In this document: positions 1-64,000 of the stretch, in pieces
Position numbering within the stretch: position 1 is the first letter of the stretch
How the letters are laid out: the number at the start of each line of letters is the position of its first letter
From: Felis catus
Taxonomy: Eukaryota
Reading direction: 5' to 3'
Assembly (NCBI RefSeq): GCF_018350175.1
Contig: NW_025408510.1
Coordinates: forward strand, 124,001-188,000
Length of the DNA: 64,000 nucleotides
Notes under the pieces: model-generated
The model's input: the letters and a program-made list of their open reading frames with translations, nothing else
Told to the model about the DNA's origin: nothing
Database searches by the model: none
Translations under genes and position numbers: made by a program

Positions 1-1722
1 CGAATGTCCTCATTATCAGCTCTCAGATGGGCTCAGGAGGCAGATGTACATGCAGGAAAGAGCACATTCTTAAGGGGATCAGCTGAACTACACACGAGAG
101 GAGGCATATTCCGGGGCGGAAACAGAAGCTCGGATCTGGCCTCAGGGGGAAAGAAATGAATCCATTGACAAAACCGAAAGATAAAAAAAAATCCACTTTG
201 GGAAAGATTCAGTGGTGAGAAAGACTTTCACCTGTTTTTCGTGAAATTCACACATCTCCTGAACGTTTTGTAATGGAAACTTGTATTTACCTCCAGTAAT
301 TTCCGAACATAACCGCAAAGTTCACGGGTCTGTGTTTTATCGAACTCTCATCAATCGTATGGTTAAAAAACTTGTGTCTACCGCATATCCTGAATTAACC
401 CAAAACAGAAGCGGCGAGGACAGGCCGGCAGGATTCAGGGGCTCCTGCCGGGCGCAGGGCCGTGGGGTACGGAGTACACATGTGCCCTGCAGTCGGGGGG
501 CCCAGGGAGGAGGAAGAGCCCACAGGACACACCCGCAGGCTAGGCAATGGACAGTCCCTCCAGGCTCGGGCTTCCTCATCTCTAAGCCACACCTGCTGGC
601 ACCTCTTTCCTTGGGAGCAGGCAACAGAAAGCACGACCACCACACCTCACACGCAGCAACGGCCATCACTTGGAAAAGACCCTGGCCACCCCACAAGAAG
701 GGATCGGCACCCAAGTATTTTTCAAGCAAAGCAGCTTAAAAGTGTCCTTGGAATTGTCTCAGTTATAATAGAATCCTTATCTCAACACCTGTCCCTCCAA
801 ACTACCATACAGTCCTAAAGGCAATGAGGTGCTTCTCTAAGTAGGTGAGGTCGAATTCTCGGCCCAAGAGGCTAGCGTCTGGTTGTGCTCACGTGTGTGC
901 ACGTGTCATGGCAGGCTGGGGTCGGCCAACACGAGCCGTCACGCTGGCATCAGAAGCTTCACTCCGCGGAAACTCATGTTTTATTCTCTGACCCTGAGGG
1001 CCAAGCACACGAGTTTCTGGTGTAAGTTAAGGGTGAGTGTTTTGAGTTTTCTGGTGAAAACAAAACCTGATGGCCTTGGATGGACGTCCCAAGTTGGGGA
1101 GGCTGCTGCCTGCTCTGTCTCCTGGGTGTTTCATGTTGACGTCCGACCAGCTCCCGCAGGGAAAAATCTCAGGGGATTCAAGGGACACGGGCCTCCCTTT
1201 CGTCAAGGCTCGATGACGCTATTCCTCTTCTTAGGAACATCTACCCCGACCTGTGCCTTTACATCTCAAGTAGAAAGTAGGATGTGGGGACCAAGGTCAG
1301 GCCCGTGACCTGATTTCAGGACCTCAGTGTCATGTCCTAAGGAAGGAGACCCCTCCTCTAGGCTGCCCTACCCCAGGCCAGTACCTCCGCTTTGGCCAAG
1401 GGACACCCACGAGGTCCCGCGTCAACCGTGAGGAGCTGCTAATGAGCTGGTGGGCACGGTGGGCTGTGCGGGTGCCTCCACCCCTAGGCGGCACTGCCTA
1501 CGGGGCCCCAGCGTCCAGAGAACATTGTCCATATGCTAGGAGTGTTCACTAGCATCCAACTCGCACAAGAGTGCACTGTACCCCTGATGGGATCGAGAAG
1601 GGGCCTGGCGTCCACGTGGGGAGAAGTGGGAAACAAGGCACCGCTCCCTACCCCGACACCCCCAGCCTGCGCCTCATCCTCAACCACTGCCAGGTGCGCG
1701 GCTGCTCCGCCCGGACACGTAC

Positions 1723-1806
1723 CCGCTGCAGTTCTTGGTTCTTTTCCTCCAGCTGGGCCTCCATCTGGCGCAGCCTTTCCTCGATGTTGCCACGCCTCTG
1801 CTCGGC
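1723..1806 (-). CDS. PPFIA1: PPFIA1-like exon 10 equivalent ([28 protein letters not shown]), left copy only
   Basis: 84 nt, cacag acceptor, gtacgt donor; translated by hand. Confidence 0.92.
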
Positions 1807-4233
1807 CTGTGGGCGACAGTGGGGTCAGAAGAGCTGGCTGCCCCACACCACACGCTGTGCCTATGCACGACATGCTGTGAGAGGCCTTCCGCCTGCTCAC
1901 AGTCCCTACCGGCCTCATGCGTGCCAGTGGGAAGCAGTGGGCTTCCATGCTGGTGACCGGGGGTAGGCAATGGTCTCGTCCCCACCCCGGGTCCCGGATC
2001 CTTGGACGGTGCCTCGTCCCCCGGCAGACACCCCTGTCCACTCAGCACGGACAGGAGGAAGCAGCAAGCGGAAAGAGCAAACAGGCGTGCTGCCTTCCTA
2101 ACCTGGGAAGTTACTTCCAACAATTTAGCTTCCTCAGCAGCACAGTGTCCAAAGACAAAGGGTCGGGCTACACGGCTGACCAGGGACAGGAGAGAGGACA
2201 GGTGAGAAAAGAAACGGAGACTTGACATGCAGATCACAAAGGAGGAGAGACTCTGTTGGAGCCTGGGCCTGTGGGCGCCCAATGCCGCCTGCCCGACTTG
2301 ATGGCAGCCTTGAGGGTCATTATCCCATGACGAACCCACCCCCCTTCCCACTGGGACCCTCACTGCACTGGAACCGGTGACACAGAAGCACCGACAGGCT
2401 CCCTGCTACAGGTTCCCTCAGCCCAGGTTCCGGAAGGATGGACTGGCTGCCCAGTCATGTGCTCCCTCGTCCTGTGTGCATCACTCGATCCCAGCACCGA
2501 CTACATTATGTCTGGAAACTACCTCTTCAACTGCTGCCTTCGTCCGTGGGTGGTGAGGGCTGTGAGAACTGGGAGGGCAGGGACTGTGTCTGGCATGTTC
2601 CTCGACTCTATTTGTGGAACCTCCGAGTGAATTCCTTAAAGATTTATTTCTTACAGCGGTGTCTGGGTGGCTCAGTCGGTCGGGTTCTGACTCTTGGCTT
2701 CAGCTCAGGTCATGAACTCAAGGTTTGGGCGTTCGAGCCCTGTGTCAGGCTCTGTGCCGATAGCATGGAGCCTACTTGGCATTCTATCTCCTTCTTTCTG
2801 CCCCTCCCCTGCTCATGTATGTGCCCAGGCTCGCCCTCTCTGTCTGTGTCAAATAAATGAACATTTAAGAATTTTTTAAATAAAAACGATTGTGTTTAAA
2901 AGAGGATAGGATTTTCTCATTTCTCAGAAAAATTCTATGCTTTTTGTTTTTTTTTTTTTCCTTCGGTAAGCTCTACACCCAACGGGGAGCTCAGACTCAT
3001 GACCCTGAGATCAAGAGTCCCAAGCTCCACTGACTGAGCCAGCCAGGCACCCCTGTCCTTCTCTTGCCCAAGGCTACTATCTTGAGCTTTGAGTCGCTGA
3101 CTTAACTCTGAAAAGCAGTGAGTCTTAGATGCAGCCAACGGCAAACAGCACACGTCGGACAAAACCGGAGGGAACAAAACTGGGGATGATGCCTGCCGTT
3201 TGAAAAGCATTCCAATCTCAGACAAAGTAGCCCCGAAAACAGATCTCAGCTGGTTCGCGGACTTTGGCACGCCGACGTTACCGGTGAGAAATGAGATACG
3301 AGAACGGACCGCCTTGAAAATGACATTCCCACCATGGGACCCAGAAGGAAACGGGGGCCCCACCTTGCAGAGGGTGGCCACCCTCTGGGCCGGCTCGGCT
3401 TCCACCTCGGGCAGCGACTTGGCCTTCCTCGGGGTCTGCTGCAGCTTCCGCTCCGCCACCTCCAGGCGCTCTTGCAACTGGCGGTTTTGATCCGCAGTCT
3501 AGGAAATGAAGGCAAAGCATCAAAGTGTAGCAAGTCTTCTCTCCGTTTCCATTTTTAATAAAGTGAAACAAAATCTAAATGCAGAGATCTACTGTTAGTT
3601 CTGACGGAAGCCAACAGTTTGGTAGGTGCTTCAGAGTGAACCTTTCCTTTCTGCAAGGAGTCACCCACTGCCTTGGTCCTCCTTTCACTACGCAAAACAT
3701 GTCTTGCCAAACTCTTTGCTCTTCTTCAGTATCTTCAAAGAAGTCTTTCCAAAGACAAAGTTCCCACACAGTAAAGAAAACCCATCTTCTGGAGGAGCTT
3801 GCTCGCTCTTCCTGACCAGTTAAGGAGAGAAGGGTTCGGTCCTAACCCTTCGTAAACATATTTATACTGGGGTCCGAGGGCTCGCTACATAGGACATTCT
3901 GAGGTGGGCACATCAGCCAGCACAGAGCTTCTGAGAGCATGCCTGATGCCAGTTGAGTTCTTTTTGGAAGTGTACCATTATTCAACAAAAACACTCTCCC
4001 TCTTGACCAAAAACGTGGAAAACTTCAACGTGGAAAACTTAGACACGAGATTTTTTGTTAAAGGACTTTTAGGGAAGCCGAGGTGGCTCAGTCGGTTAAG
4101 CGTCCACCTTCGGCTCAGGTCATGATCTCATAGCTCACGGGGTCAACCCCGCCTCGTGCTCTCTGCTGACAGCTCAGAGCCTGGAGCCTGCTTTGGATTC
4201 TGTGTCTCCCTCTCTTGCCCTCCACTGCTCATG

Positions 4234-4275
<42 letters not shown>

Positions 4276-7200
4276 GGCTCCCTTTCTCAAAACTAAATAA
4301 GCGTTAAAATTATATAAAGTCATTTTAAAAATCATGTAAAAGGTGAGGTTTTTGCAAGGTTAACATGTGTTGCCACAGACTCCTTCCATCTTCTGTGTGC
4401 ATATGGCTCTGTGTGTATATACAGACCGCGTATCATGCTTTAAAACCCTCCAAAATAAATCACATGCTGTACACATAGTATTTCACGATCTGCCCTATAC
4501 ATTCATGACTTGGAACATGTTACGTGCTCTCAAACAGCATTCCTCCATGTCATTTTAATGGCTTCCTAGTATTTCACTTTGATTATCATTTTGGGTCGAC
4601 TGACACATTTGACAAACACACCAGGCAAACTCACTCTGTTTCCAAGAAGCTGGATGTGGTTTTCCTGTTCAATGCCGGATGACCTGAGACAACCAAGGAA
4701 GAGACGTGCTGCTTCCCAAAACACAGGGTCTCACAGCCTCACGCCAGACTGTGCTTCTGCACCTGCCATTCCCCCCGATCTCAGGTACTAACCAAAATGG
4801 CCAGCTGCCTACACATTCCCGGCCACTCCCTGCTCCTTTGGAAACAGTGCTAACAGGCAACAGAGTAACGTGCATGTAAGACAAGACAAAGAAGGAATCA
4901 AGGAGGGGAGCCCCATAACATGCTTCCATAAAATTCGAAAGAATTAAACCCTGGACGATGAAGTAACCCCGCTGGTCAACACAAGATTCTAAGATCCTAA
5001 AACCTTGACATTGACACTTGGTCCTTAACTTGACTTGTAATTAATAAAAGTGGAATGAAGTTCAACGAAACCAACGACCTGTCGATGCAGAGAGTCCTTC
5101 TTTGCGATCTCGTTTTCAAGTTTATCCTTGAGGTCGTGCAGAGAGGTGGCTTTGTGCTGTGCCCTGAGGCAGCGCTTCTCAAGGGTAGTGATCCTGTCTT
5201 GCATGTCTTCCTTCTGGGCCATGGCCTACAGCAGGTATTTCAGAGGGAAAACAGGGAAAGAGTTAGCGTACGACACATTAAGACACTCCAGACACAAAAA
5301 CCGGGCGAAATCCTCATTTTCCAAACAAACAGAAAAGTAGCATCCTCGGGGCACCTGGGTGGCTCAGCCGGTGCCGCTCTGTGAGTTGGCGCCCCGCGTC
5401 AGGCTCTGTGCCGACAGTGCGGAGGCTGCTCGGGATTCTGACCAGTTACCCAGGCTTATTCTTTCCCATGTGTTCAAAGACAAACGGATAATAAAGTCTC
5501 CCGGAAGTCACAACCTCGGTTGCCTCTGGACATCATTGAGCTTTCCACGGAACGGCGACTTGCCTCTGGAGGCACACACCATGAGACAACCATCCTTTTT
5601 CCCGGGGAAAAGGTGGATGAAATCTCATCCAATTACCACAAAGTTGAAGCAGCAGTGTTAACAAATGGAAGCCAAACTCCACCTTTCATATAACTGGAAG
5701 TCATCTTCTGTACCCTCACCCTGTAACAACATTGTATCCCATGGTGTCTGACACTGCAAATGGAACCAGAAGGTCCTGCCCTGCGTTTCTTGTCCAACAC
5801 CGGAAAGATTCCTCTTCCAGTCCTCCGTGTTTACTAAGCAATGTATGTCAGCAGTCTCAAGAGTGAAAGTGATGAGTCCTAAGAAATGATTTTCTAAATT
5901 CTCTGCATATTGAACTCTGCTGAGGGGTCTCTCCCCACCTTTGCCAAACAACAGGTTATAGAATTTCTGCAAATACTTTTGTTTTAAATTCTGACACGAT
6001 CTCACCCACACTGAGGTACTAAACAGACTGCTCGTGCACTTACACCCTCGAGGGTCTGACAGGGTCTTCCCGAGGTGGCATTGCCGGGCTGGGGGTGGGG
6101 TGTGCGGGGACTGTCCGCAAAGGGCAGCTCACAGTGACAGGAGGAGGCACAGAGAAACCATCCTACCCTTACTAGTTTCTGTGACAATGATCAGATTCCC
6201 ATCGACGACCACACGTGCAGAAGCGGCCGCACTCCTCCATGACCTTACACCAGGACCGGCGGGCTGCCCCTCGCTCACTCTGACCGCCACGACCAGAAGC
6301 ACGGAACCCTGGGAGGAGGGCAGGGCAGCAGAGCCGCCCTCACAAGGTCGTGCCCCCGGAAACGACCTGGCAGCACCACGCTGGTTCCTACGTGCCGAGT
6401 GTGTTCCCAAAACGGACCGAGAGCACGGCATGGGCCAAGCTCAGGTGGCCCACACTCCACACCCGAGGCCACTCCGCCGCCTGCCCGCCAGGCCTCGGCA
6501 GGGGAGAGCCCAGGGAGGACAGATTCCACCACGCAGACGGGGAGGCAGCCCGCCCGGGCCCCAGAATCACGTCCCGTTCTGCTGCTACTTCTACCAAACT
6601 CCAAACGTTCAAAACCCGTGGGAGACGAAGGCACACTGGGCAAGGCCGAACCAAACACCCCACGTTTAGCTCGACGACGGCGTGGCCATCTCAAATGACA
6701 CTCACTTCACGGACATCTCTTTGTAATATGGTGTTCATTGCTTCAGAAAGGATGAGGTCTTTCCTTGAGATGTCTAGGTCCTCTTCCAGCTTGGCCATGA
6801 GAGTGCACAGGGTAGCCAGGAGCTCTTTCATCTGGCTCTGCACCTTTGAAACTCAGAAAGGGAAGCAACATGTGAGGGCCCCCACTGCTAGTCTTCATAT
6901 GTTGTTTTAAAAACAATGGATAAAAAGGAAACCCCCTCCAATCAAATCCTGGGATGATGTCTGGAGCTTGAACTCTGCGTGTGGCCCCTAATTCTTCTTC
7001 TACGAAACTACACCCCTCCAGTGCCACACGTAGCTGCTCTCTCACCTGGAAACCAAGGGATTGAGTTTGTACACAGAGGTGTTTCATTAGTCCTTACTCT
7101 ACAGTGACCCTAAGATCCCCTTCGCCGCAAATAACATGACAGAATGCTGGTAAGGTTTTTCACGGATGCTCCGGTTCACAAACTTGCTTGTTAACCGCTT

Positions 7201-7970
7201 TCAATTTTACATTGGAGACAAATCTTCCCCGAAATAAATTACATTATGCAATTTGTACTAGCCAATCGATACCCACAACATTTCCACCAACTACTGCTTT
7301 TTAACCATACAGACCTGTCTTCTTACAAGAATTGAAGAAGATGAAAAGGAAACTCCAGTCACACAAACACACAAAGTGTGCCTAGAACACACAGCATGTG
7401 CACAAACTGAGAACCGCCGTGGCTAGGCACACCGTTTCAGCCTCGGTTTTGTCCTTCTCCAATATGGAGTTGAGGACCTTGAGCACCTCCGCCTCACTGG
7501 ACACGCCGGCCGGAGTCTTCACCTGTCGCCCGATGATGGTTTTTTGAAGAGCTCTCTCGTGCCTGGAGACGAGGAACTCCAAATGTTCCAGCAGCAGCTG
7601 GCGGGAGAGGCAAAAGGAACACCGTGTTTCAAGAACACCTTCAATTCCGGGCCTCAAGTTCACCAAATGCAAAACCAAGTCTGAATCCCTTCAATTCAGT
7701 TCCCAGGTAGGGAGCCACCCCCTCGAATGTGTTAAAATAGCCTTACTCCTCCTCACGGATCAAAGAAGGTTTGAGAAAAATAGGTCCCAGCCAACTCCAT
7801 GGGGACATGTGGACAAGGGGAGTGAATGGTGTCCTGTGTTTAAAGACACTGGCAGTGCGCCTACTGACCCTGGTGTTGTTTCTCTCCGCCTTCAGGTTGG
7901 CGATCTCCTCCTCCCTCTGCATGAGCTGCTCCCTGCAGGTGTGGAGCTCTGCAGCGAGAGCTGCACACTC
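1723..7970 (-). CDS. PPFIA1: Liprin-alpha-1-like partial duplicate, left copy (7 coding exons, open spliced frame, continues off window start)
   Basis: Exons 7869-7970, 7433-7597, 6974-7045, 6706-6843, 5079-5225, 3364-3498, 1723-1806, all AG/GT flanked and phase 0, no stop in 281 codons. Peptides such as [33 protein letters not shown] and [23 protein letters not shown] are liprin-alpha-1 coiled-coil sequence. Too diverged to be the orthologue itself. Confidence 0.85.
2656..2885 (+). mobile_element. CanSINE (mirror 56848-57077 -)
   Basis: gggtggctcagtcggt head, CT-rich tract, A tail. Confidence 0.9.
2940..3053 (-). mobile_element. Short CanSINE (mirror ~56681-56793 +)
   Basis: ggggtgcctggctggctcagtc...ttgggtgtagagcttac + A tail. 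Confidence 0.85.
3364..3498 (-). CDS. PPFIA1: PPFIA1-like exon 9 equivalent ([21 protein letters not shown]...ATLCK)
   Basis: 135 nt, cctag acceptor, gtgggg donor. Confidence 0.92.
4071..4310 (+). mobile_element. CanSINE, felid SINEC_Fc type (mirror ~55425-55664 -)
   Basis: ggtggctcagtcggttaagcgtcc...ctgacagctcagagcctggagcctgc, (CT)n. Confidence 0.92.
5079..5225 (-). CDS. PPFIA1: PPFIA1-like exon 8 equivalent ([18 protein letters not shown]...DSLHRQ)
   Basis: 147 nt, tag acceptor, gt donor. Confidence 0.92.
5347..5440 (+). mobile_element. Internally deleted CanSINE fragment (mirror ~54297-54390 -)
   Basis: ggggcacctgggtggctcag head joined to caggctctgtgccgacagtgcggag. Confidence 0.75.
6706..6843 (-). 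CDS. PPFIA1: PPFIA1-like 3' part of exon 7 ([12 protein letters not shown]...LQRDVRE)
   Basis: 138 nt, putative new acceptor tttcaaag, strong gtgagt donor. Confidence 0.85.
6974..7045 (-). CDS. PPFIA1: PPFIA1-like exon 5 equivalent ([24 protein letters not shown])
   Basis: 72 nt, ttccag acceptor. Donor is a weak gttcaa, so the 3' boundary is less certain. Confidence 0.8.
7433..7597 (-). CDS. PPFIA1: PPFIA1-like exon 4 equivalent ([19 protein letters not shown]...KTEAET)
   Basis: 165 nt, cag acceptor, gtgtgc donor. Confidence 0.92.
7869..7970 (-). CDS. PPFIA1: PPFIA1-like exon 3 equivalent ([34 protein letters not shown])
   Basis: 102 nt, cag acceptor, gtcagt donor. Confidence 0.92.
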
Positions 7971-8574
7971 CTGGGGTCGGAGAGGGGACAAAAGTGGAGA
8001 GACACAGGGGGTCTTTACCAGAGCACACCAGGCCTCCGTGGCCCTCCAGAGTCCCAGCACCCACCACCCTCAAGTAGCATCACACACACCAGTCCCCTCC
8101 TCACCACCCACAGGAGTTCCGGGGATTCTCGGAGGGACCGACACTCAAGGGGACAGACATTTTCAGGTGCCTGGCAGGTCTAGGACTCAGGAACTCTGCT
8201 GACTCGGGAGCAACAGGCCGAGAAGCCTCCTGCCCATCCGCAGCCTCTGGCCTCATCTGGCAAGCAGGCTTGTGGAGCGGCAGTGGGGAAAGGCTGACGG
8301 TACTCAAAAGCTGCTGTTTTAGCCTGAACCCCTGGCTCAATCAGACTCAACCATACCCAATGGACTGTTCAAAAATGATGGTAGGACTCTTGACGAAAGG
8401 GCGAGTTTACGACTTCTTTCCTTAGTCAAGCAGGAAATATTATGGAGGAAGGGTTTCTGAGGAGAGTGATGCCAGGGCCCACCACCCCGCGTGGGGTTTC
8501 TCTCCCACAATACTGAGCGCCCGCCCAGGACATGGCGTACAGGTGGGCTCCAAGGAGGTGGACGCACTCTCTCC

Positions 8575-8687
8575 AGTCAGTCGAGCGCAGAGCCCGGTGC
8601 AGGGCTCAATCCCTGAACCATGACATCATGACCTGAGCTGAAACCAAGAGTCAGACTCTTAACGCCCTGAGACACCCAGGCGCCCCC
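8575..8687 (-). mobile_element. CanSINE head (mirror 51025-51137 +)
   Basis: gggggcgcctgggtgtctcag...cagctcaggtcatga. Confidence 0.85.
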
Positions 8688-8915
8688 GAGCTTTTGTCTC
8701 TGTAGGACAAACGAGGGGATAAACGTTCACTTAACAACTGACATTCCAAATAAAGAGAGTTGTTGATTTCAGCAATTCTCGAAAATCCAAGTACAAACTG
8801 GTGACATACTTCAATTTCTTTCAAAAATTAACCCTTTCCAAATCAACGGGAATGTTATCACAGAACTGACCACGTTCCTTGCAATCTGACTTGACAAGGT
8901 GAACCCACAGAAGCC

Positions 8916-11900
8916 TATCTGATCCTTGAGGTAGGACTGTGCAGGCCCATTTCTATGTGGGGATTTTTGTTCCAATAAATACATTGGAAACTTTTCTGGA
9001 GATGTGTGACGTTTGGAAAGACTGGCAGATGAGCTGAGCAGCTACGAAGTATCAAAACTAGTAAGTAAAAGGGAGGCCAGGAGTGCATGAAATGTACGCA
9101 GATACTAGGCTATTAGAGCATTTCCTCTCCGAAAACATACACAAACCTACTCTCACAAGATAAAACGTATCATTTTGCACACAGAAACTGACCGTACCTA
9201 CATGGTGCCATTTGCAGTGAAGAGAAAGGCAAACAAATGTGGAGACGCAGGATTAAGTCCTTACCGCATAACACGAGCTGTAGCAGACGCTGTCCTCTGG
9301 GGGAAGGGTGCACCACCTCCTGTTACTATTGAGGTCCCCTCAAGTGTTGCACGAATCCACGAATCTGCCACTCAGCTCTTGGTAAGCACTTCCTTTCTCC
9401 AGTAAATCAAGCACCACAGGAGAAGTGATTTCTCAGGGTTCCTGCGTCATTTTCACCGTGATAAGGGCAATACCATGAAACTTAACTACACCCCGGAACC
9501 TGTCTGAAGTGTCCCCAGGGATGCTGGACGTGCTCCCGCGATGCAGAGAAGACTCATGGTATGACAAGAAAAGGCTGAATGGCCTGACATGTACTGAGGT
9601 CCACAGCTGCAGCTGCCAGCCGGCCAGCGTGAGGACCATGGAGGCACAAGGAAAGGGAAATTCTCGAAGCTCTCGCTGCGGCTACCCCAGCACATGCAAA
9701 AACCTGGTGCTATTTGTGAGACATCTTTGTGTCTCGTGTGGAAGATGTGGCATCTCTGTGGATGTAGGACTGCTGTGAGACGGGCACACCTGCAGACTCA
9801 ACTCAAACTGCAAGACAAGTGAGGACCTGACATCACGACGTAAGGCAGAAGGAAGGGAAGGATCGAAAACTGGCACATTTCAATGCAGGCACAGGACAGC
9901 CTGGTGGTTTTAGAAAGGGGTTTGGCTTTGAAATGGTCCAGACGATAGGAGAAGCAGCTTCCACCACGAAGAAGAAGGACACAGTTTCCCAGACGCCCCA
10001 GACAAGATTGCAGAGAAGAAGGAACTACCATCCACCGCATGTCAACCACTCCAACACAAAAAGTGAAAACCCAAGAAAATCAGTTGAGGAGACCATGGCT
10101 GCCTGCACAGGTTTTTCATGCAGAAGGAGGTGCCCTGTCGGGGGGAAAATGCCACAAACGACATTTATTCATGAGAAAGACAAGTGAGCGCCAAGATGTT
10201 GGGTAGGAAGGGGTGCAGTAGCTACCGACTGAGCGGATACAGGCGGGGTGTGAGCAGGGCAGCTGGCCCTGTGTAGGAAGCTCACCCCAAGGTCCTGAAG
10301 GCAACAAGTCCCAGTGGCCAGTGGTCTGCTGCACAACCAGAGCCCTTGCCCTGGACCAGTTCCATCCCGGCTCTGTCCCTCAACTCAGGAAGTACGCTGA
10401 AAGCAAGGGACTGTCCTCCAAAGTTCTTCTGACATTGGACAATGTCCTGGCCAACCCAGAACCCCACGGGTCAGCACCAAACGTGTCTTGGCGGCTCACT
10501 CGCTCCGGAGCGCAGCGGGTCTAAGTCAGCCTGCGGACCAGGGGCCACGAGGACCTGTGAGGCTCATGACACAGGCACGTTACAAGAAGGACAGTCAATG
10601 CTACCAAAGAGAACCGCCACAGAGGGAACATTATGAAAGTCAGGAAGATGCCAAGGGACGTTACAAAAAACTCTGGGGAAACCATCAAGCCCAACACAAT
10701 CAAGAAATCCCTGCTAGAGATGACTGTCCATATGACGTGCGTGATTTCCAGGACCTATGACAAAGCCAATCAGGAAACTCGTGAATGAGACTCTGCATAT
10801 GGCAAAAGAAAAAAAAGAAAAAGAAAAAGAGTTGGGGGATGCAGGGATTCAAAATGCGTATCCTAACAAAGGTCACGAGCACAGAGAAAAGCCCAGAGGA
10901 GGTCACAGAAGAAGACAGTATAGAGAGGAGATCTGGCGAAGCAGACGGAGGGCGAGGAAGGCGGCATGGAAGTGGCATCGCTGGAAAGCACGCTGCCACC
11001 AGGAGTGATCCGGCACAGTCTCGGCTCCTTTCCCACATGGACCCTTCCATGACAAAAGCACTGGGACTAAAGGCAGCCAGCCGTCTACAGAAACATTGGC
11101 CAGGAACAGAAAGGCCCTTCTGGAAAGCTGCAAAGACAGTGCCCGCCTCCACCCCCATACCGCCAGGCCCAAGGCCCAAGACTTCCCCATCTAGCGGGTC
11201 CCCCCCCATGCAGGTCTGCACATCAGACATTTGTGAGGACCCACCCCCACTTTCCAGACAGCAAATCCTCACCAAGGTGCTCAGTGAATCACTTCACCTG
11301 CCATGCACACGTGTGTGCGTGAAAATCGAGGGAGCATGCAGCCAGGCCACCCGGGACGCATGTGTGTCACCACCACCTAAGCGTTCATCAGGAGTAACAT
11401 CGTGTGCGAGAATTGTGTGCACTTGGACAGCCTATCCTCACATGGGCATAAGGGGATAAGATCTCACATAAAACGAATAACGTGTCATTCCATAACATGG
11501 GTTTCAAAAAGTGACATTACCTTGTAGCATGCCTCTCTCTGTCCCTGCCTGGAGAAAATGCCTCTCAGCCTACTATCACAGGCCATTTTTGTAAGGTAAC
11601 AATGTGTCCAGACTGTATTAGGAATATGGCTGTAAAACTGCAGGCTAGAAAAGCTTTGTAACCATGCATTCACCCGTGTCTCTCCTAGGCCATGACGAAG
11701 CAATCGTACTGATTACACCAGGCCATCACGAAGCATTCACCCTTCATTGGTAACGCATGAATTGTGACATCCGTAAATACACAGGAATCTTTCCAATTCC
11801 TCCCATTTCTGATGCATAGTGCTAATGATACACGTAACAACAGCGTAGTGTGTCACCTGAGCCAGCACTGATGTGGGTTCTGATAGACAATTCCTTCTAG

Positions 11901-12180
11901 AAACAAACGGAGAAGAAACTTAGGGATCCATACAGCGCAGAGCTGTGAACCTATTTCCCTATGACGTTAAACTGTTTCTCTAGCTTACTTCACTCGAACA
12001 ATATAGTATATAACACATACAAGATACAGGTGCTAATGCACTGTTTGTGTTTCTACTAAGGTTTCTGGACAACAGGAGAGTTTGAACAGTTAAGTTTTCT
12101 GGGGATGCAAAAGTTATACATGGATTTTCAATTGTGGGCAGGGTGGAACCCCGAACACCAAGTTGTTCTACGATCAGCTC
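8916..12180 (+). mobile_element. Degenerate near-full-length Tigger2-like (TcMar) DNA transposon, interrupted at about 11260-11880
   Basis: Recognised left end (aataaatacattggaaacttttctggagat), transposase remnants (agaaaggggtttggc...ggagaagcagcttc; aaaatgccacaaacgacatttatt) and right end (aaaagttatacatggattttc...ttgttc); boundaries approximate. Confidence 0.8.
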
Positions 12181-12264
12181 TACTCATCCTTGGGGAAGAA
12201 GGAAGCAAGCACGACCATTGTCAACAACAGAAAAGAGTCAAATAGAAATAGATTTAACGTTTTA

Positions 12265-12467
12265 GTTTTTTAATGTCATTCTTTATTTCTTAGAGGCAGA
12301 GACAGAAAGCAGCAGGGGAGGAGCAGCGAGAGAGGGAGACAAGGAATTCAAACTAGACTCCAGGCTCTGGGCTGTCAGCACAGAGCCCGAATCGGGGGTT
12401 ACCTCTCCAACACAAAGATCATGACCCGAGGTGAAGTCGGTCACTTAACCGACTGAGCCACCCAGGA
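12265..12467 (-). mobile_element. CanSINE (mirror 47245-47447 +)
   Basis: cctgggtggctcagtcggttaag...ctgtgctgacagcccagagcctggag. Confidence 0.9.
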
Positions 12468-15164
12468 GCAGAACAGGAGCAGTTTGGAGGGTCCTTGTAC
12501 ACAGGGCAAACATGTTTCCCCAAACCACGTAGTTACCAAGTTGCTCAGCAATACCAAGCACTAAGGGCCAGCAGGCAGGACACAGGTTCAGGAAGAAAGG
12601 CCGTCTTCTCAGAGAGCATGGCGTATTGTACACAGATGGGGCAGAAAGCCAGCATCTCTGCACAGCAGGAGGCACCGCCCCCCCCCCCCCAGCCAAGATG
12701 CTGGCAGGCAATTGCGGCAGGAACAGGGAAGACTGCAGTACTTGGCCCCTCCCCGAGTCCACCCGAGTGAAGACAGGGTATAGATCTCCAGGGACCTCGC
12801 AGATGGCCTCTGAGAGAGGCAAGCTCCACACCACAGGACCCACGGACCAGCAAGGAGAGGGAAGAGCGGGAAAGAGGCAAAGCCATCTCCCTGGCTTCTG
12901 ACCACTGGACCAGGTAGCAAGCTGCTCTGTTCCCAGGAGGAGGCACAGGTGTGGGGAGGAGGGTGGTGGCCCGTGTGGAACTCAAAGAGCCCACAGTCCG
13001 CCCAGATGGAGCTTCACTACAAGGTGCTTGGAAAGGCGTCCGGGAGACAGAGCGGGGTGCATGAAGGAGAACACAGGGCAGCCGAACCTCCCAAGGAAAA
13101 CCGCCTCCCCGAGGCTGACCCACGCCGACCCATGGGACAAAACGGCCATCCTGCAGCCGCACGGTGCACACGTACCCCCTATTCCACCGAACCACACACT
13201 CCCATGCCCTTCTATTGCTCTCCGTAAAACCACATACGTCTCTGGGCGAGGTAACTGCAGCACATAGTGTTCAGCACCTAGTACAGTGCCTGCCATGCAC
13301 TCCAGAACAGGTGAATACTTTAGTGTACGCCTTGTACCCACACACGTACAATTACACACGCTGCTTTTAAACATTACGTAGTTCTGTAAAGGATATAAAG
13401 ACGCACACTGTCCTGTGCTTTATGTGATGGGTGATGTGAGGGGCTTGTACCTGTTGCCTAAAGCACGAATCTTAGAGCTCAACCCACGCATTAGAAGGAG
13501 CCACTCCACCCAATGACGTCCACACTGCATCCATTCTTGTCTCCTCCCCCAACCCACTATCCACACAGAACCAGCACCAGCTTTCAAAAAATTCAACAAC
13601 ATCATGCCAGTCCTTCCCACTGAGGACACAACGACCCCAGGTCCTTATCTGAAAACCCAACTCCTTACGGGGTAGGTTCTGTCCCAACACCAGCTGCCTG
13701 GCGCCTCACCTGGCTCCGCTTCCCCTTCCATCGCTTACAACAAAGCCAAGCTCTTCCTTGACCCCGGCCTTTGGCCCTGGAGTCGGACTGCTGGGAGAGT
13801 GCTCGGTCAGCCTCAGCTCCCGAGCGACCTCTCCGGAAAAGGCCTTTCCTGAACCACCGTGCGCAAGGAAGCAACACTTCCTCTTAACCCCTTCACTCTT
13901 TCAGATACACTCTTTCAGATGTGCCTCCACCACCATCTCCGAGGAACACAGCAGCCAGAGCCTGGCGACCACAATTGTGCAGAGTCACAAAGGGGAGCCA
14001 CAAAGGTGGGTGTTTGTGTCTCTGCAGATGGTTCGGGTGCACCAATACAGAAACCCTTGTTGTGGGGTTTGCACTGTACGCTTGAAGTGCATCCCGTCCC
14101 CAGCCTGCTTCAGATTCTGGGTCCCTCCATCTGCCCCTCTCCTGGCCACACTCTCTGTCTCTCTAAAAAGTAAATAAACATTACGAAAATTAGAAAACAA
14201 TGAACACTGATCAAACACTCAAAGTGTCAGTTAAGCCATCCACTTCCTCTGCCTGCCCTGCCACAGCCAGCCCGGCACCACAAAGCCCGCCCTGGGCAGG
14301 CACCTGACAGGGGAAGAGAGCGGTGGTGTAGGGGGGTGGGGCTGGGACGCTGACACCATCACCACCCCATGGACGCTGGCTGAGCGTGGGCAAACTGGAT
14401 GGTCATTTTAGAAGAACGATGGGTACTAGGCAAGGACTACTGGGTTTCGTTTTCTCCTGTAACAAATGCTGATGACCAAAATGTTCACTATGACTTCTCA
14501 CTCTTTTCCGGCTTGCTCTTATACGTGTGAGTAGTCTGTTAGTCAACCCATCATGAACTAGGAAAGATGAGTTCAATTTTAAGCAGTGTTTGAAGGCATC
14601 AAGGAGACACTGGGGCAGTCACAACTGGAAGGACTGAGACACCAACAAAAGGGAAGCCCCTGAGCCAACTCTAATGTTCAGAGTCCTCTCTCTCCCTCAA
14701 GGAATGTGAGGATTCTGAATTTCCTCAGGGACTGGAGGCAATATACCAACAAGCTGCAAAGGAAACCTAACAGAAAGGCAAGCAGAAAGTCGCAGCTAAC
14801 CGAGCTCTGGACAGCACAGGGAGGCACAGAAAATGAGCCTGGCACTCGACAAGCACTACCTGAGAAGCTGACCCTTCCATCATCTCATTGTGCTGCAGAG
14901 AAAATAACTGGGCTTTGGGACATAGCCCCAAGAAGGGGTCCTTGGAAATACTCCCGGCCTCAAGATGGAGACACTGGAGGACTACACGGGGGTGGGGGAC
15001 AGCGTGAGCCCAGCTCACACTGCACCTTACAAAGACTGAGCCCCAGTCTCAGGTCACTCACGCCTGACTGAGCCCAATAACCTCCACACTCGAGGTGTGT
15101 GGGATGAAATGCTGAAGAAATACAACCACACAAAGAGCCTCTATGCTTCTACATAATGTCCAAC

Positions 15165-15332
15165 NNNNNNNNNNNNNNNNNNNNNNNNNNNNNNNNNNNN
15201 NNNNNNNNNNNNNNNNNNNNNNNNNNNNNNNNNNNNNNNNNNNNNNNNNNNNNNNNNNNNNNNNNNNNNNNNNNNNNNNNNNNNNNNNNNNNNNNNNNNN
15301 NNNNNNNNNNNNNNNNNNNNNNNNNNNNNNNN
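15165..15332. other. Assembly gap (168 N)
   Basis: N run. Confidence 0.99.
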
Positions 15333-16175
15333 AGTCGGGTAAGCATCCCAATTCCGTTCAGGTCATGATCTCATGGTTTATGGTTTAGTCTGGTGTTGGG
15401 CTCTGTGCTGACAGTGAAGAGCCTGGAGTCTGCTTTGGATTCTGTGTCGCCCACTTTGTCTCCCCCTCCCCTGCTCAAGTTTTGTCTCTACCCCTCTCTC
15501 TCTCAAAAGTAGATAATATTAACAAAAAAAAATTCTTTTAATAAGAAAAGGAAAGAAACAAACAAGCAAACAAAAACAGAGAGGTACCTGGATAGCTCAG
15601 TCTACTCGTTTAAGTGACCAACACTTGGTTTCGGCTCACGTTTGTGAGTTTGAGCCCTGTGTTGGGCTCTCTAGTGACAGAAAAGAGCGTCTGCTCAAGA
15701 GGGTCTCTCTCTCCCCCATGCTCTACCCCCACCCCTGCTCTCACTTTCTTTCTCCCTCAAGATAAATAAATAAACATAAAAAAAACAGGTTTTGCATCAT
15801 AGCGACCCAAAGAAGAAAGAAGAGAAACAGACCAAGAAGAGACACATAGACTGGAATTACTGGATGCAAAAGTCAACTGTCCAAAAACCATTCTTGACAA
15901 ATGGAAAATTTTCAGAGACTCAAAACAGATTCTCAAACTGCAAATTATCGGAGCTAAAATTAGGGTCTCCAGGTGCCTGAGTGGCTCATTTGCTTAAGCA
16001 TCTGACTTCAGCTCAGGTCATGATCTCGTGATTCGGGAGTTTGAGCCCCTGTGTTGGGCTCTGTGCTGACAGCGCAGAGCCGAGAGCCTGCTTCGGCATC
16101 TGTGTCTCCCTCTCTCCCTGTTTTTCCCTTACTCACAACCTGTCTAGCTCTCCAACATAAATAAAAGTGTAAAAA
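15333..16175 (+). mobile_element. Cluster of three CanSINEs (~15333-15545, 15580-15785, 15970-16175; mirror 43542-44384 -)
   Basis: Three SINE bodies each with gggctct...tgacag core and A tail. Confidence 0.88.
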
Positions 16176-16742
16176 ATCTTGTTGAAAGCATTAAGAACTC
16201 AGTCTATGGGCTTCACATCAGACTAGACACAGGTGAATAGACTCAGTGAACTGAAAGATAGGTAGGTAAAAATATATCTAGACCATACACAGAGAAACCG
16301 TCCAGAAAATACAGAAGCCCAAAAGACACAGAAGATATGGTACAAAGGTCCAATGGGAACCCTCAAAGTAGAGGAAACACAGAATGGATATTAACACATC
16401 CCTACAAAGATAAGAATCAAAACTATTCCAAAACTGATAAAAGAACCATGACAGTGACTCCACAAAGAACACCCGAGGCAAAAAGATGTTAACAGCCATG
16501 AGAGGACAAAGATACCGCCTTCCATGCGACAACAACAACAACACTGCCAGCTGACTCTTCAAGAAAAGCAAATGAAGCCAGATGATGGATTGGCATGTAT
16601 GAAAGGTGAACTAAAATAGCCACCAACCTGGAAGTCTTTACCTAACAGAAACATTCTTCCCAGTGAAGGCAAAGTAAAGATGTTTTTCAGGCAAAACAGA
16701 AGCAAAAACAAAAATAAAAACAGAAACAACAAACAAAAACAA

Positions 16743-16766
16743 CACACACACACACACACACACACA
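16743..16766. repeat. (CA)n microsatellite (mirror ~42950-42974)
   Basis: Direct reading. Confidence 0.9.
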
Positions 16767-17039
16767 AACCATGACTACACATCAACTACAGACACAAACT
16801 AAAATCAATATTAAAGCAGCTCGTTGCACAAAAGAAATGTAGTCTCTGACAGAAATATGAAAAAACACGGCTTGCAGAACAACGTCACAACAGAGAGGGT
16901 AACTATGAGAACAAACCTTAACAAGCATTAAGTGCACGAAACAATGACAACAACGCCAAAATCCATCTAAGACTTACAAATATTAGCCAACAAAAGGTGA
17001 AGAGGAGTTCAGTGTGGTTCAAGTGTCAAAGAAAAGAGC

Positions 17040-17260
17040 AGGGGCGCCTGGGTAGCTCAGTCAGTTCAGTGTCCGACTTTGGTTCAGGTCACGATCTCAC
17101 GGTTTGTGAGTTGGAGACCCGCGTCAGACTCTGTGCTGATGACTCAGAGCCTGGAGCCTGCTTCAGATTCTGTGTCTCCCTTTCTGCTCTGCCCCTCACC
17201 CGATTGTATTATGTCTCTCTCAAAAAACAAATAAATCTTAAAACAAAGAAAAGATAAAAG
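17040..17260 (+). mobile_element. CanSINE (mirror 42455-42675 -)
   Basis: ggggcgcctgggtagctcagtc head. Confidence 0.92.
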
Positions 17261-17904
17261 GAGAGAGCAGTGTCAGGGAAACAGTACAAGTCCTGAATCG
17301 GGCAGGGGTCAGTTGAAAATGCACCTGCCTCTAGAAATAGATATATTCCAATTACCTAACAGATCAGTGTACAATTAAAAACTCCCTCCTACTTCTAAAG
17401 GAAGGCTAGAGACCAAAAGAACACAGAACAGCTGGGGCAAAGAAGAAACTAATAATACGGTACGTGTAAACTAACCTATCAGTCATCACATGTGCACACA
17501 TGCTGCAAGCAAAAGGTTGACTCTCAAATTCATTAGAAGGAAACTAAGCATACGCTGGTCACAAAGGTACACCTTAAAACATAAGATCACAGACAGGTGG
17601 AAGGAAAAGATCCCCAGGCAAACCCAACCGAACAGAAAACTGATGTGACCCTCCAAGAAAGTAACCTCTATAGCGAAAAGCTCTACTAGAGACCAAGAGG
17701 AACATTTCACGATGGAAGTTCCATTTACCAAGAACACAAGACTTCTAACCTTGCATATACCTAATAACGCAATCTCAAAATACAGAAAAATTGACAAACA
17801 TAGAAAAGGAAAAAGAGCCACATCCATAAGCATTATGGGAGACTTGACGATGCATCTCTCAGTATCTGACAGAACTGACGACAACAGAAAACTCAAGGCA
17901 GTGG

Positions 17905-18165
17905 GACGGGGCTGTCCAATATGCGGTCACGTGCTCTATTGCAAGTACTTGAAACGCGGCTCCTCAAAGTGCGACGTGTGGAAAGTATATAATGCACACC
18001 ACATTTTAGCGACAATGTGATAAAAGAGAATGCAAAATCATTCATTAGTTTTTCTCACGCTGGCTATACACTGAAATGATATTTTGGATATACCTGTTAG
18101 TAATATTATTAAACTCATTCTTGCCTATTCCTTACTTGCTTTCAAGTGGTTACTAAAATCTGAAT
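17905..18165. mobile_element. MER3/MER33-like hAT-Charlie fossil (mirror ~41550-41810)
   Basis: gctgtccaata...cactgaaatgatattttggatata...tattattaaa motif pattern. Confidence 0.55.
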
Positions 18166-18329
18166 TCTGTCATTAACAAACTTCATCTAACGTATAAACA
18201 GAGAATACTGCATTCCCCCCAACACACATTATTTGCACGTGGCCAAGGAACAGTTCATGAAAACGAATATATGCCAGGCCATTAGGAAAGTGAACTCATC
18301 TGAAAGGACTGAAATACTGCAGGGCCTAT

Positions 18330-18648
18330 TTAGGGATTGCATTAGATTCACAGTTCAATTCCCCCAACAATTCATCACGCCCACAGTGATGGGATGAAGA
18401 CAGGGAGACTTCCGGTGATGACCAGTCCTGGTCGGCTGAGAGAGCACCATCACCCCTGCCACCACTTGAGGACAGGGAGAAGTAGGCTGTCGATGAACCA
18501 GGAAGCTGACTCTCACCTGACCCTGAATCTGCAGATGCCTTGATCTTGAGAACTTCCCAGTCTCCTCAACTATAGGAAAGAAGCTTCTGTGCTTATTAGG
18601 CAGCCAGTCTATGGAATTTTGTTACAATCACCCAAAAACACTGAGACA
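18330..18648 (+). mobile_element. MLT1A-like MaLR solo LTR (mirror ~41067-41385)
   Basis: gaatctgcagatgccttgatcttg...cagtctatggaattttgttaca...ctgagaca typical MLT1 3' end. Confidence 0.75.
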
Positions 18649-18882
18649 GATACCTTCATAGAAGTAAGCTAGAAATCAGCACAAAGAGAACGAGAAAATC
18701 CCCTGAAACATCGAGATGTGTTATGCTCCTAAACATTGTGATGAATTAAGAAAAAGATACCACAATGAAAGTTAGAAAATAGTTTCACATAAAAGATAAT
18801 AAACATTTAGCTTATCACAACTCGTAACATCATTAAAGGTGTGCTTAAAGGGAGACTCATAGCTTTAGAATACATATATCAT

Positions 18883-18991
18883 AGGGATAGCTCAGTGGCT
18901 TGGTGACGAACTCTTGATTTTGGCTCAGGGTATGATCCCACGGCCACAAGATCGATCCACACTGAGTGAGGAGCCTGCTTGAGATTCTCTC

Positions 18992-19025
<34 letters not shown>

Positions 19026-19090
19026 CCTCTGCCCCTCTGCCCTGCTCATGCTCTCATGCTAAAATGAATCAACACACTAATAAGCAAATA
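18883..19090 (+). mobile_element. CanSINE with (CT)n (mirror ~40623-40832 -)
   Basis: tagctcagtgg...ttttggctcaggg...gagcctgcttgagattctctctc. Confidence 0.85.
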
Positions 19091-20017
19091 AATACAATAC
19101 ACATACTGGAAAGGAACAAAGGCTAAAAATCAAATGAAGGATTTAGTTCAACAACTACAAGATGGGACAGCAAACAATCACCAAGTAGATGGAAAACAAA
19201 AGGGCAGAAATCAGTGCTGCAGGAAACAAATAGTAAATGACAGAAATCAAAAAAGCCCAAGTTGGTTCTATGAAAAAGAAACAAAGCACAAAGTTCCAAT
19301 ATCAAGAAGTTCTAAAGCAAGTATCACACCAGATGCTGCAGATAGGAGGGATATTAGAAACCAGTTGACACTTACTCCTTGGAAAGTTTGGGAGGTCAGA
19401 GCAAATTCCTAGAAAACAAAATGCCTTATCTAAATAGACACAAGAAGATATGGGAAATCAGAAAAATCCTATTTCCACTTAAGAAAGGAATCTGCAATGA
19501 AAACCCTTCTCACAAGGAAAACCCTACACCAGCTGTTGGCCTAGCACTTCTTCCCAAAAGAAAAGAACACACACACAACCTCTTCTGGGAAAGCACAAGG
19601 AGTGCTTCTTCCTACGTTGTTTTAGGAGGCCAGCACGACCTGTAACCCAAACCCCGGCATGGCCAGCACAAGAGGGTGCAAGGGAACATCCACCTCTCTC
19701 TTGAATACACATGCAAGGATCCAAAGCACACTATTTACAAATGCAATCCAGTGAAAAGAGAATGCACAGACATCAGGTTTGGATTATTCTAGAAGGGCAA
19801 AAGTTGTTTTAAGTTAAACCACAACATTGAAACAAATCACTTGTCCCCAAAGATGCACAAAACACATTTCAGAAAATTTAGTATTATTATTTCTTTGATG
19901 ATTGTTAAAAAATCAGAGCAAACTAAAAATAGAGGAGAATTTTCATGTTTTGATCCAACTATCTACCAGGATTGCCACGGAAAGTGTCATATGTAGTGGT
20001 AAAATACTGAACTCTTT

Positions 20018-20194
20018 GGGGCACCTGAGTGGCTTCTAGTCGGTGAAGCGTCTGACACTTGATTTCAGCTCAGGCCATGATCTCACGGTTCATGAGTTCA
20101 AGCCTCGCATCAGACTCTGTGCTGACAGTGCGGAGTCTGCTTGGGATCCACTTGCTTTCCCCCCTCTCCTTCCCCTTCCCATGCATGCTCTCTA

Positions 20195-20246
<52 letters not shown>

Positions 20247-20260
20247 AACTTTAAAAAATA
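20018..20260 (+). mobile_element. CanSINE with (GAAA)n tail (mirror ~39450-39695 -, partly N)
   Basis: SINE head, (GAAA)n at ~20195-20248. Confidence 0.9.
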
Positions 20261-21559
20261 TTAAGTTTACAAAAAATGATGAAAACCTTCTCTCTAGTAT
20301 CTGGAAGGAGACAAGGACACCTACTCTCACCACTTCCATTCAACACAGTACTGGAGGCCCGAGCCAATCCAAGGCAAGAAACATACAAATGGTTACACTA
20401 TTGGAAAGAAAAAAAAGAAACTTACCAAAAGGCAACACAGAGAATGAAAGGCAGGCATACCCAAGAATGTGAAAACCTCTGCCATTCACAGATGTATTCC
20501 ACACACATAGAAAGAACTCATTCAAATCAACAAAAACCAAAACACACAACCTAATCACAAAGTGGCTTCCAAAAGGCAATTATTTCACAAAAGAAACATG
20601 TAAGTGGCCAAGACACACACAGGGGCGGGTCCCACGAATACACCATACCTCCCAGCACCTGAGCCCCAGCAACCAGCTAACACACAGGAGAAGAGGCAAT
20701 ACCAGGCTTCAGCCAGCCCTGAGCTCCCTCACGCTGTTGCTCGAGGGGAGCAGACACGTGCCACCACTCACGCCCTGCTCCTCCAAGGCAACCCAATACG
20801 ATGCATGTGGATCTGCAGGCAGCCTCTGCACAAACCGGAGCACCCACAGGAGAAAGAATAAACCATGCTGTCCTCACACACTGGGCTTTCGACACCAGGG
20901 GAGGACCAGCACAGCCACACAAGGAAAGCAGGTGCATTGCACACACACAGCGCTCACGGGTTGGCTCAACATGAAGCGAAGAACAAGCCAAAGCCATCGC
21001 TGGTGAAAGTCAAGACTGTGGTTACCTTTGGGGGACGTTCGGTGGGAGTCAGTAGGAGGTAGGAAGCACCGTAAGGTTCCATTTCTTCATCCAGGTGGTG
21101 GTTCCAAGAATGTGTTCACTGAGTGAAAGATATGGAAGATCAGCTGAAAGCAGTGGCCTAGGATGTTCCAAACGTCCACCGCGTGCCACACAAAAATGCA
21201 GCTCTGTGCGGGCTGCTAACCCCCAAGAGAAGCAAGGAAGCCCCACCCATCTGAGTGCGGAATCAGGAAAGAGCATCCAGACACCCCAGGAGCTACCGCC
21301 ACACCCTCCTCGCCTCCAGCTGTTCATCTGGGGGAGTCCACATCGCCTTCCTAAACATAATTGGCCACAAGACACTGAATGCAGAAGCAGCTGGAAGAAT
21401 AAAGATCTTGCACTAAGCCAATGCCAATGCCAATGCCACCCTTCTACACAGTGTTGTTCTGAAAATGTACATATTTTTTCCCTAAAGTATGAAAAATATG
21501 TACTAATTTCTTGTCTTTAAGTGAATTCATCACATCTGAGATGCTCGGATTTGGTTTGG

Positions 21560-21762
21560 TTTCCTTAATGTTTGTTTTTGAGAGAGAGAGACACAGGGCA
21601 CGTGAGGGCAGGGGCAGAGAGAGAGGGACACAGAGAATCTGAGACAAGTCCAGGCTGGCAGCTGGCAGCACAGAGCCCCACATGGGGCTCTAAACTATCA
21701 ACTGTGAGATCACCACCTGAGCCAGAGTCGGACCCTTAACACAGAGAGCCACCCAGGCGCCC
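21560..21762 (-). mobile_element. CanSINE (mirror 37947-38149 +)
   Basis: gggcgcctgggtggctc...gccccatgtggggctctgtgctg. Confidence 0.9.
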
Positions 21763-22029
21763 GCTTCAATTCTCGGTTTAACCTCACCACAGAAGAGATC
21801 GAGAGACACAACCCCCACACACGAAGCCTCTCTGGGGCCCTCAATAATCCCCTGATGTCCAAGTGTCCCGACACCACCGAGTCTCAGAAACACTGACCCA
21901 GGGAACAAAGGGCACTCTCCCCTTCTTCTCGTCAACTTCCCAATTTCTATAGGGTTTCCCCAGCTCACCAGACTCTCTAGGGCCTGGCCCACAGGACGCA
22001 AGGGCCTAAGGTGGCCTTTGTTCGTGGCA

Positions 22030-22880
22030 GCCGCCTCGGGGGACAGAACGTGTGCAGCCTGTGCGGGGTCAGGGGACAGACAAGGCGGGAAGGTCTCCGA
22101 CAGCCTCTGCGAGGGCGGCCGGCACACTCCTCACACGACAGCCGCGGCTGAGGCGGGCACCCGGAGAACCTCCCAGAAGCCACTACCTGCAGTGAGAAGG
22201 GCCCTTACCGCCCCCCCAGCGGTTAAGCCAGCACTGCCACGGGAGGCGCCCCCACACACACCCCGCCGCCACAGAGCGGCCACCACGACTCACGGGAGCC
22301 TGCGGGCGTCCACACGGACAGCCCGGCCTTCCGCCCGAGGGTGGCCAAATGCTGTCCCCCAAGTGAGCAGAACCAGGGCGCCCCGAGCCTCACGGCGTCC
22401 CACGGCTGGCACTGGGGTCTCTGCAGGAGTCCGAGCGGCGCTGGGTCCACCAGAACTCACCTGCCTCGATCGGGACGGTCTTCGGAGAAACAGGGGCCCG
22501 GGGCGACCTCCTCGCAGGTGGAAGACTTCTAGCAAGGGAGAAACCGGATGCTCAGAAGAGCACCTCCCTCGCCCTCCACAGCGCATGCGGGCTCCTACCG
22601 CCTTCAAGAACCAGCCGGCCTCCCGCCCACCTCTGCGCCTGGTAAATGCGCTGTGGCGCCAGCACCAACGGAAACGACTGCGTCAGGGCGGAAAGACTAC
22701 CCGGTGGGACGCTGCACCGGCAGAGACTCCTCAACACGCACCCGCCCGGACGCACTGGGGTACAACGTCAGAGGCGAACCCGATTTCAGCTGCGGACCTT
22801 GGGCGATGGACACACATCAGCACAGGTTTGGGGCTGTGACAAAGGCCTCGCCCTGGCGGGGGGTTCGGATACCTGCTCAG
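22030..22880 (-). promoter_or_regulatory. CpG-rich putative promoter / first exon of left copy
   Basis: CpG-dense, GC boxes (cccgccc ~22622, ~22741), NRF1-like gcgcatgcgg at 22581, consensus donor CAG|GTGAGT at 22461/22460 pointing toward the liprin exons. Confidence 0.65.
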
Positions 22881-23364
22881 GGGAGAGGCTGTGCCTCAGT
22901 AAGGGCAGGTATGTGTGTGAAATCTCTGGAGGATCCTCTCACGTTTGCTAAAACTGCTCTAGAAAAGTAGCCAAGAAGCCAAAACCACCCCCAAAAATAT
23001 GCATGGGCGGACCTCCGTGCAATCATAACCCAAGTCTGTGCTCTTTCCAAGCCCCTCCCCCACCCCCCTCCTCGGCCACCGACAGGGGCTCGGGAGCCTG
23101 TAAGAGCCCCGATGACGCTGATGGGCCACGTTTGGGCCAGCTTCGGGACACCCTGGGCTACGTTGCAGCCTCGCTGCTCCTGATGGTCCATGTTTCCCAA
23201 AGCGCGAGACCCCCCACCCCTTGTCGCTTTTGGAGGACACACTGTGTCCCAGCAAAGCAGCAGTGCTGACTGCCCACCCACAGGCACACTCTGATCCGTG
23301 TGAGGTGGCATCTCAGTGTGGTTTTGCTTTGTAGTCCCCTGATGAGGAGTGACTTTGAGCATCT

Positions 23365-25852
23365 TTTCTTTTTTCTTGTATTCAATATAATTTATTGTCA
23401 AATTGGTTTCCATTCAACACCCAGTGCTCATCCCCACAGGTGCCCTCCTCAATGGCCATCACCCACTTTCCCCTCTCCCCCACCCCCCATCAACCCTCAG
23501 TTTGTTCTCAGTAGTTAAGAGTCCCTTAGGGTATGCCTCCTTCCCTCTCTGCAACCCGTTTCCCCCTTTCCCCTCCCCTCTGGTCTCCTGTGAAGTTTCT
23601 CAGGATGCACATATGAATGAAAACATATGGTATCTGTCTTTCTCTGCCTGACTTATTTCACTTGGCAGAACACCCTGCAGTTCCTTCCACGTTGCCACAA
23701 ATGGCCAGATTTCATCTTTTCTCATTGCCAAGTAGTATTCCATCGTATATAGAAACCTCATCTTCTTTATCCATTTGTCCATTGACGGGCATTTAGGCTC
23801 TTTCCATCATGTGGCCATTGTTGAAAACGCTGCTATAAACATTGGGGTACGAGTCCCCTGTGCATCGGCACTCCTGAATCCCCTGAATTCTAGCAGTGCT
23901 ATTGCTGCATCATAGGGTAGATCTATTTTTAATGTGGTGAGGAACCTCCACACTGTTTCCAGAGTGGCTACACCAGTTTTTCTTCCCACCAACAATCCAA
24001 GAGGGTTCCTGTTTCTCCCCATCCTCTTCAGCATCTATAGTGTCCTGATTTGTTCATTTCCGCCACTCCGACCGATGTGAAGTGGAATCTCAGTGTGGTT
24101 TTGATTTGTATTTCTCTGATGAGGAGTGACGCTGAGTATCTTGTCATATGTCTCTTGGTCATCTGGATGTCTTCTTTCGAAAGTACCTATCCATGTCTTA
24201 TGCCCATTTCATCACCCGATTATTTGTTTTCAGGTGTGGCGTTTGGTGAGTTCTTTATAGGTGTTTGGATACTAGCCCTGTGTCTGATACGTCATTTGCA
24301 AATATCTTTTCCCATTTCATCTGTTGTCTTTTTGTTTTGTTGCTTGTTTCCTTTGCAGTGCAGAAGGTTTTTATCTTGATGAGGTCCCTACAGCTCATTT
24401 ATGCTTTTAATTCCCTTGCCGTTGGAGACGTGTCATGTAAGAAATTGCCACAGCTGAGGTCGGAGAGGTTTTCTCCTGCTTTCTCCTCTCGGGTTTTAAA
24501 GGTTTCGTGTCTCACATTCAGGTCCTTTATCCATTTTGAGTTTATTTTTGTGTATGCTGTAAGAAAGTGATCTAGTTTCATTCTTCTGCATGTTGCTGTC
24601 CAGTTCTCCCAGCACCAGTGGTTAAAGAGTCTGGTTTTTTTCCATTGGATACTCTTTCGTGCTTGGTGGAAGATTAGTGGGCCGGGCCATACATTTGTGG
24701 GTCTGAATCTGGGTTCTCTATTCTGTTCCATTGGCCTATGTGTCTGTTTGTGTGCCCATTCCATACTGTCTTGATGATTACAGGTTGTAGCAGAGGCTAC
24801 ATTCTGGGACTGTGATGCCTCCTGCTTTGGTTTTCTTCTTGAATATTACTTTGTATATTCGGGGTCTTTTGTGGTTCCATACACATGTTACATGATTTGT
24901 TCTAGCTTTGGAAAGAATGGTGGCACGATTTTGATGGGGATTGCATTGAAGGTGTAGATTGCTTTGGGTGGTATTGACATTTTAACAATATTCATTCTTC
25001 GAATCCATGAACATGGAATGTTTTCCCATTTCTTTGTGTCTTCTTCAATCCTTCATAACCCTTGTATAGTTTTCAGCATACAGAACTTTTATATCTTTGG
25101 ATCGGTTCATTCGTATTTTTAAGGTTACTGATAGGTATTTTATGGTCCTGGTGCAACTAGGAACGTGATCAGTTTCTTTAGTTGTCTTTCTGTTTCGTTG
25201 TTATTGGTATATTAAAATGCAATGGGTTTCTGTACATTGCTTTTGTACCCTGTGAGTTTCCTGATTGATGTAGCAGTTCCAGGAGACTTTTGGTGGATTC
25301 TGTCAGGTTTTCCAGGTAGAGTATCGTGTGGTCTGTGAAGAGTGAACGTTTGACTTCATCTTTGCCATTGTGATGCCATTGATTTCACTTTGTTGTCCGA
25401 TTGCTGGTTCTAGGAATTGCAAAACTATGTTCAACAACAGTGGTGACAGTGGACATGCCTGTCATGTTCCTGATCTCAGGGGCAAAGTTTTCAGTTTATC
25501 CCCAGGAGAATTATATTAGCTGTGGGCTTGTATCATATGTGGCTTTTATGATGTTTTCATATGTTCCTTCTATTCCGACTTCCTTGAGGGTTTTTATTAA
25601 GAAAGGATGCTGTGTTTTTTCAAATGCTTTCTCTGCCTGTATTGACAGGATCATGTGGTTCTTACCTGTGATTTTCTTAATGTGATGTATCCTATTGGTC
25701 GATTTGCAAATATTGAACCAGCCCTATAGCCCAGATAGGAATCCTACTTGATCATGGTGAAAAATTCTTTTCATATGCTGTGCGTTTGATTTGCCAGTAT
25801 CTTGTTGAGAATTTTTGTATTCTCATTCATCAGGCATATTGTCCTATAGTCG

Positions 25853-25889
<37 letters not shown>

Positions 25890-26041
25890 GGTCTCTGTCT
25901 GGTTTGGGAATCAAAGTAAAGCTGGCTTCGTAGAATGAGTCTGGAAGTTTTCCTTCCATTTCTATTCTGTGGAACAGCTTGAGAAGCATAGATATTAACT
26001 GCTTTTAGATGTCTGATGGAATTCCCCAGGGAAGCATGTGG
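23365..26041 (-). mobile_element. 5'-truncated carnivore L1 (ORF2 3' part + 3' UTR), disrupted
   Basis: ORF2 peptides [46 protein letters not shown]; felid-type 3' UTR. Confidence 0.95.
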
Positions 26042-27443
26042 TGCAGAAAATGAGATAAATCTTAGGATGCAATGACTAGGACAACTCCATGGGAAGCCGA
26101 TGGTCTCAGGAATAAGATATGGATAGATATGAAACACATATGAGTAGGGCAAAGGGAAGCCTCTGTCGACCACCATGGGAACCCAAAGGCAAGATGCCTG
26201 TGTTCTTACTTCAGAAACAGAGGGAAAGCTTCTGGAGTTCACTGTTTTCCCTTGCCATCCTATCAGTGGATAGAGAAGACAGTGATTCCAAGGTAACAGG
26301 CTTGTGCTGCAGGCTGAGCTCAAATGTTTGGAACAGGGCTTGGATGCAGTAGTTCATGAATGGTCTCTTTCTGTGCTCAGCAGGTCCTCGAGAATACTGC
26401 CCATGGTGAACCAACTGTTCCTCAGAGTAAAAGAATCTTTAATGGCCAGGGAGGGAAACAAGTTGGCTAGCCATCATTTCTTCTACCAGCCACCCAAACA
26501 CCAAGTACTCTCAGGAAGGCAATCCTTCCTTTGGGATCTCAGAAACTGATTGCTCTTGGTTAGCACAGACCAGATTCAGAGCTGGTTAGGAGTGGCCAGC
26601 ACTCACTATGCAGGGGACAGTCTCATTGTCCTTGCCTGAGACCAGAGACATGGTTATCATTATGGCCAGGGAAATCAGAATGGCTAGAAACAGGGCCAAA
26701 GTGTTTCAGTTCAGCAAATTATGGAATCAAGCTGGGACAGAAATGTCTACCTCCACATTCCTCTTATCCCAGAAGGGAGGATAGCTCCCTTCCAATATCG
26801 GTGACCCTGACTCCACCTGAGCCTTGCTGCTGGGCACTTTGAAATCCCCTGGGCTTACCTTTGTCCACATAGTGCTCAAAGGCAGTTGTTGAGGGACCCT
26901 GTGGCCCAAGGGATCCCACGGTGACAAGAATATGGTCTGACACCCCAGTTAAAAGTAGAAAAAATGCCTCTGAGATACTGTCCTTGAGTGGACAAGGGAG
27001 AGAACTTGGTGGGAAAAGAGCAACAGGATGGAGAATGATACAGAGAAGGCCAAAGTTCTTTCTTAACACGAGAGAACACGATAAATCAAACACTGATGCG
27101 ACGAGCACAATCTCCTGATAGGATGGTTGCCTCAGGAGTAAGAACCATGTGTGGGCTAGGACCAAGGGAAACCTCCTGCAGTGTTTCTCCAGAAAGGGGT
27201 GAAAAGTTCCTGGCACTGGCTTTTGTTGCCCTGTCCTTTGAAGCCAGAATTGACACCCAGTTAGCACATTCTAGCTTGGGGCTAACCCTCAGATATTTGG
27301 AGAATGGTTCTGCTGCACCAGTCCTTGAGTGGGCTCGGTCCAGTACGTAGCAGATCCTGAAGAATATTGCCAATGGATGAAGTGTCTGCTCTGCACGGTG
27401 AAAGCATCTGTATCCCCCAGTGTTTGGAGTTCTACTGACGAAC

Positions 27444-28151
27444 TGATGAAGAATGGGGGCGATGGTGGGCGTGATCCAGAGCCCAAGACCAAGAAAGATC
27501 TCCTGAAGACATCTTTCATACAAAAAAGGTGATTTTATTAAACGATGGGGACAGAAACCACATGCAAGAAAATCTGCCCTGGGGTCCTGACGGGTAACTC
27601 ATTCTTACACACCATCAGGTTGGCAGGGTGTCAAGGATAGGGTTAGGCTTAGGGGGAAGCAAGTTTTCAGCACCTTGAGGACTAGGTGTGGCTAAGGAAA
27701 TGCCCTTTCTTACCACATAATAAAACCCAAGTCATGAGACCCATTCAATGTATATGGGGCGGGTGCATAAGCTTGGAGGAATACTGCCAGGATATACCTT
27801 GAGCAGTTGAAATAAAAGAAGTTGACTTGCAGGGTCTTCAAGGTTGGGATGATGTTAGGCTTAGGTTGTGTTTTGCCCCTAGCAAAGGGTCATCACCATC
27901 ACCGAGCAGCTAAGCTCCTAGAGGGATGTCACTCTATCCATTTCAGGGATTGTCAGTGGGCTATAAGCAGTGAGGGAATTTAATTTTCATTTGCCGTAGC
28001 ATCACACATTACCATGACAAGTGCTTAAGGCCCTTTTCTCTGCACTTGGGTGGTCAAGACTGTCCAAGGAATAACAATCATATTCCACCCAGGGTGGGAG
28101 GAGGGGCTAGCTTGTGCTTTACCCCTCAGCCTGCCTTATGCTCCCTCTTCA
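27444..28151 (-). mobile_element. ERV1-class 3' LTR (left copy)
   Basis: TG...CA ends, purine tract upstream, AATAAA ~90 nt before the end, adjoining env remnant. Confidence 0.7.
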
Positions 28152-29740
28152 TATCCTCCCTGAATAATGTCAACCCTGAAACCTTGAAGATGGATGAAGG
28201 TGGAAGGTCTCATCTTCTGTAGCTTCTTTGTGCTGAGTAGGGGCATAGAGTCGTCCCTACCTATATGGGTCCTTATTGGTCTCTTGGGAAACGTACAGAG
28301 GAGTTACAAAAGGCGGCGGCGGCTGAATCCAAGGTGGGCCTTCTTGAGTAGAAAGGCTCATCGTTTGGCTTCAGCAAGTGTAGTGATGGAGTCGGCACCA
28401 GGCAGAGAGGCATGGGAGAAACCAGCACAACAGAGTTAGGAAAACAAGAGAGAAGTGCTTTGGTAGTTGACAGACATGCTCAGTCCATGAGTGTAGCCAG
28501 TCACTAGAGGAAAGAGAGGCATTGTTGAAAGCGCCAGTTGAAGTATGCATGTCGCTCAGAAATCCAGAAATCCCTCGGTGGTAATCTGGAATGTATACAC
28601 AGCATTTTGTCAGAGCACATTTCAAACCCAGTGTCTACCAGTACTGCCAGTGAAGATTTCAGATGTGAGGCTTGAAGTATCCTCAGATGGAAGTGGGAAC
28701 AGGCAGCAGGAATCCGATTGGTCTTTCCAGTTGGGAACTCGAATGTCTGCAGTGATCCTTTGAATGGCCCATCGTAAGAAGGACCTGTTAGTATGAATTG
28801 AGAAAGGAAAGTGAAAAAGAAAGGTGCGACCATCCTAAGAGAGGCTTGAGGTCTCGTACAGGTTCCCCGGAATAAAAGGCACATTAGTTTGCCCACTGAC
28901 TAACTGTAAAGGGGGTAGAGGTTTTGTTTCGATACGGGAACCCATGAAGATTTCCCCTCTAAATGACTGCAGTAGGAAGACATAATACGATGTGGTAAGG
29001 GCCATTTATTTCAGGGTTAAATCCCCTGTTGCATGAGACTTTCCATCTTTTGAACAATTAGGTCTGGGGGTTTATATGGGGTGAGTTTCGAGTAACTGTC
29101 AGGTCAGGTGTAGGGAGGACATGGTTTGCATACTTAGAGATTTATAACTTAACTCAGCTTCAAGTGGATACTACAGCACTGTCTATTGACAGGTCTAGAG
29201 TGAGAAAAGATCTTGTACACAGTTGTTGGGGAAACCCATCCCATTTTCAAGCTGTTTCAAGATTATATCCAGGGGGTCCTCTTACTATGCCCACAGGAGA
29301 ACAACAAGGTTGTCCATACCTGTGCTATTGTGACAGGATCTCTCAAGGTTACCTCACGTTGTCTAGTTTAGGCAAACATTTGAAGACAACTAGGATTTAA
29401 CATCGATAATGTGCATTGCTGAAGTGTAGTTTTTCTCTCTAAAAACCCTCTTTGCCCGAGACAGTCAAATCCAGACTAATTCATCTGCAAACGAGGCCAC
29501 TCTTGACAAACTTGGCCTCATTATTTCCATAAGCTCTGCAAGAAGAGTCATTGATCCTAAGGATCTTTGAAAGCATGCTTTACTTTACTGGAATCCCTTC
29601 TAAGGAATCTCCAGACTGAAGCTTTGTAGCCTCTCCAGGCCGGAAGCCAAACCAAGTACTTCCTGTCAGATGGGCCTGCAATACCAGTGGAATTGGGCGA
29701 ATTCCTCTTCACGAGGTCCCCAAGATATCCTGAGGTTCCT
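28152..29740 (-). mobile_element. ERV internal fragment with env TM remnant
   Basis: Minus-strand CALTKCCVYIPDY at ~28581-28619 resembles the class I env TM C-x(n)-CC motif. Confidence 0.75.
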
Positions 29741-29755
29741 TGCCCCTCCCCCACT

Positions 29756-29806
<51 letters not shown>

Positions 29807-30495
29807 TCCATAAAGGATAAACATAACAAAATCTTCTCTCACGAAACCTGTTTCATATCGTAGGAGATTCACAAAATAAATACTTTTAGGACAAATACAG
29901 GGATTTGCAATCTTTCAGATTCCTACTAAAAAGGGTAAGTATTTCGAGAACTCAAAAGCTATATTCCAACTGAACCAGAATTAGGAAGAGGGGCCTAAAT
30001 GAATTGAGGAAGATTATAGTTTTGTGAGTCTTGCTGGAAATCTTGCTGCTTCTCTAATGTTTGCTGTTCTAGATGAAGGAAACATTCTCTGCTCTTCAGG
30101 TGTCTCTACTATGCAGAGATGTCAGCAACTATTCACTTGTCAACTGAAGCCTTGACCTTCCCTCTGTACCTAAATCTTCTGAAATTCAAACACTCTCTGT
30201 GAGTATTCTTCCTTTCATGGCCATTACAGGTATTTGCCTACGTGCAATAAGAATCTCTTGCTTGTAACAGGACACCTTTGGAAATACTGGTTACTTTCCT
30301 ATGGCTTTGACTGGAATGTCCTATTTGAGAGACATGCATAGACTCAGAAATGACACTACAGCTTCGAGGAACTAAGGTTGACGTGATGTAACATGGAGCC
30401 ATTAAAGCCCCTTGGAAATGTTTTCCGGATACCTGGTTCCCAGAGTTCCCAGCGCCTCACCAGGCGAGTAAAGAATGTCCCTTCCTGGCAGGCAC
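29741..30495. other. Palindrome spacer (~755 bp): SINE-tail-like (CT)n tract then unpaired ERV-internal-like sequence
   Basis: No mirror partner. (CT)n at ~29759-29808. The remainder is continuous with the right-arm ERV sequence. Confidence 0.85.
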
Positions 30496-31561
30496 AGGAA
30501 CCCTAGGATATCTTGGGGACCTCGTGAAGAGGAATTCGCCCAATTCCACTGGTATTACAGGCCCATCTGACAGGAAGTCCTTGGTTTGGCTTCTGGCCTG
30601 GAGAGGCTACCAAAGTTCAGTCTGGAGATTCCTTAGAAGGGATTCCAGTAAAGTAAAGCACGCTTTCAAAGATCCTTAGGATCAATGACTCTTCTTGCAG
30701 AGCTTATGGAAATAATGAGGCCAAGTTTGTCAAGAGTGCCCTTATTCGCAAATGAATTAGTCTGGATTTGGGTATCACAGGCAAAGAGGGTTTTTAGAGA
30801 GAAAAACTACATTTCAGCAATGCACATTATCAATGTTAAATCCTAGTTGTCTTCAAATGTTTGCCTAAACTAGACAACGTGGGGTAACCTTGAGAGATCC
30901 TGTCACAATAGCACAGGTATGGACAACCTTGTTGTTCTCCTGTGGGCATAGTAATAGGACCCCCTGGGTATAATCTTGAAACAGCTTGAAAATGGGATGG
31001 GTTTCCCCAACAACTGTACACAAGATCTTTTCTCACTCTAGACCTATCAATAGACAGTGCTGTAGTATCCACTTGAAGCTGAGTTAAGTTATAAATCTCT
31101 AAGTATGCAAACCATGTCCTCCCTACACCTGATCTGACAGTTACTCGAAACTCACCCCATATAAACCCCCAGACCTAATTGTTCAAAAGATGGAAAGTCT
31201 CATGCAACAGGGGATTTAACCCTGAAATAAATGGCCCTTACGGGATCATATTATGTCTTCTTACTGCAGTCATTTAGAGGGGCAATTTTCATGGGCTCCC
31301 GAATCGAAATAAAACCTCTACCCGCTTTACAGTTAGTCAGTGGGCAAACTAATGTGCCTTTTATTCCGGGGAACCTGTACAAGACCTCAAGCCACCACTG
31401 CCTTTGTAACTCCTCTGTACGTTCCCCAAGAGACCAATAAGGACCCATATAGGTAGGGACGACTCTATGCCCCTACTCAGCACAAAGAAGCTACAGAAGA
31501 TGAGACCTTCCACCTTCATCCATCTTCAAGGTTTCAGGGTTGACATTATTCAGGGAGGATA
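29810..31561 (+). mobile_element. ERV internal fragment, right copy, env TM segment deleted
   Basis: Mirror of the left fragment without 28325-28846, extending ~0.7 kb further into the spacer. Confidence 0.65.
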
Positions 31562-32280
31562 TGAAGAGGGAGCATAAGGCAGGCTGAGGGGTAAAGCACA
31601 AGCTAGCCCCTCCTCCCACCCTGGGTGGAATATGATTGTTATTCCTTGGACAGTCTTGACCACCCAAGTACAGACAAAAGGGCCTTAAGCACTTGTCATG
31701 GTAATGTGTGATGCTACGGCAAATGAAAATTAAATTCCCTTACTGCTTATAGCCCACTGACAATCCCTGAAATGGATAGAGTGACATCCCTCTAGGAGCT
31801 TAGCTGCTCGGTGATGGTGATGACCCTTTGCTAGGGGCAAAACACAACCTAAGCCTAACATCATCCCAACCTTGAAGACCCTGCAAGTCAACTTCTTTTA
31901 TTTCAACTGCTCAAGGTATATCCTGGCAGTATTCCTCCAAGCTTATGCACCCGCCCCATATACATTGAATGGGTCTCATGACTTGGGTTTTATTAAATGG
32001 TAATGAAGGGCATTTCCTTAGCCACACCTAGTCCCTCAAGGTGCTGAAAGCTTGCTTCCAACACTGCTTAGAGACTTACCCTATCCGTGACACCCTGCCA
32101 ACCTGATGGTGTGCAATAATAATAAGTTACCTGTCAGGACCCCACTGCAGATTTGCTTGCATGTGGGTTCTGTCCCCATCGTTTAATAAAATCACCTTTT
32201 TTGTAGGAAAGATGTCTTCAGGAGATCTTTCTTGGTCTTGGGCTCTGGATCACGCCCACCATCGCCCCCATTCTTCATCA
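31562..32280 (+). mobile_element. ERV1-class 3' LTR (right copy)
   Basis: agggagga purine tract then TGaagaggg...; AATAAA at 32185; ends ttcatCA. Confidence 0.7.
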
Positions 32281-33682
32281 GTTCGTCAGTAGAACTCCAA
32301 ACACTGGAGGATACAGATGCTTTCACCGTGCAGAGCAGACACTTCATCCATTGGCAATATTCTTCAGGATCTGCTACGTACTGGACCGAGCCCACTCAAG
32401 GACTGGTGCAGCAGAACCATTCTCCAAATATCTGAGGGTTAGCCCCAAGCTAGAATGTGCTAACTGGGTGTCAATTCTGGCTTCAAAGGACAGGGCAACA
32501 AAAGCCAGTGCCAGGAACTTTTCACCCCTTTCTGGAGAAACACTGCAGGAGGTTTCCCTTGGTCCTAGCCCACACATGGTTCTTACTCCTGAGGCAACCA
32601 TCCTATCAGGAGATTGTGCTCGTCGCATCAGTGTTTGATTTATCGTGTTCTCTCGTGTTAAGAAAGAACTTTGGCCTTCTCTGTATCATTCTCCATCCTG
32701 TTGCTCTTTTCCCACCAAGTTCTCTCCCTTGTCCACTCAAGGACAGTATCTCAGAGGCATTTTTTCTACTTTTAACTGGGGTGTCAGACCATATTCTTGT
32801 CACCGTGGGATCCCTTGGGCCACAGGGTCCCTCAACAACTGCCTTTGAGCACTATGTGGACAAAGGTAAGCCCAGGGGATTTCAAAGTGCCCAGCAGCAA
32901 GGCTCAGGTGGAGTCAGGGTCACCGATATTGGAAGGGAGCTATCCTCCCTTCTGGGATAAGAGGAATGTGGAGGTAGACATTTCTGTCCCAGCTTGATTC
33001 CATAATTTGCTGAACTGAAACACTTTGGCCCTGTTTCTAGCCATTCTGATTTCCCTGGCCATAATGATAACCATGTCTCTGGTCTCAGGCAAGGACAATG
33101 AGACTGTCCCCTGCATAGTGAGTGCTGGCCACTCCTAACCAGCTCTGAATCTGGTCTGTGCTAACCAAGAGCAATCAGTTTCTGAGATCCCAAAGGAAGG
33201 ATTGCCTTCCTGAGAGTACTTGGTGTTTGGGTGGCTGGTAGAAGAAATGATGGCTAGCCAACTTGTTTCCCTCCCTGGCCATTAACGATTCTTTTACTCT
33301 GAGGAACAGTTGGTTCACCATGGGCAGTATTCTCGAGGACCTGCTGAGCACAGAAAGAGACCATTCATGAACTACTGCATCCAAGCCCTGTTCCAAACAT
33401 TTGAGCTCAGCCTGCAGCACAAGCCTGTTACCTTGGAATCACTGTCTTCTCTATCCACTGATAGGATGGCAAGGGAAAACAGTGAACTCCAGAAGCTTTC
33501 CCTCTGTTTCTGAAGTAAGAACACAGGCATCTTGCCTTTGGGTTCCCATGGTGGTCGACAGAGGCTTCCCTTTGCCCTACTCATATGTGTTTCATATCTA
33601 TCCATATCTTATTCCTGAGACCATCGGCTTCCCATGGAGTTGTCCTAGTCATTGCATCCTAAGATTTATCTCATTTTCTGCA

Positions 33683-36345
33683 CCACATGCTTCCCTGGGG
33701 AATTCCATCAGACATCTAAAAGCAGTTAATATCTATGCTTCTCAAGCTGTTCCACAGAATAGAAATGGAAGGAAAACTTCCAGACTCATTCTACGAAGCC
33801 AGCTTTACTTTGATTCCCAAACCAGACAGAGACCCAGCAAAAAAAAAAAAAAAAAAATGACTATAGGACAATATGCCTGATGAATGAGAATACAAAAATT
33901 CTCAACAAGATACTGGCAAATCAAACGCACAGCATATGAAAAGAATTTTTCACCATGATCAAGTAGGATTCCTATCTGGGCTATAGGGCTGGTTCAATAT
34001 TTGCAAATCGACCAATAGGATACATCACATTAAGAAAATCACAGGTAAGAACCACATGATCCTGTCAATACAGGCAGAGAAAGCATTTGAAAAAACACAG
34101 CATCCTTTCTTAATAAAAACCCTCAAGGAAGTCGGAATAGAAGGAACATATGAAAACATCATAAAAGCCACATATGATACAAGCCCACAGCTAATATAAT
34201 TCTCCTGGGGATAAACTGAAAACTTTGCCCCTGAGATCAGGAACATGACAGGCATGTCCACTGTCACCACTGTTGTTGAACATAGTTTTGCAATTCCTAG
34301 AACCAGCAATCGGACAACAAAGTGAAATCAATGGCATCACAATGGCAAAGATGAAGTCAAACGTTCACTCTTCACAGACCACACGATACTCTACCTGGAA
34401 AACCTGACAGAATCCACCAAAAGTCTCCTGGAACTGCTACATCAATCAGGAAACTCACAGGGTACAAAAGCAATGTACAGAAACCCATTGCATTTTAATA
34501 TACCAATAACAACGAAACAGAAAGACAACTAAAGAAACTGATCACGTTCCTAGTTGCACCAGGACCATAAAATACCTATCAGTAACCTTAAAAATACGAA
34601 TGAACCGATCCAAAGATATAAAAGTTCTGTATGCTGAAAACTATACAAGGGTTATGAAGGATTGAAGAAGACACAAAGAAATGGGAAAACATTCCATGTT
34701 CATGGATTCGAAGAATGAATATTGTTAAAATGTCAATACCACCCAAAGCAATCTACACCTTCAATGCAATCCCCATCAAAATCGTGCCACCATTCTTTCC
34801 AAAGCTAGAACAAATCATGTAACATGTGTATGGAACCACAAAAGACCCCGAATATACAAAGTAATATTCAAGAAGAAAACCAAAGCAGGAGGCATCACAG
34901 TCCCAGAATGTAGCCTCTGCTACAACCTGTAATCATCAAGACAGTATGGAATGGGCACACAAACAGACACATAGGCCAATGGAACAGAATAGAGAACCCA
35001 GATTCAGACCCACAAATGTATGGCCCGGCCCACTAATCTTCCACCAAGCACGAAAGAGTATCCAATGGAAAAAAACCAGACTCTTTAACCACTGGTGCTG
35101 GGAGAACTGGACAGCAACATGCAGAAGAATGAAACTAGATCACTTTCTTACAGCATACACAAAAATAAACTCAAAATGGATAAAGGACCTGAATGTGAGA
35201 CACGAAACCTTTAAAACCCGAGAGGAGAAAGCAGGAGAAAACCTCTCCGACCTCAGCTGTGGCAATTTCTTACATGACACGTCTCCAACGGCAAGGGAAT
35301 TAAAAGCATAAATGAGCTGTAGGGACCTCATCAAGATAAAAACCTTCTGCACTGCAAAGGAAACAAGCAACAAAACAAAAAGACAACAGATGAAATGGGA
35401 AAAGATATTTGCAAATGACGTATCAGACACAGGGCTAGTATCCAAACACCTATAAAGAACTCACCAAACGCCACACCTGAAAACAAATAATCGGGTGATG
35501 AAATGGGCATAAGACATGGATAGGTACTTTCGAAAGAAGACATCCAGATGACCAAGAGACATATGACAAGATACTCAGCGTCACTCCTCATCAGAGAAAT
35601 ACAAATCAAAACCACACTGAGATTCCACTTCACATCGGTCGGAGTGGCGGAAATGAACAAATCAGGACACTATAGATGCTGAAGAGGATGGGGAGAAACA
35701 GGAACCCTCTTGGATTGTTGGTGGGAAGAAAAACTGGTGTAGCCACTCTGGAAACAGTGTGGAGGTTCCTCACCACATTAAAAATAGATCTACCCTATGA
35801 TGCAGCAATAGCACTGCTAGAATTCAGGGGATTCAGGAGTGCCGATGCACAGGGGACTCGTACCCCAATGTTTATAGCAGCGTTTTCAACAATGGCCACA
35901 TGATGGAAAGAGCCTAAATGCCCGTCAATGGACAAATGGATAAAGAAGATGAGGTTTCTATATACGATGGAATACTACTTGGCAATGAGAAAAGATGAAA
36001 TCTGGCCATTTGTGGCAACGTGGAAGGAACTGCAGGGTGTTCTGCCAAGTGAAATAAGTCAGGCAGAGAAAGACAGATACCATATGTTTTCATTCATATG
36101 TGCATCCTGAGAAACTTCACAGGAGACCAGAGGGGAGGGGAAAGGGGGAAACGGGTTGCAGAGAGGGAAGGAGGCATACCCTAAGGGACTCTTAACTACT
36201 GAGAACAAACTGAGGGTTGATGGGGGGTGGGGGAGAGGGGAAAGTGGGTGATGGCCATTGAGGAGGGCACCTGTGGGGATGAGCACTGGGTGTTGAATGG
36301 AAACCAATTTGACAATAAATTATATTGAATACAAGAAAAAAGAAA
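33683..36345 (+). mobile_element. 5'-truncated carnivore L1, mirror copy
   Basis: Same ORF2 fragments; 3' UTR gagggttgatggggggtgggggagaggggaaagtgggtgatgg...ccaatttgacaataaa. Confidence 0.95.
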
Positions 36346-36829
36346 AGATGCTCAAAGTCACTCCTCATCAGGGGACTACAAAGCAAAACCACACTGAGAT
36401 GCCACCTCACACGGATCAGAGTGTGCCTGTGGGTGGGCAGTCAGCACTGCTGCTTTGCTGGGACACAGTGTGTCCTCCAAAAGCGACAAGGGGTGGGGGG
36501 TCTCGCGCTTTGGGAAACATGGACAATCAGGAGCAGCGAGACTGCAACGTAGCCCAGGGTGTCCCGAAGCTGGCCCAAAGGTGGCCCATCAACGTCATCG
36601 GGGCTCTTACAGGCTCCCGAGCCCCTGTCGTGGCCGAGGAGGGGGGTGGGGGAGGGGCGTGGAAAGAGCACAGACTTGGGTTATGATTGCAGGGAGGTCC
36701 GCCCATGCATATTTTTGGGGGTGGTTTTGGCTTCTTGGCTACTTTTCTAGAGCAGTTTTAGCAAATGTGACAGGAAGCTCCAGAGATTTCACACACATAC
36801 CTGCCCTTACTGAGGCACAGCCTCTCCCC

Positions 36830-37680
36830 TGAGCAGGTATCCGAACCCCCCGCCAGGGCGAGGCCTTTGTCACAGCCCCAAACCTGTGCTGATGTGTGTC
36901 CATCGCCCAAGGTCCGCAGCTGAAATCGGGTTCGCCTCTGACGTTGTACCCCAGTGCGTCCGGGCGGGTGCGTGTTGAGGAGTCTCTGCCGGTGCAGCGT
37001 CCCACCGGGTAGTCTTTCCGCCCTGACGCAGTCGTTTCCGTTGGTGCTGGCGCCACAGCGCATTTACCAGGCGCAGAGGTGGGCGGGAGGCCGGCTGGTT
37101 CTTGAAGGCGGTAGGAGCCCGCATGCGCTGTGGAGGGCGAGGGAGGTGCTCTTCTGAGCATCCGGTTTCTCCCTTGCTAGAAGTCTTCCACCTGCGAGGA
37201 GGTCGCCCCGGGCCCCTGTTTCTCCGAAGACCGTCCCGATCGAGGCAGGTGAGTTCTGGTGGACCCAGCGCCGCTCGGACTCCTGCAGAGATCCCAGTGC
37301 CAGCCGTGGGACGCCGTGAGGCTCGGGGCGCCCTGGTTCTGCTCACTTGGGGGACAGCATTTGGCCACCCTCGGGCGGAAGGCCGGCCTGTCCGTGTGGA
37401 CGCCCGCAGGCTCCCGTGAGTCGTGGTGGCCGCTCTGTGGCGGCGGGGTGTGTGTGGGGGCGCCTCCCGTGGCAGTGCTGGCTTAACCGCTGGGGGGGCG
37501 GTAAGGGCCCTTCTCACTGCAGGTAGTGGCTTCTGGGAGGTTCTCCGGGTGCCCGCCTCAGCCGCGGCTGTCGTGTGAGGAGTGTGCCGGCCGCCCTCGC
37601 AGAGGCTGTCGGAGACCTTCCCGCCTTGTCTGTCCCCTGACCCCGCACAGGCTGCACACGTTCTGTCCCCCGAGGCGGCT
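36830..37680 (+). promoter_or_regulatory. CpG-rich putative promoter / first exon of right copy
   Basis: gggcggg at 36962 and 37081, cgcatgcgc at 37120, donor CAG|GTGAGT at 37248/37249. Confidence 0.65.
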
Positions 37681-39109
37681 GCCACGAACAAAGGCCACCT
37701 TAGGCCCTTGCGTCCTGTGGGCCAGGCCCTAGAGAGTCTGGTGAGCTGGGGAAACCCTATAGAAATTGGGAAGTTGACGAGAAGAAGGGGAGAGTGCCCT
37801 TTGTTCCCTGGGTCAGTGTTTCTGAGACTCGGTGGTGTCGGGACACTTGGACATCAGGGGATTATTGAGGGCCCCAGAGAGGCTTCGTGTGTGGGGGTTG
37901 TGTCTCTCGATCTCTTCTGTGGTGAGGTTAAACCGAGAATTGAAGCGGGCGCCTGGGTGGCTCTCTGTGTTAAGGGTCCGACTCTGGCTCAGGTGGTGAT
38001 CTCACAGTTGATAGTTTAGAGCCCCATGTGGGGCTCTGTGCTGCCAGCTGCCAGCCTGGACTTGTCTCAGATTCTCTGTGTCCCTCTCTCTCTGCCCCTG
38101 CCCTCACGTGCCCTGTGTCTCTCTCTCTCAAAAACAAACATTAAGGAAACCAAACCAAATCCGAGCATCTCAGATGTGATGAATTCACTTAAAGACAAGA
38201 AATTAGTACATATTTTTCATACTTTAGGGAAAAAATATGTACATTTTCAGAACAACACTGTGTAGAAGGGTGGCATTGGCATTGGCATTGGCTTAGTGCA
38301 AGATCTTTATTCTTCCAGCTGCTTCTGCATTCAGTGTCTTGTGGCCAATTATGTTTAGGAAGGCGATGTGGACTCCCCCAGATGAACAGCTGGAGGCGAG
38401 GAGGGTGTGGCGGTAGCTCCTGGGGTGTCTGGATGCTCTTTCCTGATTCCGCACTCAGATGGGTGGGGCTTCCTTGCTTCTCTTGGGGGTTAGCAGCCCG
38501 CACAGAGCTGCATTTTTGTGTGGCACGCGGTGGACGTTTGGAACATCCTAGGCCACTGCTTTCAGCTGATCTTCCATATCTTTCACTCAGTGAACACATT
38601 CTTGGAACCACCACCTGGATGAAGAAATGGAACCTTACGGTGCTTCCTACCTCCTACTGACTCCCACCGAACGTCCCCCAAAGGTAACCACAGTCTTGAC
38701 TTTCACCAGCGATGGCTTTGGCTTGTTCTTCGCTTCATGTTGAGCCAACCCGTGAGCGCTGTGTGTGTGCAATGCACCTGCTTTCCTTGTGTGGCTGTGC
38801 TGGTCCTCCCCTGGTGTCGAAAGCCCAGTGTGTGAGGACAGCATGGTTTATTCTTTCTCCTGTGGGTGCTCCGGTTTGTGCAGAGGCTGCCTGCAGATCC
38901 ACATGCATCGTATTGGGTTGCCTTGGAGGAGCAGGGCGTGAGTGGTGGCACGTGTCTGCTCCCCTCGAGCAACAGCGTGAGGGAGCTCAGGGCTGGCTGA
39001 AGCCTGGTATTGCCTCTTCTCCTGTGTGTTAGCTGGTTGCTGGGGCTCAGGTGCTGGGAGGTATGGTGTATTCGTGGGACCCGCCCCTGTGTGTGTCTTG
39101 GCCACTTAC

Positions 39110-40683
39110 ATGTTTCTTTTGTGAAATAATTGCCTTTTGGAAGCCACTTTGTGATTAGGTTGTGTGTTTTGGTTTTTGTTGATTTGAATGAGTTCTTTCT
39201 ATGTGTGTGGAATACATCTGTGAATGGCAGAGGTTTTCACATTCTTGGGTATGCCTGCCTTTCATTCTCTGTGTTGCCTTTTGGTAAGTTTCTTTTTTTT
39301 CTTTCCAATAGTGTAACCATTTGTATGTTTCTTGCCTTGGATTGGCTCGGGCCTCCAGTACTGTGTTGAATGGAAGTGGTGAGAGTAGGTGTCCTTGTCT
39401 CCTTCCAGATACTAGAGAGAAGGTTTTCATCATTTTTTGTNNNNNNNNNNNNNNNNNNNNNNNNNNNNNNNNNNNNNNNNNNNNNNNNNNNNNNNNNNNN
39501 NNNNNNNNNNNNNNNNNNNNNNNNNNNNNNNNNNNNNNNNNNNNNNNNNNNNNNNNNNNNNNNNNNNNNNAAGCAGACTCCGCACTGTCAGCACAGAGTC
39601 TGATGCGAGGCTTGAACTCATGAACCGTGAGATCATGGCCTGAGCTGAAATCAAGTGTCAGACGCTTCACCGACTAGAAGCCACTCAGGTGCCCCAAAGA
39701 GTTCAGTATTTTACCACTACATATGACACTTTCCGTGGCAATCCTGGTAGATAGTTGGATCAAAACATGAAAATTCTCCTCTATTTTTAGTTTGCTCTGA
39801 TTTTTTAACAATCATCAAAGAAATAATAATACTAAATTTTCTGAAATGTGTTTTGTGCATCTTTGGGGACAAGTGATTTGTTTCAATGTTGTGGTTTAAC
39901 TTAAAACAACTTTTGCCCTTCTAGAATAATCCAAACCTGATGTCTGTGCATTCTCTTTTCACTGGATTGCATTTGTAAATAGTGTGCTTTGGATCCTTGC
40001 ATGTGTATTCAAGAGAGAGGTGGATGTTCCCTTGCACCCTCTTGTGCTGGCCATGCCGGGGTTTGGGTTACAGGTCGTGCTGGCCTCCTAAAACAACGTA
40101 GGAAGAAGCACTCCTTGTGCTTTCCCAGAAGAGGTTGTGTGTGTGTTCTTTTCTTTTGGGAAGAAGTGCTAGGCCAACAGCTGGTGTAGGGTTTTCCTTG
40201 TGAGAAGGGTTTTCATTGCAGATTCCTTTCTTAAGTGGAAATAGGCTTTTTCTGATTTCCCATATCTTCTTGTGTCTATTTAGATAAGGCATTTTGTTTT
40301 CTAGGAATTTGCTCTGACCTCCCAAACTTTCCAAGGAGTAAGTGTCAACTGGTTTCTAATATCCCTCCTATCTGCAGCATCTGGTGTGATACTTGCTTTA
40401 GAACTTCTTGATATTGGAACTTTGTGCTTTGTTTCTTTTTCATAGAACCAACTTGGGCTTTTTTGATTTCTGTCATTTACTATTTGTTTCCTGCAGCACT
40501 GATTTCTGCCCTTTTGTTTTCCATCTACTTGGTGATTGTTTGCTGTCCCATCTTGTAGTTGTTGAACTAAATCCTTCATTTGATTTTTAGCCTTTGTTCC
40601 TTTCCAGTATGTGTATTGTATTTATTTGCTTATTAGTGTGTTGATTCATTTTAGCATGAGAGCATGAGCAGGGCAGAGGGGCA

Positions 40684-40723
<40 letters not shown>

Positions 40724-43535
40724 GAGAGAATCTCAAGCAGGCTCCTCACTCAGTGTGGATCGATCTTGTGGCCGTGGGATCATACCCTGAGCCAAAATCA
40801 AGAGTTCGTCACCAAGCCACTGAGCTATCCCTATGATATATGTATTCTAAAGCTATGAGTCTCCCTTTAAGCACACCTTTAATGATGTTACGAGTTGTGA
40901 TAAGCTAAATGTTTATTATCTTTTATGTGAAACTATTTTCTAACTTTCATTGTGGTATCTTTTTCTTAATTCATCACAATGTTTAGGAGCATAACACATC
41001 TCGATGTTTCAGGGGATTTTCTCGTTCTCTTTGTGCTGATTTCTAGCTTACTTCTATGAAGGTATCTGTCTCAGTGTTTTTGGGTGATTGTAACAAAATT
41101 CCATAGACTGGCTGCCTAATAAGCACAGAAGCTTCTTTCCTATAGTTGAGGAGACTGGGAAGTTCTCAAGATCAAGGCATCTGCAGATTCAGGGTCAGGT
41201 GAGAGTCAGCTTCCTGGTTCATCGACAGCCTACTTCTCCCTGTCCTCAAGTGGTGGCAGGGGTGATGGTGCTCTCTCAGCCGACCAGGACTGGTCATCAC
41301 CGGAAGTCTCCCTGTCTTCATCCCATCACTGTGGGCGTGATGAATTGTTGGGGGAATTGAACTGTGAATCTAATGCAATCCCTAAATAGGCCCTGCAGTA
41401 TTTCAGTCCTTTCAGATGAGTTCACTTTCCTAATGGCCTGGCATATATTCGTTTTCATGAACTGTTCCTTGGCCACGTGCAAATAATGTGTGTTGGGGGG
41501 AATGCAGTATTCTCTGTTTATACGTTAGATGAAGTTTGTTAATGACAGAATTCAGATTTTAGTAACCACTTGAAAGCAAGTAAGGAATAGGCAAGAATGA
41601 GTTTAATAATATTACTAACAGGTATATCCAAAATATCATTTCAGTGTATAGCCAGCGTGAGAAAAACTAATGAATGATTTTGCATTCTCTTTTATCACAT
41701 TGTCGCTAAAATGTGGTGTGCATTATATACTTTCCACACGTCGCACTTTGAGGAGCCGCGTTTCAAGTACTTGCAATAGAGCACGTGACCGCATATTGGA
41801 CAGCCCCGTCCCACTGCCTTGAGTTTTCTGTTGTCGTCAGTTCTGTCAGATACTGAGAGATGCATCGTCAAGTCTCCCATAATGCTTATGGATGTGGCTC
41901 TTTTTCCTTTTCTATGTTTGTCAATTTTTCTGTATTTTGAGATTGCGTTATTAGGTATATGCAAGGTTAGAAGTCTTGTGTTCTTGGTAAATGGAACTTC
42001 CATCGTGAAATGTTCCTCTTGGTCTCTAGTAGAGCTTTTCGCTATAGAGGTTACTTTCTTGGAGGGTCACATCAGTTTTCTGTTCGGTTGGGTTTGCCTG
42101 GGGATCTTTTCCTTCCACCTGTCTGTGATCTTATGTTTTAAGGTGTACCTTTGTGACCAGCGTATGCTTAGTTTCCTTCTAATGAATTTGAGAGTCAACC
42201 TTTTGCTTGCAGCATGTGTGCACATGTGATGACTGATAGGTTAGTTTACACGTACCGTATTATTAGTTTCTTCTTTGCCCCAGCTGTTCTGTGTTCTTTT
42301 GGTCTCTAGCCTTCCTTTAGAAGTAGGAGGGAGTTTTTAATTGTACACTGATCTGTTAGGTAATTGGAATATATCTATTTCTAGAGGCAGGTGCATTTTC
42401 AACTGACCCCTGCCCGATTCAGGACTTGTACTGTTTCCCTGACACTGCTCTCTCCTTTTATCTTTTCTTTGTTTTAAGATTTATTTGTTTTTTGAGAGAG
42501 ACATAATACAATCGGGTGAGGGGCAGAGCAGAAAGGGAGACACAGAATCTGAAGCAGGCTCCAGGCTCTGAGTCATCAGCACAGGGTCTGACGCGGGTCT
42601 CCAACTCACAAACCGTGAGATCGTGACCTGAGCCAAAGTCGGACACTCAACTGACTGAGCTACCCAGGCGCCCCTGCTCTTTTCTTTGACACTTGAACCA
42701 CACTGAACTCCTCTTCACCTTTTGTTGGCTAATATTTGTAAGTCTTAGATGGATTTTGGCGTTGTTGTCATTGTTTCGTGCACTTAATGCTTGTTAAGGT
42801 TTGTTCTCATAGTTACCCTCTCTGTTGTGACGTTGTTCTGCAAGCCGTGTTTTTTCATATTTCTGTCAGAGACTACATTTCTTTTGTGCAACGAGCTGCT
42901 TTAATATTGATTTTAGTTTGTGTCTGTAGTTGATGTGTAGTCATGGTTTTTGTGTGTGTGTGTGTGTGTGTGTGTTGTTTTTGTTTGTTGTTTCTGTTTT
43001 TATTTTTGTTTTTGCTTCTGTTTTGCCTGAAAAACATCTTTACTTTGCCTTCACTGGGAAGAATGTTTCTGTTAGGTAAAGACTTCCAGGTTGGTGGCTA
43101 TTTTAGTTCACCTTTCATACATGCCAATCCATCATCTGGCTTCATTTGCTTTTCTTGAAGAGTCAGCTGGCAGTGTTGTTGTTGTTGTCGCATGGAAGGC
43201 GGTATCTTTGTCCTCTCATGGCTGTTAACATCTTTTTGCCTCGGGTGTTCTTTGTGGAGTCACTGTCATGGTTCTTTTATCAGTTTTGGAATAGTTTTGA
43301 TTCTTATCTTTGTAGGGATGTGTTAATATCCATTCTGTGTTTCCTCTACTTTGAGGGTTCCCATTGGACCTTTGTACCATATCTTCTGTGTCTTTTGGGC
43401 TTCTGTATTTTCTGGACGGTTTCTCTGTGTATGGTCTAGATATATTTTTACCTACCTATCTTTCAGTTCACTGAGTCTATTCACCTGTGTCTAGTCTGAT
43501 GTGAAGCCCATAGACTGAGTTCTTAATGCTTTCAA
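39110..43535 (-). mobile_element. Ancient fragmented L1M LINE, mirror copy
   Basis: Reverse complement of 16180-20600. Confidence 0.7.
39441..39570. other. Assembly gap (130 N)
   Basis: N run. Confidence 0.99.
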
Positions 43536-44384
43536 CAAGATTTTTTACACTTTTATTTATGTTGGAGAGCTAGACAGGTTGTGAGTAAGGGAAAAACAGG
43601 GAGAGAGGGAGACACAGATGCCGAAGCAGGCTCTCGGCTCTGCGCTGTCAGCACAGAGCCCAACACAGGGGCTCAAACTCCCGAATCACGAGATCATGAC
43701 CTGAGCTGAAGTCAGATGCTTAAGCAAATGAGCCACTCAGGCACCTGGAGACCCTAATTTTAGCTCCGATAATTTGCAGTTTGAGAATCTGTTTTGAGTC
43801 TCTGAAAATTTTCCATTTGTCAGGAATGGTTTTTGGACAGTTGACTTTTGCATCCAGTAATTCCAGTCTATGTGTCTCTTCTTGGTCTGTTTCTCTTCTT
43901 TCTTCTTTGGGTCGCTATGATGCAAAACCTGTTTTTTTTATGTTTATTTATTTATCTTGAGGGAGAAAGAAAGTGAGAGCAGGGGTGGGGGTAGAGCATG
44001 GGGGAGAGAGAGACCCTCTTGAGCAGACGCTCTTTTCTGTCACTAGAGAGCCCAACACAGGGCTCAAACTCACAAACGTGAGCCGAAACCAAGTGTTGGT
44101 CACTTAAACGAGTAGACTGAGCTATCCAGGTACCTCTCTGTTTTTGTTTGCTTGTTTGTTTCTTTCCTTTTCTTATTAAAAGAATTTTTTTTTGTTAATA
44201 TTATCTACTTTTGAGAGAGAGAGGGGTAGAGACAAAACTTGAGCAGGGGAGGGGGAGACAAAGTGGGCGACACAGAATCCAAAGCAGACTCCAGGCTCTT
44301 CACTGTCAGCACAGAGCCCAACACCAGACTAAACCATAAACCATGAGATCATGACCTGAACGGAATTGGGATGCTTACCCGACT

Positions 44385-44547
44385 NNNNNNNNNNNNNNNN
44401 NNNNNNNNNNNNNNNNNNNNNNNNNNNNNNNNNNNNNNNNNNNNNNNNNNNNNNNNNNNNNNNNNNNNNNNNNNNNNNNNNNNNNNNNNNNNNNNNNNNN
44501 NNNNNNNNNNNNNNNNNNNNNNNNNNNNNNNNNNNNNNNNNNNNNNN
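44385..44547. other. Assembly gap (163 N)
   Basis: N run. Confidence 0.99.
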
Positions 44548-47529
44548 GTTGGACATTATGTAGAAGCATAGAGGCTCTTTGTGTGGTTGTATTTCTTCAG
44601 CATTTCATCCCACACACCTCGAGTGTGGAGGTTATTGGGCTCAGTCAGGCGTGAGTGACCTGAGACTGGGGCTCAGTCTTTGTAAGGTGCAGTGTGAGCT
44701 GGGCTCACGCTGTCCCCCACCCCCGTGTAGTCCTCCAGTGTCTCCATCTTGAGGCCGGGAGTATTTCCAAGGACCCCTTCTTGGGGCTATGTCCCAAAGC
44801 CCAGTTATTTTCTCCACAGCACAATGAGATGATGGAAGGGTCAGCTTCTCAGGTAGTGCTTGTCGAGTGCCGGGCTCATTTTCTGTGCCTCCCTGTGTTG
44901 TCCAGAGCTCGGTTAGCTGCGACTTTCTGCTTGCCTTTCTGTTAGGTTTCCTTTGCAGCTTGTTGGTATATTGCCTCCAGTCCCTGAGGAAATTCAGAAT
45001 TCTCACATGTCTTGAGGGAGAGAGAGGACTCTGAACATTAGAGTTGGCTCAGGGGCTTCCCTTTTGTTGGTGTCTCAGTCCTTCCAGTTGTGACTGCCCC
45101 AGTGTCTCCTTGATGCCTTCAAACACTGCTTAAAATTGAACTCATCTTTCCTAGTTCATGATGGGTTGACTAACAGACTACTCACACGTATAAGAGCAAG
45201 CCGGAAAAGAGTGAGAAGTCATAGTGAACATTTTGGTCATCAGCATTTGTTACAGGAGAAAACGAAACCCAGTAGTCCTTGCCTAGTACCCATCGTTCTT
45301 CTAAAATGACCATCCAGTTTGCCCACGCTCAGCCAGCGTCCATGGGGTGGTGATGGTGTCAGCGTCCCAGCCCCACCCCCCTACACCACCGCTCTCTTCC
45401 CCTGTCAGGTGCCTGCCCAGGGCGGGCTTTGTGGTGCCGGGCTGGCTGTGGCAGGGCAGGCAGAGGAAGTGGATGGCTTAACTGACACTTTGAGTGTTTG
45501 ATCAGTGTTCATTGTTTTCTAATTTTCGTAATGTTTATTTACTTTTTAGAGAGACAGAGAGTGTGGCCAGGAGAGGGGCAGATGGAGGGACCCAGAATCT
45601 GAAGCAGGCTGGGGACGGGATGCACTTCAAGCGTACAGTGCAAACCCCACAACAAGGGTTTCTGTATTGGTGCACCCGAACCATCTGCAGAGACACAAAC
45701 ACCCACCTTTGTGGCTCCCCTTTGTGACTCTGCACAATTGTGGTCGCCAGGCTCTGGCTGCTGTGTTCCTCGGAGATGGTGGTGGAGGCACATCTGAAAG
45801 AGTGTATCTGAAAGAGTGAAGGGGTTAAGAGGAAGTGTTGCTTCCTTGCGCACGGTGGTTCAGGAAAGGCCTTTTCCGGAGAGGTCGCTCGGGAGCTGAG
45901 GCTGACCGAGCACTCTCCCAGCAGTCCGACTCCAGGGCCAAAGGCCGGGGTCAAGGAAGAGCTTGGCTTTGTTGTAAGCGATGGAAGGGGAAGCGGAGCC
46001 AGGTGAGGCGCCAGGCAGCTGGTGTTGGGACAGAACCTACCCCGTAAGGAGTTGGGTTTTCAGATAAGGACCTGGGGTCGTTGTGTCCTCAGTGGGAAGG
46101 ACTGGCATGATGTTGTTGAATTTTTTGAAAGCTGGTGCTGGTTCTGTGTGGATAGTGGGTTGGGGGAGGAGACAAGAATGGATGCAGTGTGGACGTCATT
46201 GGGTGGAGTGGCTCCTTCTAATGCGGGGGTTGAGCTCTAAGATTCGTGCTTTAGGCAACAGGTACAAGCCCCTCACATCACCCATCACATAAAGCACAGG
46301 ACAGTGTGCGTCTTTATATCCTTTACAGAACTACGTAATGTTTAAAAGCAGCGTGTGTAATTGTACGTGTGTGGGTACAAGGCGTACACTAAAGTATTCA
46401 CCTGTTCTGGAGTGCGTGGCAGGCACTGTACTAGGTGCTGAACACTATGTGCTGCAGTTACCTCGCCCAGAGACGTATGTGGTTTTACGGAGAGCAATAG
46501 AAGGGCATGGGAGTGTGTGGTTCGGTGGAATAGGGGGTACGTGTGCACCGTGCGGCTGCAGGATGGCCGTTTTGTCCCATGGGTCGGCGTGGGTCAGCCT
46601 CGGGGAGGCGGTTTTCCTTGGGAGGTTCGGCTGCCCTGTGTTCTCCTTCATGCACCCCGCTCTGTCTCCCGGACGCCTTTCCAAGCACCTTGTAGTGAAG
46701 CTCCATCTGGGCGGACTGTGGGCTCTTTGAGTTCCACACGGGCCACCACCCTCCTCCCCACACCTGTGCCTCCTCCTGGGAACAGAGCAGCTTGCTACCT
46801 GGTCCAGTGGTCAGAAGCCAGGGAGATGGCTTTGCCTCTTTCCCGCTCTTCCCTCTCCTTGCTGGTCCGTGGGTCCTGTGGTGTGGAGCTTGCCTCTCTC
46901 AGAGGCCATCTGCGAGGTCCCTGGAGATCTATACCCTGTCTTCACTCGGGTGGACTCGGGGAGGGGCCAAGTACTGCAGTCTTCCCTGTTCCTGCCGCAA
47001 TTGCCTGCCAGCATCTTGGCTGGGGGGGGGGGGGCGGTGCCTCCTGCTGTGCAGAGATGCTGGCTTTCTGCCCCATCTGTGTACAATACGCCATGCTCTC
47101 TGAGAAGACGGCCTTTCTTCCTGAACCTGTGTCCTGCCTGCTGGCCCTTAGTGCTTGGTATTGCTGAGCAACTTGGTAACTACGTGGTTTGGGGAAACAT
47201 GTTTGCCCTGTGTACAAGGACCCTCCAAACTGCTCCTGTTCTGCTCCTGGGTGGCTCAGTCGGTTAAGTGACCGACTTCACCTCGGGTCATGATCTTTGT
47301 GTTGGAGAGGTAACCCCCGATTCGGGCTCTGTGCTGACAGCCCAGAGCCTGGAGTCTAGTTTGAATTCCTTGTCTCCCTCTCTCGCTGCTCCTCCCCTGC
47401 TGCTTTCTGTCTCTGCCTCTAAGAAATAAAGAATGACATTAAAAAACTAAAACGTTAAATCTATTTCTATTTGACTCTTCTGTTGTTGACAATGGTCGTG
47501 CTTGCTTCCTTCTTCCCCAAGGATGAGTA

Positions 47530-50500
47530 GAGCTGACCGTAGAACAACTTGGTGTTCGGGGTTCCACCCTGCCCACAATTGAAAATCCATGTATAACTTT
47601 TGCATCCCCAGAAAACTTAACTGTTCAAACTCTCCTGTTGTCCAGAAACCTTAGTAGAAACACAAACAGTGCATTAGCACCTGTATCTTGTATGTGTTAT
47701 ATACTATATTGTTCGAGTGAAGTAAGCTAGAGAAACAGTTTAACGTCATAGGGAAATAGGTTCACAGCTCTGCGCTGTATGGATCCCTAAGTTTATTCTC
47801 CGTTTGTTTCTAGAAGGAATTGTCTATCAGAACCCACATCAGTGCTGGCTCAGGTGACACACTACGCTGTTGTTACGTGTATCATTAGCACTATGCATCA
47901 GAAATGGGAGGAATTGGAAAGATTCCTGTGTATTTACGGATGTCACAATTCATGCGTTACCAATGAAGGGTGAATGCTTCGTGATGGCCTGGTGTAATCA
48001 GTACGATTGCTTCGTCATGGCCTAGGAGAGACACGGGTGAATGCATGGTTACAAAGCTTTTCTAGCCTGCAGTTTTACAGCCATATTCCTAATACAGTCT
48101 GGACACATTGTTACCTTACAAAAACGGCCTGTGATAGTAGGCTGAGAGGCATTTTCTCCAGGCAGGGACAGAGAGAGGCATGCTACAAGGTAATGTCACT
48201 TTTTGAAACCCATGTTATGGAATGACACGTTATTCGTTTTATGTGAGATCTTATCCCCTTATGCCCATGTGAGGATAGGCTGTCCAAGTGCACACAATTC
48301 GCGCACACGATGTTACTCCTGATGAACGCTTAGGTGGTGGTGACACACATGCGTCCCGGGTGGCCTGGCTGCATGCTCCCTCGATTTTCACGCACACACG
48401 TGTGCATGGCAGGTGAAGTGATTCACTGAGGACCTTGGTGAGGATTTGCTGTCTGGAAAGTGGGGGTGGGTCCTCACAAATGTCTGATGTGCAGACCTGC
48501 ATGGGGGGGGACCCGCTAGATGGGGAAGTCTTGGGCCTTGGGGCCTGGCGGTATGGGGGTGGAGGCGGGCACTGTCTTTGCAGCTTTCCAGAAGGGCCTT
48601 TCTGTTCCTGGCCAATGTTTCCGTAGACGGCTGGCTGGCTTTAGTCCCAGTGCTTTTGTCATGGAAGGGTCCATGTGGGAAAGGAGCCGAGACTGTGCCG
48701 GATCACTCCTGGTGGCAGCGTGCTTTCCAGCGATGCCACTTCCATGCCGCCTTCCTCGCCCTCCATCTGCTTCGCCAGATCTCCTCTCTGTACTGTCTTC
48801 TTCTGTGACCTCCTCTGGGCTTTTCTCTGTGCTCGTGACCTTCTGTTAGGATACGCATTTTGAATCCCTGCATCCCCCAACTCTTTTTCTTTTTCTTTTT
48901 TTTCTTTTGCCATATGCAGAGTCTCATTCACGAGTTTCCTGATTGGCTGTGTCATAGGTCCTGGAAATCACGCACGTCATATGGACAGTCATCTCTAGCA
49001 GGGATTTCTTGATTGTGTTGGGCTTGATGGTTTCCCCAGAGTTTTTTGTAACCTCCCTTGGCATCTTCCTGACTTTCATAATGTTCCCTCTGTGGCGGTT
49101 CTCTTTGGTAGCATTGACTGTCCTTCTTGTAACGTGCCTGTGTCATGAGCCTCACAGGTCCTCGTGGCCCCTGGTCCGCAGGCTGACTTAGACCCGCTGC
49201 GCTCCGGAGCGAGTGAGCCGCCAAGACACGTTTGGTGCTGACCCGTGGGGTTCTGGGTTGGCCAGGACATTGTCCAATGTCAGAAGAACTTTGGAGGACA
49301 GTCCCTTGCTTTCAGCGTACTTCCTGAGTTGAGGGACAGAGCCGGGATGGAACTGGTCCAGGGCAAGGGCTCTGGTTGTGCAGCAGACCACTGGCCACTG
49401 GGACTTGTTGCCTTCAGGACCTTGGGGTGAGCTTCCTACACAGGGCCAGCTGCCCTGCTCACACCCCGCCTGTATCCGCTCAGTCGGTAGCTACTGCACC
49501 CCTTCCTACCCAACATCTTGGCGCTCACTTGTCTTTCTCATGAATAAATGTCGTTTGTGGCATTTTCCCCCCGACAGGGCACCTCCTTCTGCATGAAAAA
49601 CCTGTGCAGGCAGCCATGGTCTCCTCAACTGATTTTCTTGGGTTTTCACTTTTTGTGTTGGAGTGGTTGACATGCGGTGGATGGTAGTTCCTTCTTCTCT
49701 GCAATCTTCTCTGGGGCGTCTGGGAAACTGTGTCCTTCTTCTTCGTGGTGGAAGCTGCTTCTCCTATCGTCTGGACCATTTCAAAGCCAAACCCCTTTCT
49801 AAAACCACCAAGCTGTCCTGTGCCTGCATTGAAATGTGCCAGTTTTCGATCCTTCCCTTCCTTCTGCCTTACGTCGTGATGTCAGGTCCTCACTTGTCTT
49901 GCAGTTTGAGTTGAGTCTGCAGGTGTGCCCGTCTCACAGCAGTCCTACATCCACAGAGATGCCACATCTTCCACACGAGACACAAAGATGTCTCACAAAT
50001 AGCACCAGGTTGTTGCATGTGCTGGGGTAGCCGCAGCGAGAGCTTCGAGAATTTCCCTTTCCTTGTGCCTCCATGGTCCTCACGCTGGCCGGCTGGCAGC
50101 TGCAGCTGTGGACCTCAGTACATGTCAGGCCATTCAGCCTTTTCTTGTCATACCATGAGTCTTCTCTGCATCGCGGGAGCACGTCCAGCATCCCTGGGGA
50201 CACTTCAGACAGGTTCCGGGGTGTAGTTAAGTTTCATGGTATTGCCCTTATCACGGTGAAAATGACGCAGGAACCCTGAGAAATCACTTCTCCTGTGGTG
50301 CTTGATTTACTGGAGAAAGGAAGTGCTTACCAAGAGCTGAGTGGCAGATTCGTGGATTCGTGCAACACTTGAGGGGACCTCAATAGTAACAGGAGGTGGT
50401 GCACCCTTCCCCCAGAGGACAGCGTCTGCTACAGCTCGTGTTATGCGGTAAGGACTTAATCCTGCGTCTCCACATTTGTTTGCCTTTCTCTTCACTGCAA

Positions 50501-50796
50501 ATGGCACCATGTAGGTACGGTCAGTTTCTGTGTGCAAAATGATACGTTTTATCTTGTGAGAGTAGGTTTGTGTATGTTTTCGGAGAGGAAATGCTCTAAT
50601 AGCCTAGTATCTGCGTACATTTCATGCACTCCTGGCCTCCCTTTTACTTACTAGTTTTGATACTTCGTAGCTGCTCAGCTCATCTGCCAGTCTTTCCAAA
50701 CGTCACACATCTCCAGAAAAGTTTCCAATGTATTTATTGGAACAAAAATCCCCACATAGAAATGGGCCTGCACAGTCCTACCTCAAGGATCAGATA
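47530..50796 (-). mobile_element. Tigger2-like DNA transposon, mirror copy
   Basis: Reverse complement of 8916-12180. Confidence 0.8.
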
Positions 50797-51741
50797 GGCT
50801 TCTGTGGGTTCACCTTGTCAAGTCAGATTGCAAGGAACGTGGTCAGTTCTGTGATAACATTCCCGTTGATTTGGAAAGGGTTAATTTTTGAAAGAAATTG
50901 AAGTATGTCACCAGTTTGTACTTGGATTTTCGAGAATTGCTGAAATCAACAACTCTCTTTATTTGGAATGTCAGTTGTTAAGTGAACGTTTATCCCCTCG
51001 TTTGTCCTACAGAGACAAAAGCTCGGGGGCGCCTGGGTGTCTCAGGGCGTTAAGAGTCTGACTCTTGGGTTCAGCTCAGGTCATGATGTCATGGTTCAGG
51101 GATTGAGCCCTGCACCAGGCTCTGCGCTCGACTGACTGGAGAGAGTGCGTCCACCTCTTTGGAGCCCACCTGTACGCCATGTCCTGGGCGGGCGCTCAGT
51201 ATTGTGGGAGAGAAACCCCACGCGGGGTGGTGGGCCCTGGCATCACTCTCCTCAGAAACCCTTCCTCCATAATATTTCCTGCTTGACTAAGGAAAGAAGT
51301 CGTAAACTCGCCCTTTCGTCAAGAGTCCTACCATCATTTTTGAACAGTCCATTGGGTATGGTTGAGTCTGATTGAGCCAGGGGTTCAGGCTAAAACAGCA
51401 GCTTTTGAGTACCGTCAGCCTTTCCCCACTGCCGCTCCACAAGCCTGCTTGCCAGATGAGGCCAGAGGCTGCGGATGGGCAGGAGGCTTCTCGGCCTGTT
51501 GCTCCCGAGTCAGCAGAGTTCCTGAGTCCTAGACCTGCCAGGCACCTGAAAATGTCTGTCCCCTTGAGTGTCAGTCCCTCCGAGAATCCCCGGAACTCCT
51601 GTGGGTGGTGAGGAGGGGACTGGTGTGTGTGATGCTACTTGAGGGTGGTGGGTGCTGGGACTCTGGAGGGCCACGGAGGCCTGGTGTGCTCTGGTAAAGA
51701 CCCCCTGTGTCTCTCCACTTTTGTCCCCTCTCCGACCCCAG

Positions 51742-51843
51742 GAGTGTGCAGCTCTCGCTGCAGAGCTCCACACCTGCAGGGAGCAGCTCAGGCAGAGGGA
51801 GGAGGAGATCGCCAACCTGAAGGCGGAGAGAAACAACACCAGG
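51742..51843 (+). pseudogene. PPFIA1: PPFIA1-like exon 3 equivalent, right copy
   Basis: Mirror of 7869-7970; AGG (R) where the left copy has ATG (M). Confidence 0.9.
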
Positions 51844-52114
51844 GTCAGTAGGCGCACTGCCAGTGTCTTTAAACACAGGACACCATTCACTCCCCTTGTC
51901 CACATGTCCCCATGGAGTTGGCTGGGACCTATTTTTCTCAAACCTTCTTTGATCCGTGAGGAGGAGTAAGGCTATTTTAACACATTCGAGGGGGTGGCTC
52001 CCTACCTGGGAACTGAATTGAAGGGATTCAGACTTGGTTTTGCATTTGGTGAACTTGAGGCCCGGAATTGAAGGTGTTCTTGAAACACGGTGTTCCTTTT
52101 GCCTCTCCCGCCAG

Positions 52115-52279
52115 CTGCTGCTGGAACATTTGGAGTTCCTCGTCTCCAGGCACGAGAGAGCTCTTCAAAAAACCATCATCGGGCGACAGGTGAAGACTCC
52201 GGCCGGCGTGTCCAGTGAGGCGGAGGTGCTCAAGGTCCTCAACTCCATATTGGAGAAGGACAAAACCGAGGCTGAAACG
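52115..52279 (+). pseudogene. PPFIA1: PPFIA1-like exon 4 equivalent, right copy
   Basis: Mirror of 7433-7597. Confidence 0.9.
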
Positions 52280-52666
52280 GTGTGCCTAGCCACGGCGGTT
52301 CTCAGTTTGTGCACATGCTGTGTGTTCTAGGCACACTTTGTGTGTTTGTGTGACTGGAGTTTCCTTTTCATCTTCTTCAATTCTTGTAAGAAGACAGGTC
52401 TGTATGGTTAAAAAGCAGTAGTTGGTGGAAATGTTGTGGGTATCGATTGGCTAGTACAAATTGCATAATGTAATTTATTTCGGGGAAGATTTGTCTCCAA
52501 TGTAAAATTGAAAGCGGTTAACAAGCAAGTTTGTGAACCGGAGCATCCGTGAAAAACCTTACCAGCATTCTGTCATGTTATTTGCGGCGAAGGGGATCTT
52601 AGGGTCACTGTAGAGTAAGGACTAATGAAACACCTCTGTGTACAAACTCAATCCCTTGGTTTCCAG

Positions 52667-52738
52667 GTGAGAGAGCAGCTACGTGTGGCACTGGAGGGGT
52701 GTAGTTTCGTAGAAGAAGAATTAGGGGCCACACGCAGA
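52667..52738 (+). pseudogene. PPFIA1: PPFIA1-like exon 5 equivalent, right copy
   Basis: Mirror of 6974-7045. Confidence 0.8.
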
Positions 52739-52868
52739 GTTCAAGCTCCAGACATCATCCCAGGATTTGATTGGAGGGGGTTTCCTTTTTATCCATTGTT
52801 TTTAAAACAACATATGAAGACTAGCAGTGGGGGCCCTCACATGTTGCTTCCCTTTCTGAGTTTCAAAG

Positions 52869-53006
52869 GTGCAGAGCCAGATGAAAGAGCTCCTGGCTAC
52901 CCTGTGCACTCTCATGGCCAAGCTGGAAGAGGACCTAGACATCTCAAGGAAAGACCTCATCCTTTCTGAAGCAATGAACACCATATTACAAAGAGATGTC
53001 CGTGAA
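52869..53006 (+). pseudogene. PPFIA1: PPFIA1-like truncated exon 7, right copy
   Basis: Mirror of 6706-6843. Confidence 0.85.
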
Positions 53007-54511
53007 GTGAGTGTCATTTGAGATGGCCACGCCGTCGTCGAGCTAAACGTGGGGTGTTTGGTTCGGCCTTGCCCAGTGTGCCTTCGTCTCCCACGGGTTT
53101 TGAACGTTTGGAGTTTGGTAGAAGTAGCAGCAGAACGGGACGTGATTCTGGGGCCCGGGCGGGCTGCCTCCCCGTCTGCATGGTGGAATCTGTCCTCCCT
53201 GGGCTCTCCCCTGCCGAGGCCTGGCGGGCAGGCGGCGGAGTGGCCTCGGGTGTGGAGTGTGGGCCACCTGAGCTTGGCCCATGCCGTGCTCTCGGTCCGT
53301 TTTGGGAACACACTCGGCACGTAGGAACCAGCGTGGTGCTGCCAGGTCGTTTCCGGGGGCACGACCTTGTGAGGGCGGCTCTGCCAGGGGCCGTCACGGC
53401 CGCCTCTGCTGCCCTGCCCTCCTCCCAGGGTTCCGTGCTTCTGGTCGTGGCGGTCAGAGTGAGCGAGGGGCAGCCCGCCGGTCCTGGTGTAAGGTCATGG
53501 AGGAGTGCGGCCGCTTCTGCACGTGTGGTCGTCCATGGGAATCTGATCATTGTCACAGAAACTAGTAAGGGTAGGATGGTTTCTCTGTGCCTCCTCCTGT
53601 CACTGTGAGCTGCCCTTTGCGGACAGTCCCCGCACACCCCACCCCCAGCCCGGCAATGCCACCTCGGGAAGACCCTGTCAGACCCTCGAGGGTGTAAGTG
53701 CACGAGCAGTCTGTTTAGTACCTCAGTGTGGGTGAGATCGTGTCAGAATTTAAAACAAAAGTATTTGCAGAAATTCTATAACCTGTTGTTTGGCAAAGGT
53801 GGGGAGAGACCCCTCAGCAGAGTTCAATATGCAGAGAATTTAGAAAATCATTTCTTAGGACTCATCACTTTCACTCTTGAGACTGCTGACATACATTGCT
53901 TAGTAAACACGGAGGACTGGAAGAGGAATCTTTCCGGTGTTGGACAAGAAACGCAGGGCAGGACCTTCTGGTTCCATTTGCAGTGTCAGACACCATGGGA
54001 TACAATGTTGTTACAGGGTGAGGGTACAGAAGATGACTTCCAGTTATATGAAAGGTGGAGTTTGGCTTCCATTTGTTAACACTGCTGCTTCAACTTTGTG
54101 GTAATTGGATGAGATTTCATCCACCTTTTCCCCGGGAAAAAGGATGGTTGTCTCATGGTGTGTGCCTCCAGAGGCAAGTCGCCGTTCCGTGGAAAGCTCA
54201 ATGATGTCCAGAGGCAACCGAGGTTGTGACTTCCGGGAGACTTTATTATCCGTTTGTCTTTGAACACATGGGAAAGAATAAGCCTGGGTAACTGGTCAGA
54301 ATCCCGAGCAGCCTCCGCACTGTCGGCACAGAGCCTGACGCGGGGCGCCAACTCACAGAGCGGCACCGGCTGAGCCACCCAGGTGCCCCGAGGATGCTAC
54401 TTTTCTGTTTGTTTGGAAAATGAGGATTTCGCCCGGTTTTTGTGTCTGGAGTGTCTTAATGTGTCGTACGCTAACTCTTTCCCTGTTTTCCCTCTGAAAT
54501 ACCTGCTGTAG

Positions 54512-54658
54512 GCCATGGCCCAGAAGGAAGACATGCAAGACAGGATCACTACCCTTGAGAAGCGCTGCCTCAGGGCACAGCACAAAGCCACCTCTCTGCA
54601 CGACCTCAAGGATAAACTTGAAAACGAGATCGCAAAGAAGGACTCTCTGCATCGACAG
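54512..54658 (+). pseudogene. PPFIA1: PPFIA1-like exon 8 equivalent, right copy
   Basis: Mirror of 5079-5225. Confidence 0.9.
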
Positions 54659-55461
54659 GTCGTTGGTTTCGTTGAACTTCATTCCACTTTTATTAATTAC
54701 AAGTCAAGTTAAGGACCAAGTGTCAATGTCAAGGTTTTAGGATCTTAGAATCTTGTGTTGACCAGCGGGGTTACTTCATCGTCCAGGGTTTAATTCTTTC
54801 GAGTTTTATGGAAGCATGTTATGGGGCTCCCCTCCTTGATTCCTTCTTTGTCTTGTCTTACATGCACGTTACTCTGTTGCCTGTTAGCACTGTTTCCAAA
54901 GGAGCAGGGAGTGGCCGGGAATGTGTAGGCAGCTGGCCATTTTGGTTAGTACCTGAGATCGGGGGGAATGGCAGGTGCAGAAGCACAGTCTGGCGTGAGG
55001 CTGTGAGACCCTGTGTTTTGGGAAGCAGCACGTCTCTTCCTTGGTTGTCTCAGGTCATCCGGCATTGAACAGGAAAACCACATCCAGCTTCTTGGAAACA
55101 GAGTGAGCTTTTTCTGGGGTGTTTGTCAAATGTGTCAGTCGACCCAAAATGATAATCAAAGTGAAATACTAGGAAGCCATTAAAATGACATGGAGGAATG
55201 CTGTTTGAGAGCACGTAACATGTTCCAAGTCATGAATGTATAGGGCAGATCGTGAAATACTATGTGTATAGCATGTGATTTATTTTGGAGGGTTTAAAGC
55301 ATGATACGCGGTCTGTATATACACACAGAGCCATATGCACACAGAAGATGGAAGGAGTCTGTGGCAACACATGTTAACCTTGCAAAAACCTCACCTTTTA
55401 CATGATTTTTAAAATGACTTTATATAATTTTAACGCTTATTTAGTTTTGAGAAAGGGAGCC

Positions 55462-55504
<43 letters not shown>

Positions 55505-56236
55505 GAGCAGTGGAGGGCAAGAGAGGGAGACACAGAATCCAAAGCAGGCTCCAGGCTCTGAGCTGTCAGCAGAGAGCACGAGGCGGGGTTGACCCCGTGA
55601 GCTATGAGATCATGACCTGAGCCGAAGGTGGACGCTTAACCGACTGAGCCACCTCGGCTTCCCTAAAAGTCCTTTAACAAAAAATCTCGTGTCTAAGTTT
55701 TCCACGTTGAAGTTTTCCACGTTTTTGGTCAAAAGGGAGAGTGTTTTTGTTGAATAATGGTACACTTCCAAAAAGAACTCAACTGGCATCAGGCATGCTC
55801 TCAGAAGCTCTGTGCTGGCTGATGTGCCCACCTCAGAATGTCCTATGTAGCGAGCCCTCGGACCCCAGTATAAATATGTTTACGAAGGGTTAGGACCGAA
55901 CCCTTCTCTCCTTAACTGGTCAGGAAGAGCGAGCAAGCTCCTCCAGAAGATGGGTTTTCTTTACTGTGTGGGAACTTTGTCTTTGGAAAGACTTCTTTGA
56001 AGATACTGAAGAAGGGCAAAGAGTTTGGCAAGACATGTTTTGCGTAGTGAAAGGAGGACCAAGGCAGTGGGTGACTCCTTGCAGAAAGGAAAGGTTCACT
56101 CTGAAGCACCTACCAAACTGTTGGCTTCCGTCAGAACTAACAGTAGATCTCTGCATTTAGATTTTGTTTCACTTTATTAAAAATGGAAACGGAGAGAAGA
56201 CTTGCTACACTTTGATGCTTTGCCTTCATGTCCTAG

Positions 56237-56371
56237 ACTGCGGATCAAAACCGCCAGTTGCAAGAGCGCCTGGAGGTGGCGGAGCGGAAGCTGCAGCAGA
56301 CCCCGAGGAAGGCCAAGTCGCTGCCCGAGGTGGAAGCCGAGCCGGCCCAGAGGGTGGCCACCCTCTGCAAG
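56237..56371 (+). pseudogene. PPFIA1: PPFIA1-like exon 9 equivalent, right copy
   Basis: Mirror of 3364-3498. Confidence 0.9.
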
Positions 56372-57232
56372 GTGGGGCCCCCGTTTCCTTCTGGGTTCCC
56401 TGGTGGGAATGTCATTTTCAAGGCGGTCCGTTCTCGTATCTCATTTCTCACCGGTAACGTCGGCGTGCCAAAGTCCGCGAACCAGCTGAGATCTGTTTTC
56501 GGGGCTACTTTGTCTGAGATTGGAATGCTTTTCAAACGGCAGGCATCATCCCCAGTTTTGTTCCCTCCGGTTTTGTCCGACGTGTGCTGTTTGCTGTTAG
56601 CTGCATCTAAGACTCACTGCTTTTCAGAGTTAAGTCAGCGACTCAAAGCTCAAGATAGTAGCCTTGGGCAAGAGAAGGACAGGGGTGCCTGGCTGGCTCA
56701 GTCAGTGGAGCTTGGGACTCTTGATCTCAGGGTCATGAGTCTGAGCTCCCCGTTGGGTGTAGAGCTTACCGAAGGGAAAAAAAAACAAAAGAGCATAGAA
56801 TTTGTCCGAGAAATGAGAAAATCCTATCCTCTTTTAAACACAATCGTTTTTATTTAAAAAATTCTTAAATGTTCATTTATTTGACACAGACAGAGAGGGC
56901 GAGCCTGGGCACATACATGAGCAGGGGAGGGGCAGAAAGAAGGAGATAGAATGCCAAGTAGGCTCCATGCTATCGGCACAGAGCCTGACACAGGGCTCGA
57001 ACGCCCAAACCTTGAGTTCATGACCTGAGCTGAAGCCAAGAGTCAGAACCCGACTGACTGAGCCACCCTGACACCCCTGTAAGAAATAAATCTTTAAGGA
57101 ATTCACTCGGAGGTTCCACAAATAGAGTCGAGGAACATGCCAGACACAGTCCCTGCCCTCCCAGTTCTCACAGCCCTCACCACCCACGGAGGAAGGCAGC
57201 AGTTGAAGAGGTAGTTTCCAGACATGTTGTAG

Positions 57233-57352
57233 TCTAAACTAAACAAAGAGACTAACAAACGTTTGTCAGGCACTAATGACCAGCTCCTTTTTGAATCTGA
57301 TGACCGGTTTCAGAGTCGTCTTAAAGAGAGGATGGCTGCTGTGGAAGATAAG
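57233..57352 (+). pseudogene. PPFIA1: PPFIA1-like exon 11 equivalent, 5'-truncated (SKLNKETNKRLSGTNDQLLFESDDRFQSRLKERMAAVEDK)
   Basis: Hand translation matches liprin [33 protein letters not shown]; gtagga donor; begins at the deletion junction. Confidence 0.88.
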
Positions 57353-58650
57353 GTAGGACATGAGAGACAGCGGCTGAGTGCCCCCGTCCTCACAGAGGAG
57401 ACGCTCACGTTGTGATGCTGAGGAGCAGCGTGGAGCAGAGGCTAACAGCCACTGCAGAAAGTAGAAATGATTCTTTCACACGGAAAAACTGTAGGCTGTT
57501 ACCCACTGCCTACGTTAAGTTCCCAGTGTCGTGTCCCTGCCCGACGTCTGTGTGCGGGAAGGTGCGTCTCACTGTCTAGGAGAGGAGTATGGTCTGGGGA
57601 GGGCCCGAGAGTAAGTATTTTAGGCCTTTACTAACTGAGACGTAAGGAGTAAGCTAGCTTCATGCTAATCAAAGATGGGCACAGAAACAGCCATAGGCAG
57701 TATATAACTAAGGGGAGGGGCCGGGTGCCGATAACCCTTTGTTGATAGGACCCGGCGGGGGCTGGATGTGGTCGGCAGGCCCTCGTTTGCCACCCCTGTG
57801 CTGGAACCTTCAGCCTGGTTCTTGTCTGGGGAGCTAATTTCTACCTCTTTTGTCCAGACGGACCGGTAGGAGTGCGCAGTTCTGTCAAGCATTTAACCAG
57901 CTGAAAACAGAGTATCTCCTGTTCCATCTCCTGCCTTCCCTCTTTTCATCTGGGTTGGAAAGAGTCTAAGCCTGGACTCTTACAGCATCATAACGGATAC
58001 ACTTGAGGTGTAACGGGAGGGAAGCAGTATCATAGGATCTCTGTGAGAGAAGCTCTGGTGGTGACAGTTGGATGCGGACCTGATACTACCGGTTCTGGTG
58101 ACACCTGTGTCCCTGTAGATGAGCCCAGAATCTTCCCTAAGACTGGCACTTGGAGACACCAGTGAGCAATGCTAATTACACGACACACTTATTTTGGGTA
58201 AAACCCATTATGAGGTGCGTTATTATACCCCACGTGAGGTTCTACCTTGATCACTGGGGCCAGCCTTTCGGTAGAATAGTTGTATGTGAGATTGGAAGTA
58301 TATGTACGAAACGTAGGTCAGCTTTCCCAAGTGACTGAGGCATCACAGACCCTAAAAGCTAGTACAAACCAGTGTACCTGCTGCAAGTAAACTTAGGAAC
58401 TTGTCATACTTACAGTCAGACAGTGATCCGTGAAGAAATTGTACATGGACAAAGTATGAGTAAAGGCTGTTACTGCAGTTTCACAGACAGCATTTCACTC
58501 TGTGGTCATGTGACCCGGTTCGTTGGTATGGCCATCCGCTCCATGCCTTGTCTGTGGTGCTGCGTTATTGTAAAGAGAAACGTAGGCATGCTCTAGCATG
58601 TGGAACGTTTGAAAGAATCAACACTAAAGGACTGTCAGTACCTTTCTCAG

Positions 58651-58713
58651 AAGTCTCTGTTAGGAGAAGTTGGCAATCTGAAAAAACAGTTATAAGAAAC
58701 GCAACGTGAGAAG
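58651..58713 (+). pseudogene. PPFIA1: PPFIA1-like exon 12 equivalent with in-frame stop (KSLLGEVGNLKKQL*ETQREK)
   Basis: 63 nt, ctttctcag acceptor, gtattt donor, TAA at 58693-58695. Confidence 0.88.
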
Positions 58714-59029
58714 GTATTTCCATCTCTCAATCATTCAGTGATCGGTTGAGACTGGAAAGGAGCAGGTGGCCTCTGGGGCTCACACTTCCTCCATGGCGAG
58801 CCACCACTGTGCTTTCGAGCGGCCCCATGCTCGCTAGTCTGAATGGCACGCATGTGGCGGAGTTGGAGCCGAGCAGCCTATGGGGTTCAGATTTCTGAGT
58901 CCCTTCGGGGGTTCGCTCGAAAGCTAAAATGTTCGCGTAAACCTTTCATTGAGTGCAGCGTTGCCCAGCAGGAAGGTAACAGGTGACACGGGTGTCATCC
59001 CAAGGATTCTCGCGGCTGCATTTGAAATG

Positions 59030-59262
59030 GTCAAACAGACGGGTGATGTTAGTTTTCATGTAGCCCGATGCAGGCAACATGTTATTGTATCATGTAAATA
59101 GTGTAGACGTGAAGGAGCTACTCTACAATGTTTTTCCACATTTAGTCCTTGCAACCCACGGGGCGTCTCACAGTTCCATCCCCTGTGGTCGGGACCAGCC
59201 CCATTTTGGGCGCTCAGTTAGCCACGTGCGGCGGTGTCTCTGGCCTGGGACGGCACTGCCTA
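59030..59262. mobile_element. MER3-like hAT fossil
   Basis: gaccagccccatttt...ctcagttagccacgtgcggc...ggacggcactg end motif. Confidence 0.5.
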
Positions 59263-59639
59263 GGGGGTAGTTGTGTGACCGAAGCTCCTCATCGGTTTTG
59301 CTCCCTGGCACTGCGTGTGCAGACGTGAGGCTGGGCTGCACAGGGTCCACGACGGAGCACGTGCCTATTGCACAGAAGGGCTATTCCCCCACCGCCCAGA
59401 AAGTCCTGCTCCTCTCTACATAATTAGGAAGAAGTCCTAGTGGCTCGGTGTTTCTCCTCTGTAACCTTGCTATGCCTGAGACCTGACTGTTCAGTAGGGT
59501 TTAAGACGTTCACTTGGTGATCCGGGTGTTTACTGGAGGACTCTTGGAGAGAGTGGTCTTCGGGTTCGTAACTGCTAAATTTACCCAGCGTGGTTATGAT
59601 GGTCAGCATTTCAGCACACTTGATGCAAGTAGTGTTTTC

Positions 59640-59932
59640 CATTTTTTCTTGAATTCTAATGAACCTACAGTGTTGTATCAGTTTCAAGTAGACAGTGTAC
59701 CGTTTCAACAATTGCACACGTGACTCTGTGCTCGACACCATCACTGTGGTCACCGTGTGTCACCATACAGAGTCCTTAGGGTATCACGGACCGTATTCCC
59801 TGTACTGTGCTTTTCATCCCCGAGACGGCCTTATTTGATATCTGCATGCTGATGCCTCCTAATCACCATCATCTCTTTTGCCCACTGCCCCTACTCTCCT
59901 CTCCTCTGGCCACTACCAGTTTGTGCTCTGTG
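59640..59932 (-). mobile_element. Old L1 3' UTR fragment
   Basis: gtcaccataca...tattccctgtactgtgcttttcatcccc...cctctggccactaccagtttgtgctctg. Confidence 0.7.
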
Positions 59933-60006
59933 TTGAACGGACTCTTGATGCAAAGACTAGTTAACCTTGCTTGCACTGAGTGTCATTGTCATTTGCTGCT
60001 TTGCAG

Positions 60007-60086
60007 GATCACCTTCTCCGGAAGATGGAAGCACTGAGGGCCGTATTAAAGCGGGCAAGAGTGAGAGGCTCTTCGCGTCACCATGG
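60007..60086 (+). pseudogene. PPFIA1: PPFIA1-like exon 13 equivalent (DHLLRKMEALRAVLKRARVRGSSRHHG)
   Basis: 80 nt, ttgcag acceptor, gtatga donor, ends in phase 2. Confidence 0.88.
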
Positions 60087-63000
60087 GTATGACACTTCCC
60101 GGTTCACAGATCTGTTTGAGATGCGGCTGGGGGTGGCTTCCCTCTGTCACCAGTATGACCTGAACCAGCTCATGGTTCCAAAGTAGAACCGTGGGTGTGC
60201 TATGGTATGACCCGAACCGGATCAGAGTTACACACAATAACCCTGAGGGTGTTGTAGTCTGACGCGATCCATTTTCCAGGTACCAGCTAACTGAGGATGG
60301 GGCGGGGCTGGGGGGGACACTGCCCTTCACCGTGCCTAACATGAACCACCTCACAAACACCTATGTTAGCACCTGCTGTGTTTCTTCCAGAGGAATCCTT
60401 TGGCCGAATGGGCAGAGTGACTGGATGTAGCTCAGGGAGCCGGTAGCTTCGTAGTTGGCAAGAGGGAGAAGTAAAACCTCATTCCAGAGGTTAGGTTTGG
60501 AATCTCAGGAGACCGGGAGGCATGACAGAGCTCACAGCCATGGGAGGAGGAGTGGAAGTTAGGGAAAGTTCTGTTCGTGTTTGGGTGGGTTTATTTGCGG
60601 CCTCCCTCCACCGAGTGTGGCAGTGATGGTGTGGGGCTAGGAGGGGTCCAGCGTGCCAGGTTCGGCCCAGCATCCCTGGAAGCTATGGTCCCTTCCACAA
60701 CGCCAGTGGGGTCACCATGGGAGTGCACACGTGGCCATGGTTGTGAAGGTCACCTTGACATTGGTGGGGTTAGCGCAGTGCTCGCAGTTTCTTATATTTT
60801 TGAAAAGACCGGAGAATGACATGTAATCGCTGTAACTCTGTTGGGACGTTGGTGAGTCGCCTGTGAGGGAGTGGGTCAGCCGGCTTGTGAGCTGCGTCCT
60901 GCAGACAGTAATTGTCAGCGAGGTATTAAAAGGTTTGCTTGCTTCTTTGTAGGAAATGGGTACCATGTGAGAGTCATTCTGGTGTGACAGTGCCTCGAGT
61001 AGCTGACTGGGCCCCCTTGGGTGCAGGAAGCAGGCTCCTGCTCCAAAGGCAGGCCCCTTCAGGCCTCACTGGGGTGTGTGCGGCTGCCGACGGGGGCTCT
61101 CGGGAGAGTCGAGGGTGTGCTGTGGCTGTCCTTGTTGAGCCTGCTTGTAGGAGAGAGGAGAAGTCAGTACAGGTAGGGGCACAAGCGGCCCTCCGTGTCC
61201 ACGGAACTACTGGTGGCACAGCGAATGTGTGTCCGGAGAGAGAAGCACACAGGAAGATCCGGGCACAGAGCAGCCTCTTGGTTGGCTGACGGAGATCCTC
61301 GCCAGCAAGACACCAGTGTGCTGAGTGTCACCATTCCAGGGCTTGAAGACGGGCATGTGTGAGGAGGCCAAGGGAGCAAACAGTGGATGCGGTGCAGGCC
61401 CCTCGAGGGCATGTTGGAGTTCTCAAGGGAAGGGGCTGTGCAGGCCCCTGGAGGGTGGCACCCTGGGGCAGTTGCCATAAGAGGGACGTCCACGCCCATC
61501 ACCCGCCTGAGGTGAGCTGGCCAAGGAGAAGGATAGAGAGGATCGCAGTGCGCCTGTGGTTGCGGAGGCGTTGGCCGCGGTCACAGGTGGCCTTGTGGTC
61601 AGAAGACCCCGGGCAGGAGACCGGCTGAGGAACAGGGTCTGTTTGAAGCCGTCTCACAAAGTGCTCTCTCGTGTGGTGGCAGAAGAGAGGCTGGTGGGAG
61701 CTGTGTCGCCGTGAGCGGCCGGGGGCCGTGGGGATGAGTCTGAGAAGGCGGCAGGCAGGCTGCACAGCTGAGCCCTCCTGGCACGACCTCACAGCCACGT
61801 CTTCTGTTTGTGTCCTCCTCTAGCAAGATGACATGGTCTGGGTTGCAGAGGAAAAGAAAGGTGTCGGACCAACTTCCACACGCAGGCGGGGCAGATGGGA
61901 GAGAGCTCTGGGATAGGACTGGATGCAGGGTGTTGGGGTCGGGAGCCAGGGAGCCTGAGATAGGGTGTCAGAGTCAGGGGACACACGCGAACCTCCGTGG
62001 AGCCACGAACCATGCCAGGTCCCATGCGGGGTGGCGTGTGTGGCTCTCCCCGATTGGCGATGTGTCGTGGCCGCACAGCGGTGAAGCTAGACCACCTGAG
62101 CTCAGGTGAGCAGCTCTTCTGGGAATGGGGGGACCAGAGGAGGGGAAGATGGTTGTGGCCAGCGGGCAGTTCCAACTTGGCTGTCTTAGAAGCAATCAGT
62201 ACCCTGAGGCAGCACGTGTCAATGACGTTTCTTGAAAGGCCGCAGAGAAGAGCTTGAAGCACCACAGAGGAGACGCCCTGTGTGGTGGCTCTGTCTCCAG
62301 GCCACAAGGGGTGACGCCAGGGGCCCCCTCTTTAGTTGATGTGAATCAGATGGGTGTGTTCTGTCTCCCGAGACCATAAGGATTTGTGAAATGGAAGGCA
62401 GCCTCTGTTCTTTTCCAGAGAGCGAGGAGCCACTGGACTCCCGTGCAGGGTTCAAGTGTGGAGGGTGAACCCGTGGCTGAGGCCGGGCACATGGGCTGGC
62501 GGGTGCTCCTTCACAGCTGCTGCCCAGAGCTTCCTGCCCAGAGCCTTTGCTGAGGGGAGCAGCTGACAGCCCAATTACGTGACTCCACCCTAGGGGCTCC
62601 GGGGCTCCATGGAACTTTTCTGGAGACTTCTGTGGCCAAGGGGGACATTTGTGTGTTAGTCTAACTGCACAGAGGCCAGAGACGCTTTTGCCTCGGAAAC
62701 ACCGGGCGCATTGCCACCTCCTGTGTACGGGAGCTGCGAGGTGTGGTTCCCGAGGATCCTGCCGCGGATGCCCCTGGGGCGCCCGATAGTGGCTGGTGGA
62801 GGAAAACCTGGGGTCACCTGGCATCACAGCAAGGGCCTTGGCACACGTGGGCCGATGGCAGGTGAAGGCCAGAGGGACGTATAGGAGTGCTTTCCGGTCA
62901 GTTGGGCAGGAGGTGGTGCAGACACGCAGGACGACAGCTTGACTGGGGGCAGGCGCTGCTCCACCTCGGGGACGTCTGGGCCGCGGGGATGCGTTGCACC

Positions 63001-63212
63001 TGCTGGGCCCGGGAGACCCTGTGTCCACAGGGCCCGGCTAGCGGGCTTGCACTGCAGCCAGGGGCAAGGATGCCTTCCTTGGAGACCTTTTTCTGTGACC
63101 TCATTTTCCCAATTGACGGGTTCTGGCCTGGCTGACAAAGTCCACTTTTCTTTAGATAACAACCTTGGTGTGTGTGTGCGTGTTTGTTTGACCGTTTTCC
63201 TCCGTGTTTCAG

Positions 63213-63354
63213 GCGGACGCACGTCGGCAGCATCCCAGCTTCCAGGTTCCGTCTGGCGGACAGCCCCACGGATGCCAGCAGCACCAGCAGCAGCGCGGTG
63301 TTGCGGCGCCACCGGAAAGGCCGTGTGGCCCGTCTGCGACATGAGCCTTCCAAG
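63213..63354 (+). pseudogene. PPFIA1: PPFIA1-like exon 14 equivalent (RTHVGSIPASRFRLADSPTD...SAVLRRHRKGRVARLRHEPSK)
   Basis: 142 nt, tttcag acceptor, phase compatible with the previous exon, followed by gcaagg (GC-type or mutated donor). Confidence 0.88.
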
Positions 63355-63826
63355 GCAAGGACCTCCATCCTCTGGGGACTCTCGTGGGACCCACCTGCCT
63401 GCTCCAATGTCACCTGCCTTTTCCTCTCTCTGTGAGGCTCTTCTGGAACTAAAGGACTGATAGGCTGCTTTCTCTTTTCCCCTTCCCCCATTCTTCTTTT
63501 GCTGCCTTGGAATTTACTTTTGAGAGCTTTTGTTCTTCCTTTGTATAAAGTAGCAATGTGGATTAAGATAGGACCTAGTGTTAAGCACAGCACAATGCAA
63601 ATTAGTAAGGGTTCGAAACGCTAATGAAGGTTAAATGAACACGTGTATTCATCCTTGAACAACAAAGAATTCACCTTTGGAGTTTAAGTACTTTTGTCCT
63701 TTGTCTCTTCAGCCGCGTATACTTTTATATATTTGTGTAAGTTTTGAGCACCTGTAGTCATGGAACAAGTTTGGTGCAGACATCGTCCCAGAGCTAGGGT
63801 GCAGCATGACTGAAAAACCCAGATGA

Positions 63827-64000
63827 GGGGCGCCGGGTGGCTCAGTCGGTCAAGCGTCCGACTGCTGATTTCTGCTCATGTCACGGTCTCTGGGTTTGTG
63901 AGATCGAGACCCGGAGCCCCGCTGCCCCGCATGGGGCTCTGCGCTGACCGCGCCTGGAGCCTGCTTGGGATTCTCTCTCTCTCCCTCTCTCTGCTCCTCC
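63827..64000 (+). mobile_element. CanSINE, cut by window end
   Basis: ggggcgccgggtggctcagtcggtcaagcgtccgact. Confidence 0.92.

Follow-up and report, generated by a model that had tools for sequence, protein, structure and literature searches.

Human SRGAP2C is a truncated duplicate that acts on its parent. The core duplicons NPIP, TBC1D3 and LRRC37, in the portions of the sources available, are lineage-limited, copy-variable, mosaic and fast-changing genes within segmental duplications, and the palindromic ampliconic genes of sex chromosomes, as treated in the accessible part of PMC8327919, comprise gene pairs in >99% identical inverted arms with signs of between-copy conversion. Liprin-alpha proteins are scaffolds made of a first coiled coil, CC1 (helices H1-H3), a second one, CC2, and three SAM domains, and bind liprin-alpha, ELKS or RIM (PMC8044993); the available text of PMC5034239 describes an N-terminal liprin-alpha-1 fragment (residues 1-344) as a dominant negative in cells. 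Across mammals liprin-alpha-1 hardly varies, and the literature searched describes no lineage-specific offspring of it. We found no paper on a PPFIA1 family of the cat, and no description of the origin or selection of such a family in the literature searched, although gene lists of felid or ruminant assembly papers may name such loci. PPFIA2 is the sole family gene named in PMC5517113, and a term search of PMC11216403, PMC13047762 and PMC13311821 found no relevant passage. The family is already present, unnamed, among the 'liprin-alpha-1-like' models of NCBI and UniProt, which disagree at the exon 4-7 junction; in the literature searched, the term 'liprin-alpha-1-like' turned up in four papers.

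Here we analysed a window of 64,000 nucleotides (the whole stretch of cat DNA presented), in which a liprin-alpha-1 (PPFIA1)-derived gene, the left copy, sits inside a 99.3% palindrome. We give an even chance to the reading that it is one of the multi-copy, intron-containing PPFIA1 duplicates, found here in felids only, with a frame of about 500 codons likely kept by selection and a predicted SAM-less coiled-coil product that would enter assemblies of liprin-alpha-1 and ELKS and break their link to receptor anchoring. The left copy is likely a young working amplicon gene. Like SRGAP2C, it is a partial duplicate with introns in which the dimerising part remains and the effector part is lost, but it is far older, more diverged and multi-copy, has a chimeric 5' end and is known from sequence and RNA. 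It shares the features listed above for the core duplicons, as far as those partial sources describe them, with another parent gene, another lineage and a copy-branch dN/dS of about 1. The family is multi-copy with >99% identical inverted arms, as palindromic ampliconic families are, and shows signs of between-copy conversion; unlike the sex-chromosome genes described in the accessible part of PMC8327919, one cat copy lies on an 88-Mb chromosome-scale contig, different from the parent's. The felid PPFIA1 amplicon gene offers a natural test of what a SAM-less liprin coiled coil does, and the amplicon, in a poorly assembled part of felid genomes, is a candidate for copy-number variation.

The PPFIA1 gene of the same genome (G000:C21) served as the parent reference, and exons are numbered in what we take to be the usual PPFIA1 scheme, in which coding starts in exon 2. 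The features are as follows.

22462..22533, minus strand: CTTN-derived 5' exon, from an internal coding exon of CTTN (cortactin), donor kept
21026..21128, minus strand: new start exon, from PPFIA1 intron 2 (83% match), 5' edge approximate
13710..13877, minus strand: alternative upstream segment, appearing in database models of other copies
7869..7970 (102 nt), minus strand: exon 3 equivalent, CC1, start of helix H2, 8/34 residues changed
7433..7597 (165 nt), minus strand: exon 4 equivalent, CC1, end of H2 and start of H3, 21/55 changed
6844..7432, no strand: exon 4-exon 7 interval, containing dead exon 5
6974..7045 (72 nt), minus strand: dead exon 5, with a 2-nt deletion and the parent donor gone
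6706..6843 (138 nt), minus strand: 3' part of exon 7, behind the deletion that took exon 6, with a possible new in-frame acceptor
5079..5225 (147 nt), minus strand: exon 8 equivalent, N-terminal part of CC2, the RIM-binding surface in the parent family, 11/49 changed
3364..3498 (135 nt), minus strand: exon 9 equivalent, CC2, 10/45 changed, two new prolines
1723..1806 (84 nt), minus strand: exon 10 equivalent, CC2, 2/28 changed
G000:C25:123755 to 111932, outside the window: exons 11, 12, 13, 14, 17 and 18, followed by exons 19, 24, 25 and 26
2499..28324, no strand: left palindrome arm, inverted, 99.2-99.8% identical to 31390-57234
31390..57234, no strand: right palindrome arm, carrying the mirror gene on the plus strand
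51742-51843, plus strand, right arm: mirror gene exon 3
52115-52279, plus strand, right arm: mirror gene exon 4
52869-53006, plus strand, right arm: mirror gene exon 7 part
54512-54658, plus strand, right arm: mirror gene exon 8
56237-56371, plus strand, right arm: mirror gene exon 9
57235..64000, plus strand: remainder of the right-hand copy, beyond the right arm

Compared with its parent, the left copy has the same exon order, phases and splice sites over exons 3-18 and retains CC2, whereas it lacks exon 2, a complete CC1, exons 15-16 and the SAM domains, and has new 5' exons and many copies; about 30% of its residues have changed, while the parent itself differs little from that of bat. Its sequence shows that the gene arose when a PPFIA1-CTTN segment was copied such that an internal CTTN exon came to lie upstream of PPFIA1 intron 2. 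Deletions took exons 1-2, 6, 15-16 and 20-23, the exon 5 donor was lost, and a new start exon and a stop in exon 18 were gained. CTTN is the downstream neighbour of parent PPFIA1, and internal CTTN sequence on G000:C21 aligns with positions 21136-23272 at 77%. The CTTN-derived exon falls within a CpG-rich stretch (22001-23000); capture of the CTTN promoter was rejected, as the borrowed piece is internal and lies about 22 kb past the CTTN CpG island. The new start exon has an ATG at 21082, giving 19 novel N-terminal codons, and a donor that is not present in the parent intron. The alternative upstream segment carries GTG instead of ATG in both arms of the window. Spread probably proceeded by palindrome amplification, conversion between copies and copy birth and death, with residues changing at about the neutral rate and stops and frameshifts being purged.

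The initial annotation had read seven minus-strand segments (102, 165, 72, 138, 147, 135 and 84 nt) as 281 open codons, and these indeed contain no stop. Its estimate of roughly 70 changed residues was close (71/281 against same-genome PPFIA1), and its counts for exons 4 and 10 were reproduced exactly; the exon-4 peptide that it named for proteomics varies from copy to copy. The splice model, in contrast, was wrong at exon 5 and missed both gene ends and the family. The parent exon 5 is 75 nt long, and in the copy 2 nt are missing from the exon's end, so the absence of frameshifts does not extend to the 72-nt segment; with this deletion and the parent donor gone, the GT named as its flank is not the parent's. 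Exon 5 was accordingly rejected as a working exon, its donor being lost and no spliced joint to it being listed. No stop lies just outside the window, where one would have refuted the inference of the initial annotation; the frame continues via exons 11, 13, 14, 17 and 18 and ends at a stop in exon 18 (G000:C25:111932).

The predicted product contains the CC2 coiled coil (PF25526, E=5e-79, Pfam) and gave no Pfam match to a SAM domain, exons 20-23 being deleted and the stop lying in exon 18. CC1 (helices H1, H2 and H3) is incomplete, since exon 2 is absent and exon 5 is dead, and the exon 4 equivalent partially matches the H2 and H3 structures 7D2H and 7D2E. Because CC2 and part of CC1 are kept, whereas the first coding exon, the region of exons 15-16 and all SAM domains are absent, the product could co-assemble through its coiled coils without binding LAR-type phosphatases, CASK or liprin-beta. 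Eight of the nine CC2 positions named in PMC12151379 are unchanged, which is compatible with the predicted binding. Relative to the engineered liprin-N fragment, as presented in the available text of PMC5034239, the predicted product lacks residues 1-88 and 178-264 of 1-344, which counts against the dominant-negative parallel; it also continues to the end of CC2 and is highly diverged.

The left copy has an intact frame, and every inherited splice site, over 11 exons and 473 compared codons. When decay at intron rates was simulated under neutrality (1500 runs in each of four settings), these codons stayed open in 0/1500 runs in every setting, with 3.8-6.4 stops and 7.8-14 frameshifts expected, and the 281 codons of the initial annotation did so in 0-2/1500 runs per setting, which bears out its claim of a maintained frame. 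The used exons of the left copy carry no disabling lesion in these 473 codons, while other copies do, the oldest paralogs having frameshifts in exons 3 and 4, and past the stop seven lesions lie in exons 19, 25 and 26. Lesions in the dead exons were scored by alignment, and their simulation was used for the replacement fraction only. As neutral runs almost never remain open and the exons past the stop have decayed, the left-copy frame is likely kept open by selection.

That the frame is open and that replacements are many should be judged apart: the open frame is well supported, and the replacement count stands at the neutral level. With bat, bear and human proteins as outgroup, 69/71 residue changes were assigned to the copy branch. 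The dead exons of the same copy differ from the parent at 41/157 residues (26%). Pairwise dN/dS against the parent is 0.64 in used and 0.66 in dead exons, non-degenerate sites outside CpG changed at 88/704 in used versus 23/248 in dead exons (p=0.21), and the replacement rate in the left copy is therefore at the neutral level, not below it. The unevenness of change proposed earlier held for exon 4 versus exon 10 (p=0.004, a pair picked post hoc) and weakened across all seven segments (chi-square p=0.085); among exons, synonymous change (p=3e-5) is at least as uneven as replacement (p=0.002). Since dead exons are equal and synonymous change is as uneven, 25% replacement is no proof of adaptation. 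The copy-branch dN/dS, a comparison suggested at the outset, is about 1, with a range of 0.8 to 2 or more that is set by the split of neutral divergence.

It is nevertheless conceivable, if rather unlikely, that this is an adaptive new gene, shaped soon after duplication by positive selection for a new partner (for example in the germ line or in genetic conflict), with amplification selected for dose. The branch comprising parent and stem has 43/482 non-degenerate sites changed against a clock-based neutral stem of 0.02-0.04, an excess with p from 2e-4 to <1e-12 when old paralogs serve as third sequence; the branch to the left copy has 35/482 against an intron rate of 0.050 (p=0.02); the protein stem measures 0.30 versus about 0.07 within felids; and amplification recurs in other mammals. 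However, significance in the stem test is gone if the stem held >=0.06 of the 0.088 intron divergence (p=0.007-0.8), and in the direction of base changes a long AT-decaying stem fits as well as a GC-gaining parent. The dead exons moreover require an equally high copy-branch rate (26% versus 16-18% simulated at an even split), and on the four-fold scale the recent branch is about 0.8 (35/482 versus 11/117). An early burst of positive selection is conceivable on the clock assumption. The introns of the left copy are 84% identical to those of parent PPFIA1.

RNA supports splicing of the family. The exon 3-4 joint (7597/7869) occurs in runs X13, X14, X2, X24 and X21, and the exon 8-9 (3498/5079) and exon 9-10 joints were also observed. 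Loose read ends link the new start exon to exon 3 in X13, X14 and X2, exon 10 to exon 11 in X13, and the exon 7 part to exon 8 in X24 (12 reads). A chimeric transcript from two parent genes, CTTN and PPFIA1, was observed once, at one contig end in X14, where the CTTN-derived exon is joined to PPFIA1 exon 3. Coverage in X13 is about 1,000-4,700 in exon bins versus 15-45 in intron bins; run X6, with even depth over exons and introns, behaves as DNA. Protein P0124 (388 aa) derives from a 1,402-nt contig and can only be spliced sequence, as its exons span about 19 kb of genome, and P0007, labelled Felis catus, matches the left-copy exons. No joint into or out of dead exon 5 was found among the joints listed for six runs (the whole list in four), and the lists of four runs contain none linking exon 4 with exon 7.

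The same data bear on the doubtful view that a former coding gene, under selection on the felid stem, is now a transcribed but decaying array with a mainly unproductive RNA and dying copies. The main transcript in X13 and X24 is a read-through across 7597-6706; a stop 16 codons beyond exon 4 closes the frame that begins in the new start exon after 124 codons. An ATG at 6831 in the exon 7 part opens a 388-codon frame reaching exon 18, preceded in the read-through RNA by at least nine upstream ATGs; such a transcript may be degraded or translated poorly. A minor poly(A) end (4 reads) lies near 7252, within the exon 4-exon 7 interval. Among the 18 exon-4 copies of the cat assembly, including the left one, the exon-4 donor is gone in 9 and weak in the left copy; of five full-length copies, two have every one of the 11 exons and their splice sites intact, and the other three, like all 13 partial copies, are broken or truncated. 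Recent copies differ from each other mostly by replacements, and the felid models vary in their end points. Against decay, expression in X13 is high and spliced, the spliced 388-codon frame exists, and in X2 the read-through interval (24-45) is near background relative to exons (92-114), leaving room for a spliced form. Exons 8-10 are also open in all aligned felid models, with 0/73 differences over exons 9-10 between the left copy and the clouded-leopard model.

RNA letters are mostly of the sister-copy type (13/13 X24 reads at two exon-10 sites; 6303 of a depth of 7221 in X13) and not of the left copy's, and the expressed haplotypes exactly match no assembled copy. Sister-copy RNA, read-through, intactness of 2/5 copies and a neutral replacement rate are counted against the working-gene reading. 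In the right-hand copy at 57235..64000, exon 10 is deleted, exon 11 is broken and of the older paralog type, exon 12 has a stop, and exons 13 and 14 are open.

An ordinary unprocessed pseudogene, open by chance or picked as the open copy from many, would explain the replacement level and pairwise dN/dS, equal to those of dead exons, and exon 24, intact over 59 codons despite its position past the stop; it is close to refuted, because the chance of an open 473-codon frame in the simulations is about 9e-6 to 1e-9, which four or five old lineages do not rescue, and because lesions are confined past the stop (p=0.001 for five lesions, of the seven seen, all landing in the 168 post-stop codons and not in the 473 before). 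It is hardly credible that the assembly created the palindrome and the copy number from one duplicate: at least 15 copies lie on three small, possibly overlapping contigs and none fits the expressed haplotypes exactly, but the arms are 0.2-0.8% apart and differ by a deletion, copy types are 2-20% apart in introns and other felids have several models each.

The reading of a selected felid family is in agreement with its distribution. Open database models, automatic ones that list open frames by design, were found in Felis, Prionailurus (2 species), Leopardus, Lynx (2), Acinonyx, Neofelis, Panthera and Herpailurus; relatives thus occur across Felinae and Pantherinae, and this PPFIA1 duplicate was found only in cat-family species. 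Shared origin with the ruminant, horse and colugo copies was rejected, as they have few derived residues in common with the cat copy: co-changed sites are shared at 2/22 in Bos, 4/22 and 4/24 in caprines, 0/8 in colugo and 1/5 in horse, compared with 44/54 in clouded leopard (P0320, from a ruminant, was excluded from the tree because of gaps). Ruminants, colugos and horses likely amplified liprin-alpha-1 independently. We tentatively suggest, as a possibility below even chance, that PPFIA1 is a recurrent mammalian source of amplified genes, from which cats and ruminants independently built multi-copy, fast-changing, SAM-less coiled-coil genes (start at exon 3, exon 5 mostly skipped, end after exon 18), with colugos and horses amplifying it too. 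If so, two separate arrivals at one truncation would speak for a single selected function. Its most plausible setting would be the germ line, where the product might be a dose-dependent antagonist of liprin-alpha-1 or take part in genetic conflict. The similar design of the independent ruminant family makes convergence directly testable. In cattle, the available part of PMC11882585 places a 'liprin-alpha-1-like' locus between 5S rRNA genes.

The liprin-alpha-1 (PPFIA1)-derived copy on the - strand of the left palindrome arm likely belongs to a real, selected and expressed gene family of cats, a truncated, chimeric and amplified duplicate of a familiar type. The copy begins within PPFIA1 intron 2 and has no exon 2. 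Upstream of it lie 2.1 kb from the interior of CTTN (cortactin), the neighbour downstream of the parent, including a CTTN coding exon with its donor retained; we presume the CTTN identity of this piece from repeat motifs. To the left of the window the gene continues with exons 11, 12, 13, 14, 17 and 18, lacking exons 15-16 and 20-23 through deletion, and its frame of about 500 codons is closed by a stop in exon 18. Pfam matched the product to the coiled coil CC2 and to no SAM domain. The following splice features were examined:

21128-21026, - strand: new start exon, providing the ATG and a donor that is not in the parental intron
7521 of the window: possible extra donor inside exon 4, at a base unique to the two window arms; used by database models P0123 and P0170
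G000:C25:117622 (L032, cat assembly): non-standard, parental GC donor after exon 14, retained in 6/6 copies holding the exon
G000:C25:122263-122325 (L033): exon 12, open, with both splice sites present in the window copy

Most models leave out exon 12, which is included in one clouded-leopard model.

Re-reading the sequence bore out the seven segments and 281 open codons of the initial annotation, at the lengths it proposed. Its estimate of about 70 differences corresponds to 71/281 against PPFIA1 of the same genome, 69 of which were assigned to the copy's branch with proteins of bat, bear and human taken as the outgroup. The 72-nt segment failed as a working exon: parental exon 5 has 75 nt, and the copy carries a 2-nt deletion at its end, with the donor lost. 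A deletion that took exon 6 left exon 7 with its 3' part, which forms the 138-nt segment. Considering the proposal that the frame had been maintained, we simulated neutral decay by mutating the parental exons at intron-derived substitution and indel rates, with 50-90% of the divergence assigned to the copy. Depending on the setting, 0-2 of 1500 runs kept the 281 codons open; for the 473 codons of the 11 exons used before the stop the count was 0/1500 at each of the four settings (Poisson 9e-6 to 1e-9). As an inner control, 7 lesions were counted in exons 19, 25 and 26 downstream of the stop, exon 24 being intact. Both results support the proposal of a maintained frame; since exons 3 and 4 alone would stay open by chance in 2-13% of simulations, the case rests on exons 7-18.

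The accompanying idea of fast adaptive protein evolution is unproven. The used exons differ from the parent at 146/473 residues (pairwise dN/dS 0.64) and the dead exons past the stop at 41/157 (0.66), a comparison that gives no evidence of faster-than-neutral change; given that the parent protein has hardly changed, these values imply a dN/dS of about 1 on the copy's branch. The reported contrast between exon 4 (21/55) and exon 10 (2/28) is numerically correct but not specific to the protein, because synonymous differences vary from exon to exon (p=3e-5) no less than replacements do (p=0.002). An early burst of positive selection on the copy's stem would agree with a three-way comparison with old paralogs, in which the parent-plus-stem branch carries changes at 43/482 non-degenerate sites; under a clock, the neutral stem would measure 0.02-0.04, and the old pseudogene branch looks neutral (0.077 at both site classes vs 0.073 in introns). 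Such a burst may have occurred, though three points weigh against it: the direction of base changes is equally compatible with a long stem, the dead exons also require a high rate on the copy's branch, and significance weakens for a stem of at least 0.06. Within the maintained frame, exons 8-10 may be constrained (7/188 vs 23/248, p=0.03, picked post hoc).

RNA reads were aligned for six runs chosen among 24 listed. Run X13 displayed depths of about 1,000-4,700 over exons vs 15-45 over introns, with joints between exons 3-4, 8-9 and 9-10 and loose ends to the new start exon and exon 11. The same joints occur in raw reads of the poly-A run X24 (1, 3 and 9 reads), where first mates on the + strand indicate RNA from the - strand, assuming the usual stranded library. 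X14 and X2, too, connect exon 3 with both exon 4 and the start exon, and X14 connects it with the CTTN-derived exon; one X2 contig joins exon 3 to an additional alternative 5' exon (~20427-20600). X21 gave single reads only, X6 showed flat, DNA-like coverage, and no RNA joint was seen at the possible donor 7521. A 388-aa unnamed protein from a 1,402-nt contig contains exons 7-18 in order. Most RNA letters match sister copies, combined in mosaics identical to no assembled copy, and the window copy's own letters in exon 3 appear in X2 only. Across 7432-6844, depth in X13 and X24 remains at exon level with no joint listed, hence the main RNA in these runs has one 892-nt exon, which yields a 124-codon frame plus a 388-codon frame behind at least nine ATGs. 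This read-through is partly explained by the loss of the exon-4 donor in nine copies. In X2 the interval is close to background, with no joint listed. Four X24 reads terminate in a long poly(A) tail at window 7252, within the interval, and an RNA ending there would code for the 124-codon frame only.

Liprin-alpha self-assembles via CC1 and binds ELKS and RIM by CC2, its SAM domains engaging receptor phosphatases, CASK and liprin-beta (PMC8044993); residues 1-344 of liprin-alpha-1 are reported to be dominant negative (PMC5034239). Unlike this scaffold, the copy has CC2 without SAM domains, and 8/9 of the CC2 positions named in PMC12151379 are unchanged. The simplest function predicted from its sequence is that of a coiled-coil partner, which would enter or dilute liprin assemblies without anchoring them.

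Introns of the copy and parent differ in 5,249/33,344 columns (K=0.18), and both hold at the identical site a SINE that we take to be of feliform type. Gene models of relatives exist for ten felid species, with both subfamilies represented, and cat and clouded-leopard proteins share derived residues at 44/54 co-changed sites; by these comparisons, the origin is older than the split between big and small cats. It probably followed the split from dogs: the best 120 rows of three protein searches held no hyena, mongoose or dog family member, and the tree leaves placement relative to hyena unsettled (support 72).

Automatic protein models indicate further, separate liprin-alpha-1 expansions in ruminants (Bos, Bubalus, Ovis, Capra, Capricornis, Budorcas, Cervus, Rangifer), in the colugo (19 near-full-length models in a cluster) and in the horse. 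Example models across the three are the following:

P0198, P0213, P0314, P0321, P0093, P0003

Among the nine automatic ruminant models tested, exon 2 and SAM matches are absent in 9/9 and exon 5 in 5/9. The eight of these nine taken into the tree cluster with cattle PPFIA1 (support 91), and the horse copies with horse PPFIA1 (support 100). One cattle liprin-alpha-1-like locus is reported to be located between 5S rRNA genes (PMC11882585). The searched literature contained no description of the cat-family duplicates, which databases hold as unnamed models; the family would be of greater interest if convergence with ruminants holds.

One palindrome makes up most of the window, which corresponds to G000:C25:124001-188000 (2499-28324 vs inverted 31390-57234, identity 99.2-99.8%). 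The exon-4 stretch matched the genome's contigs at 19 places, the parent (74%, C21) and 18 others on C22, C24, C25 and C26 (85-100%), a tally that may differ from the actual number as C24-C26 are small, possibly overlapping contigs. These 18 comprise five full-length copies (two of them with each of the 11 exons and every splice site intact), four ending after exon 10, five reduced to the stretch from exon 4 into exon 7, and four old and frameshifted. Exon 10 is missing from the right arm of the palindrome, and P0007, a database protein labelled Felis catus, matches exons of the window copy. Intron AT/GC change is balanced on the branch to the window copy (73:96, 152:185) and introns of old copies are decaying toward AT (149:78, 477:167), a pattern compatible with GC-biased conversion among active copies.

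The palindrome centre (26000-33700) holds a retrovirus-like remnant, in which a short frame without Pfam match (28371-28634) presumably resembles an envelope transmembrane part, and an inner inverted pair (28843-29744 / 30491-31393, 95.5%) flanks a CT repeat. In each arm, the CTTN-derived piece has immediately upstream a fragment (23300-26000, mirror 33700-36400) that we take to be LINE-1-like from translated frame 25771-26004, which has no Pfam match. Finally, 65-83% of the words of the mostly intronic 5000-8100 are present in gut and other metatranscriptome runs, perhaps as host DNA of a high-copy locus.

Follow-up and report, generated by a model that had tools for sequence, protein, structure and literature searches.

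Large palindromes with near-identical arms are reportedly known from the sex chromosomes, as P1-P8 of the human Y and in the X of primates. Their arms are tens of kb long and ~99% or more identical, enclose a short unique spacer and carry coding genes of multicopy families; identity along the arms is patchy, as under gene conversion, and the centre is described as unstable. We analysed a stretch of 64,000 nucleotides from the domestic cat (Felis catus, RefSeq assembly GCF_018350175.1, contig NW_025408510.1; hereafter the window) that holds a palindrome like these in arm length, identity, spacer, gene content and patchiness, with an apparent deletion beside its centre. It differs from the sex-chromosome palindromes in being probably autosomal and in carrying two genes with different 3' ends, and its arm identity (99.2-99.8%, 95.6% at the centre) is lower than that of the Y palindromes.

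The genes in the arms follow PPFIA1 (liprin-alpha-1) exon by exon from ancestral exon 3 to at least exon 14, and both share helices H2/H3, the CC2 coil (PF25526) and, wherever a check was possible, the intron positions. PPFIA1 has exons 1-2 (helix H1), exon 6 and a whole exon 7, all of which the cat genes lack, whereas the cat genes have new 5' exons and a new promoter-like region, are multicopy and have annotated products without SAM domains. Another point of comparison is human SRGAP2C, a truncated duplicate that acts on its parent via a shared dimerisation domain. Like SRGAP2C, the cat genes are partial, lineage-specific duplicates that kept a self-association domain and lost effector or partner-binding domains; unlike it, the cat family has diverged much further from its parent and is amplified to a far greater degree, and while SRGAP2C acts on its parent, the cat protein is likened to it by sequence, with a tentatively predicted PPFIA1 heterodimer. 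As a whole, we consider it fairly probable that the locus is a real palindrome of felid PPFIA1-derived multicopy genes, with conversion between the arms and coiled-coil products. It would belong to a cat-family-specific, fast-evolving gene family cut from the synaptic scaffold gene PPFIA1.

Geometry of the palindrome and identity along its arms

A repeat search and a blastn comparison of the two halves of the window located inverted arms at 2499-29744 (left, 27,246 bases) and 30491-57234 (right, 26,744 bases) around a unique spacer of 746 bases (29745-30490), in close agreement with the original prediction of ~27.2 and ~26.7 kb around ~755 bp. The halves align in four colinear inverted blocks. 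Three of them, 2499-15164 against 57234-44548 (99.30% identity), 15333-20142 against 44384-39571 (99.81%) and 20269-28324 against 39440-31390 (99.19%), give an arm identity of 99.19-99.81% over 25.6 kb; the fourth, the innermost 0.9 kb (28843-29744 against 31393-30491), is 95.58% identical. The locus thus combines arms of at least ~8 kb, an identity of ~99% or more and a short unique spacer, by which palindromes are recognised.

Apart from a match of the (TC)n run that abuts the left arm (29759-29808), the spacer has no second copy in the window; it is asymmetric and contains no N, and the centre of the palindrome is gap-free. The arms differ in length because a stretch of 518 bases (28325-28842), with GGCT microhomology at both edges, exists in the left arm only, which is most simply explained by a deletion in the right arm near the centre. 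Altogether, 141 substitutions and 17 indels (including this one and another of 25 bases) separate the arms, and the palindrome is therefore no trivial fold-back. As read from one assembly, it is confirmed as a real inverted segmental duplication.

Three N runs occur in the window, all of them intronic; none was filled and no reading frame depends on any. Two mirror each other (15165-15332 on the left, 44385-44547 on the right), with the 100 bases on either side identical between the arms, and the third (39441-39570, 130 N in the right arm) faces 126 real bases with an (AAAG)n run at 20143-20268 on the left. Since these gap flanks are identical and the arm-to-arm offset shifts by just 16 and 8 bases across the gaps, order and orientation are supported. 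The mirrored N runs, in a region rich in repeats and left unplaced by at least one cat assembly (XP_044907489.1 lies on a 226-kb scaffold), might nevertheless point to a fold-back chimera, or to an assembler having placed two haplotypes or paralogues head to head, with misjoined junctions near 1705-1711 and at 57234. We regard this as highly improbable: the centre is gap-free, a unique and asymmetric spacer is unlike the product of a fold-back read, and the arms show 4.4% divergence over their inner 0.9 kb, with the 518-base indel in one arm, so that both sequences must exist and are too different for alleles. The left flank of the window (1-1710) shows no relation to the right flank or to any other part of the window, and contains no Pfam match.

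Divergence between the arms forms a mosaic, amounting to ~3% beside the spacer versus ~0.2% in the middle 22 kb. The inner 2.2 kb (zone 27000-29744, mirrored by 30491-32700) account for 68 of the 141 differences, the middle 22 kb for 49 and the outer 2.5 kb for 24, with 6 in the final 200 bases. In the middle, exact tracts of 2.8-4.5 kb lie between clusters of differences, e.g. four within exon e1. This pattern is compatible with arm-to-arm gene conversion, which, if recurrent, would keep most of the arms 99.8-100% alike, while the zones next to the spacer and the outer ends would escape it. The step in identity from the inner 2.2 kb to the middle could also be read as youth of the arms instead of ongoing conversion, an old, short central inverted repeat having later been extended by a second duplication. 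Such a history is improbable, as divergence climbs again at the outer end, the patchy middle with its exact tracts bears the usual signature of conversion tracts, and it would be contrived to have a second duplication copy itself precisely to either side of a repeat already in place.

Gene structure and unequal 3' ends

Liprin-alpha exons lie on the minus strand in the left arm and on the plus strand in the right arm, so that the two genes face outward. Each is PPFIA1-derived and intron-containing, running from ancestral exon 3 behind new 5' exons, and has a CpG island upstream, as had been anticipated: the CpG-rich blocks at 22.0-23.0 kb and 36.5-38.0 kb have a G+C content of 0.60-0.70 and an observed/expected CpG ratio of 0.55-0.76. 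The promoter-like island of the left gene (22000-23200, minus strand) holds exons e1 (23081-23191) and e2 (22461-22586), that of the right gene (36500-38000, plus strand) e1 (36519-36629) and e2 (37123-37248). Cat RefSeq isoforms X4 and X5 start at the ATG at 37123; right e2 has the donor CAG/GTGAGT (cut between CAG and GTGAGT), and at the donor site of left e1 an insertion of 1 base shifts the frame. Exon e2b (38591-38683, plus; left mirror 21026-21118) has TGA as its first codon in cat, and its internal ATG at 38627 starts the UniProt cat models. An alternative 5' exon at 45841-46002 (plus; left mirror 13710-13871) serves as start in cheetah, leopard, Prionailurus and cat type-2 models.

The PPFIA1-derived exons, given here for the plus strand of the right copy with left mirrors in second place, begin with e3 (51742-51843; 7869-7970), which encodes helix H2 of CC1, and e4 (52115-52279; 7433-7597), which encodes the end of H2 and H3 and contains an internal cryptic donor used by some models. 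Of ancestral exon 5 a relic remains (52667-52738; 6974-7045), whose donor is weak and which is skipped in models of cat, Leopardus and cheetah; ancestral exon 6 is absent, and e7' (52869-53006; 6706-6843) comprises the 3' part of exon 7, with a new acceptor in front of it. These are followed by e8 (54512-54658; 5079-5225), encoding the CC2N coil with the RIM-contact residues, by an alternative terminal exon with a stop codon (54888-54956; 4781-4849) that is used in Leopardus XP_045329313.1, and by e10 (56237-56371; 3364-3498). All exons are of phase 0 with AG/GT sites, and the splice sites are intact in both copies. Neither a relic of PPFIA1 exons 1-2 nor a recognisable neighbouring gene was found in the window.

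At the outer boundary of the palindrome, each copy holds a different half of ancestral exon 11. The first half, e11a, lies outside the left arm (1723-1807, minus strand) and has no right-hand counterpart in the window; the GT at 1722/1721 could be its donor, and liprin likeness stops near 1705-1711. The second half, e11b, is found on the right (57233-57352, plus), where it begins 2 bases inside the arm end, the final bases of the arm giving the AG acceptor; this exon has diverged far more than the rest (67% to the D1-type models of cat), and XP_044907489.1 skips it. Downstream, e12 (58651-58713, plus) carries an in-frame TAA (58693-58695) at a position that is Q in Neofelis XP_058552017.1, and is skipped in cat models; e13 (60007-60086, plus) matches XP_044907489.1 over its full length and e14 (63213-63354, plus, with a GC donor) does so with 100% identity. 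Over the right-copy exons this cat RefSeq protein is 100% identical, and its further exons lie beyond the end of the window, past which the right gene extends. In this assembly, the left copy keeps the first half of exon 11 and then breaks into unrelated DNA, and the right copy, with the first half missing, the second half decayed and a stop in exon 12, would reach its intact downstream exons only by skipping the broken ones, as in its RefSeq model.

In the cat RefSeq and UniProt models that share the left-type exon 3, exon 11 is intact and is followed by downstream exons missing from the window. Hence there is either a third, near-identical copy, or assemblies disagree on the left end of the window. 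The intact exon 11 could also be taken as a sign of the head-to-head misjoin discussed above; against this, RefSeq annotates two different genes with unlike 3' parts on one scaffold, and its right-copy model skips exactly those exons that are broken in the window.

All five coding differences between the arms (5/5) are non-synonymous, the sole one within liprin-derived exons being in e3 (R on the right, 51791; M on the left, 7921). Together with the broken right copy, the TGA opening e2b, the frame problem in left e1, the wide differences in exon use among annotated models and the rapid protein change among felids (6.1% between cat and Prionailurus, at or above the neutral-drift expectation by a rough estimate), this might mean that the structure is real and the genes are transcribed pseudogenes, i.e. 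neutral duplication debris with frames left open by youth and gene conversion. We find this rather unlikely. At 74% identity to the parent, the 229-codon core still has an open frame, and when neutral drift to 70% protein identity was simulated 2000 times, 229 codons stayed open in 2.25% of the runs, a chance computed before counting indels. Models from nine species likewise have the core frame open, RIM-contact residues and heptad positions stay constant amid changing surroundings, and both copies have symmetric exons whose splice sites are intact. RefSeq lists several isoforms, which, given how its pipeline works, would at most imply that the genes are expressed.

The felid liprin-alpha-1-like family

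The window exons share 74% protein identity with bear and orangutan PPFIA1, as against 98% between bear and orangutan over the same stretch; on these values, and given the multicopy family, the window genes do not look like the PPFIA1 orthologue, which would be expected as a well-conserved single copy at the FADD-PPFIA1-CTTN locus. The felid 'liprin-alpha-1-like' models form one clade (support 100/100) within the liprin-alpha-1 clade (95/84), and nine felid species have annotated members. Distinct copies number at least 3-4 in cat, where models show at least 1-2 beyond the two in the window (type 2; the copy with intact exon 11). The 9 models of Leopardus geoffroyi are spread over two chromosomes and four unplaced scaffolds, and Neofelis has at least 7; the family is thus present in many near-identical copies within one genome. 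A lineage-specific multicopy family distinct from PPFIA1, as originally predicted, is what these data support. Databases list the family, and no description of it was found in the literature searched.

A likeness to X/Y amplicons had also been suggested and finds no backing in the placement of homologues in other felids. The felid X measures ~130 Mb, and the chromosomes carrying relatives in six felid species measure 86.1, 87.3, 88.5, 88.7, 92.7 and 94.9 Mb, none of them X-sized (other relatives are on unplaced scaffolds). Judging from these relatives on 86-95 Mb chromosomes, the only ones placed, the palindrome is probably autosomal.

As to the origin of the family, a genomic copy of PPFIA1 from ancestral exon 3 onward would have landed away from the parent gene and then gained a CpG-island promoter and new 5' exons. 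The derivative would have lost exon 6 and part of exon 7, come to end before the SAM domains, and then multiplied. The palindrome would sit inside a cluster of this Felidae-specific PPFIA1-derived family, with two copies placed head to head in the window and transcribed outward.

Similar 'liprin-alpha-1-like' expansions exist in equids and ruminants, where they receive passing mention in papers. Like the felid genes they are PPFIA1-derived, comprise the coiled-coil part only and occur in many copies on several chromosomes or scaffolds; their clades (equid 100/100, ruminant 100/99) are separate from the felid one. Unlike the felid genes, those of equids repeat the exon 3-4 block and then jump to exon 8, and those of ruminants keep parts of exons 6/7 and later exons.

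Products and a possible role in liprin-alpha assemblies

The sole Pfam domain in the products is PF25526 (CC2), which scores 3.9e-79 and 7.6e-43 for cat models with residues equal to the window exons. In sequence comparisons the exons match liprin-alpha-2 PDB entries, namely 8Z22 for CC2N (1.3e-33), 7D2H for helix H2 (6.9e-21) and 7D2E for helix H3 (1.5e-4). The window contains no exons for helix H1 of CC1, and no SAM match was found in the scanned cat, Prionailurus and Leopardus models (259-447 residues), the longest of which ends before the SAM region; SAM exons might lie past the window end. Short coiled-coil derivatives had been proposed; the coiled coil is borne out, and shortness applies to part of the products, as the longest family models reach 500-560 residues.

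Judged by sequence, the products are coiled-coil proteins that retain H2/H3, the helices of liprin self-assembly, and CC2N, the coil that binds RIM, and lack H1 and the SAM123 hub, whose partners are LAR phosphatases, CASK and liprin-beta. Most likely, therefore, they join or compete with liprin-alpha coiled-coil assemblies but provide these with no link to the SAM partners, and they may act as modifiers or decoys.

For the complex of bear PPFIA1 (243-385) with cat P0280 (109-248), structure prediction gave a score of 0.54, compared with 0.00 for the best of 3 controls, with a contact agreement of at least 99% between runs and a partner pLDDT of at least 84. Of 78 solved complexes, 51 reach the pass mark for this score, as do 2 of 108 mismatched pairs; passes at 0.60 or under comprise 5 of the 78 solved complexes and all 4 passing mismatches. 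A like complex has been solved, and the pass may reflect recall, so that the prediction at most hints at co-assembly of the cat protein with PPFIA1. The predicted partners are relatives of a solved homodimer.

Of the RIM interface residues, six are kept in 31/31 family proteins and R346 in 29/31, and the RIM contact change E337Q is fixed in 31/31 (PMC12151379). This family-wide E-to-Q change probably alters RIM binding.

Architecture of the palindrome and probable exchange between its arms

A repeat search and blastn of the two window halves resolve the inverted repeat into four colinear inverted blocks, with a left arm of 27,246 bases (2499-29744) and a right arm of 26,744 bases (30491-57234) around a gap-free, asymmetric spacer of 746 bases (29745-30490). 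Within the window no second copy of the spacer was found, except for a (TC)n run at its left edge. According to blastn, the blocks are 99.30%, 99.81% and 99.19% identical between the arms, and the innermost 0.9 kb is 95.58% identical; compared base by base, the arms differ by 141 substitutions and 17 indels. The large palindrome postulated in the original prediction is borne out with these dimensions. The unequal arm lengths go back to 518 bases found in the left arm only (28325-28842), with GGCT at both edges, a difference that looks like a microhomology deletion in the right arm. The inner arm ends differ by ~4% and each of them is joined without a gap to the unique spacer; both arm sequences must therefore exist. 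An interpretation of the arms as alleles was rejected, as they are too different, and so was a fold-back read, which would yield neither the spacer nor such differences between the arms. Judged from the assembled sequence, the palindrome is almost certainly a real structure of the cat genome, and the window adds a new, well-defined case to a known kind of structure.

Three runs of N are present in the window, each of them intronic. The left run (15165-15332) mirrors one in the right arm (44385-44547), and the arms do not differ within 100 bases of either edge; the mirrored runs could reflect either the same hard-to-read sequence in both arms or masking. Both mirrored runs adjoin the head of a carnivore SINE. 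The other run of the right arm (39441-39570; 130 N) corresponds to 126 real bases in the left arm, including an (AAAG)n run. Since the arm-to-arm offset shifts by just 16 and 8 bases across the gaps (blastn), order and orientation of the sequence across them are supported. The reading frames are independent of the N gaps, and no gap was filled.

The differences between the arms are unevenly distributed. The inner 2.2 kb hold 68 of them (~3%), the outer 2.5 kb have 24, and the middle 22 kb account for the other 49 (~0.2%). Exact arm-to-arm tracts reach up to 4.5 kb, and there are small clusters of differences, e.g. four within exon e1. Such patchwork identity is the pattern that gene conversion produces and thus argues for conversion from arm to arm; a single recent duplication would not give patchwork identity. 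In the innermost 0.9 kb the arms show 4.1% mismatches. If this part escapes conversion, published mammalian neutral substitution rates would give the palindrome a rough age of 9-20 million years, which would be about the age of the living felids.

Gene anatomy and a divided exon 11

Sequences of exon size that match liprin-alpha lie in the right arm on the plus strand and in the left arm on the minus strand. One exon directly matches liprin-alpha-2 in the PDB; compared with 1.84 billion representative proteins, the same exon retrieves liprins, with short felid, equid and ovine models on top. Gene models were built with the retrieved liprin-like proteins as guides, and single exons and database proteins served as queries. 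The right gene, on the plus strand, starts with e1 (36519-36629), e2 (37123-37248; ATG at 37123, strong donor), e2b (38591-38683; internal ATG at 38627) and an alternative 5' exon (45841-46002). These are followed by e3 (51742-51843), the first exon derived from PPFIA1, e4 (52115-52279), a relic of ancestral exon 5 with a weak donor (52667-52738), e7', the 3' part of ancestral exon 7 (52869-53006), e8 (54512-54658; left mirror at 5079-5225), an alternative terminal exon (54888-54956), e10 (56237-56371), the second half of ancestral exon 11, e11b (57233-57352), e12 (58651-58713; TAA at 58693), e13 (60007-60086) and e14 (63213-63354; GC donor), and the gene continues with further exons past the window end. 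The left gene is the mirror of e1 to e10. All exons from e1 to e12 have a length divisible by three and are flanked by AG and GT; a transcript that skips any of them stays in frame, and this accounts for the many different isoforms in the annotation. A CpG island (G+C up to 0.70, CpG observed/expected up to 0.76) contains or precedes the 5' exons, and no relic of PPFIA1 exons 1-2 was found in the window. A new first exon has taken the place of the original one, exon 6 and part of exon 7 have been lost, and the genes face outward; on all these points the predicted anatomy is right in its essentials. No other genes were detected in the arms or the left flank (10 ORFs without Pfam match), and Rfam gave no match in 7800-51900.

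Of the five coding differences between the arms, four are located in the 111 bases of e1 (36519-36629 vs 23081-23191), all of them protein-changing, and left e1 has a 1-base insertion at its donor. As the RefSeq cat models begin in e2, e1 may be untranslated in the cat. Exon e2b opens with TGA in the cat (38591-38593 and its mirror), at a position that encodes arginine in a Leopardus model; translation of an e2-e2b transcript would thus end at the TGA and have to begin anew at the ATG at 38627.

Among the annotated cat proteins, XP_044907489.1, located on a scaffold of 226,129 bases, is identical to e7', e8, e10 and e14 of the right copy (100%), and e13 is matched over its whole length. It skips e11b and e12, and in e14 it shares with the right copy a D that the other cat models do not have. 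The isoforms X4 and X5 (the latter XP_044907485.1) start at the ATG at 37123 and have the left-type M in e3, where the right copy has R (7921 on the left, 51791 on the right); X4 has an intact exon 11, and both isoforms continue with another set of downstream exons, which is absent from the window. Either the cat has a third near-identical copy, or the left end is different in another assembly or haplotype. The models of a second type of cat copy (UniProt entries with our working labels P0151 and P0266) join exon 4 of another, slightly different copy to the GT that follows the first half of exon 11, as would be expected if other copies in the cluster lie head to tail or if the models are chimeric. 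For annotation, the window makes clear how such loci came by confusing names, liprin-alpha-1-like and liprin-alpha-3-like, and by chimeric models.

Beyond the arm ends at 2499 and 57234, the left flank (1-2498) shows no homology on either strand to the right flank (57235-64000); the flanks are unrelated, and arms that simply continue outward were rejected. Both flanks nonetheless hold pieces of one ancestral exon: the first half of exon 11 lies in the left flank at 1807-1723, with a likeness to liprin that extends to ~1705-1711, and the second half begins 2 bases inside the right arm end. Aligned to any of the liprin references, the two pieces adjoin each other to within one or two codons, e.g. 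in the database protein P0142, where one covers residues up to 450 and the other begins at 452. Leopardus and Neofelis models with the distinctive read-through tail of the right copy have an intact exon 11, and thus the right copy lost ~0.8 kb in the cat lineage. The boundary fits an inverted duplication that ended inside exon 11, the right copy later losing a stretch up to the same point; it also fits one inversion with breaks at the outer edge of the left arm and in exon 11, which flipped the whole palindrome together with that stretch. Each of these two readings requires one breakpoint coincidence, and an assembly misjoin is a third possible account of the left outer junction. No simple single event accounts for the split of exon 11 between the copies (1705-1807 and 57233-57352).

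A felid gene family with parallels in equids and ruminants

Searches with Leopardus and cat proteins and cluster look-ups brought together models named liprin-alpha-1-like or liprin-alpha-3-like from Felis catus, Prionailurus bengalensis, P. viverrinus, Leopardus geoffroyi, Acinonyx jubatus, Lynx canadensis, Panthera pardus and Neofelis nebulosa; no non-felid carnivore was among the close matches in these protein searches. Leopardus contributes nine models, distributed over two chromosomes (94.9 and 88.5 Mb) and four unplaced scaffolds, and Neofelis at least seven, on one 92.7-Mb chromosome; those from cheetah, lynx and fishing cat lie on chromosomes of 86.1, 87.3 and 88.7 Mb. The felid X measures ~130 Mb, and none of the placed felid homologues is on a chromosome near this size; the palindrome is probably autosomal. 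Palindromes of this size with multicopy genes are known mainly from sex chromosomes, and a well-resolved, probably autosomal one would make it possible to test whether they are maintained by gene conversion and selection outside X and Y.

In a maximum-likelihood tree of 38 rows (one donkey row omitted) the felid rows form one clade (100/100) with a long stem (0.35), nested in the liprin-alpha-1 clade (95/84), and the window rows cluster with cat models (99/95). The second cat type (P0151, P0156) differs from the window copies by 11% of the protein, and its exon-4 signature is also found in Prionailurus, Panthera and Neofelis models, so the family probably diversified before the living felids split. 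In the literature searched we found no paper treating the felid family, nor the equid and ruminant families described below; the name liprin-alpha-1-like is mentioned there just in passing, for loci in studies of pig, cattle and sheep. Overall, the first reading of this sequence is supported; the palindrome, almost certainly real, carries a felid gene family that is listed in databases but undescribed.

Multicopy liprin-alpha-1-like families derived from PPFIA1 are found in equids and ruminants, too (including P0001, P0003, P0004, P0007, P0009, P0158, P0160, P0194, P0199 and P0200). They form separate clades and differ in exon make-up, and in horse models the exon 3-4 block is repeated up to three times. 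The node bearing on a common origin of the felid, equid and ruminant families has a support of 86/22, and they may have one origin or three. Of our findings, this parallel to the felid family is the most intriguing lead. A near-invariant mammalian scaffold protein gave rise to a fast-changing, SAM-less coiled-coil family in cats, with similar families in horses and ruminants.

The 229-codon core of the felid genes (e3, e4, e7', e8 and e10) is open at 74% identity to PPFIA1, a protein of which bear and orangutan share 313 of 320 residues over the core region. In simulations of unconstrained substitution to 70% identity, indels not counted, the frame stays open in 2.25% of 2000 runs, and the core is open in the models of all felid species found; these observations speak for constraint. 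Decay or very relaxed selection is favored by the five coding arm differences, all of which are protein-changing, and by a difference of 6.1% of residues between cat and Prionailurus; the TGA in e2b, the donor insertion in left e1 and the defects in exon 11 and exon 12 of the right copy also speak for decay. From these sequence comparisons we read the family as being under selection to remain coding while changing fast, with single copies eroding.

Retained interfaces of the encoded proteins

The cat models identical to the window exons have PF25526, the liprin CC2 domain, as their sole Pfam match, and they match PDB structures of liprin-alpha-2 H2 (7D2H, 7D2G), H3 (7D2E) and CC2N with the RIM1 C2B domain (8Z22). 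Self-assembly of liprins is driven by H2 and H3, and SAM123 serves as the hub that binds LAR phosphatases, CASK and liprin-beta (PMC8044993). CC2N of liprin-alpha-2 (residues 300-404) binds RIM1 via E328, Q332, D335, E337, R339, R346 and L348, and ELKS is bound by CC2C (PMC12151379), most of which is lost in the right copy of the window. All 31 felid family proteins keep E328, Q332, D335, R339, L348 and A350, and 29 of them R346. The position of E337, which in liprin-alpha-2 pairs with RIM1 R1201 (PDB 8Z22), is E in PPFIA1 and Q in 31/31 felid family proteins; it is encoded in e8 (54512-54658, 5079-5225). The interfaces kept (H2/H3 self-assembly and the CC2N-RIM contact) are structurally understood and show one fixed change at a key contact, which makes function directly testable at the bench.

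The coiled-coil half of PPFIA1 might be a recurrent target of lineage-specific amplification, with felids, equids and ruminants each having built a multicopy, SAM-less family of liprin-alpha-1 derivatives. The cat copies would be kept alike in palindromes and evolve fast with the frame held, and the change from E to Q would retune them as modifiers of liprin/RIM assembly, e.g. in regulated exocytosis of germ cells, under a genetic conflict of some kind; taken as a whole, we regard this scenario as rather unlikely.

A heterodimer of bear PPFIA1 (243-385) and the cat protein P0280 (109-248) was predicted with a score of 0.54, compared with 0.00 for the best of three controls, which supports the pair weakly; as the chains are relatives of a solved homodimer, the prediction stands for likeness and not for binding. 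Of 78 solved complexes 51 reached the pass mark, as did 2 of 108 mismatched pairs; among the passes, scores of 0.60 or less comprise only 5 of those 78 solved complexes, yet all 4 mismatches that passed. The heterodimer runs agree in at least 99% of contacts, with a partner pLDDT of at least 84.

Follow-up and report, generated by a model that had tools for sequence, protein, structure and literature searches.

A copied internal cortactin exon as the likely, mostly untranslated first exon of liprin-like genes in the cat

The window analysed here, a stretch of 64,000 nucleotides (C25:124001-188000) from the genome of the domestic cat (Felis catus) whose numbering is used throughout, carries in the two arms of a palindrome (2499-28324 and 31390-57234; identity 99.2-99.8%) copies of a liprin-like gene that descends from PPFIA1 and has lost its beginning; the question raised by this locus is where the transcripts and proteins of such a start-less gene begin. 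A first-pass annotation of the same DNA had noted that neither arm holds an exon for the liprin N-terminus, and this is borne out: the PPFIA1 start exon (aa 1-88) finds no match in the window, in contig C25 or in the C22 block, and no second copy of the PPFIA1 exon 1-2 region exists in the assembly. As a replacement, it had put forward a first exon in a CpG-rich upstream region, with an ATG at 37123, possibly encoding an Arg-rich N-terminus and joined directly to exon 3. The liprin-like part of the two genes and the candidate reading frame are arranged as follows.

51742..51843, forward strand: first retained PPFIA1 coding exon (exon 3), PPFIA1 aa 89-122
52115..63354, forward strand: further liprin-like exons of the right arm, with one exon and the next acceptor (~57235) lost
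1711..7970, reverse strand: liprin-like exons of the left arm within the window; the gene runs past base 1 with its frame intact
37123..37248, forward strand: 42-codon open reading frame (ORF), an N-terminus only if spliced directly to exon 3, otherwise an upstream ORF
22461..22586, reverse strand: left-arm 42-codon ORF and CTTN-derived exon, mirror of the right arm

The 42 open codons from ATG 37123, which end in phase 0 at CAG|GTGAGT with 37248 as the last exon base, are present as originally described; the same is true of the mirror in the left arm (22586-22461) and of exon 3, which starts at 51742 and, in the left arm, at 7970. The centre of the palindrome (28843-31393) is composed of inner 0.9-kb arms of 95.6% identity around a spacer of ~750 bases, and the two chimeric genes face outward from it. 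A deletion of ~2.7 kb at 57234-57236, through which the right arm lost the exon encoding PPFIA1 aa 404-436 as well as the next exon's acceptor, marks the outer limit of the near-perfect arm alignment.

The donor locus of the upstream region, which the first-pass annotation had proposed to search for, is CTTN, the cortactin gene (C21:112,105,941-112,108,014). When positions 36900-37500 were compared with the assembly, 11 of 11 candidates matched; ten are copies at 94-100% identity on C22, C24, C25 and C26, a count that hinges on the assembly, C22 and the small scaffolds overlapping at up to 99%, and the eleventh, at 74%, is the single match on C21. This C21 match sits 80 kb downstream of PPFIA1 exon 3, directly after the last of six matches to the cortactin HS1 repeat (HS1_rep), and is followed by exons for the cortactin coiled coil and then SH3. 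Translated, the source exon (C21:112,106,625-694; 70 nt) has PDB entry 8p94_I as its sole match, at cortactin residues 320-342 (E 3.6e-4). The resulting features of the right arm are:

36438..38573, forward strand: CTTN piece, intron-exon-intron (2.1 kb), source C21:112,105,941-112,108,014, 76.6% identity over 2172 columns
37181..37248, forward strand: former CTTN coding exon, source exon encoding cortactin residues 320-342, with old acceptor and inherited donor
38573..38581, no strand assigned: duplication junction, CTTN intron (C21:112,108,014) joined to PPFIA1 intron 2 (C21:111,986,610)

Over the CTTN-derived exon region the left and right arms differ at 2 of 1801 bases. The exon measures 70 nt in CTTN, 69 nt in eight copies and 68 nt in the two arms of the window; its donor at 37248 is letter-for-letter that of the CTTN exon, and the strength of this site is thus explained by inheritance. 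The old CTTN acceptor (37179-37180) is intact in all ten copies, and the ATG at 37123 of the copies is ACG in CTTN. A SINE at 37950-38130, which we take to be of a feliform type, occupies the same site in the CTTN source (L011:2525-2730); if that type is correct, the duplication postdates the SINE insertion.

Taken together with the splicing data given below, we put at roughly 0.7 the probability that 37181-37248 is a copied internal CTTN exon placed upstream of a start-less PPFIA1 copy, and that its donor is spliced into a liprin-like message as the likely end of a new, mostly untranslated first exon. The earlier proposal of a chimeric gene thus holds, with a CTTN piece and a PPFIA1 piece as the partners spliced together; both parental genes have their exons present on C21. 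That the region is simply PPFIA1's own exon 1 can be rejected, since the PPFIA1 island (C21:111,983,000) and start exon (111,984,623-886) are unduplicated and the match lies 123 kb further on, inside CTTN. The Y-linked cat genes TETY1 and TETY2 were considered as well and set aside: the accessible part of PMC1420679 pairs TETY1 with canine chromosome 24 and TETY2 with X, and the word "liprin" has no occurrence in that part.

The junction allows the duplication to be reconstructed in some detail. Positions 38581-39438 align to C21:111,986,610-111,987,484, 1.7 kb past the PPFIA1 start exon, so that the junction unites the two ends of a 121-kb interval running from PPFIA1 intron 2 to a CTTN intron. 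In a comparison that took in C25 to base 226,000, 200 kb of C22 and ten 10-kb pieces of C24 and C26, all C21-matching DNA of the cluster falls within 111,986,609-112,108,014, save for matches read as interspersed repeats. The left unit presents, in one orientation, a CTTN 3' piece, PPFIA1 and a CTTN 5' part, which is a circular permutation of the donor interval, and the donor locus itself is single-copy on C21. The 121-kb interval was thus copied with its ends joined, which placed 2.1 kb of CTTN before PPFIA1 intron 2, and the unit was amplified to ~10 copies; the copy would have arisen via a circular DNA intermediate or by a tandem duplication moved later. According to the part of PMC7188851 accessible to us, duplication mediated by extrachromosomal circular DNA (eccDNA) gives a circularly permuted order at the recipient site, and the same permuted pattern can also be yielded by tandem duplication followed by transfer and deletion. 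As in the eccDNA cases described in that part, the order at the recipient is permuted, the donor ends are joined and the donor remains single copy; here, in contrast, later deletions, inversions and amplification mask the insertion point, and 5.6 kb are missing near the presumed opening point. These 5.6 kb (C21:112,100,297-112,105,940) were not found in the copies fetched, and a genome search for them, in which 40 of 5490 candidates were scored, returned nothing but repeats besides the source.

The recipient copies are placed on the large contig C22 and on unplaced scaffolds, partly as palindromes. They have diverged from the source by 14-20%, and the duplication would therefore predate the felid radiation. 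At C22:19,633,800-19,669,500 and C25:54,075-57,300, a unit of ~1.24 kb is arrayed ~25-30 times and flanks the cluster on C22. Duplicated CTTN 5' parts (source C21:112,087,400-112,100,300) also lie in the cluster, at C25:84000-101400 and 199800-207900 and at C22:19,679,500-19,680,500; they come without the presumed CTTN CpG island.

How could an internal coding exon become the 5' end of a gene? The region is CpG-rich as first described, with a GC content of 0.69 and a CpG observed/expected ratio of 0.77 at 37001-37500, and the motif scan locates GC boxes at 36962, 37018 and 37081 and GCATGCGC (NRF1-like) at 37121. The likely promoter is given as:

36900..37130, forward strand: likely new promoter zone in a former CTTN intron, putative; GC boxes, MYB-like site at 37038, ETS-like sites at 37015 and 37035, NRF1-like site

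The GC-box, NRF1-like, MYB-like and ETS-like sites are assigned by motif pattern. All ten copies have at least two GC boxes, an NRF1-like and a MYB-like site; common to the CTTN source are only one GC box and two TGACG sites, a difference whose direction is unpolarised. That the gene had borrowed an existing promoter, as had been suggested, does not fit a source made up of an internal CTTN coding exon and its introns. The promoter of CTTN itself can be rejected as the borrowed element, the presumed CTTN CpG island (C21:112,083,500-112,085,000; GC up to 0.83) falling in a gap of the duplicated DNA. Point changes would rather have turned a CpG-rich CTTN intron into a promoter, with transcripts reading through the old acceptor. 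CpG retention was considered as a sign of an unmethylated germline promoter and is not significant: 19 CpGs are kept and 12 decayed of 36 in the promoter zone, versus 378 and 471 of 1067 in the body (p = 0.069), and 5 of 64 body windows exceed the zone in retention. The CpG evidence for a de novo promoter is thus suggestive at best.

Splicing was followed in four contig runs labelled "RNA?", out of 24 runs listed, by aligning them to 36700-38800; such contigs cannot show start site, strand or tissue, and the aligned span excludes 51742. They point to exons that lie between the CTTN-derived exon and exon 3, of which 38591-38683 is absent from the first-pass annotation.

38591..38683, forward strand: new exon 2 (93 nt), from PPFIA1 intron 2; ATG 38627, strong in context, opens 19 codons that are in frame with exon 3
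21026..21118, reverse strand: new exon 2 of the left arm
37523..37740, forward strand: minor cassette exon from a former CTTN intron; joint 37248>37523 in two of four runs, ~37740>38591 in one of four

A GT..AG joint from 37248 to 38591 is found in three of the four runs, at depths of 136, 61.3 and 6.4 (intron depth ~4-25), and in two of the four the first letters of exon 3 stand directly behind 38683/4; the two joints occur in separate contigs and hold at the level of the family. The fourth run, X9, has a flat depth and no joint and is DNA-like. Since the first 250 nt of the intron are present in all 11 genomic matches, the joint is not explained by an assembled processed copy. The donor is thus spliced into liprin-like transcripts, as had been proposed; the partner seen is exon 2, which weakens the predicted junction 37248>51742, the latter position being outside the aligned span. 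The new exon is also used by gene models such as P0008, P0220 and others, and the cassette by the fishing-cat model P0235. The source in PPFIA1 intron 2 shows the ATG context, but AG and GT are both absent at the places of the exon-2 splice sites, which would therefore have been gained in the copies.

The contigs also bear on whether the CTTN-derived exon is still an internal one, spliced from a first exon further upstream. The conserved acceptor would be expected of such an exon, and model P0028, from Geoffroy's cat, has coding sequence from 36519 on; however, in run X10 high-depth contigs (total depth 175) extend across 37166, which lies on the upstream side of the old acceptor, and the listing for 36700-38800 contains neither a joint nor a loose end that leads into 37181. 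This suggests a first exon that reads through the old acceptor, a read-through which, like the motif differences, speaks for a newly formed promoter, and makes an internal position very improbable. These high-depth exon-1 contigs of X10 carry the alleles of the eight other copies, and a contig identical to the arms, spanning 36867-37248 with the ATG at 37123, occurs in run X2 only; expression of the two arms therefore rests on this one low-depth run (6.4). Exon-2 depth exceeds that of the exon-1 joint in X10, X13 and X2, an excess that may come from other starts, and felid models show additional 5' exons. In run X2 the depth climbs from ~38475, and a short exon begins at 38459 in the fishing-cat model P0262; a further start may lie at 38459-38590, just before exon 2.

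What, then, of the 42-codon reading frame? One reading makes the first exon coding in the two arms: splicing would mostly bypass exon 2, and translation from ATG 37123 would give a 42-aa Arg-rich N-terminus, a very young and copy-specific innovation. Such an isoform is not new: five RefSeq predictions with the left-arm exon 3 carry exactly these 42 residues (XP_044907481, 483, 484, 485 and 486; P0123, P0239, P0240, P0241, P0245), so that five of the six isoforms listed for the left-arm locus predict the direct splice and one, isoform X2 (XP_044907482), uses exon 2; the same direct splice is found in P0028, and the arm-identical contig of run X2 covers the ATG. The right-arm model XP_044907489 starts at 52881. 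Against this stands first the frame itself, as the distance from ATG 37123 to the donor is 126 nt (phase 0) in two of ten copies, the arms of this palindrome, and 127 nt (phase 1) in the eight others, the phase-0 frame of the arms being made by a private 1-nt deletion. An in-frame ATG at this place exceeds chance expectation by little: when the bases of 37000-37248 were shuffled 2000 times, 273 of the shuffles (~14%) contained an ATG followed by 30 or more open codons and in phase 0 at the donor. The start context is weak, with C at both -3 and +4 where ATG 38627 has G at both, and a Pfam search with the 42-aa peptide gave no match. In X10 the joints to 38591 and 37523 (136 + 9) roughly equal the exon-1 depth above background, and no loose end with exon-3 letters at 37248, the one form in which the direct splice could show in this span, is present among the 24 loose-end rows listed; as 110 more rows lie beyond the listing, this is not counted as disproof of the direct splice. 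In the same arms, moreover, exon 2 has come to begin with TGA, where the eight other copies have CGA. A coding first exon is thus unlikely, and the main splice and start first proposed are most likely wrong; the Arg-rich N-terminus is weakened as well, being in frame in two of ten copies only. The accompanying caveat that the exon may be non-coding becomes the likelier case for this very reason.

With a mostly untranslated first exon as the preferred reading, the protein would mostly start at ATG 38627, and ATG 37123 would open an upstream ORF: when exon 2 is included, translation from it ends after 42 codons (arms) or 52 (others), before ATG 38627, in all ten copies. Skipping of exon 2 would yield the 42-aa Arg-rich start in the two palindrome arms only, and the RefSeq N-terminus for the left-arm locus rests on a frame present in two of ten copies. 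In a non-random set of 70 felid models, many of them isoforms of a single gene, the 42 residues open 5 models, the exon-2 ATG opens 9, and 17 begin at a third place:

45841..46002, forward strand: third candidate start exon, start of many felid models; its ATG is missing in both arms

This exon and its mirror have 54 open codons and a good donor; the 17 models that start there include Panthera, and the ATG is present in four other copies.

Downstream of these alternative starts, the left copy comprises 11 exons with 478 aligned codons and no stop. Compared with PPFIA1 on C21, dN is 0.18 and dS 0.39, a ratio of 0.47 (bootstrap 0.35-0.65); because PPFIA1 itself is conserved, most of the dN probably falls on the duplicate branch, whose evolution would be fast. 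A liprin of ~500 aa is predicted as the product, with CC2 and a portion of CC1: the CC2 domain (Pfam PF25526) is recognised at E 1e-78 in P0240 and 5e-79 in P0008, and no SAM domain has a Pfam match in P0240, P0008 or P0126. The copies thus resemble the liprin-alpha family in their descent from PPFIA1 and in keeping CC2, and differ from it in lacking aa 1-88, several middle exons and the SAM123 module. In liprin-alpha, as described in the accessible part of PMC8044993, CC2 interacts with RIM and ELKS, the coiled coils self-assemble, and LAR-type phosphatases, CASK and liprin-beta are recognised by SAM123. A truncated liprin would likely take part in coiled-coil assemblies, together with full-length liprins or with partners of CC2, and would not bind LAR-type phosphatases; going by domain content, it may act as a coiled-coil-only modulator.

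The alternative is that the family consists of transcribed but decaying duplicates, in which the splicing is real and no useful protein is made. A dN of 0.18, if it fell mostly on the duplicate branch, would be near the neutral expectation; the right arm has lost an exon; and predicted N-termini differ widely across copies and species. The open frame argues otherwise, as none of 300 neutral simulations was stop-free in either of two settings and 5.6-5.8 stops are expected, although this test is partly circular, the exons having been taken from an ORF-based model. So does the spread of the gene models, which come close to full length in Felis and Prionailurus and are shorter in Leopardus, Acinonyx and Panthera. 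Mere decay is improbable. The close relatives among the matches listed, two of the searches covering 8000 candidates at most, are from Felis, Prionailurus, Leopardus, Lynx, Herpailurus, Acinonyx and Panthera only. The horse, too, has truncated liprin-alpha-1-like models of its own, in which an exon is tandemly repeated (P0002-P0006), and papers on pig, cattle and sheep also list "liprin-alpha-1-like" loci; partial duplication of PPFIA1 may be recurrent in mammals.

The best reading of the locus, from sequence comparison, is that of a chimeric gene resembling Drosophila Sdic, with a mostly untranslated, CTTN-derived first exon. As far as the accessible part of PMC3395120 describes it, Sdic is a chimera of AnnX and Cdic, less than 5.4 My old and testis-specific, with a tested promoter, and lies in tandem between its parents. 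The two are alike in several respects: two adjacent genes were duplicated and fused with both parents left intact; the 5' region combines an exon of one parental gene with an intron of its neighbour; the coding part was contributed by a single parent and lacks a portion of the protein; a new 5' exon supplies a new N-terminus, a predicted one in the cat; and the genes form a multicopy cluster. Unlike Sdic, the copies described here lie on C22, C24, C25 and C26 and not in tandem between their parents, and the family would be older than the felid radiation, against the <5.4 My given for Sdic in that same part. Felid RefSeq and UniRef "liprin-alpha-1-like" models (e.g. XP_044907481-486, XP_044907489, XP_045313253, XP_053744662) cover the same loci and exons; unlike the account given here, they are automatic and named by similarity, and their names omit the CTTN origin, the junction and the start used. 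A literature search, over listings and abstract openings from mostly open-access journals, showed nothing relevant on this family. The gene models are thus already public, and the CTTN origin is apparently undescribed.

As a wider and tentative scenario, a duplication of PPFIA1-CTTN through circular DNA may have founded a felid-specific family of fast-evolving, germline-expressed, coiled-coil-only liprins, in which a promoter arose de novo around a dead cortactin exon and a first coding exon by two point changes past the breakpoint; the copies would still be testing different N-termini, and the latest of these would be the 42-aa Arg-rich one, which a 1-nt deletion created in a single palindrome. 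The mechanism is of a known kind, and the novelty lies in this family and its origin. If true, the family would be a mammalian counterpart of Sdic whose sequence records each stage in the birth of a gene, from the junction and the conversion of an exon into a 5' end to the pair of splice sites that made a new first coding exon and the amplification. As the copies differ in their start options, the birth of a promoter and the turnover of N-termini would be testable copy by copy.

Follow-up and report, generated by a model that had tools for sequence, protein, structure and literature searches.

Our analysis indicates that a 340-nt segment of cat DNA, positions 52667-53006 of a 64,000-nt stretch (the window, which here means the whole of the DNA analysed), probably represents a rearrangement junction within a partial PPFIA1 duplicate that is multi-copy and present throughout felids, in which exon 5 has ceased to be defined as an exon, splicing joins exon-4 donors or upstream exons in frame to a new acceptor at 52869, and retention of the unspliced sequence is common. 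The features on which this reading is built are the following, with positions in the window and residues numbered by the full-length cat parent PPFIA1 protein (P0113).

2499..57234, no strand: palindrome, with arms at about 2499-29744 and about 30491-57234 and two head-to-head gene copies
6706..7045, minus strand: mirror of the junction in the left arm, with its acceptor at 6843; 340 of 340 nt identical
51742..51843, plus strand: exon 3 equivalent, covering the first half of helix H2 (parent residues 89-122), with 26 of 34 residues as in P0113
52115..52279, plus strand: exon 4 equivalent, parent residues 123-177; 34 of 55 identical; in-frame donors after 52189, 52225 and 52279
52280..52666, plus strand: intron 4, retained in the RNA sampled, with an in-frame stop at 52328-52330
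52667..52738, plus strand: exon 5 remnant, parent residues 178-201; 18 of 24 identical; strong acceptor intact, donor lost
52739..52862, plus strand: non-coding island of 124 nt between the breakpoints, with a branch-like CTCAC (52836-52840) and a pyrimidine tract
52859..52860, plus strand: rival AG, lying 8 nt before the new acceptor, which only phase-1 donors (52319, 52682) would join in frame
52863..52868, plus strand: Ser and Lys codons left over from exon 7, of which the Lys codon provides the AG of the new acceptor; in a degenerate alignment 52863 corresponds to parent residue 263
52869..53006, plus strand: exon 7 remnant, parent residues 265-310, start of CC2; 32 of 46 identical; strong donor; ATG at 52881
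54512..54658, plus strand: exon 8 equivalent, residues 311-359; 38 of 49 identical
56237..56371, plus strand: exon 9 equivalent, residues 360-404; 35 of 45 identical
1723..1806, minus strand: exon 10 equivalent, in the left-arm gene only and absent from the plus strand; 26 of 28 identical

The palindrome occupies about 55 kb of the window, and each of its arms carries one intron-containing partial duplicate of PPFIA1 (liprin-alpha1). As the original prediction had it, the feature is present in both arms, 52667-53006 (+) being identical to 6706-7045 (-) at all 340 nt, and across 51650-53100 there is a single difference between the arms in 1451 sites; because the main blocks of the arms are 99.2-99.8% alike throughout, the second occurrence adds nothing to the case for the junction. 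Automatic models named 'liprin-alpha-like', of cat and further felids, are the proteins closest to the duplicate; among them, P0193 and P0197 fit the left-arm exons and P0227 the right-arm exons, with 100% identity in exons 7-9. We also considered whether the palindrome is an assembly artefact, which is unlikely because these left- and right-arm models, two annotated cat genes, are both recorded on one 226-kb contig. Multi-copy, near-identical inverted repeats, the mark of ampliconic gene families, are present at this locus. Taken in order, the exons match successive stretches of parent residues; they have GT..AG ends, and the introns keep their parental positions, as in a segmental (DNA-level) duplicate. 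Parent exons 3-5, 7-10 and 12-13 are found in order, and the gene extends beyond the window ends; within the window there is no exon 2 (H1) or exon 6, and no match for parent residues 1-81 or 203-262.

Several further observations concern the structure of the family. Some cat models (P0191, P0001, P0190) hold exons 4-10 twice in tandem, which means that head-to-tail duplication of the unit has occurred as well, in other copies. Annotated models use new first exons that lack a counterpart in the parent; these lie at 37123-37248, 38594-38698 and 45841-46002 (+), with mirrors. In the right-arm gene, a second deletion, situated where the palindrome arm ends (57234-57352 (+)), has taken exon 10 and the start of exon 11, the exon-11 remnant having only 67% identity to the left-type model, and the right-arm model P0227 splices exon 9 to exon 12. 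Between that remnant and exon 12, a weak match to parent residues 476-528 (58648-58809 (+), E 4e-4) is perhaps a decayed duplicate of exon 12, and the exon-13 donor at 63352-63360 (+) is GC, not GT. The window also contains three runs of N (461 bases; 15165-15332, 39441-39570 and 44385-44547), two of them at palindrome mirror positions.

For reads we examined 4 of 24 listed runs, tissues not given, 3 of which had coverage: X24, with stranded oligo-dT (poly(A)) reads, of which about 2% were read and 161 placed; X10, made of contigs, which drop rare forms, and taken as RNA by guess; and X5, with flat coverage like that of DNA. In one X10 contig, exon 3 runs into letters that translate like the 38627-38698 exon. 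Sequences 86-90% alike to the window over 51658-52941 also occur (X10 records 1, 4 and 7; X5 records 13 and 14), one with a changed exon-3 acceptor and one with parent-like exon-7 residues yet the same junction; they possibly represent an older progenitor copy.

PPFIA1 had been named as the parent gene, and the matches of the exon-5 and exon-7 pieces, at 18/24 and 32/46 residues, bear this out. It had also been claimed that the lost part is the linker between the coiled coils, in agreement with which parent residues 203-262 are missing from the duplicates in both arms; the best tblastn match to them in the window, on the opposite strand, has E 0.041 and 27% identity and is not convincing. The 3' breakpoint lies at about 52863, where, in a degenerate alignment, exon-7 homology resumes at parent Ser263-Lys264, so that the acceptor AG is exonic rather than intronic and sits, as a cryptic acceptor would, inside an ancestral exon; the parent exon 5/6 and 6/7 boundaries are here assumed to be those of human PPFIA1. 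The segment 52739-52868, put forward as a 130-nt intron, does measure 130 nt in this copy, but its last 6 nt (52863-52868) are exon-7 sequence. Most other copies have 129 nt here: 22 of 25 X24 reads lack the base at 52743, as do the X5 and X10 contigs. Likewise, the stop expected on retention is found here, a TGA ending at 52969 in the exon-5 frame, but copies lacking 52743 stop at codon 46. A read-through protein across the island was considered and rejected, a stop being present in both the 130-nt and the 129-nt forms.

Comparison of the 124-nt island with the back-translated linker gave no match above shuffles, 24 of 200 and 12 of 100 shuffles scoring as high, and on the same counts we rejected the start of the island as the decayed, lost 5' part of exon 7. 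Apart from its mirror, the island has no copy elsewhere in the window, and Rfam gave no match inside it, with two matches (E 0.48 and 0.6) far under the gathering scores. Its source may be intron 5, intron 6 or filler DNA.

The deletion is old. Annotated duplicates in five genera (Felis, Prionailurus, Leopardus, Acinonyx and Panthera) have the VQSQ start of the exon-7 remnant, six felid duplicates form one clade with support of 100 and a long stem, and a contig only 86% alike to the window (X10 record 7) crosses the same island-exon 7 junction; the deletion thus predates the felid radiation and the split between Panthera and the small cats. The felid radiation goes back roughly 11-15 million years. 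When metagenome contigs were scanned for the coding sequence of the exon-7 remnant, 592 loci matched the pattern and 0 were confirmed.

According to the original prediction, exon 5 is kept and its donor has shifted to AGA/GTTCAA at 52738. With a position matrix (not MaxEnt), this site scored -5.2, with 2 of 9 matches to the U1 consensus, while 8 other donors scored 2.3 to 8.1; 87% of the window's 7342 GTs score -5.2 or higher. The site is just as poor (-4.9) in copies lacking 52743, and the best GT between 52670 and 52866 reaches 2.0. Judged as a U2 intron, 52739-52868 has GT..AG ends, a branch-like motif and a pyrimidine tract, and lacks the donor consensus; both proposed splice positions are in phase 0, as was written. 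The end of exon 5 is absent from 78 of 78 annotated felid records, 0 of which use the shifted donor, and its first 5 codons occur in only 3. The corresponding RNA joint, 52738>52869, is not listed in any of the 3 covered runs, with a depth of 26-29 in X24. On the best reading, then, exon 5 is dead, its donor gone and the exon skipped.

The other half of the prediction, a new in-frame acceptor at 52869 made of a pyrimidine tract plus AG in phase 0, is supported by 37 of the 78 felid duplicate records, which join it directly, with the reservation that isoforms of one gene are not independent. By score the acceptor is weak (1.9, reached by 21% of window AGs; the exon-5 acceptor, still strong, scores 9.6), and the branch-like CTCAC lies 30 nt upstream. 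VQSQ is present in 51 of the 78 records and absent from 19, while in a further 8 the protein begins with the Met that follows four codons on. The 37 joining records contain 38 direct junctions to VQSQ, 15 from the donor at 52225, 10 from 52279, 6 from 52189 and 7 from upstream exons without parent counterpart; the three exon-4 donors, all in frame, score 2.7, 5.3 and 7.2, respectively. As we read their proteins, another two records of Ensembl type are consistent with an out-of-frame join from 52319, and 14 records, all from Prionailurus, read ..SK-VQSQ, which fits the AG 8 nt upstream. Joins from exons without parent counterpart and out-of-frame joins are unlikely to be made by homology, which suggests that transcript evidence underlies these records. 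In the runs examined, where joints under 3 reads are not listed, neither reads nor contigs show any donor joined to 52869. We conclude that the acceptor at 52869 is probably real, its use being read from annotations. The GT at 52190-52191, the strongest exon-4 donor in the window copies, is GC in the X24, X5 and X10 sequences, and the donor after 52189 is used by six cat isoform records; a single base here may set the isoform that a copy makes.

In the RNA sampled, retention dominates, and the RNA comes from sister copies. X24 depth is 16-34 over 52336-52972, almost all on the sense strand, with a sense-strand depth of 14-28 over intron 4 (52280-52666) and zero depth over most of intron 3; coverage drops at 53007, where 12 reads leave into exon-8-like letters. 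X10 contigs cover 52114 to about 52940 continuously. The only joint listed in the runs examined is 51842>52114 (exon 3 to exon 4; GT..AG, cut +1), seen in X10 contigs and 1 X24 read, with no joint into 52667 and none from exon 4 to 52869. Thus, in two runs, the 892 nt from exon 4 to the exon-7 remnant are unspliced in much of the RNA, and the retained exon-4 frame stops at 52328. These reads are assigned to sister copies because none in X24 carries the window allele at 52378 (0 of 26), 52613 (0 of 19) or 52658 (0 of 24). The outcome that the original prediction had named as contrary to it, retention, is therefore seen, in sister copies rather than in the window copy. Between 52866 and 52931 the summed X10 depth climbs from 474 to 845; this leaves room for an unseen spliced entry but may be a filter effect.

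Matches to solved structures place H2 at parent residues 88-150, H3 at 149-211 (PDB 7D2E) and a piece of CC2 at 282-386, while the Pfam CC2 family (PF25526) spans 250-497. All 4 duplicate models scanned contain PF25526 (147-266 bits against a cut-off of 34), and none of the 4 contains SAM domains, of which full-length liprin-alpha has three at its C terminus; a complete CC1 (H1, H2, H3) is absent from the duplicate. The exon-4 donors cut after residues 147, 159 and 177, removing all, most or half of H3, respectively. In the predicted structure of P0193 a single helix (residues 19-192) runs across the joint, with pLDDT 79 there and pTM 0.26; monomer models of coiled coils tend to give long helices anyway. 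According to the review PMC8044993, H2/H3 pairing restrains liprin-alpha oligomerisation and CC2 binds ELKS and RIM; by analogy, a product without H3 and SAM domains could assemble with itself or disturb the parent protein. Should the in-frame isoforms be translated, they would be a natural deletion of the very helix that, in the published model, restrains oligomerisation, and such a variant would make that model testable.

Over 321 aligned codons, 240 of them identical (75%), the duplicate has no stops or frameshifts of the kind that mark a pseudogene. Neutral simulation left no stop in 32-48 of 2000 runs and, at an assumed 0.06 indels per substitution, neither stop nor frameshift in 0 of 2000; the open frame goes beyond neutral expectation, which argues for selection on the frame. 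Residue change itself looks close to neutral. The duplicate is about 75% identical where the PPFIA1 parents of other mammals are nearly invariant.

Taken together, these observations can be ordered into a mechanism. The DNA for residues 203-262 was lost together with the exon-5 donor, leaving the 124-nt island against mid exon 7, and the branch-like motif and pyrimidine tract of the island would turn the Lys264 AG into the weak in-frame acceptor at 52869. Without a donor, exon 5 would no longer be defined as an exon and hence would be skipped, in line with a reporter described in PMC6224609, in which mutating an exon's own donor gave whole-exon skipping. In a share of transcripts, splicing from 52189, 52225, 52279 or the first exons to 52869 would then yield coding isoforms that keep H2 and CC2, lose half or all of H3 and the linker, and lack H1 and the SAM domains, while retained RNA, with its stop at 52328, would presumably be degraded or read from Met 52881. 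The product might act as a shortened coiled-coil scaffold, with weak constraint on residues and selection for the open frame. The frame-preserving fusion of the original prediction survives here in that two helical blocks would be fused, but on this reading exon 5 is not kept and the 130-nt intron is not spliced. Against this reading, the three exon-4 junctions place CC2 in three different heptad phases relative to H2, and therefore no single in-register fusion is conserved. The identity of exon 5 (75%, versus 62-78% for the coding exons on this arm) is as expected under weak constraint.

We weighed two readings in which the spliced isoforms matter less. The copies could form a transcribed, decaying pseudogene family, with retention as its real output, spliced forms as noise at a weak acceptor and little or no protein; near-neutral residue divergence, at least six donor positions feeding the junction (some out of frame), retention as the only form seen in the RNA sampled, 9 ATGs in 52280-52880 ahead of Met 52881 and the removal of exon 10 by the right arm's second deletion all fit such a family. 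We nevertheless consider it unlikely, as a frame open over 321 codons at 25% residue divergence is not expected under neutrality and long open models are found in five genera. The 9 upstream ATGs tell, in turn, against a reading that we regard as extremely improbable, namely that the main protein is CC2 only, begun at Met 52881 on retained or internally started transcripts, with upstream splicing incidental. The 8 of 78 records that start MKELL, among them a Logan contig protein and the right-arm model, agree with it, as do paralog reads in X24 that begin around 52200-52240, but the depth slope is equally given by oligo-dT bias, and X10 has spliced exons upstream.

The other two readings differ in the fate of exon 5. 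That it is kept, with 52739-52868 spliced out as a 130-nt intron and exon 5 joined to exon 7 in frame, is compatible with the GT..AG ends, the phases (0/0), the length and the branch-like motif, and the RNA reads represent sister copies rather than the window allele; however, the donor is equalled or beaten by most GTs of the window with or without 52743, the records never use it, and neither X24 at its depth nor the X10 contigs that cross both sites show the joint, leaving this reading very improbable. Somewhat less so, though still improbable, is a recursive route, in which 52667-53006 is spliced to exon 4 as one exon and a second cut to 52869 follows, giving the same mRNA as skipping. Exon 5 begins GTGAGA, so that the re-formed donor would score 8.2-10.5, in the top 1% of window GTs, its acceptor is still strong, and the mechanism is described in PMC6224609. 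According to that same paper, however, the first step requires the exon's own donor; PPFIA1 is not named in its text or 5 supplements, and no joint into 52667 is listed for the poly(A) reads, such intermediates being short-lived. The skipping of an undefined exon 5, with entry at 52869, thus remains our preferred reading.

How does this duplicate compare with known systems? A literature search returned no paper describing duplicates of PPFIA1 in felids; the felid assembly paper of 2023 in Nature Genetics, with its supplements, may cover the amplicon, and PPFIA1 and liprin go unmentioned in the supplements of PMC4676127 and PMC6288940, as they do in the main text of PMC8006817. The felid 'liprin-alpha-1-like' models of RefSeq and Ensembl (for example XP_044907481-486 and XP_044907489 from Felis catus, XP_053744662 from Panthera pardus) belong to the same family and already use the acceptor at VQSQ. 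They differ in carrying automatic names only, some of them wrongly alpha-2, -3 or -4; exon 5 is complete in none of them, and the deletion goes undescribed. Like the duplicate, the PPFIA1 parent has exons 3-5, 7-10 and 12-13 in this order and the CC2 of PF25526, whereas H1, exon 6 and the SAM domains (4 models) are absent from the duplicate and H3 is cut or absent.

Lineage-specific gene families borne on ampliconic palindromes are known, for example, from the sex-chromosome amplicons of mammals. The felid duplicate resembles them in being multi-copy, in its 99% alike inverted arms and in its fast protein change; unlike sex-chromosome amplicons, related felid models sit on contigs of 86-95 Mb, which we infer to be autosomes. 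Activation of cryptic 3' splice sites and skipping of exons that have lost their donor are also known kinds of event. In the same manner, an exonic AG of the duplicate gains a pyrimidine tract by rearrangement and the donor-less exon is skipped or retained, but, unlike disease alleles or reporters, the change is fixed across a whole mammal family. A further comparison is with SYD-2 R184C, a gain-of-function change that, according to PMC8044993, removes the H2/H3 contact closing the CC1 dimer, while the duplicate removes H3 itself; R184C alters one residue of an otherwise full-length protein, in which H1 and the SAM domains are present, and the duplicate might, by analogy, have a like effect.

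Outside felids, sheep (P0071, P0070, P0321) and horse (P0119, P0257, P0283) have independent partial duplicates of PPFIA1, known as gene models only. One sheep model joins parent residues 95-177 to 237-382, omitting exons 5-6, and in the horse models a repeat of exons 3-4 is followed directly by residue 310, so that exons 5-7 are left out. A single ancient duplicate shared with sheep was rejected, with 4 shared derived residues of 37 and 35 and separate clades, in a tree built on a short alignment, with an unresolved backbone and some sheep2 and horse columns misprojected. These parallel duplicates would allow a test of convergence. A bolder proposal, in our view doubtful, is that the felid genes form an H3-less, SAM-less liprin-alpha family whose H2-CC2 fusion, freed of H2/H3 closure, would assemble with itself constitutively and bind or poison the normal partners of liprin-alpha, most likely in male germ cells and gated by retention, the sheep and horse duplicates hinting at loss of H3 as a repeated route to a new scaffold.

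As a splice event, the junction is of an ordinary kind, in which a deletion kills one site and exposes another. The felid gene family that carries it is apparently undescribed, known only as mislabelled automatic annotations, and the junction provides a clean character shared by its many copies.
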